A stretch of DNA of 64,000 bases from a virus. A program made the position numbers and the translations under genes. Every line of letters starts with the position of its first letter. Position 1 is the first letter of the stretch. Under the pieces are notes generated by a model. The model was given only the letters and a program-made list of their open reading frames with translations, ran no database searches and was not told the origin of the DNA. The stretch covers positions 32,001 through 96,000 of the IMG/VR virus record IMGVR_UViG_3300031715_000001. One strand, written 5' to 3'. This document shows positions 1 to 64,000 of this stretch, in pieces.

Positions 1-450
1 AACATAGGCCAGCTCGCGGTTGATCGTGCCGTTGGCCGGCCGCGGCTTGTGCTGGCGGCGCCAGGCGATGAAACGATCGATCTCGCTCGATGTCACATTC
101 GACGCCTTTATATTCCCGAACCAGGCGCGCAAGCCGGTTTCCTTTTCGATCATGTATTTCAGGTCGTAGGTGGTCCGCCGTTCCTTTTTGGCGTACCAGG
201 CCAGCAACAAGTCAAACAGATCGCCCATGCGGACGCGCTCGGGCTCCCCGCCTATCTGTGTGGCGAGTCCCGCCATTTGACGGCGCAGGAACTTGATCGC
301 TTCGTCCCGGTTCTCGGTTCCGGTAGCTACTTCCCGCCGTTCACCGTTGACGTAATATCTTGCATACCAGACTTTGGTTTTTGTGAAATCACCTTCCCGT
401 GTTCTATAACGACGCTGTATCACTGTTCCCGAGGCTAATTTATTAGGCAT
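1..450 (-). CDS. int: Phage tyrosine integrase, N-terminal 150 aa (runs off the window start)
   Basis: Manual translation from ATG 450 gives MPNKLASGTVIQRRYRT...KVWYARYYVNGERREVATGT...EIDRFIAWRRQ...PANGTINRELAYV, i.e. an arm-binding beta-sheet plus core-binding domain with the TINREL motif. Lies downstream of xis. Not in the ORF track because it is truncated. Confidence 0.85.
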   Translation of the reverse strand, partial: MPNKLASGTVIQRRYRTREGDFTKTKVWYARYYVNGERREVATGTENRDEAIKFLRRQMAGLATQIGGEPERVRMGDLFDLLLAWYAKKERRTTYDLKYMIEKETGLRAWFGNIKASNVTSSEIDRFIAWRRQHKPRPANGTINRELAYV

Positions 451-1394
451 TAATTAGGCCTCAAGTTTTGTACGTCTCGCGCCAATCTGGCATATGGCGC
501 GTTGGGGATCAGCCACCCTTCATCCCTTGTGGGCGACCGGTGAATGATCGCCGGCCTAGCCCATTTGCGTTGAAAGTTTTCCCATTCTGGACCGGGTCGG
601 TGCTTCTCCGCGCTTTGCGTTTCCGGTTGCCAAAGCATCGCGTGTGGCGTGAAGCCGATCGCCACCATGTCGCTGAGCCTTTTCTCCGCGAGCGTGAACG
701 TGTCCTTGGGATAGCCGATCAGCACATAACACCGTAGCCGATGCGAGCAGGCCGTAAATCCCGCTGCCAGCATCCGATCAGCAGCACTCTTCAGCGTTTC
801 GAATGGGTCTCCGGGATCATAAGCGAAAAAACAATTCGGTCGCGGCTTCAAGTCCGCGAGTAGCCCGACCTGATAATCCTGGAGGGCTAAAGCTTCTAGG
901 CCGCCGGTGAATTCGACACGCCGCCCTTGACGCGCCAGCATGGCGAACACCGCACGCACATGAGGTTCTGGGCAGGCGAGCAGGTTATCGTCGAGAATGT
1001 TCCAACCGTCCTGGATTTGGAGCAATCGCGGAACTGGGTCACGCTTCCAGACTGAACAAAACCAGCAACGCCTCGGGCAGCCACGAGATGTAAAAGTGTA
1101 GCCATGCTTGATGTATCGGCCAGGAACGAACTCGCGACCAGGATCGCCGTATGCAACGCCGCCAATCTTTACTGGCGCGATATGCGTCCATTGCTCCGCT
1201 AAAGTCTCCGCCTTGGGCTTGTCTAGCGTGAAGGTGACATCCAGATGAACTTCGTCGACCCCGGAGAAGGCTTCGGGGAAAAGATTCGGCGGCGGACCGT
1301 AGAAGGCCAGCGCATCATCAGGCGTCGCCTTGTTCCTTCGCGGAAACACGCGGGCCAATTTACGCTCCGAACTTTCCAGTTGAACCAAAGCCAA
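450..1394 (-). CDS. Radical SAM protein (cargo of hairpin cassette 473-1438)
   Basis: FTSRGCPRRCWFC (CxxxCxxC), ILDDNLL and CYVLIGY motifs. Track ORF is 450..1505; the likelier start is TTG 1394, after the GGGGGAG SD supplied by the element. Confidence 0.85.
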   Translation of the reverse strand: MALVQLESSERKLARVFPRRNKATPDDALAFYGPPPNLFPEAFSGVDEVHLDVTFTLDKPKAETLAEQWTHIAPVKIGGVAYGDPGREFVPGRYIKHGYTFTSRGCPRRCWFCSVWKRDPVPRLLQIQDGWNILDDNLLACPEPHVRAVFAMLARQGRRVEFTGGLEALALQDYQVGLLADLKPRPNCFFAYDPGDPFETLKSAADRMLAAGFTACSHRLRCYVLIGYPKDTFTLAEKRLSDMVAIGFTPHAMLWQPETQSAEKHRPGPEWENFQRKWARPAIIHRSPTRDEGWLIPNAPYARLARDVQNLRPN

Positions 1395-1438
1395 CGCTAG
1401 TCTCCCCCAGCGCCGCAACTCCAGGGCGGCGCGAAACG
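473..1438. mobile_element. Hairpin-bounded cassette 1 (radical SAM gene) between xis and int
   Basis: Left CGTCTCGCGCCA-ATCTGGCATA-TGGCGCGTTGGGG (473-507); right inverted copy 1404-1438. Outer flanks GTTTTGTA and TACAAAAC are also complementary. Confidence 0.7.
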
Positions 1439-1467
1439 TACAAAACCGTTCTTGAAATTCATTCGCA

Positions 1468-1869
1468 TCAGGAGGCCACTTTGTTTCTGGCGATCCAGTT
1501 ATCAAGATCCTGGATGTCGAGTCTGGTTACTTTAATCTTCGGTGGCTTTACGGCCCGTAATTCCTCCGAGGCGATCATGTTGTAGATTGTCGGAACGCTA
1601 AATCCGAGGTAGGTCGCCGCCTCTTCCACAGTCAACAATCTTTTGTTCGTGGCCTCGCTCATGTTGAGCGCTTTTTTTACGCCGGCTTCGGCGGCACGAG
1701 CGATGATCTCCTCGAAAGCATCGTAGAGACCTGTTGGACGCGCGTTACCTTTGGGCTGACCGTTGCGGCCGCGCTTGGTCTCTCGCACCAGCACCTCACC
1801 ATGATACTCGGGAGTCGAAGCGCCTGACGACTCGGATGACGGCGGAGCTGAACCGGAACTGCGGTCCAT
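1468..1869 (-). CDS. xis: Excisionase-family HTH protein
   Basis: LLTVEEAATYLGFSVPTIYNMIASEEL...DLDNWI; upstream of the integrase. True start probably internal. Confidence 0.8.
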   Translation of the reverse strand: MDRSSGSAPPSSESSGASTPEYHGEVLVRETKRGRNGQPKGNARPTGLYDAFEEIIARAAEAGVKKALNMSEATNKRLLTVEEAATYLGFSVPTIYNMIASEELRAVKPPKIKVTRLDIQDLDNWIARNKVAS

Positions 1870-1944
1870 GCAAGAACCTTCTTCCTACGCCCCTCCCCAG
1901 GGGAAGTTTATTTCAGCCATTGCGCGGTCTTTATGCCGCGTCTT

Positions 1945-2133
1945 CTACTTTGTCAAACACTGCAAGGCCCCGATCGGGTCCACGAAACACGTATCTTGAG
2001 AGAGCGACTGGCTTAAAAGTACAGCGATGAGACCCAGCAGAATTGCTGGTACCGACGTGATTAACCAGAGTTGAAAGTTTGAACGACGCTCCAGCCAATG
2101 CGCTAGTTTCGATGTCTTTTCCGAGAGCATCAT
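1945..2133 (-). CDS. Small membrane protein
   Basis: One hydrophobic helix; start overlaps the upstream stop. Confidence 0.5.
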   Translation of the reverse strand: MMLSEKTSKLAHWLERRSNFQLWLITSVPAILLGLIAVLLSQSLSQDTCFVDPIGALQCLTK

Positions 2134-2591
2134 ACAACAGCCGATTCTTCCATTTTCCCGTTTCGCGCGCTCCTGTCAACGCGCGCGTTGAAGATTGCGG
2201 GCTCTTCCCGAGCGCTCCGCTCATTATCCCGGAGTCTCAGTTCCGCCCGGACCATAGGAATCAAGCGGCAGCGGCGCTCGGCATCGTCTTTCCCTAGGGA
2301 GCCAAAGGCGCGTTCAGCTTCGCCAGCTCCTTCCAACATGCGCGCTCGACATAGATGATCGAGGAAGCGAGCAAATTCTGGATTATTCTGGTATTCTCTA
2401 ACGAAGGCGACGCCAGCGGCATAGGCCGGTCGCAAAGCGTGTGATGCGGTGCGGCTTCCGATTAAGCAGCAGCAACTATAGAAACCGAGCTTGCCATCCT
2501 GGGCGTGGGCGAGTAACGCAGCCAACCAGGAATCCGGTCCGGATCTCAGCCAGGCGCGGATAGGAATCTTGAGTTCTTGAATTCTGGTCAC
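2130..2591 (-). CDS. Hypothetical protein, paralog of 32641-33123
   Basis: Shares LRSGPDSWLAALLAHAQDGKLGFYSCCC with 32641-33123; its 3' end reads into the element at 2159-2190. Confidence 0.7.
   Translation of the reverse strand: MTRIQELKIPIRAWLRSGPDSWLAALLAHAQDGKLGFYSCCCLIGSRTASHALRPAYAAGVAFVREYQNNPEFARFLDHLCRARMLEGAGEAERAFGSLGKDDAERRCRLIPMVRAELRLRDNERSAREEPAIFNARVDRSARNGKMEESAVV
2159..2190 (+). repeat. Hairpin element (no clear partner)
   Basis: CGTTTCGCGCGC-TCCTGTCAAC-GCGCGCGTTG. Confidence 0.75.
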
Positions 2592-3016
2592 GCCGCACCT
2601 TCCTCTTCCCGCATATCTCTGTCAAGTTTCCGGATATCATCATCCGCGCAACGAGCCGCTGGGCGATCTGCGTAATAAGGGCATCGTTGGTGCAGGTGCA
2701 GGATCGCCGCCACGCGCTCGGTCAATGTGAGATGAACTTTTCTCACGTTGCGGACTTCCGATTCCTTCACGCCGTGGCTGATCGCGATCGCCTGTTCACC
2801 GAGACCCGCTTTCAGATCCGCGAGGATGCTGTGGCGCAGCGCCTCGCTTAGTAAAGCAGTTCTCTTGTTTTGAGCGATATAGGCGGAACGGCGTCGAGGT
2901 TTTCGCGGCGCTGTGTTATTCTGCTCCGCGTGATGGTTGGCTTTTTCGGAGGGCACTGTCACTTCCGGGGCGCTTTCTAAGGGCGCTCCGGATTGATCTT
3001 TGAAATTTGCGTTCAC
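2588..3016 (-). CDS. Hypothetical, possibly HTH DNA-binding protein
   Basis: ILADLKAGLGEQAIAISHGVKESEV resembles an HTH; coupled to neighbours. Confidence 0.5.
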   Translation of the reverse strand: MNANFKDQSGAPLESAPEVTVPSEKANHHAEQNNTAPRKPRRRSAYIAQNKRTALLSEALRHSILADLKAGLGEQAIAISHGVKESEVRNVRKVHLTLTERVAAILHLHQRCPYYADRPAARCADDDIRKLDRDMREEEGAA

Positions 3017-3249
3017 GCAGCCGTTCCTTGTTCCGCCCGTTCCTGCTCTAACAGGGCGAGCGCTTCAGCGAGAGCTGCGTCGAGAATCCGCCGGGCCCGC
3101 GCCGACGCGGAACCTCTGCGACCGCGCAAAACATCAGTGACGTACATCGCGTTTGCTTCGGCCTGGGCTGCAATCCTAACCATAGAACCGCGATGTCTTT
3201 GCAGTATTTTCCTCATCTCACTTCTCGTGAGAGATTGCCTTTCAGTCAT
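3013..3249 (-). CDS. Cro-like HTH regulator
   Basis: 78 aa, SMVRIAAQAEANAMYVTDVLRGRR; divergent from the RHH regulator. Confidence 0.6.
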   Translation of the reverse strand: MTERQSLTRSEMRKILQRHRGSMVRIAAQAEANAMYVTDVLRGRRGSASARARRILDAALAEALALLEQERAEQGTAA

Positions 3250-3286
3250 AACTTGATCTACGCTTATCTACGCCTAGACATGGAAC

Positions 3287-3329
3287 AGTATAAGAGATTC
3301 CCTGTTTCCCTTGCAATAGGGAAATAGGG
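3287..3329 (-). promoter_or_regulatory. Sigma70-like promoter overlapped by a palindromic operator
   Basis: Minus strand TTGCAA-N18-TATACT (3316-3287); inverted repeat CCCTGTTTCCCT-N6-AGGGAAATAGGG (3300-3329). Confidence 0.55.
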
Positions 3330-3388
3330 TGAGTGGCTCAGTTTTTTGGTGTCTATCTCTTATGCGCATGATTTGAAAGGGAAGATAG

Positions 3389-3847
3389 GTGCCTAAAAAA
3401 TCCGCGCTCCCGCCTGGTATGGTGATGCTGAGTGCCGAGGTACCAGAGAGCCTGCGAAGGCGACTCAATGGAATTGCCGGCAATCAAGGTATCGCCGCCA
3501 AAGATATCGTCACCGAAGCGCTGGAGCAATGGCTGTCCCTGGGAGCGGAAAAAAATATTGACTCCTCTGTAACAAACGATCAGAATAAGTCGTTGATTAT
3601 TCCTCAGCAATTGTTCGGGGAATTAGCGCAACAATTAGCTAGTACTATTTCACGTTCGATTCGCGAAGTTATGCGTGAGGAGCTGAAGGCTTTTTCGACG
3701 GGACCGGGCTCGCATGAAAGTAGTAACACTGCCGCAAAAGCGCTTGCCTCAGCGGAAAAGGCTCGTATTGCAAGAGACTCTGCTCGGAATCTTGGAGTCC
3801 CAAAGTCTAGTAGACGAAGCAAAGGCTCAGGTCTTAAAAGAGCTTGA
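3389..3847 (+). CDS. Ribbon-helix-helix regulator (candidate repressor)
   Basis: MLSAEVPESLRRRLNGIAGNQGIAAKDIVTEALEQWL is an RHH pattern. Confidence 0.65.
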   Translation: MPKKSALPPGMVMLSAEVPESLRRRLNGIAGNQGIAAKDIVTEALEQWLSLGAEKNIDSSVTNDQNKSLIIPQQLFGELAQQLASTISRSIREVMREELKAFSTGPGSHESSNTAAKALASAEKARIARDSARNLGVPKSSRRSKGSGLKRA

Positions 3848-3941
3848 GGCGGGCGCCGAGATCGAGCCTGGCTATCACCGCGCACGGATCAAGAAATCAA
3901 TAAAAGGCGGCAGGATAATTCGAACGCTACTTGTTCGATAA
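3714..3941 (+). CDS. Small basic hypothetical protein overlapping the RHH gene
   Basis: Protein-like composition (VLKELEAGAEIEPG); 134-nt out-of-frame overlap. Confidence 0.45.
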   Translation: MKVVTLPQKRLPQRKRLVLQETLLGILESQSLVDEAKAQVLKELEAGAEIEPGYHRARIKKSIKGGRIIRTLLVR

Positions 3942-4237
3942 TCCCGCACACTACCCCACGCATCCCGGTCCGCCGGCGCTCCCCGGAGGGCGAACGGCCC
4001 AGAGTCAACAGCCTACGTTCCGTAGTTGAGAAGAGCCTCGATTCCAAAAAACACCAGGACTCCAGTACTTCCGGTAACTTCAGTAACTCTAGTACCCCAA
4101 TATGGGCGACTCCAGTTCGGACTTCGAAGTTCCAGTAAGGTATTACTTCTCTCTTACTGAAAAATAAAAGCTAGCTAGCTAAGCTGAGCCTCAAAGTTCT
4201 CATGAGAAAAGAAAGGCAACGCAACGCAAGATCAGCT

Positions 4238-4369
4238 CGTCCGCACCCTCCTGTCAACGGGTGCGAGCACTCATGTCGGGGGGCCCGTGCAGTCCGGTCA
4301 TGTGCACGCAGATCCGGGTTTTCGGGCGCGAGTCCCCAACGTGCCGCAACTCCAGGGCGGCACGAGACG
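4238..4369. mobile_element. Minimal, gene-less hairpin cassette
   Basis: Left CGTCCGCACCC-TCCTGTCAAC-GGGTGCG (4238-4266); reverse TGACCGGACTGC (4289-4300); right CCCCAACGTGCCG-CAACTCCAGGG-CGGCACGAGACG (4334-4369). Confidence 0.6.
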
Positions 4370-4428
4370 ATGGAAATCCCAAATAAACTTGCTTGCAATC
4401 GGAAATTAACAGGGGTAAAATTTATTCC

Positions 4429-4779
4429 ATGCCACGAAGACCAGCCGCCTCCGCTCAACAGCCCCAGAATAATAACCTGACCACGCCAGCGAAACGCCGC
4501 GGTCGACAGCCTGGTTGGAGAAAGAACGCAGCCGGAACGACGCTCCACACTCACTCTGGCGAGGCTACCATCGAGGAATTATTGGAACAGATCTTCCCGG
4601 CCACATTGCTGGGGATGATCACTACGCACATGGCGGACTTGATAAACCGTGGCAAACTGAACGGGTCCAAACTTGCCGATCTCGTGGCGCAGCACAAGGC
4701 GAGCGTGGAGAGCTATTTTGGGACCGTCGAACACATGGCCAAGAACGTCAAAGCCAAGGCCATGAGCGCTGCAGCCTAA
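4429..4779 (+). CDS. Hypothetical protein with AT-hook-like motif
   Basis: KRRGRQPG motif; ATG at 4429. Confidence 0.55.
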   Translation: MPRRPAASAQQPQNNNLTTPAKRRGRQPGWRKNAAGTTLHTHSGEATIEELLEQIFPATLLGMITTHMADLINRGKLNGSKLADLVAQHKASVESYFGTVEHMAKNVKAKAMSAAA

Positions 4780-4781
4780 GG

Positions 4782-5150
4782 TCAGGCAAGCTTCCGGTAC
4801 GTGATGGTCACGTACACGGGGACATCAGGCGGAACTTCCTGACCGGCCAACAGGTAGCGTTTCGCTTTCTGGATATCGAGTCCGTATTCAACATCCAGTA
4901 CTTCAAAACCCTGCAACCCGAATGCGTTCGCTTTCTTGGCGATCTCTCGAAACACCGTTGGAAGATTAACGATGCCGGCGGGTACGCGAACCCGCTCCTG
5001 GAATACGCCTATCCGCTCCTCGGTGTGCCAGCGATGACAATTTCCGCAGAAGAGTTGCTCGACGTCGTTCGAATTATGCGAAGTCAGTCCGCAGCGCAGG
5101 CATTTGATAGCCGATCGGCCGTCACTGGTTATTAGTTCGTAGGTCATCAT
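4782..5150 (-). CDS. Hypothetical Zn-ribbon protein
   Basis: CLRC...FCGNCH. Confidence 0.6.
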   Translation of the reverse strand: MMTYELITSDGRSAIKCLRCGLTSHNSNDVEQLFCGNCHRWHTEERIGVFQERVRVPAGIVNLPTVFREIAKKANAFGLQGFEVLDVEYGLDIQKAKRYLLAGQEVPPDVPVYVTITYRKLA

Positions 5151-5193
5151 CGACTATTCAGAGCTTTCTTCCGTCTCGTGCTGAACTGAGGTT

Positions 5194-5520
5194 TCAGCAC
5201 GTTGGGGACTCGTTCTTTTGAACGCCCGAGCGGAAATGGGCGATCTTCTCGAAACAGTATTGATGGAATTGGGCCTGCTCCATCGCTTTTCCTTCACCCC
5301 GAAATAAGATCATCGGTATGCGATCCCGGCATAGATCGCAATCATCACAGTATTCCGAATGTTCGTCCCATCTCGGGTCATCTTCTGCGACACCAATGGG
5401 AAGGTCACAGAAGGCGCAGCGGCACTCCGGATCGGTGCAGCCGGCATTCCCGCAGGAGCCTCGCTTCGACCAGCGTATAGCCGCGATGTAGGCGGGATGA
5501 ATCGTGAAACCTGCGATCAT
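5194..5520 (-). CDS. Cys-rich hypothetical protein (cargo)
   Basis: Several CxxC motifs; ATG 5520 coupled to the upstream stop; ends inside the element. Confidence 0.6.
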   Translation of the reverse strand: MIAGFTIHPAYIAAIRWSKRGSCGNAGCTDPECRCAFCDLPIGVAEDDPRWDEHSEYCDDCDLCRDRIPMILFRGEGKAMEQAQFHQYCFEKIAHFRSGVQKNESPTC

Positions 5521-5813
5521 CGGAGTACCGGGCGTCGCTTTGGTAGCCGGCGGATTTCTTCCTGCAAACGCGAGATCTCCGTCCACAGGGCCTCATTGCG
5601 CTTGAGCATCTCGATACCATATTCGGGGATAACGAAGAGCTCGTCGGTCAGCAGATTTGTGAGCAACAGACTTCCACAAAGTCCGCAAATGTAGGGCGCG
5701 AATTGGGGCACCGTGTTCGGTACTTTCCCCCAGGGCACCGCTGCCAGAGCATCGGGTTCGCCGTCACATTTGGGGCACGGATACATATAAACGAAGGGGC
5801 GGCCTAAACTCAC
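5517..5813 (-). CDS. Zn-ribbon protein (cargo)
   Basis: CPKC...CGLC. Confidence 0.6.
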   Translation of the reverse strand: MSLGRPFVYMYPCPKCDGEPDALAAVPWGKVPNTVPQFAPYICGLCGSLLLTNLLTDELFVIPEYGIEMLKRNEALWTEISRLQEEIRRLPKRRPVLR

Positions 5814-6061
5814 AGTAGTTCAACTTCGATCGTATCTCCCGGCGCTGTAGTCATGACCAGAGTTAATTCATCTACCCGGTCAATAACCGCCGCAATCTTC
5901 TGCTTGGCCCGCTCATCGCCTCGCCCAAAGAAATCGCTCATGATACCGAGAATGTCCTGCTTGGCGATATGGGGAACAGTGACGCGGAGACGTAGTTTCT
6001 TGTTCTGACCTGGCGCGTTCAGTATCCACGCGAAGGCAATCAACGCCAAACGTCGGGTCAT
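5810..6061 (-). CDS. Hypothetical protein (cargo)
   Basis: SD GGGGGAGAGG comes from the element end. Confidence 0.55.
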   Translation of the reverse strand: MTRRLALIAFAWILNAPGQNKKLRLRVTVPHIAKQDILGIMSDFFGRGDERAKQKIAAVIDRVDELTLVMTTAPGDTIEVELL

Positions 6062-6112
6062 AGCATCCTCTCCCCCAGCGCGGCGACTCCAGGGCCGCGC
6101 GAAACGTTCAAT

Positions 6113-6508
6113 TCATTTCCTTCTGACCGTAACCAGACAATTCATTCGACTCAGATCATGTCCCGGATACTGGTTTAATTCGCCGGCGAGTTCGTTATAG
6201 TCAGAGCAAAGACTTCGCCATTCCCGCATGGCTCTTACTGCTGTGGCATTGGATCGTTGGGTATTTGAATTCGCTTCATCGACCAGTTTACGGAAGGATC
6301 CGACAGTTGCTTCGTTGCGGGCCATTACTTCGTCAACCTGCTTGTTGAGCCCGTCGAACTTCCCGTTCAGCTCCTTGAATAGCCTGCCGTATTCAACGAC
6401 CTCGTGCGTGAGCGGCCGCACTTCAATCCAGTTGCAGAGGTTCCAGCCCATGAATAGCCAGGCTATGGAGCTTGTGAAATATCGGAAGAGACCAAACCGG
6501 GAACTCAC
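6113..6508 (-). CDS. Membrane-anchored coiled-coil protein
   Basis: N-terminal TM helix followed by a heptad-like region. Confidence 0.5.
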   Translation of the reverse strand: MSSRFGLFRYFTSSIAWLFMGWNLCNWIEVRPLTHEVVEYGRLFKELNGKFDGLNKQVDEVMARNEATVGSFRKLVDEANSNTQRSNATAVRAMREWRSLCSDYNELAGELNQYPGHDLSRMNCLVTVRRK

Positions 6509-6960
6509 GAGGCCTGTCGCTCCGCCTCCCTTGTCGAACTCTCCATGGATTTCCTTCGGCGCGCCGATTCAATGTAACATTCCCGGAAGAACACCAAGGT
6601 TCGGCTGGCCGCTTGCCTAATACCAATTGCCAGTGGTCCCACGATGTACTCCTCCGATCCCAGTTGGGCGACGTACTTCCCGTTCCGAATGGATAACTGA
6701 GGCTTCTCGGTCAGCCGCGCGATCACGGCGTTCAGATCGATTCCATAGTGAGCCTCGAATTTACGCCGGCCTTTGTCCAAAGCGAATTTGTCGATTCTGT
6801 GATGCAGATGGCATAGCGGAACAACTTGAGTGTCTGACGCCTTCTGGGACGTTCCGTGTGGCCCTACATGACAAGGGTCAACCCATCGTTGGCAACCGTG
6901 TACAAGGCACGGTAATGATTTTATGAACGCGAGATGAGACTTGTTACGTGATGGCTTCAT
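6505..6960 (-). CDS. Ref/DUF968-like HNH-type nuclease
   Basis: HLAFIKSLPCLVHGC...HV...KASD...VPLCHLHH. Confidence 0.7.
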   Translation of the reverse strand: MKPSRNKSHLAFIKSLPCLVHGCQRWVDPCHVGPHGTSQKASDTQVVPLCHLHHRIDKFALDKGRRKFEAHYGIDLNAVIARLTEKPQLSIRNGKYVAQLGSEEYIVGPLAIGIRQAASRTLVFFRECYIESARRRKSMESSTREAERQAS

Positions 6961-7005
6961 TTACTGTTTCGATTCTTTTTACCAAGGAGTCCCTCAGACA
7001 AACTG

Positions 7006-7293
7006 TCACGTCCCTGAAGCTGGCTCAGAGCTATCAGGCGAGTTGCTTACAACCGGGCTCGATTCGGGATCTTCGTGGCCTGGACACCCGGTTTCATAGC
7101 TGAAGCCCTCGCATTGCCCGTAGGGCAGAACTTTCCTGCCTAACACGAGCTGATCCAGGAGCATGTCCTTGGCTTCGTCTGCGGTCAGTTTCCGTCCGTC
7201 GTCATCACGGAACATTCCATCGAACTCGCCAGAGAGCATGTGGCTCTTTAGAAACCCCCGGATATCAAGGCATATGTGTACGGTTTTGGTCAT
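7006..7293 (-). CDS. Hypothetical phage protein
   Basis: CEGFSYETGCPGH C-terminal motif; in operon context. Confidence 0.6.
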   Translation of the reverse strand: MTKTVHICLDIRGFLKSHMLSGEFDGMFRDDDGRKLTADEAKDMLLDQLVLGRKVLPYGQCEGFSYETGCPGHEDPESSPVVSNSPDSSEPASGT

Positions 7294-7296
7294 CGT

Positions 7297-7518
7297 TTAT
7301 TGCTCTAAGTCCCGTATTGGTTCGTCGTACTCGAAAACACCACGCACTTCGCAATCGGCGATCCGATCAAAGCCAGAATCGTCCACTGATTCCGGTGGAA
7401 GAAAGATATCGACCTCAACCCGCAAGTTTTCGGCAATCTCGCGGGCCTCGTCAGCCGTGTTCGCCTCGACCAGGATGGAACTTGTGCCACTGATATTAAG
7501 TTCAACTTCCCATTTCAT
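7297..7518 (-). CDS. Hypothetical phage protein
   Basis: VEANTADEAREIA motif common in small phage proteins. Confidence 0.6.
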   Translation of the reverse strand: MKWEVELNISGTSSILVEANTADEAREIAENLRVEVDIFLPPESVDDSGFDRIADCEVRGVFEYDEPIRDLEQ

Positions 7519-7733
7519 TAGACCGGTCCTCCGGGATCAATCTCGGGCTCAAGACTTCGCTCGTATACCGGGACCAGGCGTGGCTTCGGGCTTGGATCGT
7601 CGTCCCATTTCACAAGCCAATCCCCCCGATACTTCGAGGGCGCGACGATGGTGCCGATGCGCTCTCTAACGATGGCTATGCCGGAGAACTTCTGCCGCAC
7701 CCGATCTCCTTGGGCGAATCGTTTCTCGCTCAT
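7518..7733 (-). CDS. SH3-like small protein
   Basis: FAQGDRVR...GTIV...WLVKWD. Confidence 0.55.
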   Translation of the reverse strand: MSEKRFAQGDRVRQKFSGIAIVRERIGTIVAPSKYRGDWLVKWDDDPSPKPRLVPVYERSLEPEIDPGGPV

Positions 7734-7764
7734 AAACGGATCGTCCGGTCATCGGCAGCCTCTT

Positions 7765-7796
7765 CACCGCGCCGTATGCCAGATCGGCGCGAGGCG
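7765..7796 (-). repeat. Hairpin element
   Basis: Minus strand CGCCTCGCGCCG-ATCTGGCATA-CGGCGCGGTG; loop identical to the 473 copy. Confidence 0.7.
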
Positions 7797-7809
7797 AAAG
7801 AGTGCTTCA

Positions 7810-8037
7810 TCATGATGTCACCGGCACACATGCCTCCAGCGCAACGCAGCCAGACTCGCCTTCGAGCCACACCACCGCCGTATGGCCAGAGAGCACAGAG
7901 GCTTCACTGCGCGTCTTCCGTAATCGGAACTCAGGGGCTCAAATCACTGGATGATATTCGACCATCGTTCCTACCGGATATTTCAAATTCCAGTTCTCGA
8001 CCTCGAGAATGAGCGTCTTCAGAGTGGGCTGTTTCAT
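7810..8037 (-). pseudogene. Small phage gene interrupted by an in-frame TGA
   Basis: MKQPTLK...NWNLKYPVGTMVEYHPVI*APEFRLRKTRSEASVLSGHTAVVWLEGESGCVALEAC; TGA at 7941-7939. Confidence 0.6.
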
Positions 8038-8615
8038 AACTTCGCCTCGAGGGTGGCTTTGGCGGCGAGGCAGATGGCGAGCGGGGCGGTGGCTGCGAAC
8101 GCTTGATAGTGAGGCTCGTCGTCGTCAGTCTTTGAGAAACAAGTGTGCCAATCGTCAGTCCAGTGAGCAGCGGGCCGCTCGGTTGTAGAGGCTGCATTCA
8201 CGGTGGCATGCCAGCCCAGTTCCCTCATCCGCTCCACCACGCTCCAGGCATCAGAGATTCCAGTTGAAAATCCGGGACATAAACGGGAATTGCCTTTCTC
8301 GTCGCGCCAATGGGAATTTAGCGCAACCCACCCACCGAGCATCATCGTCCCGCGAGGCACGAACCGCCAGCCAAGGCAATGCTCAGCAATCCAGACATCC
8401 AATTCTTCGCCCGGAGCGCCGCCATCGACCGAAGACGGGTGCCCCAACTTATCCGCAGGATCGGCCAGGGGAATCCAGGAACGGTCTACTTGTGAGCGGA
8501 CAAGATCGGGCTCTGAGGATGCCCCTACCCGAGGCCGGGCATCCTTGGATGCTAGTGGTCGGGACAAAGCCGAATCTTTCCCGGCCGACGTCGTCATATC
8601 ATCTTCATGTTTCAT
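8034..8615 (-). CDS. Phage ABA-sandwich (BC1872-like) protein; true start probably near 8410
   Basis: LDVWIAEHCLGW...FSTGISDAWSVVERM...APLAICLAA. The 5' part of the ORF overlaps the long element. Confidence 0.65.
   Translation of the reverse strand: MKHEDDMTTSAGKDSALSRPLASKDARPRVGASSEPDLVRSQVDRSWIPLADPADKLGHPSSVDGGAPGEELDVWIAEHCLGWRFVPRGTMMLGGWVALNSHWRDEKGNSRLCPGFSTGISDAWSVVERMRELGWHATVNAASTTERPAAHWTDDWHTCFSKTDDDEPHYQAFAATAPLAICLAAKATLEAKL
8417..8480 (-). repeat. Long-form element core (partial)
   Basis: CGAAGACGGGTGCCCC..CTTATCCGCAGGA..GGCC..ATCCAGGA, shared with the 29938 and 48711 copies. Confidence 0.65.
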
Positions 8616-9745
8616 GGCACGATACCTCGCATCAGTTGATCAAGCGTTTGATGCTCCCAAAGCGGGATTTCTGATGTCACGCCATAGGCATGTACCTTCT
8701 CGTGGCTCCATCCGAGCCCGGAAATGAGCGCGTTACGAGCGGCGTTAACGTCCCGCTCGTGGTGAGCACCACAGGCCCCGCAGTACCATTCCCTTACCTT
8801 GAGTCCTGCTAAGCCTATTGGACCAGTTAAGGCCCCACAGGTAGAACAGGTCCTCGTGGAATTCCGATTCTCGGGGAAGATCAGTTCCGTACCGCCGATA
8901 AGGCTCTTGTACGAAAGCATGATCCTCAACCCGCCGTGGCCACTATCGCCAACGGATTTTCCAAAACGCTTCGCTATCGCCCGATGATTATCCTTGAGAA
9001 AACAGATCGTCTTGTTCTCCGCTACTAACCGGCGCGACAGCTTGTGGTTCCGATCCCTGCGGCGATTCTTGGCCCGCTCCTGTAAACGATTGGCTAGATG
9101 CCTATTCCAGCCGCGTTGGGCTTGTCCAAATCGCTTCTCGATCTTTCTGAATTCCCGCGGGTGCGATAGCTTTTCGCCGGTACTCAGCGTGACCAGATCT
9201 TTGAAGCCGGGATCAATACCGACGCTAGCTTCGGCGATCCGCCCGATAGCTTTTGGCTGAGCATCGATAAACAGACACAGATACCAGCCGGAAGCGCGTT
9301 TGACAATCCGCCCGCACTTGATTCTGCCCTCAGGAATCCATTGCTTGTGAAAGCCCACCCGTCCAATTCCCTGAATTCCGATCTTGCCGTCCTTGGGACG
9401 CCTCATCGGATCGGGGAACGGAATGGAGTTGAGCGGACGGCGCATTCCTTTAAGTCTCGGCTTGCGCGCCAACCCCTTGAAACAGCGCTGCCACGACATG
9501 TGAACGGTCGAGAGCACCCCCTGTATCGTGTGGCTGGGAATGCCCAAACGCTCACAGTGCCCTGCCAATAGATTGTGGAAGTCTCGCGCCGAAAAGTAAA
9601 TCTTATCTCGCGCGTTTAGCTCGATCTTCCGTAATCCGAAGTTCCAGACCGATCCAAGTATAGGAAGCCAGGAAGACAGAAGCTTCTCCTGTCGCCGATT
9701 CAGCCTGAGCTTGAGTTGATATTGAATCACTGTACTGACGATCAT
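8612..9745 (-). CDS. tnpB: TnpB-family RNA-guided nuclease (IS200/IS605 OrfB), no adjacent TnpA
   Basis: N-terminal YQLKL helix; VGIDPGFKDL (RuvC-I); STRTCSTCG...WYCGACGAHHERDVNAARN (Zn finger and RuvC-III). Confidence 0.9.
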   Translation of the reverse strand: MIVSTVIQYQLKLRLNRRQEKLLSSWLPILGSVWNFGLRKIELNARDKIYFSARDFHNLLAGHCERLGIPSHTIQGVLSTVHMSWQRCFKGLARKPRLKGMRRPLNSIPFPDPMRRPKDGKIGIQGIGRVGFHKQWIPEGRIKCGRIVKRASGWYLCLFIDAQPKAIGRIAEASVGIDPGFKDLVTLSTGEKLSHPREFRKIEKRFGQAQRGWNRHLANRLQERAKNRRRDRNHKLSRRLVAENKTICFLKDNHRAIAKRFGKSVGDSGHGGLRIMLSYKSLIGGTELIFPENRNSTRTCSTCGALTGPIGLAGLKVREWYCGACGAHHERDVNAARNALISGLGWSHEKVHAYGVTSEIPLWEHQTLDQLMRGIVP

Positions 9746-9863
9746 GCTAACATAGCGCGGGCAAGTACGCAAGAGAAAAAGACACTCCGCGCCCGAGATT
9801 AATACTGGTGGAACTCCCCATTGACTATGGGTAGTTAGGCGGGTAAGCTAGCAGGGGAGGGGA

Positions 9864-10100
9864 ATGAAGAAGATACGGAAGAATCCGGCGGCTGTTGCGT
9901 TAGGTAAACTCGGTGCGAAAAAGGGTGGGGAAGCTCGCGCTCGAAGCTTAACCGAACAGGAGCGGCGCGAGATTGGGAAGGCGGGCGGAAAAGCGCGGGC
10001 TAAGAAGATGACCAAGCGGCAGCGCTCGGACAGCGCCCGGAAGGCGGCGGCGGCGCGGTGGGGAAAAAAAGGCCTGAATGGGAAAAGCAGTAAAGGCTAA
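9864..10100 (+). CDS. KGG-repeat basic protein
   Basis: KNPAAVALGKLGAKKGGEARA...KAGGKARA...AAAARW; TTGACT/TAAGCT promoter and GGAGG upstream. Confidence 0.75.
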   Translation: MKKIRKNPAAVALGKLGAKKGGEARARSLTEQERREIGKAGGKARAKKMTKRQRSDSARKAAAARWGKKGLNGKSSKG

Positions 10101-10356
10101 AACACGCGATTCGATCGAAGACCGGATGCTAAAAGCTGTGGCGAAGTATCTGGAGACAAAGGATTGGCACGTTGCGGTTGTCAGCGCCGCCCGGATTCAA
10201 GGGCCGGTGAGCGCTGGGCTTAACTACGAATTCGTGCTGCGGTTCAGCGGCAAAAAGAAAGAGCCGACGGCTGAATCCGCCCTGAAGCAAGTCGAGCAAG
10301 TCGGCGAATCCATCCACGCCATAAAGAGTGCTGCGCGCAAGCACGGATTCCTGTGA
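10078..10356 (+). CDS. Hypothetical protein
   Basis: ORF track; operon context. Confidence 0.5.
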   Translation: MGKAVKAKTRDSIEDRMLKAVAKYLETKDWHVAVVSAARIQGPVSAGLNYEFVLRFSGKKKEPTAESALKQVEQVGESIHAIKSAARKHGFL

Positions 10357-10413
10357 CGCGTATAAAACGGAACGCCGAGGTATCGGACAATCTTCACCGC
10401 GGCATATTACAGA

Positions 10414-11148
10414 TTGCCGCGAGACGGAGGACAAGAAAAAGTGACTGGCAAAAGCTTAGTGTTTTTGTGCTGTGCGATCGCGCACACACAACCACTCGTC
10501 AACTCTCTCGTAGTCCGATCGGTAACGGTGACACCCACCGAAATCAGCGCGGACCTACTCAACACATCCGGCCTAAGCATCACCGCTGGATCGATCCAGC
10601 TCACCACCACCACCGAAACGCAACAGCCCACGGTACAGAAGCTTTCGTTTGAATTGATCTGGAGCACCAATCTGGACGACTTGCGGGCGCCCTACGCAGC
10701 CAAATACCCGGCGAGTATGCAATTTGGCCCTATCCTTCCCAATGCGGTTTATCACTGGCGGCATCCCAACACCAACCCGCCCGCGAAAACCGCCGACGTA
10801 AAAGTGACCGCGGTGATCTTTTTGGGCGGCAAGGAAGAGGGCGATCCGCTGCGTACCATCCCGCTATTCGTGGCGCGCGCGCAGATGACCGGCGAATTAA
10901 CTTATTGGGCCAAGGCCATCGATTCCGTCCACACGCTGGCCCAGCTCGAAACCTTGCTCAGCCATCCGCGAACGCCGGCCGACGCGACTACGGCGGCCGT
11001 GATTCTTAGTACGCTGCGCAGCGTGCCCGCATCCGTGAGCGCTGGGGTGATGACCGAAGGAGCGGGTTTGAACTACGTCCAGGTATATCTAAAGCGAATG
11101 CTGTCCACGTTGGAAGTCGAATCGGTCCGCAAAGGAGGCCAGCAATGA
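10414..11148 (+). CDS. Putative exported protein
   Basis: Hydrophobic N-terminal region; coupled to the next gene. Confidence 0.55.
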   Translation: MPRDGGQEKVTGKSLVFLCCAIAHTQPLVNSLVVRSVTVTPTEISADLLNTSGLSITAGSIQLTTTTETQQPTVQKLSFELIWSTNLDDLRAPYAAKYPASMQFGPILPNAVYHWRHPNTNPPAKTADVKVTAVIFLGGKEEGDPLRTIPLFVARAQMTGELTYWAKAIDSVHTLAQLETLLSHPRTPADATTAAVILSTLRSVPASVSAGVMTEGAGLNYVQVYLKRMLSTLEVESVRKGGQQ

Positions 11149-11786
11149 ACCAGTTATTTCTTGCGTTGCTGTTCGCTCCACTCGCGGCCGCGCAGTGTCC
11201 CGGTTGGGCCATGAGCATCGGAGGGATCTTGGCCGGAACACAGTACAGCTTTTCGCAAACCGGTCCCACCGGAACTGGTATACCTTTCTCCAACTTTTAC
11301 ATCACGCGGACCTACTGGCCGGCTTGTATCTCGCTCACGGGAGCCGGGAGCACGAGCTCGCCGACTTCGCTTAACGCCAGCGGGACTTACGGCTTTGCCG
11401 GAATCTATCCGCAGTGCAATCCCATTTTCAGCGCCGTAAACAGCGGGTATGCAACCGGAATTCAATACGCACAGTATGGAGCCGTCAACGAAGGTTGGCT
11501 GGGAGTCTGTGTCGCGACGGGCATAGTTTCGGCACAGGTCAATTGCCCGACTAGCTGTCAAGCCTCATTGCCGCCACCAACTAAGCCGACAACCTGTGGG
11601 AGCGTGGGGACGCCTCCAGCGTGGTCCTGCAACCTCTGGTGCTGCGACACGTTTTACGGGCTGTGGTACTGTACCGAAGACGGAGTATGCAGCAACAACT
11701 ATTCCAAAAACAGTCCGTTCCTGGTCCGGCCGCGACGGCAGAGTGATGTCCTGGCCATTCAACTCGGGCCACCGCCAGGGAAGTAA
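11145..11786 (+). CDS. Cys-rich secreted protein
   Basis: Signal peptide MNQLFLALLFAPLAAA|Q; many Cys. Confidence 0.65.
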   Translation: MNQLFLALLFAPLAAAQCPGWAMSIGGILAGTQYSFSQTGPTGTGIPFSNFYITRTYWPACISLTGAGSTSSPTSLNASGTYGFAGIYPQCNPIFSAVNSGYATGIQYAQYGAVNEGWLGVCVATGIVSAQVNCPTSCQASLPPPTKPTTCGSVGTPPAWSCNLWCCDTFYGLWYCTEDGVCSNNYSKNSPFLVRPRRQSDVLAIQLGPPPGK

Positions 11787-11815
11787 AAGCAACGCCCAGT
11801 CATAAAGAACCCGCT

Positions 11816-12505
11816 ATGCTAAGAAACTTTGCGCTTCTCAATCTTCTCGCGCTGTCACTCGGCGCAACTCCGACCTATCTCGACACCGGATCAGCCAGCA
11901 TCACCTGTGTCCCGAACGGCCCTGGAGATCCAACCACCGTCCAATCCAGTGGTCCGCAGGCAGCGGCGCAGTGCCAATTGCCCAATCTCAGCCCTGGTGG
12001 TGCCGGTGTAGACGCCAATGGCCTTAACCTTTTGGGTAGTATCGGAGGTTGGGCCAGCGCAGCTTCTTTTAGTGCTAGCGGACAGTCCGTAGATACCGTC
12101 ACTGAGGGCGACAGCAGCGGAGTCGCTCAGTTCAATATCTCATTCCAATGGGGCGTGCTTTTAGATTTTGGAATTCAAGCTGACGTGGCGGCTGATTTTT
12201 ACATCAATGGGGTACCGGTTTGGAATGACAACCATTTTGTGACTGGTGATGTCTCAGTAGGCAATTTTGATATCGCCGCTGTCGATGAACCGTTCAGTCT
12301 AGGACAGCAATTCACCTTGCAGGAAGATGTTAGCATCTCTGGATCGGGGGGCGGTCCAACTGGGATAGAAGAGTACGGAAACTACATCAGCGTTGTCGGG
12401 ATATTAGAAATCAGCGATCCAATTCTTATTCCAGAGCCACGCACGGCTTTTATGGTAATAGTCGGAATCTTACTGCTGGGTATTGCGGGCAGGGACTATC
12501 TATGA
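11816..12505 (+). CDS. PEP-CTERM-like surface protein
   Basis: Signal peptide plus C-terminal IPEP-TM-R sorting signal. Confidence 0.8.
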   Translation: MLRNFALLNLLALSLGATPTYLDTGSASITCVPNGPGDPTTVQSSGPQAAAQCQLPNLSPGGAGVDANGLNLLGSIGGWASAASFSASGQSVDTVTEGDSSGVAQFNISFQWGVLLDFGIQADVAADFYINGVPVWNDNHFVTGDVSVGNFDIAAVDEPFSLGQQFTLQEDVSISGSGGGPTGIEEYGNYISVVGILEISDPILIPEPRTAFMVIVGILLLGIAGRDYL

Positions 12506-12708
12506 ATTCAAGAACTTGGAATGACATACTGATAGCCAGAATCGGCTGGCTGTTATTAAGTATCAGCCTGATGATGCTACTGCAACCGCCCAAATCATTG
12601 AAGGTCTTACTATATTCAATGGCCTGCGCGTCTGTGGGATTCGTCTCTTGTAAAGTCGGTGAAGCGGTTGCGCGCAGATGGTCGAGTCGCAGGGAGTCAA
12701 GTATATAA
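12502..12708 (+). CDS. Small membrane protein
   Basis: Two hydrophobic segments; coupled start. Confidence 0.4.
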   Translation: MNSRTWNDILIARIGWLLLSISLMMLLQPPKSLKVLLYSMACASVGFVSCKVGEAVARRWSSRRESSI

Positions 12709-12721
12709 TTACCTAACCTTT

Positions 12722-13561
12722 TCAAGTTCCCTGACAAGGTACTGCGCTCGAAGTAAATGTACCTGTTGAGTCTACACAAACATACCGTAGGCCGCTGCCG
12801 CTCTTCAGGGTTGGCATAACAATCTCCCCTGGTTGGCTGCCGCTCGCGCCAGTTTTTAGCGTACCTGGAATGCTCACATTTCCACCTGAATCCAGAACTA
12901 CGCAATTCGGACAGGAGATCACGCCGGTTGCAGGGTTGTAGACAAGCGGCGCGAGAACGCCATTAATGACCAATGGACCAATCGCTGGAACGGGCGCTGG
13001 CTGTGCGGTTCCGGATATCTCGACGCGGAGCCCGGTTGGATTGGGATTGGGCGTATAGTTCGTGACCACAAAATCAAGCGTGTTGATTCCGGCGATAAAT
13101 CCGGTCGAGATGGGGAAAGGCGTAAGGGAAAGAAAGGAATCGGAACTGGGGCCAACCGCTGTACCGTTGATCTTTATGATGATAGGGGGATCGTCGGAAG
13201 CAACCTTCACCGTAAGGGCCGCCGTGCTGATATTCAATCCGGTGAGGTCGAAAGTGGTTCGGTAGGTATATGCGCCCGCTAGGTTGCCAGATCCAGCATC
13301 CGCTCTAGGCCCAATCCATTTGGAATTTGGCCCGCTAGCCAGCCAAAGATTCGTTGCAATCGGCCAAGCGTTATTGACCACATATGCGTTCGGGCCTGGG
13401 TAGGCAGGGTCCGCGCTGGTGATCAACTTGTAATGCGCGTCCACGCTAGCGTCGGATGCCAGGACGCCAGGGGAGACCGTGCCGGTATTAAAAATTGGAA
13501 TCGCGACTGGGGTTTGGGCAAGAATGGAACAGGTTATGCCGAGGTATATTAGCATTCTCAT
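12722..13561 (-). CDS. Signal-peptide beta-sandwich protein, last gene of the fibre cluster
   Basis: MRMLIYLGITCSILA|Q; SKWIG...YTYRTTFDL...NPTGLRVE jelly-roll-like domain. Confidence 0.7.
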   Translation of the reverse strand: MRMLIYLGITCSILAQTPVAIPIFNTGTVSPGVLASDASVDAHYKLITSADPAYPGPNAYVVNNAWPIATNLWLASGPNSKWIGPRADAGSGNLAGAYTYRTTFDLTGLNISTAALTVKVASDDPPIIIKINGTAVGPSSDSFLSLTPFPISTGFIAGINTLDFVVTNYTPNPNPTGLRVEISGTAQPAPVPAIGPLVINGVLAPLVYNPATGVISCPNCVVLDSGGNVSIPGTLKTGASGSQPGEIVMPTLKSGSGLRYVCVDSTGTFTSSAVPCQGT

Positions 13562-16272
13562 CTGACAGTTACCCCAGAAATCGTCGCGCCAGAGAATGTA
13601 GTGTTGCCAGTCGGCGTAGGCAAAGAGAAGCCTGTCGCGCCGCAATAAACAGCCAGGTTGTCTGGTGCTCCGGAATCACTGTGGCCGCACTGCAATGTTC
13701 CGTCTGGCGAGATGGAAGTTTGGCTGACGTAGTAATCCGTGCCTGTATAGTCACCAATGACACTCACGCCGCGAGTTTTGAGTAATTCAACTACGTTTAT
13801 CGGGGTGGCCGAAGTGCCAGTAGCCATCGGCGAAAAGTCCAGAATCATCATGTCCGACTGATTCTGGTAAGGACCGTTTACGCCACTAGTTGCCATCGTA
13901 ACGTCGGGGGTGAATATTCCGGTCCCGGCAGTCCAGGTACCCCCCAACGTCCCTCCACAATTGAAGGTCGAGCCCCACTGAGCCGTAGCGCCTGAAACCG
14001 TCCCGGCGTTGTCGGTCAGCGTTAGGCTCGTGCCGCTATTTACCGTCGCCACTTTACAGAACTTTCCTGAACCCAGAGAACAGGTGGTGACGCCAGCGAT
14101 CTGAATGTAGTGGCCGGCCAGCGCACTATCAAAGGCAGGACCGCTCGTTGCGGTTAGCGCCGTACCGCCCGTTACGTTCACGCTGCCGGTCAGATTGGTA
14201 AGTCCAGCGATGGTGCATTTATTATTAACGTCCAACAGTCCAGTCACGCCAGAGAGAGTGATCGGGCTTCCGACGATCTTATTGCCGTTTGATACTGGCA
14301 GGTTTCCATTTATATAGTTAGCATCAACGGTGAGTGAGCCTGGGGTGCCGGTTGTCAGACTTCGAATGGCGTAGCCGTATACTGCGGGGGCGCTGTTACC
14401 ATTGTCAACAGTTATGATTGACAATGGAGCCGTCAAAGCTCCACCGACATGAAAGTCCTGAAGTTGGTGGTCTATCGGGAAGAGGAAGTATGCGCCACCG
14501 CCTGCCTGCACGGGCGTGAACATACTGACTGCGCCGCCCGCATCTGGATCAGAAGCGGTAACGACGCTGTATGCAGCCAAGTCTACGCCTTGAACAAAAA
14601 GCTCATGCTTGACGCCGCCTATGGAAACCTCAACCCAGCCCGCGTGCCCAGCGGAATTACAATTGGCATTCGCACAATCGGTCGCTGCATTGGAAATTTG
14701 TTTGAATAGAAATCCTTTATCGCTTGATGATGGCCTTACCGGCATCGGACCTTCATCTACAATGGTGTGCCCCGGCCCTAGCCAACTCAAGAGTTCGTCA
14801 GCGGCGCTTGTAGCGCTCGTTGCTTCCAGAATGCACCACATCTTACCACTAACACCGGAGAATCCCTGACTGCACTGAAGAATTCCTCTGATATTCGTTT
14901 GGCTGCTACTACTAGGATTAGGATTCCCTGGGCTGATCGTTGTGAGCGAGCCATAATTGTACGTAACATAAGTCCCATTCGTTACGTCTGCGATTAGGGC
15001 TATTGGGCTATTACCTGTAACATGTACGTTGTTGGTGAGTGGGAAATACTTCCCACCAACCACCATTGTGTCGTTTGAAGAGGCGAGACTATATAAGGCC
15101 GTAAAGGAGGGTCCGGTCGTTCCCACCAACAAACCTATATCCGCGTCGGAGCCGCCCGGAATCAGGACCCGATGAATTGTGGCGGAATGCGTAGTATAGA
15201 GATAGGCATCCAAGCCTGGATTGAACGCTGTATAACTTGGGTCCCAGAGCATGTCTCCATCAGTTAGGGTTGTGACAGTCAACACATCACCAGTACCATT
15301 CGTCTTGGTGATGTAAGTCGTACCACCTGGAAGGGTCTCTGTTATTACGTAATTGCCTGTCGTGCTGACGGAAGACTGAGGACCATCCGTTAGGATCACT
15401 CGAATGGCATTCGATGGGGTAACGCGATAACGAACACTCCCTGCTCCTGGGCCAAAGTTCGGGTCGGTGTCGGTGGTGGACGTACCGGGAGTCGTCGGCA
15501 GGAAACGAGTTCCACCAGGCACGGCGTTTGTAATAGTGCAAAGTTCCTCGTGTTGATAAATAGCACTCCCAACAGCACAGTTTACAGCAGCCCCGTTAGG
15601 AGTCTTCCAATTTTGAACGGACGGTGCAAAGGTCTGATAGTTGATTGTTTCCGTACAGCCCGAAGGGCACGAGCCGCTTTGAGTGATGGTGATAGTGGAC
15701 TGCGGGCAGTTTGTTCCTACTGTTGAGCATGCCGGGAAACCTGTCAGATTCGATCCGGTCCAGTAAACGTAGACCTGATTTGGGGCAGTTGTCGTTGACA
15801 CCGTGGCTGTCCCAGAGCATGAAGCCGCTGTTCCAGGGCTTGCTATAGCCGTGGTTGGACTGGAAGTATAGCCGCCGCCTCCATTGGTGATGACAAGTGC
15901 TGTCCCTCCGGCGATTGTATTTGTGCCGGTCAACGCCACTGTGGCCGCGCCGAGTTCCCCACCTCCGTTGAACAGATTCAGGACACAGGTCTGGCTGACT
16001 GAACCGACTGCCGTGATGCCGCTTGTATAAGTCCCAGCCGTTAGTGTCGAAGTGACCTGGGTGTGCATGATAGCGCACAGAGAACCACCGGTCGTGATAG
16101 TATTCGCGCATCCCGATACCGTGATCGTGCCCGAACCGCCAGTGAGGGTGATTGCGCGCGGGTAGTCCTGCGCATAGGCCGAGACGCCTTGGAAGGTCAG
16201 CGTAGTAGGGCTGATCTGTCCCAACAATGCGGAAGAAATGGCCAGCGCCAATGCTAAAAAGCCGAATTTCAT
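13558..16272 (-). CDS. Large Thr/Gly/Ser-rich exported or fibre-like protein
   Basis: 904 aa; signal peptide; beta-rich. Confidence 0.7.
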   Translation of the reverse strand: MKFGFLALALAISSALLGQISPTTLTFQGVSAYAQDYPRAITLTGGSGTITVSGCANTITTGGSLCAIMHTQVTSTLTAGTYTSGITAVGSVSQTCVLNLFNGGGELGAATVALTGTNTIAGGTALVITNGGGGYTSSPTTAIASPGTAASCSGTATVSTTTAPNQVYVYWTGSNLTGFPACSTVGTNCPQSTITITQSGSCPSGCTETINYQTFAPSVQNWKTPNGAAVNCAVGSAIYQHEELCTITNAVPGGTRFLPTTPGTSTTDTDPNFGPGAGSVRYRVTPSNAIRVILTDGPQSSVSTTGNYVITETLPGGTTYITKTNGTGDVLTVTTLTDGDMLWDPSYTAFNPGLDAYLYTTHSATIHRVLIPGGSDADIGLLVGTTGPSFTALYSLASSNDTMVVGGKYFPLTNNVHVTGNSPIALIADVTNGTYVTYNYGSLTTISPGNPNPSSSSQTNIRGILQCSQGFSGVSGKMWCILEATSATSAADELLSWLGPGHTIVDEGPMPVRPSSSDKGFLFKQISNAATDCANANCNSAGHAGWVEVSIGGVKHELFVQGVDLAAYSVVTASDPDAGGAVSMFTPVQAGGGAYFLFPIDHQLQDFHVGGALTAPLSIITVDNGNSAPAVYGYAIRSLTTGTPGSLTVDANYINGNLPVSNGNKIVGSPITLSGVTGLLDVNNKCTIAGLTNLTGSVNVTGGTALTATSGPAFDSALAGHYIQIAGVTTCSLGSGKFCKVATVNSGTSLTLTDNAGTVSGATAQWGSTFNCGGTLGGTWTAGTGIFTPDVTMATSGVNGPYQNQSDMMILDFSPMATGTSATPINVVELLKTRGVSVIGDYTGTDYYVSQTSISPDGTLQCGHSDSGAPDNLAVYCGATGFSLPTPTGNTTFSGATISGVTVR

Positions 16273-17816
16273 CGCAGCGTTACTCCAGGAGTTATATTCA
16301 TGCCACTTCCTAGAATGGAAGGCAAGATCGTAGTTCCACCGCTGAACTCATAAGCCCCCGCATCCCACACACCGGTTGCCGGTCGAGAAGTGGTGGAACG
16401 AGACACGGCCTTATGATTAACCGAATCGTAGCTGGTGTAAGTTGAATCGCTCGTGCATAAACTGGCAAAGACGCCCGAGCACGAACTAGTGAAGTCTGTC
16501 CCGACCCCAACTGTTGAGTTGGTCGAAGCTACCGGTGAGTAGGCATAGGTTTCTGAAGCCGTATACTGATCGAAGCGAGGGGAACTGTCAGAGTCAGCCT
16601 GTGCCGCCGTCTGTTGCACGTTGCCACCATCGTTGATGCAACTTCCGTTCACGAAATTGCATATTGTTGGCGAGATGCAGTGAAAATTGCCGTAATGCGC
16701 CGTGCCCGTTCCCGCAGACCCGTTTTGCATACACGCTCCCGTGGCTGTTACGACGGTATTGTTGTAATAATAGAATGTGCCGTTCGTTGAAGGACCACCG
16801 ATGCTAAAGCCTTTATCGGAGTTCACCTCGTTATCGTAAAGAACATTATTGAAGGCATAGGCAACGTAGGATGGGTTGGCTGAATTGGCCAACATGAAAA
16901 TGGTGGTCCCGCCGCTACACACCGAGTGACGGACGACGTTGTTGGAAACTTGGATTACCGTACCGCTAAAGACCCCCTGCGGATAAATCATGTTGCAGTG
17001 ATCGCCCGTGGTCGAGAGGTTGTTATATTCAACTAGATTTCCGTCGATCACGTTGAAGATGCCGTTCATCCCGTCATACACGTAACGCACGATGTTGCCA
17101 TGTACGATGTTGCCGTGCAAGATTCCACCGAAACAGTAGTTGCCTCCTATGTCTGATGAGTCCGATCCGTCGATGACGTTGTACTGAAAAAGATTGCCGG
17201 TTCCTTCGCCGCCGAAGTTGCTCCAGTTCATGGTCATGGCGAATGGATCGTTTGTGCCGGAACCGCAAGAGCCACCCGTACGTGACCAGCCATGAATGTA
17301 AAGATTTTCTACCGTAATACCGTTGCCGTAAGTAGCGACGATGTTTGAACTAGACCCATCGTACTTATAGCCGGTGACCTCGATGTTGTCGAGAGTCAGG
17401 TAATTCCCCGCAAGCCAGACCACGTTACCGAGAGTGCTAGAGTTATTCCCGCAATTAGTCGCTTGGCAACTCCAAATAGGCCGCGTCCAGGATGCTCCCG
17501 TGAACCACGTTTGATCCACGCCGATGTAGATCGTGGACCCGCTGGAACCGGAGTAGGTAAGGTTCACGCCGCCTAAGTCCGTCGAACCCCACGTATCCCC
17601 TCCGTAGAGGATAAAGCGATCCCCAGGATTAGGGGAATATCCAGCAGCGTTAGATGTAGCGCCAGCCATTCCTGGAATATGCGCCCACGGAGTTGCTTTC
17701 GATTGGGCAGTTGTAGAAGAACGAGTATCGAGACCGTTTGTTTTTGAGATATAAAATGTCGCCCCAGACAATGGAAGGCATAGCAGTGCTAAGAGAGCAA
17801 ATCTCCTGTAGGTCAT
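16269..17816 (-). CDS. Right-handed beta-helix (pectate-lyase-like) protein
   Basis: TFYIS...ATPWAHIPG, Asn-ladder repeats, WDAGAYEF; signal peptide. Confidence 0.75.
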   Translation of the reverse strand: MTYRRFALLALLCLPLSGATFYISKTNGLDTRSSTTAQSKATPWAHIPGMAGATSNAAGYSPNPGDRFILYGGDTWGSTDLGGVNLTYSGSSGSTIYIGVDQTWFTGASWTRPIWSCQATNCGNNSSTLGNVVWLAGNYLTLDNIEVTGYKYDGSSSNIVATYGNGITVENLYIHGWSRTGGSCGSGTNDPFAMTMNWSNFGGEGTGNLFQYNVIDGSDSSDIGGNYCFGGILHGNIVHGNIVRYVYDGMNGIFNVIDGNLVEYNNLSTTGDHCNMIYPQGVFSGTVIQVSNNVVRHSVCSGGTTIFMLANSANPSYVAYAFNNVLYDNEVNSDKGFSIGGPSTNGTFYYYNNTVVTATGACMQNGSAGTGTAHYGNFHCISPTICNFVNGSCINDGGNVQQTAAQADSDSSPRFDQYTASETYAYSPVASTNSTVGVGTDFTSSCSGVFASLCTSDSTYTSYDSVNHKAVSRSTTSRPATGVWDAGAYEFSGGTTILPSILGSGMNITPGVTLR

Positions 17817-19940
17817 TTAATTAAAACACGCATTCGCTGCATAGAATGTATCCCCACTTGTTCCATCAGTGACGACAGGCGTTTTAGAACCAGCCGTAGT
17901 CGTAATCAACGCAACAGACCCGTCCTGCGTGTTGCCATAAATTGTGTGGGCATAACTGAACGAATTGCCGGATGCGGGGGCCGTCGTTAAAGATCCGTTG
18001 ACGCCAAACCCAGCCAAACAGAAATCATTCGTTCCTGTCGTAGTTACCGATGGTCCTGTGCAAGTAGTCCCGCTACAAGTCCCCGCATTTGTCGCTCCGC
18101 CCGAGCCGTCCTGGGACCAACTACTCCCAGAACCCTTGGCAACTTGATAGATCGTAAGCTCCGCGTTTGTTACAGCGCCGCTAAATACGATGTGAATTTG
18201 TGATGCTGCGGTACTGGGAGCACTCACAAACCAAATAGAAGGCGTCATGTGGCCCGTGGCAGCGGTCGCCCCGGCAGCTTTTGACATGGTGCCACCCGTA
18301 ATGCAAGAACCCCCGGAAGACAAACAGACAGAGGATGTCGAAATCGCCGCGCTTCCGCTTTGCTGCGCTATCTCAACCGCCATGAGATTGTTCTGAATAG
18401 AGGCTTTAGTCAGCGCGAAATTTAGGGATGATCCACTAGTAGCTTGATCCGACTCGCCATCTATGATACCGATGCCACCAGACCCCCAAAATCCAACAAC
18501 GTCTCCTGTCCACCCTGTACTCCCCGATGCCGACAGTGTGAATGTGAATGGTGGCCCAATGGTTCCTGCCGATGGGATGCAATGCCCAAATGGATTATTC
18601 TGCCAAAGCGGTTGTGGTCCATCTATAGGCTCACCGCCGAAAGATCCAGCATCGAATTGACAGTTCGATCCCGTCCCGGAGGGAGCCGTCAACGCAATAG
18701 CGGTGTTCGTTCCCTCCGACCCAACGGCCTCTGAAATTCCCACGGATGGCAGAGGACTCCAGGTAGGCCCAGATGAAACCGCATCAAAGGCTAACGATGT
18801 AGCACCGCTGCTCCCGCTTGAGAAAGAAGCGCGACCTGCCGTAACGCTAGTGGGCGCATTGACGTACTCTCTCAACACAAACGTACAATCTTGGGACGTA
18901 GCAACGGTGAAGGTCAGGTCTCCTGGGGATGTCGCCGCCGCGTTGGCAAGATAATACTCATTGAGTCCGCCGACCGAGCCGTTAAATGTGGTAGTCCAGG
19001 TACGGCCCGCATCCGTAATCGCGGTCGGCCCAGCGCTGATACAAGAATTGGTGTCGGTAAGTAAGCTCCCGCTGGCGTTGGGAAATTGCACCTTAAAGGA
19101 TGTGGCCGATGAGCTATTCGGTTCTGAATAACCCAACATGCGGCTGACATATACTCCACTTGGGGCTGTACCGGCAGACGCAGATTTGAATGCAATGAGA
19201 AATTCCGTATAACTGGAAGATGTTCCCAGCGTTATGGTGGGGTTCTGTACCCCTGCCGAAGTAGCGACAGTCCAACCTACAGCACAATCGTCCTGTAGGT
19301 TACTAGGCCCTTGCGTCCATCCACCCGGAAAGGTGATAGATGCTTGGACTTGGCTACTGGCCGGACAAACCTGAGCCAGAACAAGATCGTTTGCCGCCGT
19401 GGTGGTTATGCTGGCGCAATTGGCGGACGTTGTTGCAGCGTGACTACAACTTGTGTCCACATCCACCGGGCTAGAGGTTGCAATGTTATAAAACTCCCAG
19501 ACTTGGGCGCTGGCGTTGCTGACGGCTGTTGTTCCGAACGTAACGTTTGTCTTGATAGCCCCAGCGGTCACATTTGGCGCATAGGCAATACCATTCCACA
19601 GGTTAGTCCCGCTTGGGTCTTGTGATCCTGAGAGCACGGTAAAAGAATTGCTCTTATCGTCTGCTGCCGTCGCCGTTACCGAAGTACTGGCATGGGCATA
19701 CTGAAACGGAACTACCCTGAGGTTCCCGCTGAGCGCCGGGTATGACGCCTGGAGACAATAGGAAAAGGTAGGACAGGCGGTCTGGCCTGTAGGGTTACTA
19801 CCCACGCTTGTGCCGGTCGTGCTATTGCTTGCGCTTGCGCTGACGAAGCCGGGAGTGGCCGGTACAACAGAATTGAAAACTGTCGGAACAAATTGACCAA
19901 AACAAGCGCCTGCTGCTAACAATACAGATAACACTCGCAT
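17817..19940 (-). CDS. Ser/Thr-rich exported or fibre-like protein
   Basis: 707 aa; signal peptide; repeated beta-sandwich-like units. Confidence 0.65.
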   Translation of the reverse strand: MRVLSVLLAAGACFGQFVPTVFNSVVPATPGFVSASASNSTTGTSVGSNPTGQTACPTFSYCLQASYPALSGNLRVVPFQYAHASTSVTATAADDKSNSFTVLSGSQDPSGTNLWNGIAYAPNVTAGAIKTNVTFGTTAVSNASAQVWEFYNIATSSPVDVDTSCSHAATTSANCASITTTAANDLVLAQVCPASSQVQASITFPGGWTQGPSNLQDDCAVGWTVATSAGVQNPTITLGTSSSYTEFLIAFKSASAGTAPSGVYVSRMLGYSEPNSSSATSFKVQFPNASGSLLTDTNSCISAGPTAITDAGRTWTTTFNGSVGGLNEYYLANAAATSPGDLTFTVATSQDCTFVLREYVNAPTSVTAGRASFSSGSSGATSLAFDAVSSGPTWSPLPSVGISEAVGSEGTNTAIALTAPSGTGSNCQFDAGSFGGEPIDGPQPLWQNNPFGHCIPSAGTIGPPFTFTLSASGSTGWTGDVVGFWGSGGIGIIDGESDQATSGSSLNFALTKASIQNNLMAVEIAQQSGSAAISTSSVCLSSGGSCITGGTMSKAAGATAATGHMTPSIWFVSAPSTAASQIHIVFSGAVTNAELTIYQVAKGSGSSWSQDGSGGATNAGTCSGTTCTGPSVTTTGTNDFCLAGFGVNGSLTTAPASGNSFSYAHTIYGNTQDGSVALITTTAGSKTPVVTDGTSGDTFYAANACFN

Positions 19941-19942
19941 GA

Positions 19943-22900
19943 CTAGTTCGCCTGCACCACTAACAGCCTCGGAAAGGTTACATCGGCTGAGTAAAAGTTG
20001 ATATTACCTGTCGCTGTATCGGTAGCCCGCCCGACCTGTACAATCATCAATCCCCCTGCAATACAACCGCTCATTTGTGTAGCACCGAATTGAACATTCG
20101 AGCCGTTATAGAAGCCGTTCGCTACCGCGCTAGCTCCGAATGTGACGGTACTTGATGACTGCGCCGCTGAAAAGGTAGCGTCATCCGACACCGTGCCATT
20201 TCCGGCAGTAGGGCACGATACCTTCACCTGTGGGATTACGGTATGCCCGTTAGTTGTATCGGAAGCAGCCGAGAAATAAAAGCGGACGTATGGATTGGTC
20301 GCCGTATCCCAATCTTCAGGAATAGTTAGTGAGAACTGAGCAAACGTGCTGGAGGTGTCGGTAATAGTAACGAATCCGCCCTGGTTGTTTGTTCCTGCCC
20401 GGCAGCCAACGGTGCCTCCCGATCCAATTGACCAACCCGCTCCAGCCGTAGTGTTATTGCAATTAGCTGCCGGGATCTGAAGGCGTTCGGGGAAGTCTAT
20501 ATAGGTTGGTTTGGTGCTAGCACCCTGAGAAACAAATACTTGCCCGCTAGTCCCCGCAACAGAGGACTGAAAAGCACCGGTTGATGTAGTACCGCCTAAG
20601 ATAGGAGCGAAAGCCGTAACAGACGTGTCGCCAGTGCCGCCCCCTGAGACAGTAATCGTTGGTAGATCTCCGGTTGCAATAGCCCTGAATGCTGGAGCGC
20701 CTGCAGTGGCGAACAATGCATGAGTCGTTGTCGTGTCAGCCGAGATGGTAGCCTCAGCTTGCGAGCCTTGACCGATCACGACAGCGTTGTTGGTCAATGC
20801 TGCCGCACTGGTTACCTGGGTGGCCGGGTTTAAAGAAAACTGAGCGTACGTGATGGCACTTCCAGAAGATCCGATGGCCGTCACCTGGGACGTGAGAAGC
20901 CAAGAAGTGGTCCCGTTGACGGTGCCGGATTGAACAGGAATGCTTCCGGTATTGTTGACGTCGGACGGCGTATCGTAGTCTAAAGCTCGCGTGAACACGG
21001 TGCTTATGCCCGTAGTCCCCACCACGGTCACTGTGTATACGCCATTGTAAGCTGCCGTGGATAGATTCTTTAGTAGGTAACGCTGCCCGGTTCCACTAAC
21101 AGTCACGCCGTCAATGGTCGTCGTCCCGGTTGCTGTCAGGGTATACGTGTCACCGATACCACCCCCGACCTGCACGTACGTACCTGGGATATTAGCGGTA
21201 GTAGCTGCAAGTACGGCAACCGCTGGATTGACGGCTGCGATGGCATTCGATACGGCGGTGGTAACGAAAGCGTCAGTGGCGAGGTCGGTCGAATTATCAC
21301 CGGCTGTCTGGGTGGGAGCGGTGGGGGTACCGGTCAGCGCAGGACTAGCGGAAAGAACAGCCGTGGTGCCCGTTCCGGTGGTGGTGGTGGCAATGAGTTG
21401 CTTACTGCTGTTGGTTCCTAGCAAGGTGGCTGATGTTGGAATTGCAGCGCCTTCGACCTGCACCACCGTAGCAGCCACAGATCCAGAACCGGACGCCGTC
21501 ACATCGCCAGTTAATGCGCTGATACCTCCGCCCGAGGCAGCAGCCCCCGCAGGATTCATGTCAATCAGCGGAAGAGTGGTGGAGAGAGTAGCCGAAATAC
21601 CGTCTCCGAACATACCGGCAGGCAGCGTTCCGGCAACCGCCATGACGATACCAACAGTGGAACCTTGCCCGGACGTACATGAACTCGTTCCACCAGAATC
21701 CGTCACTTGGCCAGCCGTTGAGCCCGCGCAAACGGTATGGTTTAACGTCACCGCTGAGGAGGCGTTGATCGGGATCAAGCTCCCAATCTTAGCCACATGC
21801 ACAGTATTCGTAAGGACTTTTTCAGCAGCGCCTAGCCAATTCGTAGGACTAGCAGGGCAATCAGCGACAGTGTTAGCTGTGGCCGCAACAGGGCATTCCA
21901 AATTGAACTGTGTCGCTGTTGTACCTTTATCGTATGGCTGTAAGAGTATCAACGGCCCCTGCAAACCTTGTGTTGTTCCGGTGGACTCTCCGCCTTGCAA
22001 CTGCAAGCTCCCCGCTACCGAAGCCGCATTCGCCACAGCGTTGTTTCCGCCGCGCACAAGCGTGTAACCACCGACCGAAGAAGAACCGCCACCAGCCTGG
22101 CTATCCGCACCACGAAAGACACCACCTGGGAGCGTGCCATTCAGGGCTGTATCTAATCCACCATCATAAACCCCTGGATTTCCGCTATTGTTGTACATGG
22201 TGTTTCCGGGAGCCGAAAAATTGCTCGTGGTTAACTGACCCCCGAAACCACCACCCATCGAAATAACGCCGTTCCCTAGATTCACCGTTGAATAGGCCGA
22301 ATAAGCATTGGCCCCATTGCCCCAAATCATGGGCTGCGCGTTGGTTGAGTTGATGCCGAAGTTGTCGGTGGCTGTTGCGGTGAAGCCCGCAGCGGCGGGG
22401 ATTTTTAAGTTACCGGCGCTTCCATCGAAGATACCTCCTGATCCGAGGGTGATCGTAGTTCCAGAGTAGGTAAGTTGGCTAATTCCGCCGAACGCGCCCG
22501 CGTTATTATATTGAATCTGTGTGCTACTGCCTCCGGGACTTCCGCCTCCGCCGCCCGAGGGAGTAACTGCGTTATAGCAAGGATTGGGGCTACCTCCGGT
22601 CGTGTATTCGATCGCCTGGCCATTGGTTGGGGTAAACCCCGAGCACAGAGGAACTCCGTTAATTCCGGCCACGGTGGTTGCTGGGAAGGTACCAGAAACA
22701 TCTCCGGTGAACACGCCCGCATTTACCAGGTCAGCGGCTGGAACCAACCCATAGGTTATTTGCGACACGTTGCTACTGGGAGCGCCGACAAGCATGACTC
22801 CTGCGGCTGAAGGGCCGGTAGGTGACGCCTGTAAACCGTAACCTGTGAACGTTGCTACATCAGGACCTATAAAACTGAATATATTCGCTAGTATCGGCCA

Positions 22901-24679
22901 CAGGGTGGTGTTGCCGACGAGTTGGACAACCCCTGAATTAACCCCATTGTTGGCGGAAGAGACCGGGCCTGGGAAGGTTGTGGTGGCTACTCCCGTCGCG
23001 CTGCCGGTGTGGGTGAAGGCGATGGTAGAGGCGGCATCGGTTCCATTCCCCGGCTGAAATTGAAGCGAGACGCAGCCCTTGGTTGAAGCCGCCGCGTGCC
23101 ATTCGTTACCGCAGGAGAGATCTAGGGATGGACCGCTTTGGGAAGTACTGGAGGTTGCGGCGGTTGTGTTGTACCAGGCAAACGCATCTGCCAACGCTGA
23201 GGTGTAGTCAAAAACCGACGTGTCCCCGGTCATGCTAAGGGTGAGGTTTCCGGTTGGGTTGCCGATAGCGCTCCAAATTACCGAGCCCGATCCAACAGCC
23301 CCGCAGGTTAGCGTGTGGCTTGGATAGACCAGTGCATGTGCGCCGTCATTGGCACAGACGGGGATGGCTTGAGTGCTTGGGATTGCTGAGGAGGCAGTGA
23401 AATTACCGAAGATGTTGTCCGCGCCGACGCTGGCTAATCCGCCTGCCGGGAGGCCAAGCGCATTTGCTAGATTTACGCTGACTGGCGTTCCAAGTGCAGG
23501 AGCTACCAAGGTTTTACTGGAGAGGGTTTGGGGGTCGGTGGTGCCGACTATCGTACCTGTGGGCGCAGCCACCGTGGTTCCCCACGAGGTGCCTGAAACT
23601 ACAATCGGAACGCCGGAGCCGGTAGGATAGACCATCCCGCTTCCGCTCCCAAGGGCGGTCCATATATTTGTAGTAGCGCAGCCTTTGAACGTCGCCGCCA
23701 CGGTATTAAATTCGATCTGACCAGCCGCGCAACTTGCTGGGTCGGAGGCATGGTTGGGGAGTAACAGATCCACAGCGCTGAAACTCTGCAACCCTGTGGA
23801 GTACGTATTCGCTTGGTCGTTGAATACAACATCGCTGGCTAGGCGCGCTTTTGCAAGCGTCCCAGTCCACCCTGCCGTAAGGACTCCGCCAGATAGTGAA
23901 AGCGTTACATTGGTATCATTCGCGGTGGATGTGACCGTGCCTAAACAGGACCCACTGCCGAACAATGCGTGGGTGGCGTCACAAGTACCAGTCCACAGGC
24001 CAATTATGTCGCTAGCCAACGCAGACGCCGTCCCTCCAGCCCCATTACCTTTGAGTGGAGCGCTTCCGGAAGTTGCGGCCACGTAATCGGTGCCAGCAAC
24101 AGCTAATCCCGCCACACCGCTGGTAACCTTCACGATTCCCGTACCGGAGGGAGCAGGACCAGCCGGACCAGCCGGTCCAGTTGCGCCAGTCGCCCCAGGG
24201 ACTCCGGGGAGTCCCCACGTCATGGTGACAGACCCGGTGATGGAGCCTCCCGCCACCACCATCCGGATGTCGATGAGGTCATTCACGGCTGTCGTGAAAT
24301 TAGCGGTGCTGCCGCATGTGATATTTGCCGGCGCGGAAGAACTGCCATTGACAGGGCACGTCACTGTTTGCGGCAACGTGTTGTCCATAAATGTAAATGT
24401 GGCCGTGACGCCGGCACCTAGAGCGGAACTCCAGCGCGCCGCGAAATTTGAAATAGAACCAGCGATCAGTACAGGCGTTTGGACAACGGTCTCAGTCGTG
24501 TTGGCCGCGATATTGCCGCCGGCTGCCGGGAAGTAGTAAGTGCCTGCGATATAGGTGGCGGATGCAACCGCGGAACTTCCGCCGCCTCCCCCGCCGCCGC
24601 CCGTGCCGCCCGGACCATTGACGAACTGAGCCTGGACGAATGCGCACACGAATACGGCAAAGAAAAGAAGTCTTCTCAT
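19943..24679 (-). CDS. Long tail-fibre-like protein
   Basis: 1578 aa; collagen-like GATGATGPAGPAGP; PGGSSTQIQYNNAGAFGG and SPALTGTPTAPT fibre motifs; signal peptide. Confidence 0.75.
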   Translation of the reverse strand: MRRLLFFAVFVCAFVQAQFVNGPGGTGGGGGGGGSSAVASATYIAGTYYFPAAGGNIAANTTETVVQTPVLIAGSISNFAARWSSALGAGVTATFTFMDNTLPQTVTCPVNGSSSAPANITCGSTANFTTAVNDLIDIRMVVAGGSITGSVTMTWGLPGVPGATGATGPAGPAGPAPSGTGIVKVTSGVAGLAVAGTDYVAATSGSAPLKGNGAGGTASALASDIIGLWTGTCDATHALFGSGSCLGTVTSTANDTNVTLSLSGGVLTAGWTGTLAKARLASDVVFNDQANTYSTGLQSFSAVDLLLPNHASDPASCAAGQIEFNTVAATFKGCATTNIWTALGSGSGMVYPTGSGVPIVVSGTSWGTTVAAPTGTIVGTTDPQTLSSKTLVAPALGTPVSVNLANALGLPAGGLASVGADNIFGNFTASSAIPSTQAIPVCANDGAHALVYPSHTLTCGAVGSGSVIWSAIGNPTGNLTLSMTGDTSVFDYTSALADAFAWYNTTAATSSTSQSGPSLDLSCGNEWHAAASTKGCVSLQFQPGNGTDAASTIAFTHTGSATGVATTTFPGPVSSANNGVNSGVVQLVGNTTLWPILANIFSFIGPDVATFTGYGLQASPTGPSAAGVMLVGAPSSNVSQITYGLVPAADLVNAGVFTGDVSGTFPATTVAGINGVPLCSGFTPTNGQAIEYTTGGSPNPCYNAVTPSGGGGGSPGGSSTQIQYNNAGAFGGISQLTYSGTTITLGSGGIFDGSAGNLKIPAAAGFTATATDNFGINSTNAQPMIWGNGANAYSAYSTVNLGNGVISMGGGFGGQLTTSNFSAPGNTMYNNSGNPGVYDGGLDTALNGTLPGGVFRGADSQAGGGSSSVGGYTLVRGGNNAVANAASVAGSLQLQGGESTGTTQGLQGPLILLQPYDKGTTATQFNLECPVAATANTVADCPASPTNWLGAAEKVLTNTVHVAKIGSLIPINASSAVTLNHTVCAGSTAGQVTDSGGTSSCTSGQGSTVGIVMAVAGTLPAGMFGDGISATLSTTLPLIDMNPAGAAASGGGISALTGDVTASGSGSVAATVVQVEGAAIPTSATLLGTNSSKQLIATTTTGTGTTAVLSASPALTGTPTAPTQTAGDNSTDLATDAFVTTAVSNAIAAVNPAVAVLAATTANIPGTYVQVGGGIGDTYTLTATGTTTIDGVTVSGTGQRYLLKNLSTAAYNGVYTVTVVGTTGISTVFTRALDYDTPSDVNNTGSIPVQSGTVNGTTSWLLTSQVTAIGSSGSAITYAQFSLNPATQVTSAAALTNNAVVIGQGSQAEATISADTTTTHALFATAGAPAFRAIATGDLPTITVSGGGTGDTSVTAFAPILGGTTSTGAFQSSVAGTSGQVFVSQGASTKPTYIDFPERLQIPAANCNNTTAGAGWSIGSGGTVGCRAGTNNQGGFVTITDTSSTFAQFSLTIPEDWDTATNPYVRFYFSAASDTTNGHTVIPQVKVSCPTAGNGTVSDDATFSAAQSSSTVTFGASAVANGFYNGSNVQFGATQMSGCIAGGLMIVQVGRATDTATGNINFYSADVTFPRLLVVQAN

Positions 24680-24748
24680 GAAGTTGGAACCTTAAAGTTG
24701 AAATTGGTGGAGAGCGGGGAGCTTTACGCTAGATCTCTAGGGCGCATA

Positions 24749-27700
24749 TTATTTGGCGGTCACTGTCCAGGCCGAGCCATCACAGTAGGCTTCGACGTGG
24801 TTTGATCCCCCGCCGGTGATTGTCGCTCCCCACGTGTTGGTCACTGAGTCGGTAACGGGCGCATGGCGCCCTTCGTTTCCGGATGCACAGGTAGCCAGAG
24901 CCGAGAATGAATTGGTTTTCGATCCGTAGGACCCGACGTCATCAAGCGACCAAGCCAGCGCTTTGGCGTTGTTCAAAATCTGGTACTGGCCCGCGCTGGC
25001 TACGCGAAAGTATTTTATGGGCGACGTGGCGCCGGTCTCCACATTTTCGAAAATCATCTCGTTGGTGTCGCTGGTTGCGTTGAAGCGGTAACGAGCCGGT
25101 GTCTCGAAGGTGGCGTATTGGGTGGCGGCCGTATAGGCGTTCAACTCAGTCGAATCAACAAGCGGAACTCCAGACGACGCCTGCACTGGCGCCCTCATGA
25201 CCAAACGTGTCGGCGGTGTCGATGTATCCAGCCTGATGCTGCGAAAGGTTCCCCCAAATTTCGGATTAATGAAGGAAACCAAGTCGGACGAGGTTTGGAC
25301 CTTGACGTCGCCGCCCAAGCCCGATGCATTATTGCTCCCGAACGTAGTGTTGCCGAACGACACGATGGCGCTGTTATCGATAAGCCCCGCGAATACGGAG
25401 CCGCTGACGGAATTGGAGAAAAAGGAATTGTCTATCTGAACGTTTCGCGCGTTGTGCGTATAGAGCGATGACGTTGAGGCGGTCCCATCGACGATCAACT
25501 GATCGAAAAACGAGAACATCGATTGCAGCGAATTGGTGTTCTCTATTTGTACGGCGACTGCCCACGCACCATAGATTCTGATCCCAAAGCCGTAGGTTGC
25601 TCCAGCAGCGGCCGCCGTGGTGGCAAGATCATGAAACGCTATCTGCCCGGTTCCCGCCGGCGGATTGATGACAACATTGTAGAAGCTGTTCTCTCCGGCG
25701 CTCCCCGTCTTGTCATGATGAACTGCGTCGCAACTGACATTGGTAATACCCAGATTGCCGAAACCGGATGCCTGCGTGAGGGCGATATTGAGGCCGTTAC
25801 AGCCGCCATAGAGAGATGCATCGGAGACGAAGTCAGGAACTCCGCCCAGGCCGCCGTAACTCGACACCACGACGTCGTCCTTTGTGGTGCTCTGGTTGTC
25901 CACCGTCAACTTGTGGAGTCCGACGCGGTCGCGTCCTATGGGGCCCGGATTTTGACTGTCGCAGGTGAACCGGAAGGCAGGATTCGGAATCGTGGCATCG
26001 TAGACCAAGACCACACCGCTTCGCGAGGTGCCGACTATTTCCACGAGGTTTAGATAGACCTCTACCCCGGCGTGCATTGTGAAGGTCCCGTCGGGAATGG
26101 TTACCGTGCCGGAGTGGCCGCCGAAGTTGGGATCCACTGGAAGAGCCCACATTGCTTCATCGATGCCGGCGGTTGCGCTCGATATCGTCCAGGAGCCGGT
26201 ATGATTATTAGCCGGCACAAAGGTGAGGGTTCCAGTGGAGGCGCCGGACGTGCACGTTCCACCGGTGATGAGCACCGCCTCGGCGGTTCCCGTCCCGGCC
26301 GAAATCCACTTGTAGTCGCGCGCGTTCGTCCCGTTCACCCCTAAAGGACAGGGAGCCATGTTGGCTGTGTTCGTAAGCCCCGCAATGAGGGTTCCTCCTG
26401 GACTTTGGGCTTGAAAGTTGTAATCAGCGGCATTATTGATGGCCAGCGTGCTGAACTGCAGTGTCGGCGTCACGATATTGGGCGCGACGCGCAAATAGTT
26501 AAGCTGCGCTCCCGTTCCCAGCCCGAGGCCGCCATTTGCGAGCTGTAATATTCCAGTCACATCCGTTGTGAGCCCGACCGGGGAATAAGCTGGAGGACCG
26601 GCCACGTTTCCGTGCAGCAAGGTGGTCGTCGTTCCTAGGGTCGAGAGCGCCGAAGTCCCCTGCGAACCGGCCCCGATGATCAGAGCGTTCAGCGTCTCCG
26701 CCGCGGCGCTCGTTACGCACGTCGGGCAGGCGATCGCGCCCGTAGCCGTGATCGGACCTCCGGTGATTGGACCGGTGGTCGTGATGCTCGTGACCGTGCC
26801 CGTTCCAGCCGTGTTAGCGACCCATTGGACACCGCCTGGTTGGGCGGAATTGGACTCCAGGACGAAGCCGTTGGTGCCCGCAACCGTGATCCCGAAGGTT
26901 CCGGTGCCGGTCCCGGTGACGATTCCGCCTTTGGCAACCCCGCTCGAATCGAAGCCGGTTCCGCCTTGCGCGGGCGTCACCGCCGCATTGGTGGTTAATA
27001 CCGTGGCGCTGGCGTTCGGGAATGCAAAGGTCTTGAGCGAAGTGGTGGGTCCTGAGACGGCGAAAAAGCCGTTGCCTGATCCACCGCTCGCGCCCGGCAG
27101 AATTCCCGCGACATCGGTGGTCAGAGTAACCGGAAGAAAAGAGCCGGTGCCTCCAGCGTTGCCGTGGTAGACCGTCGTCGTACTTCCAAGCGTCCCCAGC
27201 ACCGTCGCGTCGTTTGCACCATTGCCGATCAGCAGTTGTCCCGCAAAGAGTGGGCCGCTCGAGTTGGTAACCGTCCCCGCGCCCGCTACGGTCGCCCAGG
27301 TTCCATCGCCGCGCCAGAAAGTGATGCTCGACGCTCCCGTGCCGCCGTTCAAGTTTGAAACTGGTAGATTACCGGTCACGCCGCCATTTCCCGAGGCCGC
27401 CAGGTTGATCGCCGCCAGGCGCGCCCCTGCGACTGTTCCGCCCGAGAGATTGTTACCGTTCGTTGCGTCAATGGTCGCCGAAGGCGAAAAGCCGGTGCCG
27501 TTCGTGGTTGTGACGATCGTGGCGCAGCTTCCGGCCGCTTTCTGCACATCTCCGGTAAAAGCGGGAACTTGAGGACAGAGCAGCGAGCCGCTCAATACGG
27601 AAGCGGGCAGGCTTGTGATCCAGGCGGGATTCGAATAGCTTCCCGTCGAGACGATGAGATTCGCCGCCGGAATCGAACTGTCGATGATATTGCCGCTCGA

Positions 27701-28627
27701 ATCGAAGAACGGAATATCCCCTGTCGAAAAGACACCTGATCCGCTGGTGAGTTTCCCGCTGTTTCCATACAGCGAAGTGATGGGCACGCCTAGGATCTGA
27801 TTGGCGTTATTGATTCCGGTTCCTGAAAAGGTCAAGACACTGCTCGATCCGACCGTCAGGGTCTGGCCGGTGTTATTCACTCCGGTCAGGATGGAGGAAA
27901 AGGTGGTGGATCCGCCGCCTCCCCCTCCGCCCGCGCCCGGCGCCCAATAATTGCCGTTCCAGGTGAGCACGTTGCCGATCGAAGCGCCGGCGTTTGAGAT
28001 TTGCGCGGGTGCGATGATGCCGGTAGAAGGAGGCGGGCAACCGACTGAGGATTCGACGATGTTGAGCGAGACCGGGGAGGAGGAGACTGGGACGTACCAG
28101 TATCGTGAGCTGGCCTGCCCATTGAGCCGGTATTGGACTTGAAAACAGCCGATCGGCAACATGGCCGCGGTGGGGAACAAAGAGATGTTGACCGCACCGT
28201 TTGTGATCGAGACGGTCTCCGAGCCGGGAAAAATCACCTGCCGCGGATTGGCGTCGTTGGTGTAACGCCCCCACGAAATTACGATCGTGCCGCTTGGATG
28301 CGTATTGTTCGGCCAGGTGATGGTGTCGGAGATCTGGGTCAGCGCGGACTGCCCGAAAACATTGAGTGAAAACGCTAAAGCGATGGTAAGATACAGAATG
28401 AGCCGCGCGACGTTGACGCGCCGCAGCGGCTCGGCACGAGACCCATAGGAGGGGTCAACATGCAAACCAATATTACACCTGCGCTCAGTTGGCACATCCA
28501 GGATATTTCCGGGCAGACCTTTGGAGCGCTCATCGTCGAAGAATTTAGTCATGTTGGAAAGAGACATACGACCTACTGGAAATGCCGTTGCGCATGCGGG
28601 GTGGTGAGAACCATCCGTCAGGACCAA
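24749..28627 (-). CDS. Tail-fibre/tailspike-like protein with C-terminal beta-helix; real start probably near 28410
   Basis: Repeated DVTGILxxANGG fibre motifs and GTVTIPDGTF beta-helix entry; signal peptide RLILYLTIALAFSLNVFG|Q. The 5' extension overlaps the HNH gene. Confidence 0.7.
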   Translation of the reverse strand: MVLTDGSHHPACATAFPVGRMSLSNMTKFFDDERSKGLPGNILDVPTERRCNIGLHVDPSYGSRAEPLRRVNVARLILYLTIALAFSLNVFGQSALTQISDTITWPNNTHPSGTIVISWGRYTNDANPRQVIFPGSETVSITNGAVNISLFPTAAMLPIGCFQVQYRLNGQASSRYWYVPVSSSPVSLNIVESSVGCPPPSTGIIAPAQISNAGASIGNVLTWNGNYWAPGAGGGGGGGSTTFSSILTGVNNTGQTLTVGSSSVLTFSGTGINNANQILGVPITSLYGNSGKLTSGSGVFSTGDIPFFDSSGNIIDSSIPAANLIVSTGSYSNPAWITSLPASVLSGSLLCPQVPAFTGDVQKAAGSCATIVTTTNGTGFSPSATIDATNGNNLSGGTVAGARLAAINLAASGNGGVTGNLPVSNLNGGTGASSITFWRGDGTWATVAGAGTVTNSSGPLFAGQLLIGNGANDATVLGTLGSTTTVYHGNAGGTGSFLPVTLTTDVAGILPGASGGSGNGFFAVSGPTTSLKTFAFPNASATVLTTNAAVTPAQGGTGFDSSGVAKGGIVTGTGTGTFGITVAGTNGFVLESNSAQPGGVQWVANTAGTGTVTSITTTGPITGGPITATGAIACPTCVTSAAAETLNALIIGAGSQGTSALSTLGTTTTLLHGNVAGPPAYSPVGLTTDVTGILQLANGGLGLGTGAQLNYLRVAPNIVTPTLQFSTLAINNAADYNFQAQSPGGTLIAGLTNTANMAPCPLGVNGTNARDYKWISAGTGTAEAVLITGGTCTSGASTGTLTFVPANNHTGSWTISSATAGIDEAMWALPVDPNFGGHSGTVTIPDGTFTMHAGVEVYLNLVEIVGTSRSGVVLVYDATIPNPAFRFTCDSQNPGPIGRDRVGLHKLTVDNQSTTKDDVVVSSYGGLGGVPDFVSDASLYGGCNGLNIALTQASGFGNLGITNVSCDAVHHDKTGSAGENSFYNVVINPPAGTGQIAFHDLATTAAAAGATYGFGIRIYGAWAVAVQIENTNSLQSMFSFFDQLIVDGTASTSSLYTHNARNVQIDNSFFSNSVSGSVFAGLIDNSAIVSFGNTTFGSNNASGLGGDVKVQTSSDLVSFINPKFGGTFRSIRLDTSTPPTRLVMRAPVQASSGVPLVDSTELNAYTAATQYATFETPARYRFNATSDTNEMIFENVETGATSPIKYFRVASAGQYQILNNAKALAWSLDDVGSYGSKTNSFSALATCASGNEGRHAPVTDSVTNTWGATITGGGSNHVEAYCDGSAWTVTAK

Positions 28628-29266
28628 TTGAAAGCGGGCCAGCCCTGCAAGGCTTGCTATGTGGGGCAGAAGAGGGAACGAGTACTAGCGAGGATGGAAA
28701 AGCGCTGCAGTGTCTGCCATCAGACGCTTCCGCTATGCGGGTTCAATAAGGACAATCAATACACGGGGCGGATCAGTTCCCGCTGCAAGGCCTGCGCCAT
28801 AGAAATGCAAATACGACAGAGGGAGAGAATAAAGGTCCTAGCCCTTCAAAGGCAAAAGCGGAGAGCGTCAGAGTCCGCGTTGGAAGAAAAACTCTGCCCG
28901 AAATGCCACAAGACCAAACCGGTTGGAGACTTTTGGAAAACTAAGCAGACCGTTCATGGGCTAACGTCCCGGTGTAAGGAGTGCCTAGTAGCAGACGATC
29001 GCGAACGAAAATTCGGTCTTACTCCAGAAGCGCTGCAGTCTATGTCGAAGTCGCAAGGGAACTGTTGTTATGTCTGTCACAGTCCTTTTTCCGGCCCTCA
29101 CACAAGAGCAATAGACCATTGTCATGAGTCTGGATTGGTTCGCGGGCTATTATGCCCACAGTGCAATCTTGGACTCGGGTGTTTTCGTGACTCGCCTGAC
29201 CGACTCCGGGCCGCCGCTCTCTATATCGAGAAATGGCTGGAGCGGCGCGCCACCCCTGCGGCGTAA
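28460..29266 (+). CDS. Homing endonuclease, EndoVII-type HNH domain with N-terminal Zn ribbons
   Basis: YWKCRCACG; IDHCHESGLVRGLLCPQCNLGLG; antisense to the late operon. Confidence 0.85.
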   Translation: MQTNITPALSWHIQDISGQTFGALIVEEFSHVGKRHTTYWKCRCACGVVRTIRQDQLKAGQPCKACYVGQKRERVLARMEKRCSVCHQTLPLCGFNKDNQYTGRISSRCKACAIEMQIRQRERIKVLALQRQKRRASESALEEKLCPKCHKTKPVGDFWKTKQTVHGLTSRCKECLVADDRERKFGLTPEALQSMSKSQGNCCYVCHSPFSGPHTRAIDHCHESGLVRGLLCPQCNLGLGCFRDSPDRLRAAALYIEKWLERRATPAA

Positions 29267-29308
29267 GCTAAATGCAGGTGTTAGGGATGAACCGGGATGA
29301 TCTTGTAG

Positions 29309-29707
29309 CTATTTCTTCTCGGGCGTAGGGGGCTTATTCCACCACACGTGCGGCGTTACGGGCCGCCCCTCCGGGCCCTTTAGCAACTTTCCATCCGGGC
29401 CGAATCCGCTGACTCCGCATTCCGGGGTCTTTATCTTGTCCTTGGGGACGCCCACCGATTCACAAGCTTTCGCTACCATCGCTTGCTGATCAGCGATCAC
29501 GGGATCGATCTCATTGTGATAGTCGTCGATCTTGTAATTCTTGTTGATCAGATTGATTTGAGAGATCGTGAAGGCTAAGTGATAGGTCTCTTCGTCGGTG
29601 AAATCTCTTCCATTCGATGATTTCTCGGTTTGCTTCGGAACTACTGATTTCGGTTCCTGAGCATAAATAAGTGATGTCAAAAGTGTAAGTAAAATCAAAA
29701 GCTTCAT
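29309..29707 (-). CDS. Small exported protein
   Basis: MKLLILLTLLTSLIYA|Q. Confidence 0.65.
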   Translation of the reverse strand: MKLLILLTLLTSLIYAQEPKSVVPKQTEKSSNGRDFTDEETYHLAFTISQINLINKNYKIDDYHNEIDPVIADQQAMVAKACESVGVPKDKIKTPECGVSGFGPDGKLLKGPEGRPVTPHVWWNKPPTPEKK

Positions 29708-29723
29708 GCTTTTTCCTTTCGTG

Positions 29724-30035
29724 CGTCTCGTGCGCTCCTGGAACCCGCGCACGTTGGGGATTAGTTATTTCGTATCGTCAGCAGCGCATGGAAACTGGTG
29801 CTCTGGAAACTCGGCAGGATCGCCGGGATACTCACCACCGCAGTTTTCGCAGTAGGTGACCGTCTCGTACGAGTCGGCCACGTCAGGAGGCCCACCAGCA
29901 CGCTGACTCTTCCATTTATGCTCCATCTCGCCAGTCTCCCACGTGCCCGTCGGCATCGAGCGAAGACGGGTCCCCGTACTTATCCGCAGGATAAGGCCGG
30001 GTATCCAGGATGCGAGTGGACGAGGGCACGAAACG
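29724..30035. mobile_element. Hairpin-bounded cassette (short left end, long-form right end)
   Basis: CGTCTCGTGCGC-TCCTGGAACCC-GCGCACGTTGGGG (29724-29759); long form 29938-30035. Confidence 0.7.
29765..29926 (-). CDS. Tiny Cys-containing cargo protein
   Basis: MEHKWK...YCENCG; GGAG SD upstream. Confidence 0.55.
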   Translation of the reverse strand: MEHKWKSQRAGGPPDVADSYETVTYCENCGGEYPGDPAEFPEHQFPCAADDTK

Positions 30036-30055
30036 CACGATAGCCTCAATTCCAT

Positions 30056-32572
30056 TTAACAACCACTTGAGCTAATTAAGAGCCCAAATGTGAAATTCAT
30101 AGAGCAACTTCCATTAACTACTGTCTTGCTGGCTCCCGCACCACTCGGAGTCTGGTATCCGATGTTGGTGAAGAAACCATTCACGCCGTCCATGGTGGCT
30201 TTCACATTTCCTGATGCATCCGTGGCCGCGCATTGCCCGGCTCCGCTCAATCCACCTCGCGAGCCGGCATCGCACCACACCACTAGTTCGCCGCCAGCGC
30301 TATAGCCCGAAAACGAGTAAGGCGCCGTCGCGCTGCTCACCCAATTCCCATAGGCCGCTGTGTAGGTATTTCCGCGGTGATGGTCCGCGTTGTCGATCAC
30401 GTTCGCCCCGCCGACCTGGAAGGCTCCCGAGGTGTTCGATACACTCACCGCTCCATTTCCCGTTACCCAAAAAGCGAAATTCGAGTTCGAGAATGTGAAT
30501 AAGCCACCTGTGTTGTTGGCCGTCATCTGCAGGAACTGAACACTGTTCGCGGTCCCGATCTGCTGCGGCAACGTTAAAGCTACGGTTGACCCGGAGGGTG
30601 TAACGGTGATCGCGTTCGGCTGCGCGCCATTTGTGATCGTCAGCGTACCGAGGTTGTTCCAGGCGGTCCCGTTGAAGACTTTTTCCTGAGCCGCGCCGTT
30701 ATCCCAGTACATCGCCCCTGCGGCGAAGGTGTCGCCCGTGGTCAAGGTCGGAGTTCCCGAGGAATTTCCGGTCTGGATGTAATGAGCGGCGCTGAAGCTC
30801 AAGGCCGTCATTCCGGCGTCGACCGCTTGGACGGCATCGAACCGGGTATTGGTCCCGAAGGGAAGTACTTTGAATCCGTTGTCTGATTGCACGTAGCCGC
30901 CGGCTACCGTGATGGCTTGATTCGATCCCGTTCCGTGAACGGTCAGCGTATTGATGGAATTCTGCCAGGTCAGGTTGGCGCTACCACCGAAGATTCCGGC
31001 GTTGTTGTATTGCAGGTTCGTATCGGCGCCCGCCGGTGTTCCGCCCCCTCCGCCTCCCCCGGAAAGCGCTACCCAGGCCGTTCCGTTGTAGTATTTTTCG
31101 ACACAAGGGCTTACGCTCGTATCGCAGAACATCATGCCCTGGTTCAAATTGTCGCCTGGAGTAATGGGCGCGGATCCGCCGCCCGATCCGGGAGGACCGC
31201 TCGAAAATCCGGTGGTGATGTAATTGGCGGCAGTGAAGCTCGATGCCTTCATTCCGGCGGGAGTGATGATGGAATCGTAGCGCGTGGCAAGACCGAAGGG
31301 AACTGCGAAACCCCAGTCGGAGGTTACTAGGCCGGTTTGGACCTCCAGGGCCGGGATACCGGGACCGCCGGCGTTCCCGACTACATGCAAAATCTGGTTG
31401 GTATTGTCCCACCAGAAATTGGCGCTTCCGGCGAAAGAGCCCGCGCTATTGAACTGAACGTTGGTTGTCGCGCCACCCGGCGAAGTAGCGCCGCCCGAGG
31501 CCAGATTCACCCAGGCTGAGCCGTTATAGAGTTTCTCCTGGCAGGGTGAGCTGCCGGTATCGCAATACATCGTTCCGGCGTGCGGAAAGCCAGGCTCGCT
31601 GCCCGTGGCTGGAGGCGCTCCGGACGAGGCCCCGGTTTCAATGTAGTTCAAAGCTGTGACGCTGGTTGCGAGCACCCCCGTGCCTATTGCGCTGATCGCG
31701 CTGTAGCCGGCGCTGGTTCCGTTCACCAGGAATCCGTAATCGGAGCTCACGGAGGCCTTTGAGACTACGAGGGACGCAGGCGCGAGGCCCAGGCCCGTAA
31801 AGGTCCCGGATATATGCACAACCTGATTGGTGTTGTCCCACCAGAAATTGGCGCTGCCCGCCAGCGCGCCCGCATTGTTGTACTGGACGCTGGTCGTCGG
31901 GCCGCCGGGCGTCCCCCCTCCGCCGCCTCCACCTCCACCGCCCGGAGCGAATACAAGATTGCCCGCGCCATCGGAGGTCAGCGCGCCCGCCGCGTCCTGT
32001 TGCGGCAGCGTCCAGGCCAGATTCTGCGACATGCCCGGATTGGCCTTGAATATTGCGTAATTCGGGGTTGGATTTCCGTTGCCGACTTCGAGGGCCTGTC
32101 CGGCGATCACATTCGCGCCGGCCGTAAAATTTCCGCCCACGATTACCGGGCCACCTCCGCCTCCATTGCTGTTGCTGATGGTGGCTCCTGACAATGTCCA
32201 GTAATTCCCATTGCCCACTGGGGTTACCGAGGAACCGATCAGATTGTCCCCGCCCGCCCCCACGATGACGGCGCCGGTTGAAGTTGTGACGACTAGCTTG
32301 TAAGGAACATTGGGAGTCAACCAGATCCCCGAAGGTGTGCGTCCTGATCCATCGAGGATGATGGGATTGGAATTGGCTAACGTTCCCGCTGAGGTGGTGA
32401 AGGTCCCTAATGGCGTGCCTGGACAACTTGAGCCTGCCGCACAGGTGTAAACTCTGCCGTTCGATAGTGGATTGCCGTTGTTATCAAAGAACTGCTGATT
32501 AGCCCAAGGAACAATAAGAGCTTGACCGCATAAATAAAACGGGAGTAAGAGAAGTAGAAGTAGTTTACGCAT
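30056..32572 (-). CDS. Tailspike/fibre with podovirus head-binding-like N-domain and a signal peptide
   Basis: QFFDNNGNPLSNGRVYT...NSNPIILDGSGR; three PGG..VQYNNAG.FAGSANF repeats. Confidence 0.75.
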   Translation of the reverse strand: MRKLLLLLLLPFYLCGQALIVPWANQQFFDNNGNPLSNGRVYTCAAGSSCPGTPLGTFTTSAGTLANSNPIILDGSGRTPSGIWLTPNVPYKLVVTTSTGAVIVGAGGDNLIGSSVTPVGNGNYWTLSGATISNSNGGGGGPVIVGGNFTAGANVIAGQALEVGNGNPTPNYAIFKANPGMSQNLAWTLPQQDAAGALTSDGAGNLVFAPGGGGGGGGGGTPGGPTTSVQYNNAGALAGSANFWWDNTNQVVHISGTFTGLGLAPASLVVSKASVSSDYGFLVNGTSAGYSAISAIGTGVLATSVTALNYIETGASSGAPPATGSEPGFPHAGTMYCDTGSSPCQEKLYNGSAWVNLASGGATSPGGATTNVQFNSAGSFAGSANFWWDNTNQILHVVGNAGGPGIPALEVQTGLVTSDWGFAVPFGLATRYDSIITPAGMKASSFTAANYITTGFSSGPPGSGGGSAPITPGDNLNQGMMFCDTSVSPCVEKYYNGTAWVALSGGGGGGGTPAGADTNLQYNNAGIFGGSANLTWQNSINTLTVHGTGSNQAITVAGGYVQSDNGFKVLPFGTNTRFDAVQAVDAGMTALSFSAAHYIQTGNSSGTPTLTTGDTFAAGAMYWDNGAAQEKVFNGTAWNNLGTLTITNGAQPNAITVTPSGSTVALTLPQQIGTANSVQFLQMTANNTGGLFTFSNSNFAFWVTGNGAVSVSNTSGAFQVGGANVIDNADHHRGNTYTAAYGNWVSSATAPYSFSGYSAGGELVVWCDAGSRGGLSGAGQCAATDASGNVKATMDGVNGFFTNIGYQTPSGAGASKTVVNGSCSMNFTFGLLISSSGC

Positions 32573-32640
32573 GGATTTTCTTTTTGGGTCGACGCTCTTC
32601 AGATCTGTCGTGGTAAATTCGGTTTGAGGACGTTCGCGCT

Positions 32641-33123
32641 ATGAATGATTTCGCCCGTTCGATCAAAGAGCCGATCCGTTTCTTTTTGCGATCGGGCCCC
32701 GATTCCTGGTTAGCGGCGCTGCTGGCGCATGCCCAGGACGGCAAGCTGGGGTTCTACAGTTGCTGTTGTTTCGTCGGAAGCCGCACTGCGACGCATGCGC
32801 TCCGACCGGCTTATGGGACCAACAACGCCTTTGTAGAGTCTCTCCATTGTGAGTGGCGGTGGTCTTCCCCACACCATTGGCTGCCTAGTATCGCTGGCTC
32901 CGCTGACCATCTAAAGGAGGCTCGTAAGCAGCCTGGAGGAACGGAAGCTGAAATTGCCTTCAGAGATCTTGGTCTTCGCTATGGAGTGAACGACGATGCA
33001 CTTCGCCGGCGCGTCGTGATTCCCATGATCAAGGCCGAAATGCGGAGACGCGAGAGAGCAAGCGAATCCCCAACGCACGCGGGCTCCAGGAGCGTGCGAA
33101 ACGAGCCAGTATTGACCTGTTAA
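32641..33123 (+). CDS. Hypothetical protein, paralog of 2130-2591
   Basis: Shared N-terminal block; reads into the element at 33068-33103. Confidence 0.7.
   Translation: MNDFARSIKEPIRFFLRSGPDSWLAALLAHAQDGKLGFYSCCCFVGSRTATHALRPAYGTNNAFVESLHCEWRWSSPHHWLPSIAGSADHLKEARKQPGGTEAEIAFRDLGLRYGVNDDALRRRVVIPMIKAEMRRRERASESPTHAGSRSVRNEPVLTC
33068..33103 (-). repeat. Hairpin element
   Basis: CCCCAACGCACGC-GGGCTCCAGGA-GCGTGCGAAACG. Confidence 0.75.
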
Positions 33124-33157
33124 ATACCCGTACTGGGGACCGTTCCACGTGCAACGT

Positions 33158-36100
33158 TTACCGTGAACTGGCCGTGGCGGCGCGCTGTTGCTGCAGCACA
33201 TGTTCCGCCGCGAAAGGATTGGTGGAGTTTCCAATTAGTCCGGTGCCGACGATGCTCATATTCAGTACATTGTTGAGCACAGCGGTGGCGTTTATCTTGA
33301 CCGGTCCTACTTTGACGCGAGCCGCTTCCTGTTCCCGCTTTTCGTTGCCTTGAAGTCCCGCTATGTCACCAATTGAATTCGCGAACGCGTTCAGTTGCGC
33401 CGCCGCCGCTAGGGCGGTTCTCCAAGTAGTAGGCCAGCCAGCCGGAGTCTTATCCGGTATAGCCGACATCAGTTCAGGCGCTAGTTTCCCGCTGCGATCG
33501 CGGAAGCCGGTGAGGTACGGCTCTTTGGATAATGTGGCGGTCACAGCCGCTCGCGGTAGCGGGCCAAGTACCGGATGGCTGAAGGTGTTCACAATGTCGC
33601 GCATCCCAGCCTCGCGCGCCTGCCCGCCCGTCCCGCGCTCCATGAGCGTCTGGTAAGCCCCCGGGACTCCAAGCGCCATCGCTCCGCGACGGATCAATGG
33701 ATTGAAGGCGTAGACGTTTACGTAACCAACTTCTGGCCCCTTCCCCCAGAGCGTGTTCCCGAGTGTGCTGTGCCGGAACTTGTCGATTCGCCCCGCACCG
33801 CTTCCCACGGGAATGGACAGGAACTTCGAGCGCTTATCCTCCCAGGGATATTTGCCTGTGAGTTCCTTGCTCAACAGGAACCAGACTCCCAGCGTTCCGA
33901 GGATTCCAGCGGTGAGAGCGTGCCAGAGCCGCAACTGCGCTTTGTTCTTCGGAACCCACGGAGCTTTTCCTTCTCCGGGCGTAATCGTCGGACCGGAACT
34001 GAACATGGCGTTCACACCGTTGCGGATCATCGTAGACCCGGCGGTGTAGAAGGGTGAAAACGGGAATGCTTTGACGTGCTTCTCGAGATCCGACCAAAGG
34101 GCCGGTGTGTAATTTCCAAGTTGATTTACGAACTCGTTCAACTCTTGGGGCGACACATTGGGATTGATTGCCTTGGCGACTCTCCACATGATGTAGCGGG
34201 CGCGCGCGTCAATCCCTTTGGGACCGTAGAGCATCGGAGACAGCGAGTATCGGACCAGCTTCGCTCCGGTCAGCTTCGCGAGTTCCTTACTGTACGTTAC
34301 CGAAGCATACCGGGTCGGAAGAGCGCCGGCGTCGGCCATTTCCTGAAAGGCTTGGACCGCCTCTTCTTTTGTGGGGTCCGTTGTGGCCAGCATTCCGAGC
34401 GCCTGGAATTTCTTGGTCAAGATATTCGAAGATGCGAGCATGCCTCCGAGCGACGAAGAGAGGAACGGAGTATTCGCAATGAGTGCGCCCACGAGATTGG
34501 CGGAGTGGAAAGTCATGTCCGCCGGGCCCTGCAACGCGAAGGTATTGACCATCTGTAGCGCCCTGTGAATAGCACCGGGCTCTGGTCTTGAGTCTTTATC
34601 GACCACGTCCTTGATTTCGTCGTAGAACCATTTCGGCATGTAAGCTTGAACGGCTTGGGTGTAGAAAGACTTTTCTCCCTGCTTGATGACCATTCGCGGA
34701 GGCGTGACGGTAACCTTCTTGGTGGGATATTCCTTGCCGCGCCACAGGAATGTATCGGTATCGACCGAACTGGACCTGGGTACTTTCTTCATGAGGCCCG
34801 CGTCATAAGCCGCTTGAATTACGGACGCCCTTCCGCCTTGTGATAAGTCTCTTGCGAGAGCTTGACGAAAGCGCTCGATGTCGACGACATAGCCTTTTTT
34901 CGAAAGTCCGGTCGCCATGACGTTCCGCGAGTTACCGGGTTTCTTGAAGCCCAGCTTTTCAAAAAAGGTCGGTTTGCCTTCTTCGGCCGCGAGTAATGGA
35001 AAATAGCGTCCCGCTGGTCCTAGAGCGGTGGTAAAGACGCCTTCGTTCAAGGCGTGATTCTGCGCGATGGGGTGCTCGATGCGCTCGCCGTAGATCCGGT
35101 CGGCTTCTTTCACCTTCGGATTGGTTTTGATCTGATCGCGGATGTGATCGAAGTGATCGGTATCCATGGCGGGACGGACGTTGTTGGCAGCGGTCTCAAA
35201 GAGCGGCCAGAGGTAATTCCGAAGGTCTTCCCAGCGTTTCTGCTCGACCAGGGCACTGGCTATTTGCGCGGGGTTTTCCGGCATTCCGGCTCTACCCTGT
35301 AGATTGTCGAGCATATCCACGAAGTCTTGCGACATCGAGCCTTCTTCGCCGCCGCCCGAGAAATCCTTTTCCATCTGCTCGTCCGTCAGTTTTTGCGCTT
35401 GATTGGCGAAGTCCTGCCAGCGGTCCCGGATTCCCTGGAGGCGTGAGTCGACGTAATAGAGAAACAGCGATTCCACCGGGACTCCGGTGCCTTCGAGAGC
35501 TTTGCGCATCAGCGGTAAAGATGCTCTGATGATGGCCGCCGAGCGAGCTTCAGGCGATGCTCCGCGCAGCATGGCTTCGTGGACGGGAGGCGATGCACGC
35601 TTGGTTTGACCGAGACCGCGGATTAGCGAGGATTCGACCGCGCCTCGGACGCTGTAGTTCCCTCCGCGTGCTCCTTCGTAACCGGTTTGGATGAGGTCCC
35701 CCAAGGCCGGGGCCGATCCACGTTCCCCACGCTTGCCGGGGACTACATCCCGTGTTTTTCGGGGTCGTACTTCTCGGTCGGTTGTGGTGGGGGATTCGTC
35801 AGGACCTGGGCGTGGCTGCTCGTCAGAAAACGAACTCTCTTCAGGGCGGTAGGCGGATATATCTGGTCCAGAGCTTCCTGAAGGCCCTTCTCCCCGTTCC
35901 GTTGCAGGCCCACCAGGCAATTCTTGAGATTCGCTTGGGGCTCGTTCAGGGCCGAAGGCGGAGAAGACTTCGCGGGCGATTCGTCCTGGAGCTTTAGATC
36001 CATATTCTCTCCTCAATGTTCGCACGTATTGCGCCGCAAGGGAACGCGCGTCTGGTACCGACAGGCCCAGTTCCTGGTAGCCCTGTGGGCGCATTAAACG

Positions 36101-39100
36101 CACGGCCACTTCCGTAGCTTGTTCTGGTGAGTCAGGAGCGAGATCGCTGTACGTTCTAGAAAGATGAAGCGCAGCCTTCTCGTAAACCGGACTGCCGGTA
36201 AAACGAGAAAGAGATTCTCCGAAATGCTTGGTCGCCGTTCCCTGAAGGGTCGCCTGGAGCGCGTGGTGTAATTCTTCCGTGAAGGCAGTATCGCGATGCT
36301 GATCCATTGCCGGAGAATCCGAGACAAGGATAAAAGACTTTCCAGCCGGTCCCGCCGAATCGAGCATCTCACGAAGACGGCGCACTGGCTCGGGCGCGTT
36401 GTGAGGGAAAAGGCGTCCGAGGTTACGGGAGAGAACGAACGTATCGCGTGGTGAGATATGAAGCGCGGCGTGAGTAAAAGGGATCGAGTCCTGTGTTTTA
36501 TTCCCGGCGCGGGCGACCAATTCCATGGCACTCTGGTTTCCGAGATAGGCGACGGCAAGGTCGTGATATTGCGGCCCGATGGGTATTGGTTCGATGACGG
36601 CTCTGCGGGCGTGGAATCCGTTCGGTGCCTCGCTTATGTATTGGGCGTTTCGCACGTCCTCGGGAAGATGCGGAATGCGGGAACCCTCTATGCTGACTGG
36701 TTCAGAAGCAAGCGCAGTCAGCGACCTCAGTTTCTCTGGTACAGCGTCGTTCCTGATCGGCATGACGAGGCCAACAAGCTTGCTTCCCTTGTGAGCCTGA
36801 AATGCCTCGTTGGTCGCGATCGCGGTCCACTTATCCGGCTTGTGCGCCTTATTGAGGTAATCGAAGTACCCTGAATCCATCACGCCGCCGTTCGAGAAGA
36901 CGACGTATTCGTGAGCGCCTTGTTTGTAGAAGCCAACCGGAGTGACTGTTTTGCCGCCCTTGTTTGGGATGACCTTCGAAATATCAGGCCCTTTTCTCTC
37001 TACCTCCGACGGCGTCCAATATTTCGGCGGTGCTCCCTCGACCAGAATGTGTCCGTTCGTGTGCCACACGCCGCCCTTGAATGGAATTGGCCCGTTGAAT
37101 CCAAACCTACTATCACCCGGATCTTCAATCTTTCCAGACCCAGGTTTGTACTCTGACATGGGCAGTCCAGCTTCGGCTTTAGCAAAAGGACTTGGCTCGC
37201 CCTTCAAGAACGCTTCCGCAACGGCGCGGGCTTCGGCCTTTGGATACCCAGCGCCAACGATCTCAGTTTCCTGTCTGCCGTATTTATTCGCTTCGCCGGG
37301 AGGTGTGTCGTAGTATTTCCGCTCAACATCCCAACCGTCTGAAATGTTGCGCGACTGCCGGAGGTCTACGCGCTCGCCAGTCGGCTTACCTTCGGCGTCC
37401 ACGCCGTAAGCGGTGAACACTTTTCTTCCGTTTTCCGCTTTCTCTTTTCCGAAAGTAACGGTTGAAGCTTTAACCTCGATGGGCGGACCCTTCTTCTTGG
37501 CCTCGGGAACCTTTTGTTTCTGTTTTGCCAGTGCATCATTCCGACGGATGTGTCCGTCACGAATGACTTGATCGGCATATTCGTAGTTGGACGGAGTCTG
37601 CAGGTTTGCGCTGGCGCGGTATTCTTCCGCCTCTTCGAGGAGATTCCCGTATTCCTGAGACGCTGGTTTCCCGCGCTTCAGCCGCTCCTCCAGCGATTCG
37701 ATCCAGGTACGCACGAGTCCTGGGGAAGCTGCTGTTCCTGGTACCTCATCAGGCTTTGGAGCAGCGGCCATCGCTTGCTGCTCCTTTTTCTGCACCGACG
37801 GAGCGGCACGCTCTGGCATCTTCGGCTGCTCTGGCGCGGGCGCTCCTTCCAATGCGCTTGGGCTCTTGGGGGCGAGATAATCTGTTGGTTGCGTGACTGA
37901 TGCCCGCGACACGATCCTTGAGCCTTTGTCTGGTGGCGTAGAATGCGTCCTTGGCTGCTCACCCGCGATCGGACTACCATCCTCGTTGACGCGCTGCTCG
38001 GTTAGTGTCCAACCGCCGCCCGGTTTCTCGTCGTACGCTAGGACCTTGTCGTACGTGTGCCAGTAGCCGCTAAAGATTACGTTGCCGGGCGTGTAGAACT
38101 CACGACGGCGAGCGATCAACGGAGGAACCGGCTTGGACTTCTTCGCTGTGGCCTTTGTTGGCTTCTCCCTAGTTGTTGTTATAGGCTGCTGCCGCATCGC
38201 GGATATATTCAGCGGCGTCCATGCGGAAGGTACCAGGGTACGACCATTACCATGTATCGCGCCCCATAGCCACGTCTTTCCGTTCGGCTCGCGGGTCAGG
38301 AAGGATTGGCTCTTGGACGGACCTTCGACTTCGAGTCCTAATTCTTTGGCCTTCGCTACGAAAGCGTCATTGGCCGCGTGCCGCAAATCTTCGACTTGAT
38401 CGTTCGTAAGACCGGACGCGCTCTTTACAGTTTTGGCACTTTCACCTTTGGCGCGCTCAGTTTCGGTACCTTCGCCGGCGGGAGCACTTGTTGGACCCTC
38501 GGTACCGCGCTCTGAAATGCTGGATGTAGAGGCTCTGGGACTGGATGGGCCAGGTTGGGCACCTTTGGATCCGCCAGCTTCGGAGGTTTCACTAGGCGTG
38601 GCTTCGGTAGGCGGATGCGCAGGACGTTGGGGGACGACTTCGGTTGGCTTGGATTCATTCTTCTCACCAGTTTTAGACTTTTGTGGTTCTTGCTGCCGCC
38701 CTGGAGTTGCGGCAGCGCTGGATGCTTGTGCTCCGAGTGGGATGTCCGTTCGTTCGCCCGTCTTCGGCATGAAATGAACTCGGTCAAATTCGATTTGCTT
38801 GCCAGTCAGGCCCGGTACCGCGCGGCCGGCGTACTTCTTTCCTTCGCCCGCTTTCACATAGGCGATGGTCACGTGGGGCTTGTACTCCGGGAATTCGTTG
38901 CCGTTGGGGAGCTTGGAGAGTTTCTTATTCAGTCGCTTCAAACCCTCCGAGTCGACGGCGAGTTTGAGCACATCGTAATCGGGATGCTGTTTCGACGCAG
39001 GGAAGATCGAGATGCGACCAATGTTAGCTTTGATCGGTCCTTGGTCCGCGATGAGCTTTTGCACGTCAGCGGGTTCATTGGTATGCAATCCGTAGAAGAC

Positions 39101-42100
39101 GGTGATGTGAGGTTCGGTTTCACGTCCATCCTCGGCGAGATCGGAATCGGGAATCTTCGCGGCGGCTTTGCGGAAGGCGTCGGCGAATTGCTGTGGCAGA
39201 TTGACCTGAGTAGAAGAATAATCGTGTGCCTTCTTTTCCGTTGGAGCGTTTTGCTGCCCAACTGAGGCTTGGGCAGCGGCGCGCGCTTCCGTCGCTTTAT
39301 CTGCCCCCTCCTGTCCGAAGGCATCAACAATCTCGTTCAAGGTTGCCGCCGCCATTTGGCGCGCATTCGCTAGCGAGGCTTCGAGTTCCTTCTTCCGCTT
39401 CGGCGTGAGCTTCGGATTTCGGAGGGCTTCCTCTAAATTGCGCGCTGCGTTTGCGTGCCCGACGTATTGGTCGCGGGCTCCCTCGAATAGCGCCTCGGGC
39501 GGATTCTCTTCGCCTTCATAGCGGGAGCCTTCCCGGACTTTCAGCGGTTCGGCAGCCGGCGGTTTCGCCGCAGCAGTGGGCTCTGGCTGGAGTTTCTTAA
39601 TCCAGTCGATCATCGCCTGTTGACGTTTGGCAGTTTTCTCGGGAACATCCGACGGAAGTTTTGCCGTCAGCGCATTCTGCGGGCGTGTTGCACTTTTCAG
39701 AAATTCCTGAATCGCTTCCTCGCGTGTTGGATAGAACTTATCGAATCCCGAAGTTCCGAGGTGTCCGCCAGCTTGTCCCTGTAAATTGAAATTGCCCGCG
39801 ACTTGCCATCCCTTTCCAGGATGATTGCCAATATGTACATCAATCTTGTCGTTGCCCTTCGAGCGATATTGAAGTTTCTCGACTTGCGGCTCGGGGCCTG
39901 CCGCGGGAAGGGAAGAAGGAGTTTCAGAGGTAGCTGCGGGCTTCAGTAATTCGCGAGGCTTCGAACCATCCGCTGGTCCGATGATTCCTTCCTTCTCCAT
40001 CCGATCAAGCATGCGGGCGGCTTGACCGTAGCCCATTCGCAACTTTCGTTGCAGGATAGACGGTGAGGCTTTTCCAGCCTCGCGGACGACTTGAAGCGCT
40101 TCGGGATAACGAGCCTCTTCCGCTTCTGGAAGAGTGGGTGCCGGGAGAGAAACCTCTTTCGGAAGAGGTGTCGCTTCCGGCTGCGCCTTCACACTCTTCG
40201 GTGGATTAAAACTAGTTGCTGCATGTTCAGTTAAGTACACTCCTGGTTCTGCATCATCAGATACTTTCTGTAATCCTTTATCTGTTGATTTGAATAATTG
40301 TCCTGTTGCGGACCAATAAGGCTTCTTAGCCATCTCAGCATGGTCAAATTGGAAATCAGAGGGTGATCCGGCTTTCTTCCAGGCATCGACGATCTGCAGG
40401 CCTCCGCCGGTCAAGACGACTAACGCACGGCCTTGGGGCGGAAGATTCTTTTCGACCTGGTCGAAATTCTGTAGCGTCGGCAATTTGAATTGGTTGAAGC
40501 TTTGCCCCGGTTCACCGGAGATAGGACTTACGCCTTCCGGTTTCGAATCCGGATTGAGCATGAGCGAGGAGACTTTGTCTGCGACCTGGTCAACTGGTTT
40601 ACCTTCATCCTCACCGCGGGCCCAGCCGTCGAAGGCCGGAACTTGGGTGGGCGAGTCCGAGAAGTTCTTGGCCGTATCGACTAATCGATCGTCGGTACCG
40701 GTAATGACCTGATCGAAGGGCTTCGATAATTTGGAGGCTAATTCTGAGGCTTGTTGTTCTCCTTGAGAAGACAGGGGAATATCGGCTGATCCGGTGACTC
40801 TACGAACTGATCCTGCAGTATCCGCGCCTTGAGCGGGGGGAGGAGGTTCAGGTTGAGCACTGCCAGGTCCGCCTCCGGTCTCCACAGGAAGTCCACGTAG
40901 ACCTGCGGGGCGTTGATCCTCAACTGGCGGTTGGACACTACCTGGCTGACTTTCAGGAACAGCTCCGGACTGTTGCAGTTCCTGATCTCGACCGTTACTA
41001 GGTGATACATTGGTTGCCTTTGCGGCCAGTTTGGTGAACAAAGAGAGCGGCAACCGCTGGCCGGGGACCACGCTTCCATCAGGTAGTTTCTGGTCGAATT
41101 GAACGCCCGTGTTATCGGATTTGGTGACAGTGTAGGTCCCTGAAGGGAGTTCGAAGCTGGAGCCAGGACTCAGCGCGGACGGTGCTGGAGACGTTGCCGC
41201 GGCGGGAGTTTTGAGAAAGTCTTCGGGCGCGACGGAGAGATCTGGAGCAGCTCCGCCGGCGGGTTGAACGGGCGGGACGCCAGGCGGGGGAATTTCGCCT
41301 GCAGGCGGAGTAGGCGGCGCTTCAGGTGCGGGGCCCGCGATTTGCTTCGGTGCCATGGCAGCGCGTTCTTGGGCCTGACGCTCCGCGTATTCGCGGTTGA
41401 CCTTGTTCTGGAGGAAGTCCTTTAGCGCGGCGCGAAACTGCGCGTTTCGGATCATGCCCGGTATGCCGGTGATAACCCCGCCTCCGGCCGCTCCGACGAG
41501 ACCGGCTAAAGTTGAGGCTACTTCGTCGTATTCCTCGGGTACGTCCAGTTTCTTGAGCAGTGCATGGGTGGCTTCGGTCGAAGCCGTCCCCAGACCGAGG
41601 GCGATAGCAGCCTCTACGGGCGCGATAACTCCTTCACCGACCATCGCGGGTGTGCCGGCTTTCATCGCTCCACCCAAGACGTTCCCCACCCCTCCTGCAA
41701 ATTGCCGGGTGAGTTGTTCCTGCTCCGATGGGCTGACGGGCGGCGGTTGCGCTGGCACGATGGAGCTTGGGCCAGCGACGATAGGCGCTCTCCTTGAAAG
41801 CGGCTCTGCCATCTGTTCGGCGCCGCGAGCGATTTGCTCTACTCCCTGTACTGGGGCGTCTAAAACTCCGAGCGGGCCGGTGCCGGTGTCATCGCCGTAG
41901 TAGCGTGCTCCGGTTCGCGGGTTGATGAACAAAGGCGCATTGTTCGCTATTGCTCGTGCCTTGGCGTCCGCGGGCGTCTGCAGCTCGCCAGGGGCAGGCG
42001 GAGTGGGAAGTGCTGGTACTGACCCCGGCTCAGGTTGTGCGGTGGTGAGCCCCGGTGGAACCGTGAGTGGAGTAGTGGGTGGTATGGCCGTACTGGAGAC

Positions 42101-42613
42101 CGTTCCACGTGCCACGTCGGGAGCAGTGATCGGAGTTTCCCCGGCCACTTCCCAGCCAGTGTTAGAGACCGGTGATTCTGACGCGACGTCCCAGACAGCA
42201 GAACTGCTTTCTTTGTTCGCTTGGAAAGCTGCTAATTTCTCACGATCGACGGAGGAGAGCTTGGCAGTTCTGTTCGCGCCCAGCGACTTCTCCGCGTCCC
42301 GAATGTACTGCTCGGTATCGTTTTCAGACGGCGGCGCGTAGGAGTTGATATAGTCGCCGAGCGTGTCCCCTTTGTCCGCCCTGGACTGGATGTGCTGCCG
42401 GAGCGCCTCGTAGCCCGACTCAGGGGAATCGAATTTCGCAAAGCTTCCATTCTGGGTTGCACCGGGTTGTTTAGCATACTCCAAATTTCCTGGGTTGTTG
42501 TTCTGGTAGGCCAACTGGACGCGGTTCGGCTGTCCGGGCGCGACGGGAGGAATCGTCACGCTCGCGCTAGGAGCAAGGTCCTGTTCTTCTTCTACTTCCC
42601 AAGCTACGGGCAT
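33158..42613 (-). CDS. Giant multi-domain internal virion/ejection protein
   Basis: 3151 aa; NNNPGNL...YAPPSENDT lysozyme-like, phosphatase-like, FtsK-gamma and 2H (HITV/HVTI) domains; follows the gp7/gp20-like genes. Confidence 0.85.
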   Translation of the reverse strand: MPVAWEVEEEQDLAPSASVTIPPVAPGQPNRVQLAYQNNNPGNLEYAKQPGATQNGSFAKFDSPESGYEALRQHIQSRADKGDTLGDYINSYAPPSENDTEQYIRDAEKSLGANRTAKLSSVDREKLAAFQANKESSSAVWDVASESPVSNTGWEVAGETPITAPDVARGTVSSTAIPPTTPLTVPPGLTTAQPEPGSVPALPTPPAPGELQTPADAKARAIANNAPLFINPRTGARYYGDDTGTGPLGVLDAPVQGVEQIARGAEQMAEPLSRRAPIVAGPSSIVPAQPPPVSPSEQEQLTRQFAGGVGNVLGGAMKAGTPAMVGEGVIAPVEAAIALGLGTASTEATHALLKKLDVPEEYDEVASTLAGLVGAAGGGVITGIPGMIRNAQFRAALKDFLQNKVNREYAERQAQERAAMAPKQIAGPAPEAPPTPPAGEIPPPGVPPVQPAGGAAPDLSVAPEDFLKTPAAATSPAPSALSPGSSFELPSGTYTVTKSDNTGVQFDQKLPDGSVVPGQRLPLSLFTKLAAKATNVSPSNGRDQELQQSGAVPESQPGSVQPPVEDQRPAGLRGLPVETGGGPGSAQPEPPPPAQGADTAGSVRRVTGSADIPLSSQGEQQASELASKLSKPFDQVITGTDDRLVDTAKNFSDSPTQVPAFDGWARGEDEGKPVDQVADKVSSLMLNPDSKPEGVSPISGEPGQSFNQFKLPTLQNFDQVEKNLPPQGRALVVLTGGGLQIVDAWKKAGSPSDFQFDHAEMAKKPYWSATGQLFKSTDKGLQKVSDDAEPGVYLTEHAATSFNPPKSVKAQPEATPLPKEVSLPAPTLPEAEEARYPEALQVVREAGKASPSILQRKLRMGYGQAARMLDRMEKEGIIGPADGSKPRELLKPAATSETPSSLPAAGPEPQVEKLQYRSKGNDKIDVHIGNHPGKGWQVAGNFNLQGQAGGHLGTSGFDKFYPTREEAIQEFLKSATRPQNALTAKLPSDVPEKTAKRQQAMIDWIKKLQPEPTAAAKPPAAEPLKVREGSRYEGEENPPEALFEGARDQYVGHANAARNLEEALRNPKLTPKRKKELEASLANARQMAAATLNEIVDAFGQEGADKATEARAAAQASVGQQNAPTEKKAHDYSSTQVNLPQQFADAFRKAAAKIPDSDLAEDGRETEPHITVFYGLHTNEPADVQKLIADQGPIKANIGRISIFPASKQHPDYDVLKLAVDSEGLKRLNKKLSKLPNGNEFPEYKPHVTIAYVKAGEGKKYAGRAVPGLTGKQIEFDRVHFMPKTGERTDIPLGAQASSAAATPGRQQEPQKSKTGEKNESKPTEVVPQRPAHPPTEATPSETSEAGGSKGAQPGPSSPRASTSSISERGTEGPTSAPAGEGTETERAKGESAKTVKSASGLTNDQVEDLRHAANDAFVAKAKELGLEVEGPSKSQSFLTREPNGKTWLWGAIHGNGRTLVPSAWTPLNISAMRQQPITTTREKPTKATAKKSKPVPPLIARRREFYTPGNVIFSGYWHTYDKVLAYDEKPGGGWTLTEQRVNEDGSPIAGEQPRTHSTPPDKGSRIVSRASVTQPTDYLAPKSPSALEGAPAPEQPKMPERAAPSVQKKEQQAMAAAPKPDEVPGTAASPGLVRTWIESLEERLKRGKPASQEYGNLLEEAEEYRASANLQTPSNYEYADQVIRDGHIRRNDALAKQKQKVPEAKKKGPPIEVKASTVTFGKEKAENGRKVFTAYGVDAEGKPTGERVDLRQSRNISDGWDVERKYYDTPPGEANKYGRQETEIVGAGYPKAEARAVAEAFLKGEPSPFAKAEAGLPMSEYKPGSGKIEDPGDSRFGFNGPIPFKGGVWHTNGHILVEGAPPKYWTPSEVERKGPDISKVIPNKGGKTVTPVGFYKQGAHEYVVFSNGGVMDSGYFDYLNKAHKPDKWTAIATNEAFQAHKGSKLVGLVMPIRNDAVPEKLRSLTALASEPVSIEGSRIPHLPEDVRNAQYISEAPNGFHARRAVIEPIPIGPQYHDLAVAYLGNQSAMELVARAGNKTQDSIPFTHAALHISPRDTFVLSRNLGRLFPHNAPEPVRRLREMLDSAGPAGKSFILVSDSPAMDQHRDTAFTEELHHALQATLQGTATKHFGESLSRFTGSPVYEKAALHLSRTYSDLAPDSPEQATEVAVRLMRPQGYQELGLSVPDARSLAAQYVRTLRREYGSKAPGRIAREVFSAFGPERAPSESQELPGGPATERGEGPSGSSGPDISAYRPEESSFSDEQPRPGPDESPTTTDREVRPRKTRDVVPGKRGERGSAPALGDLIQTGYEGARGGNYSVRGAVESSLIRGLGQTKRASPPVHEAMLRGASPEARSAAIIRASLPLMRKALEGTGVPVESLFLYYVDSRLQGIRDRWQDFANQAQKLTDEQMEKDFSGGGEEGSMSQDFVDMLDNLQGRAGMPENPAQIASALVEQKRWEDLRNYLWPLFETAANNVRPAMDTDHFDHIRDQIKTNPKVKEADRIYGERIEHPIAQNHALNEGVFTTALGPAGRYFPLLAAEEGKPTFFEKLGFKKPGNSRNVMATGLSKKGYVVDIERFRQALARDLSQGGRASVIQAAYDAGLMKKVPRSSSVDTDTFLWRGKEYPTKKVTVTPPRMVIKQGEKSFYTQAVQAYMPKWFYDEIKDVVDKDSRPEPGAIHRALQMVNTFALQGPADMTFHSANLVGALIANTPFLSSSLGGMLASSNILTKKFQALGMLATTDPTKEEAVQAFQEMADAGALPTRYASVTYSKELAKLTGAKLVRYSLSPMLYGPKGIDARARYIMWRVAKAINPNVSPQELNEFVNQLGNYTPALWSDLEKHVKAFPFSPFYTAGSTMIRNGVNAMFSSGPTITPGEGKAPWVPKNKAQLRLWHALTAGILGTLGVWFLLSKELTGKYPWEDKRSKFLSIPVGSGAGRIDKFRHSTLGNTLWGKGPEVGYVNVYAFNPLIRRGAMALGVPGAYQTLMERGTGGQAREAGMRDIVNTFSHPVLGPLPRAAVTATLSKEPYLTGFRDRSGKLAPELMSAIPDKTPAGWPTTWRTALAAAAQLNAFANSIGDIAGLQGNEKREQEAARVKVGPVKINATAVLNNVLNMSIVGTGLIGNSTNPFAAEHVLQQQRAATASSR

Positions 42614-42621
42614 TTAGTTTT

Positions 42622-44151
42622 TTACTGACCGGGTTGGTCGAGTCTGACCTGCTTGCCACCCTGAAGCGTCCAGGTCTGGCCATTCTTGAACTTCGTCGCC
42701 ACTCCCTCTTTGAGGACAGAAGCGGGCGGCGCTTGACTTGTGGCCGCCGGTGTTCCGGCCGGAGCCTGGCTGGGCGACTGGATAGCCGGGGTATATTTTC
42801 CCCACCCGTGGCGTTTCAGAATCTCATCTTGCTGGTTGTTCAGAATCTGCGCTCGCTGGTCGATGCCGTTCATGAGCGTGGTGGCATCGTCGATCGGCAT
42901 GTCGCGATTGGTCTTGGGATCTTTAATCGTGTCCTGACCGTCGGCGGACGCCTTCTGAATTCGGTTCTTGTACTGCGCTTTCAGTTGCCAGAGTTGCGCT
43001 TCCTGGCCCTGCAGCGTCTTCTGTAGTTGCGCCTGACGCTCGTCGTCGCGCGATTGGATCATCTGCTGATTGGCTGACGCGCCCGAAGTTCCTTTCGCCT
43101 TCTGTTGCAGCGCCAATGCGTTGGCCGCCGACTGGCGCACTTCCGGAGTTTGCGTCGGATCGCTCGCAAGCACGGCCAGGGCTCCAGGAGTGGTCCCAGC
43201 GCGTTGGGTCATGGCGTCGGCGCGCTGCTTTTGTACGTCCCGTGAGGTCCGTTGATTCGAGTTGAGCGGTACTTCCTGAATCTTCGCGGCCGTTGCCTGG
43301 CCCTGCGGCGTTGACGGGTCGAAGGTCTGGAAATTCTGGAAGAACGGTTTTACCGCTGGATCCAGATTTTCGAGCCATTCGGAATGCTGTTCCTGGTTGG
43401 TGACTCCCAGGTGCTCGGCGGCGGCGTTCTCTTTCTTCTGCTGTAGCGCGTAAGCATCGTTCCCGGCGGCATACTTCTTCTCGATACCGAGCCGCTCTTT
43501 GGCCTGCGCTTGCGCATCCACGTCCTTGTCCCAAGCGGCGAGCGCCCCGACATGCGCTAGGTGAGACCGGAGCGTAGTGTCGGACAAATCTCCCGGTTGT
43601 GCGGGATAGTCCGGGTCGTTCTCGCCGATGAACTTTTGATCAAGTAGCGTTTGACGCAATCCGGGATAGGCGCCTGCACGCTGCTCGGCCGGAAGCGAGA
43701 GTAGGCTCTGTCCCGCGTTCGCCAGGGCCGTATTCCTAAGCGCGTTGTTTTCCTGTTGGATCTTGGGGAGTTCCAGTTGCTGCTTGATGTAGGCCTGTTG
43801 GTAATCCTGAATCGGCTTCCAATTCCTGGGCTTGATCTGGGGTTGTACGTCTGCCTGGAAACCGTTCCAATCAGTCGTGCCGTCGGGTTTCTGGAAACGC
43901 GCCATCGAGTCCTGGATGGTCTGCTGATCGGCCTGGTCCTCTTGCGCCTTTTGTAGGTTCAGTTGGAATTCCTGACCTTGCGTCCCACTGTTTTGCACCT
44001 GGTTGGCGAGAGCCTGGGCGCGCAAGGGACCTTCGGCTACCTGTTGACGCAATAATGCCGCACGATTAGCCGTCTCCGCTATAATCGCCGGATCGGTGAT
44101 GTCGGGAGGCTTTATTCCTGTGGCAATTATGGATGGATCAAGAAGTGGCAT
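42622..44151 (-). CDS. Ejection protein (P22 gp20-like position)
   Basis: Gln/Ala-rich, helical; MPLLDPSII start; synteny. Confidence 0.65.
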   Translation of the reverse strand: MPLLDPSIIATGIKPPDITDPAIIAETANRAALLRQQVAEGPLRAQALANQVQNSGTQGQEFQLNLQKAQEDQADQQTIQDSMARFQKPDGTTDWNGFQADVQPQIKPRNWKPIQDYQQAYIKQQLELPKIQQENNALRNTALANAGQSLLSLPAEQRAGAYPGLRQTLLDQKFIGENDPDYPAQPGDLSDTTLRSHLAHVGALAAWDKDVDAQAQAKERLGIEKKYAAGNDAYALQQKKENAAAEHLGVTNQEQHSEWLENLDPAVKPFFQNFQTFDPSTPQGQATAAKIQEVPLNSNQRTSRDVQKQRADAMTQRAGTTPGALAVLASDPTQTPEVRQSAANALALQQKAKGTSGASANQQMIQSRDDERQAQLQKTLQGQEAQLWQLKAQYKNRIQKASADGQDTIKDPKTNRDMPIDDATTLMNGIDQRAQILNNQQDEILKRHGWGKYTPAIQSPSQAPAGTPAATSQAPPASVLKEGVATKFKNGQTWTLQGGKQVRLDQPGQ

Positions 44152-44182
44152 TTAAAAAAGAATGAAGGTCTCAGACTTGGAA

Positions 44183-44708
44183 CGTTTCGTGCCGAACTGA
44201 GGTTTCGGCACGTTGGGCTAGCGCGTTCCGGCGTTCTATCCGTTTGTTTCGCCAGTGGTAATAACGCCAGCGACAGTGCAGAATGAGCGAAGAAAGCGAA
44301 CGCTCAGTATATTCGCTGCACCCGATTTGAATCGAACTTGTGGTTGTTTTCTGGTCGACATACCACTGCCGCCAGACGATATGACCATCCGCCCTCTTGC
44401 GAACGTCGAGGTGCGAAGGAAAGTCCTCCAATCGGCACATGATCGGAGGGTCAGCTTCCTTCGGGCATATTCGGATAAACAGGCAGAGTACGACGTTTCG
44501 GTAGATATTCCCGGTCGAGGCTTCCGTACAGTCGCCACGCTTCCGTTCGCCGGAATCGTAAAGCCCGACCGAAAGACCGTCTTCGTCGTAATGTGCAGTA
44601 AGTCGCTGAATGTCAGGTCCGTGCATCGCAAGTCTCCTGGCCGATAACCGGACTGCCCGGTTAGCGGTCCGATGTGCTCTGCGCCCGTTTACAGGAGGGC
44701 GCAAGACG
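44183..44708. mobile_element. Hairpin-bounded cassette, antisense in the late operon
   Basis: Left 44183-44217; TAACCGGACTGC 44645-44656; right 44680-44708. Confidence 0.7.
44255..44647 (+). CDS. Hypothetical cargo protein
   Basis: Stop codon is the TAA of TAACCGGACTGC; start uncertain. Confidence 0.5.
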   Translation: MVITPATVQNERRKRTLSIFAAPDLNRTCGCFLVDIPLPPDDMTIRPLANVEVRRKVLQSAHDRRVSFLRAYSDKQAEYDVSVDIPGRGFRTVATLPFAGIVKPDRKTVFVVMCSKSLNVRSVHRKSPGR

Positions 44709-44716
44709 GAAGAAAG

Positions 44717-45715
44717 TTATGGGGTTCCAGTCGGGCTATAAGATCCCGCAGGAGGTGGTGCTGCTGTTCCATTTACTCCCCCACCAGGTATGAGTAAAGT
44801 GTTTCCGCTGTTGCCAGGCATTCCGTATACCACGCGATTGGCGGCATTGGTGATTCCGCCCAAGGCCGTGTTTAAAGCATTGGTCTGCCCGATCACACCC
44901 GCGCCTTGTGCGGCCGCTCCGCCCTCTAAAGCTTGCCCGGCGATCTGGGCCGCCTGCAGGCCTGTGTTGCCGGCGTAGGTCGCGGCGCTCGTGGTGTTGG
45001 CTGCGATTTTCCCCGCCGTGTTCTGTACGTTCGTATTCTGGAGCTGCCCGGTGTTTCCGATGTCGGTGTTGACCAGGCCGGTCGCCTGCAGTCCGCTTCC
45101 AGAGAGATTCTGGAGTCCCGAGATCTGCGAGAGCACGTTTTGACGGTTGGTGTTGTACTCCGATAGTGCATTATTGAAATCGGCTTGGTAGTTGGTGGCC
45201 GCCAGGCTATTGGCGAGCCGTGATGTTTCCCTCGTCGCTCCACCGGTGAGCAGTCCACCCGACGCCGCCTGGCTCCGCTGCAAGGCTTGCTGTTGCTGCT
45301 GGACCTCATAGTTATAACCGGGATTGGCGGGATTATTGGTTAGATCATTCGCGGTAAAGCTGAACTGATTCGACGGTGCGGTCAGTGAGCTGAGCGCGGC
45401 CTGCAGCCCCGTGGTGGCTGTCTGTCCGGCCTGGACATAAGGATTGACCGCCGCGATCTGATTGGTGAGGGCGCTGCTTAATGTCGCGTTGCCCGTATCG
45501 GACGCCGCCTGTAGTCCGGTGTTCGCGGCTCCGGTTGCTGTGTTGACGCCCGCCGCCGCGGTTCCGGCCGCCGCTGTAGCCTGCTGACCGACCTGTTGCG
45601 CCGCTTGAGTCTGGATCTGGGCGGCTTTCGCGGCGCCCTTGCCGCCGAAGATACCCCCGAGCAGGCTTCCGCCCGCGCCAATCGCACCAGCAGTGACGGC
45701 CCCCCCAAGCGGCAT
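44717..45715 (-). CDS. DNA transfer/ejection protein (P22 gp7-like)
   Basis: Gly/Ala N-terminal helix; NPYVQAG, PGYNY...QRSQAASGGLLTG. Confidence 0.75.
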   Translation of the reverse strand: MPLGGAVTAGAIGAGGSLLGGIFGGKGAAKAAQIQTQAAQQVGQQATAAAGTAAAGVNTATGAANTGLQAASDTGNATLSSALTNQIAAVNPYVQAGQTATTGLQAALSSLTAPSNQFSFTANDLTNNPANPGYNYEVQQQQQALQRSQAASGGLLTGGATRETSRLANSLAATNYQADFNNALSEYNTNRQNVLSQISGLQNLSGSGLQATGLVNTDIGNTGQLQNTNVQNTAGKIAANTTSAATYAGNTGLQAAQIAGQALEGGAAAQGAGVIGQTNALNTALGGITNAANRVVYGMPGNSGNTLLIPGGGVNGTAAPPPAGSYSPTGTP

Positions 45716-45718
45716 TGT

Positions 45719-46186
45719 TTAATTAATCTCCATCGGTCGGGACAGCCCAACAATAATCAAATCTTGAAGTCGGCCATGTTTCATAAACGAGCGTGGGTGT
45801 ACGCCGACGATTTCCATGCCCGAAGCCTTGGCAAACGCTAAAGCAGCGCGGTTACTCGCCACGATCGTTCCAATCAGTCTTTGGCATTTGGTTTCGCCCC
45901 AGATCCATTCCCTGAATTCCCTTGCGGCCCTACGCGCTCTTCGTCCCCAGGCTGAAGGGAGAAAGGCTTCGTGCAGTTCCCACATCACGTGAGAATGTTT
46001 GGCGACCATGAATAATCCGATCAGCTCGGGACCGTCTTTGACCAGCACGTACTTCAGTAATTCGTGCTCGGGCGGTTCCCATTCGGAAGCCGGCGGCGCG
46101 AAATCATCGTGCATGTGTTCGTAGAGTTTGGGGTGTGTCAGTATGCTCTTGAGGATCTTTGGATCGGCGCAAACCTCGAAAGTCAT
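45719..46186 (-). CDS. GNAT-fold protein (P22 gp14/DUF2824-like)
   Basis: WELHEAFLPSAWG...N.AALAFAKASG...SFMKHG. Confidence 0.75.
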   Translation of the reverse strand: MTFEVCADPKILKSILTHPKLYEHMHDDFAPPASEWEPPEHELLKYVLVKDGPELIGLFMVAKHSHVMWELHEAFLPSAWGRRARRAAREFREWIWGETKCQRLIGTIVASNRAALAFAKASGMEIVGVHPRSFMKHGRLQDLIIVGLSRPMEIN

Positions 46187-46667
46187 TCGCGGTGATACTC
46201 ACTGTCAGGTATGGGACGAGCTGGCCCGCGCGCCAGGAGCTGCCCGGCATATCGCAGTCTTTAGCGGCCAGCTTGGCCAGGAATTTCGCGATCGCGATAT
46301 TGTCCGAGAAGAATTCGGCGTAAACGCGCTCGACGCCCGCCTCAAACCCGCGCTTCAAAACCTCGAAGACAGCTTCGAGCGGAAGTCCCGAACCGTGCAC
46401 CTCTCTGGTGAAACAGATGCCACGGAACCAGGCCACGGGCTTCCCTTGAATCTCCATGCGCTGGTATCCGATGGCTCCGATCGGCAGGCTATCCCAGAAG
46501 ACCAGATAAAGGTCCCAGCCACGCTCTTTTCTCCGCTCCATCTCTTCGGTGAACTCGATGTAACTCTTCGGTCCATGGTCGGAGAAGTTAAACTCCGGGA
46601 ATTCTTGCATCCATTCCCAAAGGGTTGTGTAATACCACGATGGAAAGGGTGTCACTAATCGAATCAT
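46104..46667 (-). CDS. Second GNAT-fold acetyltransferase
   Basis: IGAIGY...VHGSG...DNIAIAKFLAKL. Confidence 0.65.
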   Translation of the reverse strand: MIRLVTPFPSWYYTTLWEWMQEFPEFNFSDHGPKSYIEFTEEMERRKERGWDLYLVFWDSLPIGAIGYQRMEIQGKPVAWFRGICFTREVHGSGLPLEAVFEVLKRGFEAGVERVYAEFFSDNIAIAKFLAKLAAKDCDMPGSSWRAGQLVPYLTVSITANDFRGLRRSKDPQEHTDTPQTLRTHAR

Positions 46668-46741
46668 TTAGGTTATGGTGCGTCTTGCGCCCTCCTGTCA
46701 ACGGGCGCAATGGAGAGGGGATGGTTTACCCGGCGGTCCGT

Positions 46742-47023
46742 TTATTGTGCGGCGGCCGCAACACCGGAGTAAGGCACGGCCCGGAGCGCGAATCCCAGTT
46801 CAGGAAACAGTTTCTCCTTCACGGCTTCCGCATCCAACTTGCGCGCGAAGCGCAGCGCATCGGCTCGCACTCGCGTAAAGGAATCCTTCTTCAAGCCGCA
46901 TCCGGACCAGTACACTTGATCGCCTTCGATAATCCAGCCGAGTTCGGCCCCAGGGGCGAAAGGCGGCTCATAAGGCGCTGGCTTCTTAGCGGCGCGCTTT
47001 CTCTTTGCGGGTTTCTTTGTCAT
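46742..47023 (-). CDS. Cargo hypothetical protein
   Basis: MTKKPAKRK...ADALRFARKLDAE; stop lies in TAAACGGACCGC. Confidence 0.6.
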   Translation of the reverse strand: MTKKPAKRKRAAKKPAPYEPPFAPGAELGWIIEGDQVYWSGCGLKKDSFTRVRADALRFARKLDAEAVKEKLFPELGFALRAVPYSGVAAAAQ

Positions 47024-47050
47024 TGGCTCGAATCCTGGATAATAGTCAGC

Positions 47051-47383
47051 ATGGCTGATTGTGAAAACTGCGCTGTTCTCCAGGCTCGAATTGACAACCT
47101 TTTGACCCTTCTCCAGGAGCAAATAGCGAAACTTGGAGACCAAACGCTAAAGAGCCCTTCCTGGGAAAGGAGAATGCGGATATTAAAGGCTGTCATGAAC
47201 AATGACGCACCGGAGCGCGGTCAGCTTAGAGAAGACTTAGTGAGGGCGGTTGCTGATCGTGACATGAGTCATATCTTCCACGAATCCTTAGCGATAGCTG
47301 TCGTTGCGGCGCATGAACTCGGCATGACGCCGGAGCACCTCTACAAAGCTGTAAGGCCAATGTGGGAGGCCGAGCATAGATAA
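47051..47383 (+). CDS. Cargo hypothetical protein
   Basis: MADCENC...; stop lies in TAACCGAACTGC. Confidence 0.6.
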   Translation: MADCENCAVLQARIDNLLTLLQEQIAKLGDQTLKSPSWERRMRILKAVMNNDAPERGQLREDLVRAVADRDMSHIFHESLAIAVVAAHELGMTPEHLYKAVRPMWEAEHR

Positions 47384-47462
47384 CCGAACTGCTCGGGCGA
47401 AGATCGCCTTTTGATTGCGTGCGGGTTCCAGGAGCACGCAAGGCGTACCAGAACCTAAATAT

Positions 47463-47957
47463 TTATTGGCTCATGTCCTGCAACACCGTTCCGTCGTACA
47501 GCAGATCGATGATCCCGCCCACTCCATAAGCTGTTGCGATATTCAAGGCCGGATTGAAGTGCGACCGTATTGGGATTGCCGGGCCGTCGTTGTACGCGCA
47601 CGAATTCACGCCGACCTGCAAGGTATGGGCGAGCTTGATCCGGAACTCGACACCCACCGCCAGAACAGGTCCAGAGCCTTCGGGACACGCGATTGCGTTA
47701 TTCGCGCCCGTCTCGGTGAGGATCACATGCGGGAACTCGGTGAGCCCGGTCACCGTCTGGTCGACCATCAGGAGCAACTGGTAAAGCGACATCACCACTT
47801 GGTGCACGCGGTCGATGTACTGATACCACGGGATGCTGAAGACGTTCTCGGTAAGAGTACTCTTCGGGTCAGTCGATGGCGCGAGGACTTGATCCTCGTA
47901 ATTAGGCATCGGAGTCAATTGAATGACTGTACCCGGTGTGATTGCAGTAGTACTCAT
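47463..47957 (-). CDS. Virion structural protein (post-gp10 position)
   Basis: PWYQY motif; synteny. Confidence 0.55.
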   Translation of the reverse strand: MSTTAITPGTVIQLTPMPNYEDQVLAPSTDPKSTLTENVFSIPWYQYIDRVHQVVMSLYQLLLMVDQTVTGLTEFPHVILTETGANNAIACPEGSGPVLAVGVEFRIKLAHTLQVGVNSCAYNDGPAIPIRSHFNPALNIATAYGVGGIIDLLYDGTVLQDMSQ

Positions 47958-48069
47958 CTCAAGTATTCAATGATCTTTGGGGGTTCACGCTTGTCTCAGC
48001 ACGCGAGGAGAGACTGGGCTTTGGTTCGTGCGCGCTCCGGGCCGTTGGGATTAAGATTGAGCTATCGAC

Positions 48070-48399
48070 GTGGTTCGGATGACTCCCACACACAACCCGG
48101 TCGCAAATGTGGCCGTGCTCGCTGGCAACTTCGTTCAGTTCGAATGGTACGTGAAAGAGTATATCCGGGACTCGCCTAAGATCGAAGTGGCCTACTTCCA
48201 CGGCTTTTCCGTCCAGGTGGGAGACCGTCGCTTTATCTACGCCAGCGACCGATACCGAATCGTTGGGCTTCCGTTGGACGACGTGGTCTGTGTCGGAACG
48301 TGGTATGAGAACCCAGACGCCATCGAAATCAAGAACACTGCCGAGCTGTACCGACGGAGACCTATCGCCTCTTCCCCAATAAACGAACCGCTCGGTTAA
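48070..48399 (+). CDS. Cargo hypothetical protein
   Basis: AVLAGNFVQFEWY...VGTWYE. Confidence 0.6.
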   Translation: MVRMTPTHNPVANVAVLAGNFVQFEWYVKEYIRDSPKIEVAYFHGFSVQVGDRRFIYASDRYRIVGLPLDDVVCVGTWYENPDAIEIKNTAELYRRRPIASSPINEPLG

Positions 48400-48417
48400 G
48401 CGCACGAGCAGTTCCGT

Positions 48418-48711
48418 TTATCGGCCCGGAATCGGGTTCCATCCGCAGGGCTCCTTGCATTCCACAATCGTGATGGTCTTCCAGTGTTGTCCTAATTCGC
48501 GCTTTACAAGATTCACCACTTGTCGCGGCGAATCGCACCATGTGACACCTCCGAAGCCAGGAGAATCCATGAGCACCTCGTATCGTCGGCTCGGCCTTGA
48601 TCCAGGGCCAATCGGCAGTGCCCAAGCTCCCATCATCAACAGGAGTGCGGCAAGGGTGGCGAAGAAAACCTGCCGATAAACGGACCGGCCGATCGAAGAC
48701 TTGATCTTCAT
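48418..48711 (-). CDS. Cargo membrane protein
   Basis: ATG emerges from the element stem; TM helix; stop lies in TAAACGGAACTGC. Confidence 0.55.
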   Translation of the reverse strand: MKIKSSIGRSVYRQVFFATLAALLLMMGAWALPIGPGSRPSRRYEVLMDSPGFGGVTWCDSPRQVVNLVKRELGQHWKTITIVECKEPCGWNPIPGR

Positions 48712-48835
48712 TGCGCCCGTCGGCCAGAAGCGAAGATGGGTGCCCCTGCTTATCCGCAGGACAAGGCCGGGTATCCAGGATGCGAGTGGACGAGGAGGGC
48801 GCAAAACGGAAATATGGTATACCATACTTCACTTC

Positions 48836-50590
48836 TTATGAAGGCCCCAATTCAATCAAGGCATTATAAATAGCTTTCAGTTGTCGAGCCGTACTCTTGA
48901 TCTTAAAAGTCTTTGAAATCCAGAAAGCACCGAGTGAGTACCACACAGGCTTAGGATCGAAGACTTGAGGATTAGTCTGCGAGTTCTGCGTCATATCGGT
49001 GATCTCGTCCGGCGTCAGGAAAGTTCCCTCATACTCTCCAGATCGTCCAAGCGATGCAGCTCCGGCATCTACCCAGGTGCGCGCACCGTCCGATGACGTG
49101 GCCAGGTTGACGGTGGGGATCAGCGGCTTTCCATCCAGCCCCAAGTTAGCGGGGTCGATTGTTCCTAACTCGCAATCGAGGGCAAAACATTTGATGTTCT
49201 GCATTTCGAGGTTGGAATTGATGTGCGGGGAAATCCGCATCACCGGGATATCGACGCCGTCGTCCTGGTCGAAGTCGGGCGAAACCTGCCAGATCTTGCC
49301 CGAAGCGAAGCCCGCGACCAAGTCCATCCTGGTCCCGCTCGGCCAGGTGACGTGTACCCGAAAAGTTCCCGGGTCGGCCCCATATACTTCGTCCTCGGGC
49401 GTCTCCGGACCCATTTCCGACCACACACCGCCCGCCGTCTGGTCCCATTCCCAGGTTCGATTCGCGGTTGGAAAGTCAATGCGGTAAATCGAGTGCCCGC
49501 CCTCGAGGTACGTCGAGCCAATGGCATCGTAGACGAGAGGATAGCTTCGCATGGCGTTTTCGATGCCGTGATCGGAAATACGCACAGGCGCTCCACCAGC
49601 GGAGTGAACGATCTGATCCTCGCCCCGCAGCGTGCTAAGCAGGCTGCAGATCGATCCATCGGCGAGCTTCGCCACCGACCACGGCGCGGATGTCCCGGCG
49701 TTGATATTGCGCCCGCTCACTCTGGTGAAAGGGAAATCGGCGTTTCCGGAGTCGCCCCAGACTTCGGTTTGGCTCGTGTCTCCGATCAAAGCCAATTGTC
49801 CGTTGACTTCTTGGATGGCCCCAATATTGTCGATCGAGCCCGATTTGTCCGCGAAATCGAGCTCGTCCCAGGTGCTTCCGTCCCCGAGCGCTGAGAGACG
49901 AAACTGCTTGGTGTTGGGTTGAGAGACGATGAAGTAGTCGTCGATAAATTCCGGCATGACGCCGGTCAAATACTCGGTGCCGGCCTGATAAGCCACGTCC
50001 TCGATCATTCCGGCGTCTTTGTCCAACACTAGGTCCGTGGCGTCTGTAACGGCGATGACGTTGTAGAGAGTCGTGCCGATCATGAACAGATCGCCTGGCA
50101 GGACATCGCCGCCCGCGCCCTGGAAAAGCGCGCCCGATACCCAACTGACCGCGTTGCCGTTTACGTTTACTGTTCCGGTCGCATAGCTGATGATCGGACG
50201 GAAGAGTGAGACTCCGTTGTAGAGGTACACATTGCCGGCGCTGCACACCAAAAGCTGTAAGCCGTTGGCCCGCATGGTGGCCGGATTTCCACCTACCGCG
50301 ATCGGTCCGGCCGCGTGGCTGGAAGTGTCTTCGAATATCTCGTAGAGCATCCCCCCACAAACGACGAAGACCCTGGTCTTGTTGGCCCACATCCCTTGTA
50401 CGCCGGCGCCGGGTGTTTTAAGAGTGGTGAAGAGCTTTTTGCCGGAACGCGGGAATAAGGTGAAGGGACTTTTCGAAGCAGGATCCATATTCTGCTCGAT
50501 CCGCATGTTTACGGTACGCGTGGCCGAGGCTCCTCTAGCCCGTGAGTTGTAGGAGCCAGCGCAGAAATTAGCTATGGGCGTCAGTGGCAT
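48836..50590 (-). CDS. Packaged-DNA stabilization/tail hub protein (P22 gp10-like)
   Basis: FIDDYFIV...WDELDFA, TEVW..SG...FPF, ISDHGIE, GHSIY..FPTA motifs. Confidence 0.85.
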   Translation of the reverse strand: MPLTPIANFCAGSYNSRARGASATRTVNMRIEQNMDPASKSPFTLFPRSGKKLFTTLKTPGAGVQGMWANKTRVFVVCGGMLYEIFEDTSSHAAGPIAVGGNPATMRANGLQLLVCSAGNVYLYNGVSLFRPIISYATGTVNVNGNAVSWVSGALFQGAGGDVLPGDLFMIGTTLYNVIAVTDATDLVLDKDAGMIEDVAYQAGTEYLTGVMPEFIDDYFIVSQPNTKQFRLSALGDGSTWDELDFADKSGSIDNIGAIQEVNGQLALIGDTSQTEVWGDSGNADFPFTRVSGRNINAGTSAPWSVAKLADGSICSLLSTLRGEDQIVHSAGGAPVRISDHGIENAMRSYPLVYDAIGSTYLEGGHSIYRIDFPTANRTWEWDQTAGGVWSEMGPETPEDEVYGADPGTFRVHVTWPSGTRMDLVAGFASGKIWQVSPDFDQDDGVDIPVMRISPHINSNLEMQNIKCFALDCELGTIDPANLGLDGKPLIPTVNLATSSDGARTWVDAGAASLGRSGEYEGTFLTPDEITDMTQNSQTNPQVFDPKPVWYSLGAFWISKTFKIKSTARQLKAIYNALIELGPS

Positions 50591-50621
50591 GGATCGGAAA
50601 AGCTAGAATTGGGCTTAGGTT

Positions 50622-51013
50622 CGTTTCGCAGCGAACTGAGGTTTCGCTGCGGAGGGGCTGTGAGCAAGAACTTTCCACTGACCGCACGAAAGTACGATCT
50701 TTATGTAGCCTTGGATGAGGCGGTAGAAGTTGGCCGCGTACTATTCGCAGGGCGCAAGCGGCGTTTCGTGATTAAGGAGCTTATGTCTCGCGAGGCGTGG
50801 GATGCCGAAAGAGCCATTCCGCCCCAAGGCGATCCGAAGGGGCGCTGGCTAGGGCCTGGAAAATGTGACGACAAGCCCAATGATGAAAGCCTGAGCTACA
50901 ACCCGTCCGCAGGCATTCCAGAAGAATGCAAATTCTTCTATGGGGCGGACTACCTACCTCAGGACCTCAGGACTAATCCCCAACGTGCCCGTGCTCCGGG
51001 AGGGCACGAGACG
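50622..51013. mobile_element. Hairpin-bounded cassette, antisense
   Basis: Left CGTTTCGCAGCG-AACTGAGGTTT-CGCTGCGGAGGGG; right 50978-51013. Confidence 0.7.
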
Positions 51014-51031
51014 GACCACAGGCCTGATTGA
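50660..51031 (+). CDS. Cargo hypothetical protein
   Basis: GTG after the element's GGAGG; reads through the right end. Confidence 0.55.
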   Translation: MSKNFPLTARKYDLYVALDEAVEVGRVLFAGRKRRFVIKELMSREAWDAERAIPPQGDPKGRWLGPGKCDDKPNDESLSYNPSAGIPEECKFFYGADYLPQDLRTNPQRARAPGGHETDHRPD

Positions 51032-51216
51032 TGATGTGCCCTCGCTGCCGTAGGGAGCTTTCCCTTGGCGAAGTCCACATCGCCTGCTCTCCAGCGATTA
51101 CCATGGCGTGCCCGATATGCCGCGCCGAAAATGACCGTACACGCTCAAAGTGCCATCACTGCGAATCCGAGCTGCATCCCAAGCGGCAGGTTCAGCATGT
51201 GACCACTGATCACTGA
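51028..51216 (+). CDS. Small Zn-ribbon protein
   Basis: CPRC, CPIC, CHHC. Confidence 0.5.
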   Translation: MMMCPRCRRELSLGEVHIACSPAITMACPICRAENDRTRSKCHHCESELHPKRQVQHVTTDH

Positions 51217-51950
51217 TATCTGTTTCCAAGATATACGTTACTTCTTCGGTCTCCCACCGCCCAGTCGAGTTCTCTCTTTAATGGCCGGTCGTTGTTCATC
51301 TTGATCAGTGCGAGTGATCGGATGGCATTGGCTCGCGTGTCTTCCGACATTTGCTGTTCGTTGGGATAGCGCGCGGCCAATTGTACGGCTAAATTGGACT
51401 CGATCATCATCTGGTAGCCGTTGGGATAAGTCAGTTCGGCGTCGCCAGTGGCATCGATTTGCGAAAGCGGCTGCTCGAGATACAACGCTATCTGGTTGGC
51501 ATCGGTCGGAACGAATACCAAGTGCAGGGTACCAAGGGGCGGCTGAGAGCGTTCGTAGTAGAAGCATCTTGGATAACTGATAGTCTGGGTCTTTAATGTC
51601 CAGCCCTGCCATTCATCGAGCGTGAGTGGTTGCATCCGATATTCAGGGTAGGGCGCGTTGGCTGTGACGGTTACGAGTACCCCGGCGCGTTCGATCTGGT
51701 TCGGTGCGACCGGCATATCGAAGTCTCCGCCCGGTCCTACCAGATAATCGCCCTGGTTCGAAACCAGAGGAAACAGCATACGTGCGACGTGCGAGACGGT
51801 GAAGCCGTCGGCGGCTAGTTGATCGACGAAGCGGTTGTAGAGCTGCCGGCATTCCTCGTTCTGATCTGGAGAGAGGATGGTCTGCTCGGTTTTGACAATC
51901 CCTGCGTCTCTAAATGCGCCGTAGAATAATTGAGTGATCGATATGCCCAT
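51210..51950 (-). CDS. Head-tail adaptor (P22 gp4-like)
   Basis: YLVGPGGDF...P..GY...IESNLAVQLAARY. Confidence 0.7.
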   Translation of the reverse strand: MGISITQLFYGAFRDAGIVKTEQTILSPDQNEECRQLYNRFVDQLAADGFTVSHVARMLFPLVSNQGDYLVGPGGDFDMPVAPNQIERAGVLVTVTANAPYPEYRMQPLTLDEWQGWTLKTQTISYPRCFYYERSQPPLGTLHLVFVPTDANQIALYLEQPLSQIDATGDAELTYPNGYQMMIESNLAVQLAARYPNEQQMSEDTRANAIRSLALIKMNNDRPLKRELDWAVGDRRSNVYLGNRYQ

Positions 51951-51984
51951 GAGGATTTAGGAGAAACTGAAATGACGTTAGGAG

Positions 51985-52484
51985 CGTTTCGTGCCGCACT
52001 GAATTAGCGACACGGTCGGAATATGATCATCGTTCGTCTATCTCTGTGGCAAAAGCTAAAGTTACTTTTCGGTTGGTACCTGCAGATCGAGGAATGGCCA
52101 ATCGGTCAGAGTTATTACCAGTACGTGCTAGGGCCTTGGGAAACACCGCGACAATTCAGGAGCCGGTGGCGGTGCGAGCGTTGCGGTGAATATATCGAAG
52201 GTGATCGTGATGGTCATAAGTGTGTTCCGCGTCGGCCTCCGTATAGTTCCTATGTTTACGGTGAAGGTGTTGTGCTCGCTGAGATCCTTAAAGTGGTAGG
52301 CAGGCGGGGTATTCAACTCCGTGACATTCAGAATCTCCCAGGCGTTCTCGAACAGGACTATTCGACAATTCAGGACAGGATTGAAGAATACGAAAAGCAG
52401 ATCGCCGTCCTGGAGACGATCAAATCGTCAAGTGTGCCCGACACAGATCCCCAACGTGCCCGTGCTCCAGGAGGGCACGAGACG
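51985..52484. mobile_element. Hairpin-bounded cassette, antisense
   Basis: Left 51985-52019; right 52449-52484. Confidence 0.7.
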
Positions 52485-52490
52485 GAATAA
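52023..52490 (+). CDS. Cargo hypothetical protein
   Basis: CERC motif and coiled coil; reads through the right end. Confidence 0.6.
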   Translation: MIIVRLSLWQKLKLLFGWYLQIEEWPIGQSYYQYVLGPWETPRQFRSRWRCERCGEYIEGDRDGHKCVPRRPPYSSYVYGEGVVLAEILKVVGRRGIQLRDIQNLPGVLEQDYSTIQDRIEEYEKQIAVLETIKSSSVPDTDPQRARAPGGHETE

Positions 52491-52498
52491 AGTTGAAT

Positions 52499-52894
52499 TT
52501 AATTCAGTAAGAACTGCTTGCTATTGGATGTCGTAATTGTCACCATTGCCCCGGCAGCGTGAGGGACGGCATTTGTTCCAAGGGGAAAGGCAACCGTTGG
52601 CCATCCCAGGGTGAAAGCGCGGATGACTGGAACATGCGAGCTGCCGATGCGCCAGCGCGAAGTGACCTGCATGTACTCCCGATCGATCTGAATCAACGTC
52701 GGCGTCGAATGGTGACAGCCTCCCGAGTCAGGATGCAAGATTCCTGTAGGGTCCGCGACAATGATGTAGTCCTCGGTGATTCCCACCGCGTTCGCCAGCA
52801 CGGTCGTGTAGGTGTTGACACGGGTGACGGGTGGCGGAGGAGGAGGCGGCGCCGCTGGCTGCGAGAGATCGAAAACCAGCAGCGCCGCATGCAT
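52499..52894 (-). CDS. Small structural protein, paralog of 54784-55089
   Basis: TYTT.L.NAVG...IQID.EYM.V...HAAGA. Confidence 0.65.
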   Translation of the reverse strand: MHAALLVFDLSQPAAPPPPPPPVTRVNTYTTVLANAVGITEDYIIVADPTGILHPDSGGCHHSTPTLIQIDREYMQVTSRWRIGSSHVPVIRAFTLGWPTVAFPLGTNAVPHAAGAMVTITTSNSKQFLLN

Positions 52895-52899
52895 GAGGT

Positions 52900-53427
52900 T
52901 CAGTACTGCGTGTACGAAATCATAATGTTCACGGTGCCGGCCGCGCTATTGGTAGCGCACAACGCGCTCCCCGCCGGCGTCTGAAATAGAGTTCCGATCC
53001 CCGAACCTAGGCCCCAAGGAGGCGCACTGGTCGAGAGGGGGAAGTTCCAGGTCGGCGTCAGCGTGGCGGTCGGAGTAGCGCACGCCGTACCTGTTCCGGC
53101 GATAAATTTCAGGGTGGTGGCCGTCGAGGTAACCGAGCCCTGCACTGAAATCGCGCAGACCCGGATCGCCGTCGTCCCTGAGAGCGCCACAATCTGCGTC
53201 GTGGTCGCAGTCGCCATCTGCAATTGCGCGGAGTTGTTGCAGACAGCGAGACCGGTCTGAAGTCCTGCGGCGTTGCCGGCGATATAGATCGCCTTGGCAG
53301 GCACGGCGCTTCCTGTCGCACTACTGGCCGCGTCTACAACCGGGGCGGGTTGAGCGACGTTCAGATCCGCGCGGCACACTAAAAAGACAACGAGCAGTGC
53401 GAGCGCCAGGCGCAAGGTCGATTTCAA
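52900..53427 (-). CDS. Signal-peptide beta-sandwich protein
   Basis: MKSTLRLALALLVVFLVCRA. Confidence 0.6.
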   Translation of the reverse strand: MKSTLRLALALLVVFLVCRADLNVAQPAPVVDAASSATGSAVPAKAIYIAGNAAGLQTGLAVCNNSAQLQMATATTTQIVALSGTTAIRVCAISVQGSVTSTATTLKFIAGTGTACATPTATLTPTWNFPLSTSAPPWGLGSGIGTLFQTPAGSALCATNSAAGTVNIMISYTQY

Positions 53428-53431
53428 AAGG

Positions 53432-54235
53432 TTACTCCCTGGTCAGTAAATGAAGGTTGAGGGCCGAAGCGGTGCCCGCGATCGCCGTGATGCCCGAGGC
53501 CATAACTACGCCGCCCAGGTCCATGCCGCCGTTGGCGCCGCAACCCATGTTGGAATTCGGGGGAATCGAGAAATCGCCGTTGCCGCCGATCCAGATAATC
53601 GGAGTGCCGGTTTTATCCTGGATGCGCAGCGTGACGGCGGAGTTGGTGATGTTATTCACGAAGCATTCGACCACGCAGCCCGTGACGGAACTGACTGACG
53701 TCCCCGTGCTGACTGCCACTCCCACCGTGTTGTGAATAACGTAGGCAGTTCCAGTTCCGCTGCAGCCGGCTGGAAGGTTGAAGGTACTGCCCAGGATGTT
53801 CGCCCCGGCCGGGAGAGCGTTGGTGATGGCGGTTACCGCCGTGATCGTTCCGCTATTGACCACTACGCCGTTGGTGGTCCCAGCGGTCGTTTGATCGATG
53901 CCAAACTTCCCGGCGATGGCCGTGCCTGCGGTGAGCGCTACGGCATTGGTGGTGCCCGGCGTGGTCTGATCGATTCCGAACTTGCCCAGCAGGTTCGTAC
54001 CGGCCGGGAGCGCGGCATTCACCTGTACGCCGTTGGTGGTGCCTGGTGTGGTCTGGTCGATGCCGAACTTGCCGGCCAGGGCGGATCCGGCCTGCAGGGT
54101 GACCGCCGAGCCTCCGCCGCCCGATTGATTCAACTGGCCCATGACCAGGCCCGCGCAAAGCAGCGAGACCAGCAGAGCGCTAACGATAAATTTCGGGCTC
54201 CTGAGAAGCGCCCGCGGCTGAATTCCGAATAGCAT
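53432..54235 (-). CDS. Signal-peptide protein with GKFGIDQTTPGTTN repeats
   Basis: Three internal repeats. Confidence 0.65.
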   Translation of the reverse strand: MLFGIQPRALLRSPKFIVSALLVSLLCAGLVMGQLNQSGGGGSAVTLQAGSALAGKFGIDQTTPGTTNGVQVNAALPAGTNLLGKFGIDQTTPGTTNAVALTAGTAIAGKFGIDQTTAGTTNGVVVNSGTITAVTAITNALPAGANILGSTFNLPAGCSGTGTAYVIHNTVGVAVSTGTSVSSVTGCVVECFVNNITNSAVTLRIQDKTGTPIIWIGGNGDFSIPPNSNMGCGANGGMDLGGVVMASGITAIAGTASALNLHLLTRE

Positions 54236-54247
54236 TGGTTTTACCTT

Positions 54248-54775
54248 TCAACTGTGGTCGTAATACACCGTGGCGAACACCCCGCAGGAAGCGTCATCGA
54301 AGTTTTCTACGGTGAGCCGAAAGAACGCTTCTGCCGGGATCTGGTGATAGTCCTTGTGAGGAGGTTCGTAGTCTTCGCTGGTACCGTTTGAAACCAGATA
54401 ACCGAGGATCGTCTCGACGCCGCCTGAAACCGATTTGACGGTCCAGACACAATCGCGGCTGGAAGCAACGATGACCTTGGCCAGCTTTCCGCCCGCTGAA
54501 ATGGCGGGGCAGTCGAAATTTTCAGAGCCCGCCGCCGCGAGAGTGCTATTGGAGAACACCTGAAAGGTCGGGTTCATGGGCCCGGCCTGGCGAACCACCG
54601 CGCCTCCGTCGGCTGAGCCCGGATCCACGGCGCGAACATCCTGCAAATCGCCGGCATTGGCACCTGCGATGCGTCCGCGTTCCCGGTAAACCAACTTGCC
54701 CGCGACTTCGAGCGAATCCGCATCGAGGCTTTTGCCCGGCCCGTCTTCCGGCAGTCCGATAACATCGTTGGCCAT
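54248..54775 (-). CDS. Virion structural protein
   Basis: Located in the late operon. Confidence 0.55.
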   Translation of the reverse strand: MANDVIGLPEDGPGKSLDADSLEVAGKLVYRERGRIAGANAGDLQDVRAVDPGSADGGAVVRQAGPMNPTFQVFSNSTLAAAGSENFDCPAISAGGKLAKVIVASSRDCVWTVKSVSGGVETILGYLVSNGTSEDYEPPHKDYHQIPAEAFFRLTVENFDDASCGVFATVYYDHS

Positions 54776-54783
54776 TTGGCTGT

Positions 54784-55089
54784 TTATTCGCGGCTATCAG
54801 TGGTCGTGATCATCACCGTAGCCCCGGCTGCGTGCACAACCACATCCGATCCTATGCTCGGTGCTTGCCAAGCCAGTCCGCGAACCACCGTGACGATATT
54901 CGAGCCGAAGCGGTAGCGGGCGTCGACGGCCATATACTCCTGATCGATTTGGATAATGGATTGGATGGCGTTGTGAGCCCCGCCTGAGTCCGCATTTACA
55001 ATTCCCGTTGGATTGGCGACGACGATGTAATTGTCCTGGAGGCCAACGGCGTTGAGCAGCGTCGTGGTATAAGTTTTGGTCGAGGGCAT
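54784..55089 (-). CDS. Small structural protein
   Basis: Paralog of 52499-52894. Confidence 0.65.
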   Translation of the reverse strand: MPSTKTYTTTLLNAVGLQDNYIVVANPTGIVNADSGGAHNAIQSIIQIDQEYMAVDARYRFGSNIVTVVRGLAWQAPSIGSDVVVHAAGATVMITTTDSRE

Positions 55090-55531
55090 CGTGTACGTTA
55101 TTCCGTTTCAGCTCAACGCTCGCGAGTATTCTATCTTCGTGGTCCTGCAGGAGGAGGGCTTGAAGCGGATCCGCGCCTACGATCCGGCCCAGGTGAACGT
55201 GCAGGCGCTAGGCCCGGCGTTTACGCATCTGCGGCTGAAGGATATTCACGTCGGGTACGCCACTGATTCTGAAATCCGGGAGGTCCTCAGACTCGCTGAA
55301 TTAGGGCGAGTGCAGGATGGCCTGAAGTGGCTATCCCGTGGTTTCGAGTTCAAGCCCGAATTCATACACCGTGGCGAACACCCCGCAGGAAGCGTCATCG
55401 AAGTTTTCTACGGTGAGCCGAAAGAACGCTTCTGCCGGGATCTGGTGATAGTCCTTGTCAAGCCCGAATTCGGGGATCACGACGGGCCGCCGTTGAGCCT
55501 GAAACGAAAGCCTGGGGAGCCCGCGCAGTGA
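55076..55531 (+). CDS. Antisense accessory protein carrying a 108-bp in-frame insertion
   Basis: See finding at 55350-55471; start uncertain. Confidence 0.55.
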   Translation: MVEGIVYVIPFQLNAREYSIFVVLQEEGLKRIRAYDPAQVNVQALGPAFTHLRLKDIHVGYATDSEIREVLRLAELGRVQDGLKWLSRGFEFKPEFIHRGEHPAGSVIEVFYGEPKERFCRDLVIVLVKPEFGDHDGPPLSLKRKPGEPAQ

Positions 55532-55544
55532 TACGCTTGCGAAT

Positions 55545-55811
55545 ATGCAACCAGCAACATCCGCTCCCAATGATCTGACGCGCGCTGATCGTCTGACCCC
55601 CGCCATCGAGGAGGAGATCGTTCGACAATTCTCACCTCAAATCTGGAATGACGAACAACAGATCCGGGGTGGCCTCGTTCGGGACGCACTTATTAAAGCG
55701 ACGGGCGTCATCATCGCCAACGTTCCGCCTGGTCCCGATCGCACGGTGGCACTACGTAAGCTGCGTGAGGCACGAATGGACTGTAGTGTGGCAATCAGCT
55801 TGAACATATAA
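55545..55811 (+). CDS. Small helical phage protein (possibly Acb2/Tad1-like)
   Basis: P.GPDRTVALRKLREARMDCSVAI resembles the 'RE.SLA.TKLEEA.MW.N.AI' family; stop lies in TAACCGGACTGC. Confidence 0.5.
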   Translation: MQPATSAPNDLTRADRLTPAIEEEIVRQFSPQIWNDEQQIRGGLVRDALIKATGVIIANVPPGPDRTVALRKLREARMDCSVAISLNI

Positions 55812-55840
55812 CCGGACTGCCGGGGCGGCGTCCGCTCTTC

Positions 55841-55871
55841 ATTGCGCCCGTTGCCAGGAGGGCGCAAAACG
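55841..55871 (-). repeat. Hairpin element (right end)
   Basis: ATTGCGCCC-GTTGCCAGGA-GGGCGCAAAACG. Confidence 0.75.
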
Positions 55872-55885
55872 AACCAAAGCCTTGA

Positions 55886-56647
55886 TCACTGTCCCGGAAC
55901 TACTGGTGTTCCATCACCCTTAGTAGGTCCAGCTAATGTTCTTGAAGATCCAAATGCTCCACTCAGTTTGTCATTATTGATCTGCTCTAACTTCTGAATT
56001 GCATCCTGATACTGTGCCGTCACTTCCGGGGTGACACTGAACCGGTAAGCGGGAGCTAGTGCGATCGTCAAACCGAGGCGCATCGGTAGGATATATTCAG
56101 TCGGAAAGTAGTTCTCGATCAGCTGCTGCTCGTCGCCTGGGGCAAAGGTGGTCAGCGGATTCCACTGCGCCTGCTTCAGGAATCCGTTGAACTGCGGGAT
56201 GGGCGCGACATTGATGGTCGCAATCGGCACGTTGTAGTCGTAGAAATAATCCGTGGGCCCGTCCGGATCCTGGAGAGTCCTTGTCGTCAGGCTTCCAAAC
56301 TGGGGCCGGGTCAGGATATTCAGCGGCCAGCGGCGCGCGGTTCCGACGATATACCAGACGGCCTGCACGTACACCGGCCTGGTGTAAGTGGGATTCGCGC
56401 CTCCGGTCTCGAAGTTTGGCGCAGCGCCGGCCCCCGGCCCGATCTGATAGCTCCCGACGCCCGCCGTGAGCGGATAAGAGACCTCGGGCACGAAGTTTAG
56501 CCGGAGCCTCGAGGCGGACCAGCTTTGCAGCATATCCGTCTGCGTTCGCATGGCGTGCGCGACACGTTGGCCGGACGGAGTCTGTCCGGGCGTGAGCGCG
56601 CCCACGTCAGAGAGCGAGTCGCTTATGAGGTCGAGTACAGAGGGCAT
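55886..56647 (-). CDS. Second head-tail adaptor (gp4-like paralog)
   Basis: LISDSLSDVG...YQIGPG...L.IALAPAY. Confidence 0.7.
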   Translation of the reverse strand: MPSVLDLISDSLSDVGALTPGQTPSGQRVAHAMRTQTDMLQSWSASRLRLNFVPEVSYPLTAGVGSYQIGPGAGAAPNFETGGANPTYTRPVYVQAVWYIVGTARRWPLNILTRPQFGSLTTRTLQDPDGPTDYFYDYNVPIATINVAPIPQFNGFLKQAQWNPLTTFAPGDEQQLIENYFPTEYILPMRLGLTIALAPAYRFSVTPEVTAQYQDAIQKLEQINNDKLSGAFGSSRTLAGPTKGDGTPVVPGQ

Positions 56648-56702
56648 CGGGAGCTATCGCGACCACTGCGGTTCGGACTGTTCAGCTTTTGTTTTGTCGG
56701 CT

Positions 56703-57257
56703 TTACTTGTTCGCATCGGCCGCTCTCTTGTCCGCATCGGCCGCTCTCTTGTCCGCATCGGCCGCTTTCTTTTTCTCGGCGTTCAATTGGTCCTCGCAGT
56801 CGGGATCCTTTCCCGGTTGAAAGTCTTTTTCCGGTAGAGGGGGGTTGGCGAGGGGCGGCATGAAACGGCCTTGTTGGGTCGGCGCCGGCACGAGAACAGC
56901 CTCGGGAGCGAGGCGAAGAGGAGGTTCCCCTTCGGGCTGCACGGGCGCTGGGACCACTGGCGCCGTGTAAGCCGCCCGGATCGCCGCGCCGATATTTCTG
57001 CCGATGGACCCGGTTTTGGGGAACTGCTCGGCTATCGCTACGTCGCGGCCCATCTGGTCCAGAACTCCCTGGTTGTAGCCGCGCTGATAATCTTCGTCGG
57101 CCAGTGCCAGGCGCGAGGCGGTGTCGGTAATGGCACGCTCGCGCGTGAATTGTTTGTAGTCTTCCGGATTCACGCGGCTGTGCTCGAGTTCATCCTTGAC
57201 GAGCCGGGGTTTGCCTGGGTTTTGGGGATCCGGGATATAGCGGGGATGATGTTCCAT
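56703..57257 (-). CDS. Hypothetical late protein with C-terminal AADADKR repeats
   Basis: Three 21-bp repeats at about 56707-56769. Confidence 0.6.
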   Translation of the reverse strand: MEHHPRYIPDPQNPGKPRLVKDELEHSRVNPEDYKQFTRERAITDTASRLALADEDYQRGYNQGVLDQMGRDVAIAEQFPKTGSIGRNIGAAIRAAYTAPVVPAPVQPEGEPPLRLAPEAVLVPAPTQQGRFMPPLANPPLPEKDFQPGKDPDCEDQLNAEKKKAADADKRAADADKRAADANK

Positions 57258-57269
57258 AAAAACTCCTTT

Positions 57270-57695
57270 TTAGTTCGTGCTCCAGTAGGAAACGATCACG
57301 GTGTCACCCGAGTGCGTTCCATCGATACAGGCCATCGCCAGGTCTTCCCGGTCCGAGGGTGTGTTCCCGTTGGCTCCCTGGGGATCGGATAGGCTATTGC
57401 CCGGCGAGGTCGACGTGCCGGGGCCGAGTTCGGCCGTCAATTGGGAGGGGTCGGTCGCGCTGCACGCGGTAGCGGCGGGAACGCCAAGCATGACGTACAC
57501 GAGGCCCGTGCTGTTGTGGCGATTCTGAACAAATAAGCGGTCGACCAGCGTGGATTTGATCGCCAGGCGGATGGGCGTGCCGGCGGTGATCGTTAAGAAG
57601 CCGCCACCGGAGGCCACCACATTGACGCGGCGGGCGTCCGCTAGCGGCGCGGTAAGAAATAGAATTGCAAGCAGCGATAGGGCGAGCCGTTTCAT
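57270..57695 (-). CDS. Signal-peptide protein
   Basis: MKRLALSLLAILFLTAPLADA. Confidence 0.65.
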   Translation of the reverse strand: MKRLALSLLAILFLTAPLADARRVNVVASGGGFLTITAGTPIRLAIKSTLVDRLFVQNRHNSTGLVYVMLGVPAATACSATDPSQLTAELGPGTSTSPGNSLSDPQGANGNTPSDREDLAMACIDGTHSGDTVIVSYWSTN

Positions 57696-57812
57696 TCGGA
57701 TGTTCCTCGGTTGAAGAAAAAGGGGGAGAGAGCGGCGACTCGGTCGGATCGCCACTCTCTCGCGTAGGGGAAGGACCCCGGCACTCTGCAGCGACGTTAG
57801 TCGGTGCCGGCC

Positions 57813-58487
57813 TTAGAATACGACAGTGCCTTCGCTATAGACGGTGTAAGCCGGATTGATCACGTTGGTGATCACCACCCGGAAGCGTTTGCTGTTGTTC
57901 TGCGCCACGGTAACGGTGCCGACAATCGTCGCGCCCGTACCAGCCACCAAGGTAATGGCGAACGCGCCGGCCGAAGAGTTGAGAATCGTGAACTCGAAGC
58001 TCTGGTCGATGAAGGGCGTGCAATAAGACCCGATCGAGGCCAGCAGAAGCGTTGCCGTCGGCAGGGTATAGTTGGCCGCGGCGGTAGGAACCCCGAGAAT
58101 CAGGATGCCCAACAGTTGCTCGGGCGTCAGAGTGACGGTGCCGATCAGATTGGCGATGTTGACGGTCTCGAATGAGGGCGTGAGGCGGCTGTAAAGCCCG
58201 AGACCTTGCTCCATGAAGGGCGGAAAGTCTTTTTCAGCTCCAGCCCAGACCAGCGCGCCGGCGCCGTGATAGCGGGCCGCCGATCCGAGTACCCCGCGGT
58301 TGGTCGCTACGATGAAATTCACGGGATCGACGATGGAATCGACTTCCAGGCCTTCGCGTCCGATCCAGAGGATGGTCCGGTTGGATTTGTTAGGTCCGGG
58401 AGCGGTAATGCCAGTGAGCGACCCCAGGGTGACGTTCTTGTCGGTGGGCTGAATGGTCGAGGTGAGAGAGGTGACTACGATAGACAT
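57813..58487 (-). CDS. Capsid decoration-like protein
   Basis: Directly after the coat gene; YTLPTA motif. Confidence 0.6.
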   Translation of the reverse strand: MSIVVTSLTSTIQPTDKNVTLGSLTGITAPGPNKSNRTILWIGREGLEVDSIVDPVNFIVATNRGVLGSAARYHGAGALVWAGAEKDFPPFMEQGLGLYSRLTPSFETVNIANLIGTVTLTPEQLLGILILGVPTAAANYTLPTATLLLASIGSYCTPFIDQSFEFTILNSSAGAFAITLVAGTGATIVGTVTVAQNNSKRFRVVITNVINPAYTVYSEGTVVF

Positions 58488-58533
58488 GATTGGTTGTTCT
58501 CCTTATTTGCTGTCTTTTCTTCAAGCCCGCTTT

Positions 58534-59793
58534 TTACAGCGAGCAGATCAGACAAGCCTTTCTCGATTGGCCAACCAGCGTGCCCAAAAGCATGTCTAGC
58601 CGTGTGACCACCTCGCCCGACATCACATCGGAAGCGCGCCAGACGCGCATCCCGATCTTCATGATCTTCGAGCGCGTGCGCCCGGAGAGTTTGTCGACGT
58701 CGGCCGGAAGCACGAGGTTCGGTGAGGCGTAAACCAGCGCCGATTTGTGCATGGCGATTCCCACCGTGAAAGTGATGCTGGAGATGGCGTTCATCGTGGC
58801 GCCGGTGGGTTGGCCCCAGATGAATACGGGAGCGTTGGCGGCCGGAAGCGCGGAAACGTTGGCGTAAGCGGTGCCGAACTCGATTGCCTCGGTGAGGGTA
58901 ACGGTCACGGTCCCGGTGTTCGAGGAATTACAGGCGGCCGCAACGGTGAAAGCCTGCAGATCGCCTGGATAGACGACACCCAAGACCGGGTGCACCATGG
59001 CGCAGCCGGTAAACTGCAGCTTGTCGCCTTGCAGAAGGACGCCGGTGATGCTGTTCGCAAAACCGGAGAGGTTGATCGAAGTGCCGGATTGATTGGCTCC
59101 AGCAACAAGCGGAACCGCGCCGGTGAAATTACCGGTGGTTTGCTGATAGAGCGCCTGTTCCATGTACCAGGTCGCTCCGCCGAATTCTCCCATCTTGCCG
59201 GCCATCGAACCAGTCCGATAGCGTTCGCTGATTTCGGCGGTGGGGTTGAAGAACGTGCGTCCGGTCGCGGTCGCCTTCTGATCCATCGCGGCGTCGACCA
59301 GGATGTGTCTTACTCCGCCCATGCCGGCGGGCGTTCCACCTTGACTCAGTAGCCGGTGGGCGTCTTGGTAGACATCGAGCGAGGTCGGTACGACGCCCGG
59401 AGTACCTACGAAATTCGAAACGCCGAGCGCCATGGTCTGAGTGGCGGATTTCGCGGCGGCGGCCCCGATGGCGTCCACGTGGGGCTCGAGGACTTGTTCT
59501 TTGAAGTCGTTCAATTCCATCGACAGCATGCGGTCGGTCAAAAGTGAGTCCGAACCGAAGGCGGGAGGAATGACCATTGTGACCAGGCGCTCGTCGATGG
59601 CCTGGGGTTGTGCGCGCTCTCCGCGGCGCGATTGCATGTAAACGGGCAACCGGATGGCGATCGTATCGCCTTTTACCGGAGAATTCGCCCATTGGGGATC
59701 GTAGCGGCCGTCTGCCAATTGCAGGATGACGGAATTCTGGCTATACCGCTCCATCGCTTCGTCGAGGATGATGTCGCTAGTTAATAGAGGCAA
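58534..59793 (-). CDS. Major capsid protein (P22 coat family)
   Basis: KGDTIAIRLP, VGTPG, LQGD, RLDMLLG. Confidence 0.85.
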   Translation of the reverse strand: MPLLTSDIILDEAMERYSQNSVILQLADGRYDPQWANSPVKGDTIAIRLPVYMQSRRGERAQPQAIDERLVTMVIPPAFGSDSLLTDRMLSMELNDFKEQVLEPHVDAIGAAAAKSATQTMALGVSNFVGTPGVVPTSLDVYQDAHRLLSQGGTPAGMGGVRHILVDAAMDQKATATGRTFFNPTAEISERYRTGSMAGKMGEFGGATWYMEQALYQQTTGNFTGAVPLVAGANQSGTSINLSGFANSITGVLLQGDKLQFTGCAMVHPVLGVVYPGDLQAFTVAAACNSSNTGTVTVTLTEAIEFGTAYANVSALPAANAPVFIWGQPTGATMNAISSITFTVGIAMHKSALVYASPNLVLPADVDKLSGRTRSKIMKIGMRVWRASDVMSGEVVTRLDMLLGTLVGQSRKACLICSL

Positions 59794-59880
59794 GTGAGGT
59801 CTCCCGAGTTCAGGCGCGCTTCAAGCGGCCCGAGAATTGGGGAGCGAAGGATCGAGTCTTCGGTAGCCTGGGGACGAACC

Positions 59881-61161
59881 CTACATCTCTCCGCGTTCCT
59901 TGCGCAGTTTGCGCCGGGCGTCGGAGTCCATGGGGTCTACATCTTCCGGTTTCAAAGTCGGTGCCGCGCTGCGACCCTTAATGGGCGTGGGCGACGGCTC
60001 TTCTCTCCGGGGTGGCTGGTTGGGTGAAGTCTGCTGGGGGGCCGCTGCTGCAGCAGCTGCGGCAAGCGGGGGAACTGCGGCGACTGGCGCGGCTGGCGGT
60101 TTGGTTTCGCTCTTGAGCTTATAGCGGAAAATGGCGATCTCCTGAGCGGCGACGTAAAGCGCTTGCGATACCTCGTCCGGCGTCTTGGGATCTCCTACTT
60201 TCTTGACTATTTCTTCCAGTTCCGCTTGATGAGCGGGTTGAGCGAGCTCGTACGCCAGTTCAAGTCCATCGGGCAACGACTCTACGAGCAGGTGCCGCAT
60301 GATTTTGTTGGTATTGTCCCGGCCGAAGTTGGCGGCGTCGGTTTCCCTGTCGAAGTTGGGATGCGCCTGACGCACATCGCTCAACCTCTTGGTGATACCT
60401 TCGTTACGCTTGACTTCGGTCTGGCGCTGCGTGTCGCGTTCGCGCTGGGCCGTATCCACCCGCTGTTTCTCGGTTTGATCGAAAGCTCGCCTCTTATCGT
60501 TCCAGTCGACTAGCTTCTCGGTGTACTCGGTACGCGCTTCCTCGAGCGCCGCTACCGGGTCGTCCTGATCGGCATAATCTTCCAGTTTGGGCCGGGCGGG
60601 TCTCGCTTCGGAGAATTCAACGGGCTTAATGGGCTCTTCTGCTTTGGCGGGTTCCTTTGCGGGCGTAGCTGCGGGTTGAGGAGTAGCTACCAGCGATGAC
60701 GGGGTAGATGGTTGTGCCACCCGCGCCCGTAATTCGGCAATCGTAGCTTCCTGGACCGCAAGCTTGCGCGCATCCTCGGATCTGGCCGTTTCGAGTTCAT
60801 GCAGCCGTTTGGTACGTTTGGCGTGTCTCCCTAGCTTTTCTTCATCAGATTTGGTCGATTCGGCCTGATATTCAGCTCGTGTTTCTGCGTCGATCGCTTC
60901 GTGCTCCTCGGCAGCGGGCGCGCCGGCGGCAGGTACTGCCTTTTCAGGGGCAGGTGGTGCTGCAGCGCTCTTGTCTGGCTCGGGGGGTGCGGGCGTCTTC
61001 GGTTCGGCTGGCTTATCGGCCGGTTGGTGCTGTTCTTCCCCCGACTCTTCGACTTGGACGTCGTAGCCCTTGTCCTTAAAGTGGGCAAGCGTTGCCGCCT
61101 GTTCCTCGGGGGATTGTTCTACGGCGTTCTCAAATGTTCTGTCGTCTAAAGCAGAGGGCAT
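59881..61161 (-). CDS. Scaffolding protein
   Basis: Charged coiled coil, PKLEDY, basic C-terminus; upstream of the coat gene. Confidence 0.75.
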   Translation of the reverse strand: MPSALDDRTFENAVEQSPEEQAATLAHFKDKGYDVQVEESGEEQHQPADKPAEPKTPAPPEPDKSAAAPPAPEKAVPAAGAPAAEEHEAIDAETRAEYQAESTKSDEEKLGRHAKRTKRLHELETARSEDARKLAVQEATIAELRARVAQPSTPSSLVATPQPAATPAKEPAKAEEPIKPVEFSEARPARPKLEDYADQDDPVAALEEARTEYTEKLVDWNDKRRAFDQTEKQRVDTAQRERDTQRQTEVKRNEGITKRLSDVRQAHPNFDRETDAANFGRDNTNKIMRHLLVESLPDGLELAYELAQPAHQAELEEIVKKVGDPKTPDEVSQALYVAAQEIAIFRYKLKSETKPPAAPVAAVPPLAAAAAAAAPQQTSPNQPPRREEPSPTPIKGRSAAPTLKPEDVDPMDSDARRKLRKERGEM

Positions 61162-61434
61162 TTTCCTATGTCAAGAGTGAGGCATGAAACGCGGTTTACC
61201 TAGGATTGGCCGGTAATACATGCCGATGTGAATTGGCTTGTATCCGCGCTACTTCCGAGTGCATGACACGCGCGATCAGTCCAATTTCGGAATCCTGGAC
61301 GTGCATGCGATGGTCCCGGCCGTCCCGCCAGCGATGGGAGCCGCATTCCGGACACCGCCGGCACTCCGGGCGTCCATTGCGTTTCTTCCACCAGTGGCGG
61401 CAGATGTGACAAGTACGTAGTAATGAATCGATCA

Positions 61435-61674
61435 TCAGGCGTCGTTCCATCCATCGCTGCGTTTGCGCCGCTTCTTCACACGGAGTCTCCGGTAGCCGTA
61501 TTTCTGCTTGGGCGGCACTGTGTGCTCCGGTAAATCCGATTCCTTGGTTGCGGCGAAGTCGTGGAGTTGCTGGTGTGGCATCTTCAGCAATCCTTTATTG
61601 CGTGCGTAGAGTTGCTCCGGATGGTGCTCCGCGATCGCCATCACGGTTCGCTGTGCTTTGCTTATGGATGGCAC
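61435..61674 (-). CDS. DUF3008-like small phage protein
   Basis: MPSISKAQR...LHDFAATK...LPEH. Confidence 0.65.
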   Translation of the reverse strand: MPSISKAQRTVMAIAEHHPEQLYARNKGLLKMPHQQLHDFAATKESDLPEHTVPPKQKYGYRRLRVKKRRKRSDGWNDA

Positions 61675-61773
61675 GGTGTTTTTCCTTCTGCCACTGAGAT
61701 TAAGTACTGCGAAAAACCGTGTTCGGTACTAATTGGAGATGACACGCGGGTTAAAAGCGCATAGCATTGAGCA

Positions 61774-62580
61774 ATGCCAATCCAGAATACGAAGGTCTGC
61801 ACGAAGTGTGGTCGCGAATTGCCCACATCATCTTTCTGGGTTACCAAAACGCGGAACAACTATATTCACGCACGCTGCAAGGACTGTGACATTAGCGCCA
61901 AGCGCTCCACCGTGCGAGAGTTTAATCGTTCCGCCGCCCTCTGTGAGAATGGGCACGACGATTGGCAAGTCAACGCGAATGGATTCCGCTATTGCGTAAC
62001 GTGCAAGCGTGCTGCTGGTAAGCCGCTATCCAGAAAAGAGCACAACAAACGGCAGGCTCAAAGAAAGCGGAATCTTGCTTCGAAACGCGGTCACCCATTG
62101 TGCGCTTGTGGTTGCGGCGACCGGGTGGTTATCGAAAGTTCTAGATTTCTCAAAGGACACGGACGGGATCCTTGGACTTTATGCGCAAATGGGCATTTGC
62201 TTTCGGAGACTCGGAAAAGGCACCCCAACGGGGATACCTTTTGCTCTGTTTGTAGAAATGGGCGCTCGAAGAAGTTTGCGGAGGATCATAGGGATAGGCT
62301 TCCAGCGTACAACCGAAAATCCAAGATCAAACGATCTTATGGCCTGACCACGCGAGACTTTGAGGCCCTCCTCGAATCCCAGGGCGGGGTATGCGCCATC
62401 TGCGGCGGCCAAGATTGGGGTTTTCGCGGTCCCCATATCGATCATGACCATAAGACCGATAAGATTCGCGGCGTTCTCTGCCATCGGTGCAACACAGGGC
62501 TTGGACTCCTGCGCGATAGCGAAGATATTCTAATGAAGGCCATATCCTATTTGGCCAGCCGAAATCAGCGAGCCGCCTGA
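61774..62580 (+). CDS. Homing endonuclease (EndoVII-type HNH)
   Basis: QGGVCAIC...HIDHDHKTDKIRGVLCHRCNTGLG; antisense. Confidence 0.85.
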   Translation: MPIQNTKVCTKCGRELPTSSFWVTKTRNNYIHARCKDCDISAKRSTVREFNRSAALCENGHDDWQVNANGFRYCVTCKRAAGKPLSRKEHNKRQAQRKRNLASKRGHPLCACGCGDRVVIESSRFLKGHGRDPWTLCANGHLLSETRKRHPNGDTFCSVCRNGRSKKFAEDHRDRLPAYNRKSKIKRSYGLTTRDFEALLESQGGVCAICGGQDWGFRGPHIDHDHKTDKIRGVLCHRCNTGLGLLRDSEDILMKAISYLASRNQRAA

Positions 62581-62607
62581 AACCGCCCTTGCCGGGGAGA
62601 AGAGGCA

Positions 62608-63033
62608 TTACGCCATCGTCACGCCTTGGAGGTTGACGACTTTCCACTTTCCGTTGTATGCCACTAGCTCGATGCCGCCGCCCGCATTAGCCGCAAACGT
62701 CGCGGTGTTCACATGCGCTGCTCCGTCCTGGAATAGTCCCGTGGCGGTGATAACGTGGGCTTGGGCGGTATCGCTGGTGAAGACCAGCCTGACTCCGTCG
62801 TCCCCATTGGCTGACTGCGCGCCAGCGGTAGGGGCCGGAAGCGTGATGGCGCAGGCCCCGGCGGCGTAGGTGATCACGTAAACCGCCGAAACATGCTGAT
62901 TGATGAGCGCCGTAGAGAGCGGGAGCGGAATTGGGAAATAAGGCACTTGCCCGAGAGCAACCGCCTTGACTACCTTGATGGCATCGTTGGCGATAACACC
63001 GCCATCTTGCTGGACTTTCACATTGAGGGACAT
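62608..63033 (-). CDS. Virion structural/decoration-like protein
   Basis: AITLPAPT...beta-rich. Confidence 0.6.
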   Translation of the reverse strand: MSLNVKVQQDGGVIANDAIKVVKAVALGQVPYFPIPLPLSTALINQHVSAVYVITYAAGACAITLPAPTAGAQSANGDDGVRLVFTSDTAQAHVITATGLFQDGAAHVNTATFAANAGGGIELVAYNGKWKVVNLQGVTMA

Positions 63034-63146
63034 TTTAGATTTCTCCTTTGAATTCGAATTGGGATGAGTAGGGGCTTTGCGGGCGCCACGTCGGCGCAGC
63101 ACGCAGTCTATGGGTTGCTTCATTTATTTCACGAACCGAGATCTGA

Positions 63147-63203
63147 GGGGCACCCATCTTCGGTCGATGCCGCCGAGCGCGTTGGGGATTTGCGGTCCGG
63201 TTA
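63147..63203 (+). repeat. Truncated long-form element plus TAACCGGACCGC
   Basis: GGGGCACCCATCTTCGGTCGATGCCG...GCGTTGGGG. Confidence 0.65.
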
Positions 63204-63488
63204 CCTGGGCTTGGTGGTCCTACAGTTGCAATCGAAGGTGTCCCAGATGGCGCAGTCTTTGTGATGCGTGACCATACCGTGTGCAGCGGCGCGCTCTACC
63301 TGACGCGCCGCCGCTCCCAGAAAAAGCGCTGTCGTGGTGGGGTCTTCTGAAACCGCGATGCCGTGCATGTCGATCTCGCCGTTGCTCATGAAGGCGTGGT
63401 CGTAGCCGGCTGCTTTCAGTTTCAGTTTGATCTCCTGGTATGCATCCGAAGAGACTTCCAGTACCACGTAGGTGTGTGTGTTATGCAT
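63201..63488 (-). CDS. Hypothetical cargo-like protein
   Basis: THTYVVLEVS..AY.EI..KLKAAGYDHAF; stop lies in the submotif. Confidence 0.6.
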   Translation of the reverse strand: MHNTHTYVVLEVSSDAYQEIKLKLKAAGYDHAFMSNGEIDMHGIAVSEDPTTTALFLGAAARQVERAAAHGMVTHHKDCAIWDTFDCNCRTTKPR

Positions 63489-63960
63489 CGTTCCATCCAT
63501 CGCTGTGTTGCTTTTTTACGCGTATAACCGCGTGCGCTTTTCGTCCGCCCGCAATCAACTGAATCAGAGCCGGGGTCGTCAGCTTAGCGCGCTTCGGATC
63601 CGCTTCCCAGAGATTGCAGCAACCCATTGGGTCGATCTTGCCCGGTGTTGCCCCCGGTGACCGCTTATCCACGCGCTTGCAATCGTCGGGCGCTTCTAAT
63701 TCCTCGCAACGCCGGCACCCGAACCCTGGTTTATTCTCGACGTATCCGGTTTCGATTCGGGTCTTGTCGTGATTGCCTTCGATCCGTCCCTTGCTTAGAT
63801 CTTTCCAGTCGTTGCATCCGCCGAATGGCTTCACGTCTTCATCAGACTTTACGTAGTCGGTGCACTTCCCTTTAGAAGAGATGAAGGCACACTCACTACA
63901 GTGCAGTTCGCATCCGGAGGCAAGAATGTACCCGGCTTCTGCTTTCGTGAGTTTTTCCAA
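63481..63960 (-). CDS. Tandem HiPIP-like Cys-rich protein
   Basis: Two CxxC...C...GxCxxW units. Confidence 0.55.
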   Translation of the reverse strand: MEKLTKAEAGYILASGCELHCSECAFISSKGKCTDYVKSDEDVKPFGGCNDWKDLSKGRIEGNHDKTRIETGYVENKPGFGCRRCEELEAPDDCKRVDKRSPGATPGKIDPMGCCNLWEADPKRAKLTTPALIQLIAGGRKAHAVIRVKKQHSDGWNDA

Positions 63961-63972
63961 TGAGGTTTATTC

Positions 63973-64000
63973 CGTCTCGTGCCGCCCTGGAGTTGCGGCA
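63973..64000 (+). repeat. Hairpin element (left end of a cassette continuing beyond the window)
   Basis: CGTCTCGTGCCG-CCCTGGAGTTG-CGGCA, the exact reverse complement of part of 4334-4369. Confidence 0.75.

Follow-up and report, generated by a model that had tools for sequence, protein, structure and literature searches.

CGTY-tagged hairpin repeats form inverted doublets around accessory genes in soil phages

Classical REPs are chromosomal and abundant, and Bertels and Rainey are said to have reported in 2011 that REPINs are moved by RAYT transposases. Structured DNA also marks the attC sites of integrons, the core of which is GTTRRRY, and the IS200/IS605 elements, the ends of which are subterminal hairpins.

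The CGTC-tagged REP superfamily comprises the families CGTC-1 to -4, including Neisseria dRS3/NTS (Di Nocera et al. 2013, PMC3733652). Its repeats have a terminal unpaired CGTC (or TGTC/CCTC) beside a stem of 8–9 bp starting with A-T pairs, a loop of 4–5 nt and a 3-nt tail fitting CCA; they occur mostly as HH dimers, no transposase is associated with them, and insertions of DNA between the two members of a dimer have been observed (PMC3733652). Just one enzyme is known for repeats of this class, a small single-strand-specific nuclease acting in trans, as described for Ssn nucleases with their SRM/NTS hairpin motifs (Chenal et al. 2025, PMC11893778). In T4-type phages, PeSLs (promoter-early stem-loops) are small regulatory motifs with insertions, deletions and replacements, according to the passages of Arbiol et al. 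2010 (PMC2839356) and Comeau et al. 2014 (PMC4122927) that describe them. There, a PeSL consists of a sigma-70-like promoter and an effective terminator, and exchanges between nearby PeSLs give mini-circles.

We analyzed 64,000 nt (the window) of the 106,688-bp record of a soil phage, in which a first-pass annotation had listed copies of a structured hairpin. A covariance model, R1, was built from 19 of the listed copies and searched over the window and the remainder of the record. It found 22 strong copies (24–63 bits) and 2 degenerate ones in the window, and 41 copies in the complete record, of which only 2 lie inside confident genes, though 75% of the genome is coding. The hairpin family of the annotation therefore exists, as nearly all listed copies score strongly: those on the + strand at 473, 2159, 4238, 5172, 29724, 44183, 46681, 50622, 51985, and 63973, and those on the − strand ending at 1438, 4369, 6106, 7796, 30035, 33103, 44708, 47445, 51013, 52484, and 55871. 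The copy at 48027, which had already been called degenerate, and its partner at 48808 are indeed degenerate, as they score only 9–10 bits, and R1 recovers neither 28442 (listed as degenerate) nor 63147 (listed as partial). Two weak look-alikes, at 38674 and 39235, both fall within a 3151-aa ORF. The annotation had also proposed a check for a described Rfam motif; a scan of the whole window gave 0 families at gathering score and permissive filters around one element gave chance-level matches only, leaving the family without any Rfam match.

Each unit consists of an unpaired CGTY tag, one extra T, a G+C-rich stem of 7–9 bp that opens with C-G or T-A and then G-C and varies through Watson-Crick compensation alone, and a loop of 9–11 nt with an invariant CTG. 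The 3′ tail is purine-rich, being either of a short type, GTTGGGGA, or of a long type with a second small hairpin. When 123 copies are aligned on a 7-bp stem, 98.3% of the cells are paired, compared with 77% in shuffles, and 190 cells are changed on both sides, compared with 51. Neither value was reached in any of 500 shuffles, and the pairing is lost when the partner column is shifted. Six of the seven stem pairs covary, in agreement with the compensatory stem change claimed earlier. The loop CTG and the CGTY tag had been described as nearly fixed, and so they are, with CTG conserved in 120–121 of 122 copies and the CGT of the tag in 114–119 of about 120; the fourth base of the tag is C in 62 copies and T in 61. 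Only 3 G-T cells occur outside the first stem pair. Because ~98% of the stem is paired, compensatory changes are numerous and G-T pairs are very rare, the palindrome is readable on both DNA strands. The family is genuine, lies between genes and is under structural constraint on both strands.

In sense copies, the 3′ tail is a Shine-Dalgarno-like run, and a start codon often follows within a few bases. On the opposite strand, the reverse complement of the 5′ flank likewise gives a Shine-Dalgarno-like run and a start codon. A start codon lies within 45 nt of 54 of 121 units, although such distances are approximate because genes were called with a crude custom script. With a hairpin followed by a purine run on either transcribed strand, an inserted unit leaves the downstream gene un-orphaned. 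The hairpin may also function at the RNA level. Neither a target-site duplication nor a fixed insertion motif was seen at the elements.

The units occupy intergenic spacers in both orientations, about 50:50, in a genome of which nearly all is transcribed from a single strand. At close range, they form doublets with the tags outward (HH, or inward-facing pairs), which enclose nothing or 1–3 small ORFs. The median gaps are 420 bp for tags-outward, 1,590 bp for tandem and 1,930 bp for tags-inward pairs (outward versus inward, p = 3e-6). All 9 pairs with a gap below 170 bp are tags-outward, none being tandem or tags-inward, and five tags-outward pairs are ‘empty’ doublets. Orientation alternates more than by chance in this genome (p = 0.006). 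Pair partners are no closer to each other in sequence than non-partners, so that a pair does not represent the terminal repeats of a single transposon.

The inward-facing pair 461–1450 surrounds a gene for a radical-SAM domain protein (450–1394, −; phrog_9298 at 1e-17; >5000 homologs). Its left end is a short-type element (461–514, +; 54.9 bits) with a DNA hairpin of −9.3 kcal/mol (z −3.2), and the 3′ purine run of its right end (1396–1450, −; 48.8 bits) lies 2 nt before the called cargo start. Since the radical-SAM homologs stop at about residue 285, the final ~25 codons of this ORF run into the left element. The 80 other phage loci carrying the radical-SAM cargo gene, 495 kb in all, have no element, with zero R1 matches at E ≤ 0.001.

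In the pair 5160–6118 (5160–5214, +, 52.6 bits; 6064–6118, −, 42.8 bits), the 3′ end of the right element enters an ATG. The pair 29712–30047 consists of a left element (29712–29766, +, 58.6 bits) and a long-form element (29929–30047, −, 29.6 bits), in which the usual tag and stem surround a ~70-nt module within the loop, with module copies elsewhere in the genome. A near-empty doublet at 4226–4381 has 48 nt between its outward-tagged members (4226–4279, +, 24 bits; 4327–4381, −, 55 bits), and the degenerate pair at 48015–48820 is made of 48015–48057 (+, 10 bits) and 48768–48820 (−, 9 bits, long form).

Cassettes were delimited by R1 and the gene map. That at 44171–44720 (44171–44225, +; 44667–44720, −) has ~440 nt of ORFan cargo and fills the gap between the genes 42622–44151 and 44717–45715. 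Others surround a 133-aa ORFan (46742–47143) at 46669–47457 (46669–46722, +; 47403–47457, −), a + strand ORF at 50610–51025 (50610–50664, +; 50971–51025, −), and a 155-aa + strand ORF at 51973–52496 (51973–52027, +; 52442–52496, −), the right element of which is the top-scoring copy (62.9 bits). Long-type elements are found at 2147–2200 (+, 45.7 bits, solitary), 7754–7808 (−, 43.4 bits), 10385–10438 (−, 34.1 bits, a good copy absent from the earlier list) and 55830–55883 (−, 57.5 bits). One element precedes the 3151-aa ORF (33061–33115, −, 56 bits), and another (63961–64000, +, 39.7 bits) is truncated by the window end and complete in the genome record.

Cargo exchange was examined in related phages, where the annotation had suggested looking for empty sites and for different cargo between the same ends. 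Both were found. The same junction holds an empty doublet in one phage and a filled one in another, cassettes sit between genes that adjoin in relatives, and a solitary unit lies between genes that overlap in a relative. For cassette 44171–44720, the homologs of the flanking genes are only 2 nt apart in the element-free relative G128. Among close relatives of another carrier phage, three unrelated cargos and one element-only state occur between the same two ends, with the flanks of the three-cargo phages ~93% identical. There, the sequence specific to each cargo starts directly with the start codon, and its limits are sharp: one falls between the ribosome-binding site and this codon, the opposite one at CCCAAC. 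The same ORF with its element was also found at two different loci, with the crossover mapping inside the element.

Homology breakpoints coincide with elements in 19 of 75 cases against 3.6 expected, about fivefold over chance, and the other 56 mosaic breakpoints are away from elements. The cassette idea thus finds partial support: the elements do mark cassette-like units, as inward-facing pairs are the closest, junctions are empty or filled, and different cargos share the same ends, but most breakpoints are elsewhere.

The elements come and go between related phages, as singles and doublets. Four carriers with hardly any proteins in common with this phage have 19 (G002), 21 (G004), 25 (G005) and 15 (G129) copies, and the density in carrier phages is one per 2–2.6 kb. 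On the other hand, no copies occur in G128, although its coat protein (78% identical) is nearer than that of the carrier G129 (61%), nor in the complete genomes of the relatives G130 and G131, and the relative G003 has only 3. R1 had zero matches in three related phage records, complete or partial. In a search of 185,579 species genomes for hosts, one true copy was found, in a Bryobacterales MAG, and no genome had a high-copy family; 121 Bryobacterales genomes gave nothing further with only 47–150 candidates scored per genome. All metagenome contigs with matches are 54 kb or shorter.

The first-pass annotation had likened the elements to CGTC-tagged REP doublets, and the comparison is apt (PMC3733652). 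As in CGTC REPs, an unpaired CGTC-like tag sits at one end of a G+C-rich hairpin with complementary stem variation, the repeats are intergenic, tags-outside HH dimers predominate with HT/tandem ones negligible, small stem-loops may lie in the spacers, partners can be separated by inserted DNA, and no dedicated transposase gene is flanked by the repeats (PMC3733652). The family differs from all four described CGTC families in loop length (9–11 nt with a fixed CTG, compared with 4–5 nt), stem ends (without initial A-T pairs) and tail (the short or long form, compared with CCA). In addition, half of the copies have CGTT as their tag, the family is found so far in phage genomes rather than as a multi-copy chromosomal family, and its doublets hold whole ORFs exchanged between phages. 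As in REPINs, an inverted doublet of REP units is the apparent unit, and singletons may be doublet remnants, but there is no RAYT/Y1 gene, partners are no more alike than non-partners and cargo ORFs lie between them.

Judged by its anatomy, the family is a variant of the CGTC-tagged REPs that is restricted to phages so far and provides mosaic junctions, in the manner of the T4 PeSLs of the above passages. To call it a categorically new system would overstate the case, since a known repeat class has this anatomy. We consider it probable that these REP-like palindromic DNA repeats of phages serve as mosaic junctions, that cargo is exchanged mainly by homologous recombination and that units are seeded in trans or by template switching. 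Cargo would then be swapped largely when elements of co-infecting phages undergo ordinary homologous recombination, with conserved ends of ~50 bp serving as portable homology, and the inverted arrangement would guard the cargo against deletion. New units could arise by template switching or through a host activity that acts in trans on the single-stranded hairpin; the phages themselves encode no enzyme for this step. A crossover inside the element is expected from homologous recombination between repeats.

Alternatively, the units could be regulatory cassettes of the PeSL type, each being a transcription or translation signal (an mRNA-stabilizing 5′ hairpin with a ribosome-binding site) or a processing site carried by morons, with shuffling a by-product of homology. 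The Shine-Dalgarno runs with nearby start codons on both strands and the opening of cargo-specific sequence exactly at the start codon favor this, as does the likeness to PeSLs, which in the cited passages are small stem-loop motifs flanking accessory phage ORFs at points of insertion, deletion and replacement between relatives. Nevertheless, we find it rather doubtful. Orientation is even on a genome read nearly from one strand, yet tag and loop CTG are conserved strand-specifically; G-U pairs are almost absent; the main hairpin has a large loop, lacks a T run and does not resemble a terminator; and promoters of the sigma-70 type, by a consensus that may not be the host's, are not enriched. 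Moreover, close relatives manage without any elements, and, unlike PeSLs, one 55-nt unit, present in both orientations and paired as inverted doublets, is common to unrelated phage lineages.

It seems unlikely that the doublets are a phage-specific cassette platform, in which an empty tags-outward doublet is a landing pad and promoterless ORFs are inserted or exchanged by a hairpin-recognizing activity provided in trans (by a single-strand nuclease of the host resembling Ssn or RAYT, or by another one), with the join fixed between ribosome-binding site and start codon. If true, it would be a functional integron analog with inverted REP-type sites, spreading between unrelated soil phages. 

The elements resemble SRM/NTS in being CGTC-headed hairpin repeats clustered around genes (PMC11893778), but 0 of 121 match the SRM search pattern as published, its genome-wide matches are as numerous as expected from shuffles, GIY-YIG (PF01541, Ssn) is absent from 10 phage records while control genomes are positive, and no ssnA-like gene is flanked by elements. 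The structure-recognized insertion mechanism inferred earlier is not supported: Y1/HUH transposase (PF01797; RAYT/TnpA type) is absent from five carriers, integron integrase IntI (TIGR02249) is absent from carriers, the suggested search for a co-occurring recombinase or HUH gene found none common to all carriers, partners are not alike, and the sole mappable crossover lies where homologous recombination would put it. The statement that no transposase or integrase is visible stands for HUH/RAYT and IntI; a TnpB gene at 8612–9772 (−) was overlooked.

Very unlikely is an integron-like site-specific system, in which a recombinase reads the folded hairpin and inserts or excises ORFs at a fixed position, e.g., the GTT of the 3′ tail. 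Its tail GTTGGGG resembles the attC core, structure is conserved over sequence, promoterless ORF cassettes have sharp boundaries and empty doublets resemble landing pads, but homology-limited exchange would also yield sharp boundaries. A tyrosine recombinase occurs only in G000, and the sites are inverted, whereas attC sites are direct; the phage hairpin is also much shorter and without the extrahelical-base architecture of attC.

That the units are IS200/IS605-type ends or miniature derivatives mobilized by TnpA, in a system to which the two TnpB genes of this phage would belong, is extremely improbable despite their hairpin form, as no carrier has the Y1 transposase, G002, G004, G005 and G129 have no TnpB, real ends share a strand and are direct rather than inverted, and neither TnpB nor the integrase, both found in G000 only, is flanked by elements as ends. 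In favor of a connection, the ~70-nt module inside two long-form elements recurs in the window, ~150 nt past the 3′ end of the TnpB gene there.

Nineteen of the hairpin copies listed by the first-pass annotation align readily, and R1, the covariance model built on them, recovers 22 strong copies in the window plus 2 degenerate ones, so the family is real. Most of the listed copies were recovered, but those at 28442 and 63147 were not found by R1, and a copy at 10385-10438 had been overlooked. When the whole 106,688-bp record (G000) is searched with R1, 41 strong copies are found, 21 on the plus strand and 20 on the minus strand. The compensatory changes claimed for the stems were confirmed with RNAalifold, which finds a single 7-bp helix in the 19-copy alignment with such changes in six of seven pairs. 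Among 123 copies from nine records, standard pairs occupy 98.3% of stem cells versus 77% after shuffling, and both sides have changed in 190 stem cells versus 51 after shuffling. Pairing is abolished when the partner column is slid by one to three positions. Because only 3 G-T cells occur outside the first stem pair in these 123 copies, the stem is truly palindromic on either DNA strand and not a helix of RNA alone.

More than 95% of copies carry the CGT tag, and the same holds for the T preceding the stem and for the loop CTG; typical copies fold as DNA at -8 to -10.6 kcal/mol. Only 2 of the 41 copies in G000 have their centre inside a confident gene, though confident genes make up 75% of the genome. 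The hairpin corresponds to no described Rfam motif, as no RNA family was matched. R1 is specific, with no match in 495 kb from 80 unrelated phages and none in three related phage records.

Each unit has 12-15 weakly conserved nucleotides 5′ of the tag, with a nearly invariant T at -5, and one of two types of 3′ tail. The short tail is GTTGGGGA. The long tail (21 copies) is a GAAGAG-like run followed by a conserved CCCGG...GTYCGKTTAT segment, which folds into a second small hairpin in many of these copies; RNAalifold finds no structure common to all 21. In sense copies, a start codon closely follows the 3′ purine run, which would act as a Shine-Dalgarno sequence. In antisense copies, the reverse-complemented 5′ flank (CRARACG, then purines) would play the same role for the gene on the opposite strand. 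With our own gene calls, for which distances are approximate, a start codon lies within 45 nt on either side in 54 of 121 units, and the stop codon of a co-oriented gene lies at the 5′ side in 41 of 121. The units thus fill intergenic spacers almost exactly, and their insertion would be tolerated in tightly packed operons because of the purine tails on both sides.

Neighbouring copies in G000 differ in orientation in 29 of 40 cases, an alternation above chance (permutation p = 0.006), with a like trend in three of four other carriers. In five genomes, the median gap is 420 bp for tags-outward neighbours, 1,930 bp for tags-inward and 1,590 bp for tandem ones (Mann-Whitney p = 3e-6). Five outward pairs are only 18-48 bp apart, while any other arrangement is spaced by at least 170 bp. 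In the lineage of G000, a small hairpin lies centrally between the units of empty doublets, which are outward pairs without cargo. No target-site duplications or long terminal inverted repeats were found around pairs, and pair partners show no special mutual similarity.

According to IMG/VR data, the G000 record, of which the window covers bases 32,001-96,000, is linear and 97% complete. Megablast returned no annotated phage similar at the DNA level, and no tRNA or tmRNA was found. Genes were called with a crude home-made script, by which the minus strand carries nearly all genes of the window. A P22-type coat protein (58534-59793), a head-closure protein and a scaffold-like protein are recognisable, and a tyrosine integrase gene spans the left edge of the window.

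Other carriers in IMG/VR were found by exact-pattern scans and R1: G002 (38.6 kb, 19 copies), G004 (44 kb, 21 copies), G005 (86 kb, 25 copies), G003 (45 kb, 3 copies) and the 19-kb fragment G001 (2 copies). G002 to G005 are mutually related, and share with G000 only one N-terminal domain of its giant 3151-aa protein and a few scattered genes. The coat protein led to two relatives: the nearer, G128 (78% coat identity), has no copy in its 18.8-kb piece covering the homologous head region, and the farther, G129 (61%), has 15 copies in 22 kb. No copy is found in G130 and G131, complete relatives of the G002-G005 lineage. A metagenome scan gave 115 stretches, all on contigs of at most 54 kb, several of which, at 35-54 kb, have the size of complete carrier genomes. 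Incidentally, all 25 elements of G005 (IMGVR_UViG_3300037116_000081) lie in its first 42 kb, which is syntenic with G004, and its second half (44-86 kb) has no elements and has genes in common with G001; the G005 record is possibly chimeric, made from two phages, or else a composite genome.

Among 185,579 species genomes the pattern gave one true match, a single copy between ordinary chromosomal genes in a Bryobacterales MAG (L014 1501-1555, CAWAHZ010000002.1), flanked by a 71-aa and a 240-aa ORF. Genes for an ECF sigma factor and a Ser/Thr kinase are near it, and no phage genes were detected nearby. This copy, the only bacterial one found, may be a trace of contact with the host. A further 120 Bryobacterales genomes gave no copy, with few candidates scored per genome. 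No host REP family was found in these genome searches.

Carriers and their relatives contain the empty and filled sites predicted for cassettes. Between two conserved tail-region genes, an outward pair holds a 53-aa ORF in G005, and the same pair in G004 is about 20 nt apart. In G005, a solitary unit separates two genes that overlap at stop and start in G004. The genes flanking the window cassette at 44171-44720 have homologs 2 nt apart in G128, and in G129 a cassette separates two head genes that lie side by side in G000 as well as in G128.

Different cargo between the same ends, also anticipated, was seen at one G004 junction, which was compared with three metagenome relatives having flanks about 93% identical. 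The left and right elements there are shared by G004, L087 and L046 but enclose three unrelated cargos, and L067 has the right element only, without left element or ORF. The cargos diverge from the start codon on one side and from CCCAAC on the other. At a different G004 locus, an ORF and element match the L046 cargo at 92% identity, and similarity switches from one parent to the other inside the element, which maps one crossover. When G004 is compared with six close relatives, 19 of 75 homology breakpoints are no more than 15 bp from an element, where 3.6 would be expected (p < 5e-5), and 56 lie away from elements. These several independent comparisons show the units behaving as cassette ends, junctions where accessory ORFs come, go and are swapped.

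The most economical mechanism for this exchange would be homologous recombination between the shared ends of about 50 bp, because of where the one mapped crossover lies, and because partners lack special similarity and no enzyme was found. Exchange of this kind was proposed for PeSLs (PMC2839356, PMC4122927). Inverted ends would also protect cargo against deletion by direct-repeat recombination. Homology leaves unexplained the seeding of new units into spacers and the constant tags-outward orientation of close pairs; for these two features an activity that works in trans on hairpin DNA may be required.

The dedicated insertion machinery envisaged by the first-pass annotation did not emerge, as searches for HUH, TnpB, tyrosine recombinase, HNH, IntI and GIY-YIG genes gave no recombinase shared among carriers. 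There is no Y1/HUH transposase in five carriers and no GIY-YIG gene in ten records, and no integron integrase was found. HNH genes are in two carriers only, and TnpB and tyrosine recombinase in G000 only. G000 has two TnpB genes with OrfB_IS605 and Cas12f-like TNB domains (window 8612-9772, minus strand; genome 13.6-14.9 kb, outside the window), yet no TnpA anywhere. The window copy scored below the calling level of a codon-usage gene caller, perhaps because of differing codon usage. All-against-all comparison by BLAST and phmmer gave no protein common to carriers except an N-terminal NNNPGNL-motif domain, which has no visible link to the hairpins.

Nor does cargo appear to move together with its ends. 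The cargo genes tested are ORFans, except for a radical-SAM protein (450-1394, minus strand) whose annotated ORF reads about 25 codons into the adjoining element, and the radical-SAM gene is present in 80 other phages without nearby elements. It is a very common soil-phage gene, with more than 5000 homologs (75-85% identity) on phage-sized contigs and in a Bryobacteraceae MAG. The close homolog in this MAG points weakly to the same host group as the Bryobacterales copy.

An N4-type hairpin promoter for a virion RNA polymerase was considered because of a 3151-aa ORF (33158-42613, minus strand), but the protein has no polymerase domain, and carriers of 38-44 kb lack the gene. Canonical terminators or sigma-70 promoters at the hairpins are rejected, as the main hairpin does not resemble a terminator and promoter-like sites show no enrichment.

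The units resemble CGTC-tagged REPs (PMC3733652) in their unpaired tag and covarying G+C stem, in that tags-outward dimers are the rule and tandem dimers negligible, in structured spacers, in DNA inserted between partners, and in having no transposase. However, their loop length, stem ends and tail do not fit the families defined there, nor do they match the SRM pattern linked to Ssn nucleases (PMC11893778). Because of these differences, and because the family is so far not a chromosomal one, we file the units as a new, phage-borne variant of the CGTC-tagged class and assign them to none of its described families.

Palindromes of the REP type are viewed as part of the furniture of bacterial chromosomes; here the CGTC-type architecture is found in soil and peat phages belonging to at least two unrelated lineages, where its density is very high. 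Since units and cargo can be seen to come, go and be exchanged between genomes with about 93% identical flanks, carrier phages offer a tractable natural system for hairpin movement, with small genomes, many recent events and defined sites. The units would provide a concrete mechanism for slotting accessory ‘moron’ genes between essential phage genes with their neighbours' translation intact, and R1 is a sequence handle with which exchangeable ORFs and the junctions of mosaics can be sought in metagenomic phages. Any enzyme involved would have practical interest as a structure-specific tool for DNA.

The 3151-aa protein has FtsK-gamma, histidine-phosphatase and 2′-5′ RNA ligase/Acb1-like domains and may be a multi-enzyme ejected protein, the Acb1-like part hinting at cyclic-nucleotide cleavage. 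In four unrelated carrier phages, its N-terminal NNNPGNL-motif domain of about 130 aa exists by itself as a small protein. Two paralogous phrog_12985 genes (51210-51950 and 55886-56647, both minus strand), one of which sits between two cassettes, are about 4 kb apart in G000 and adjacent in G128, which suggests a rearrangement associated with the elements. Finally, a few copies carry a structured module of about 70 nt inside the loop. It occurs at six places, two inside element loops and four separate (window 29929-30047, 48729-48795 and 8423-8461; genome 3678-3711, 9952-9994 and 10678-10699), one of them about 150 nt past the 3′ end of the window TnpB gene. This module may represent another small element, mobile or RNA, that has nested within the hairpin element.
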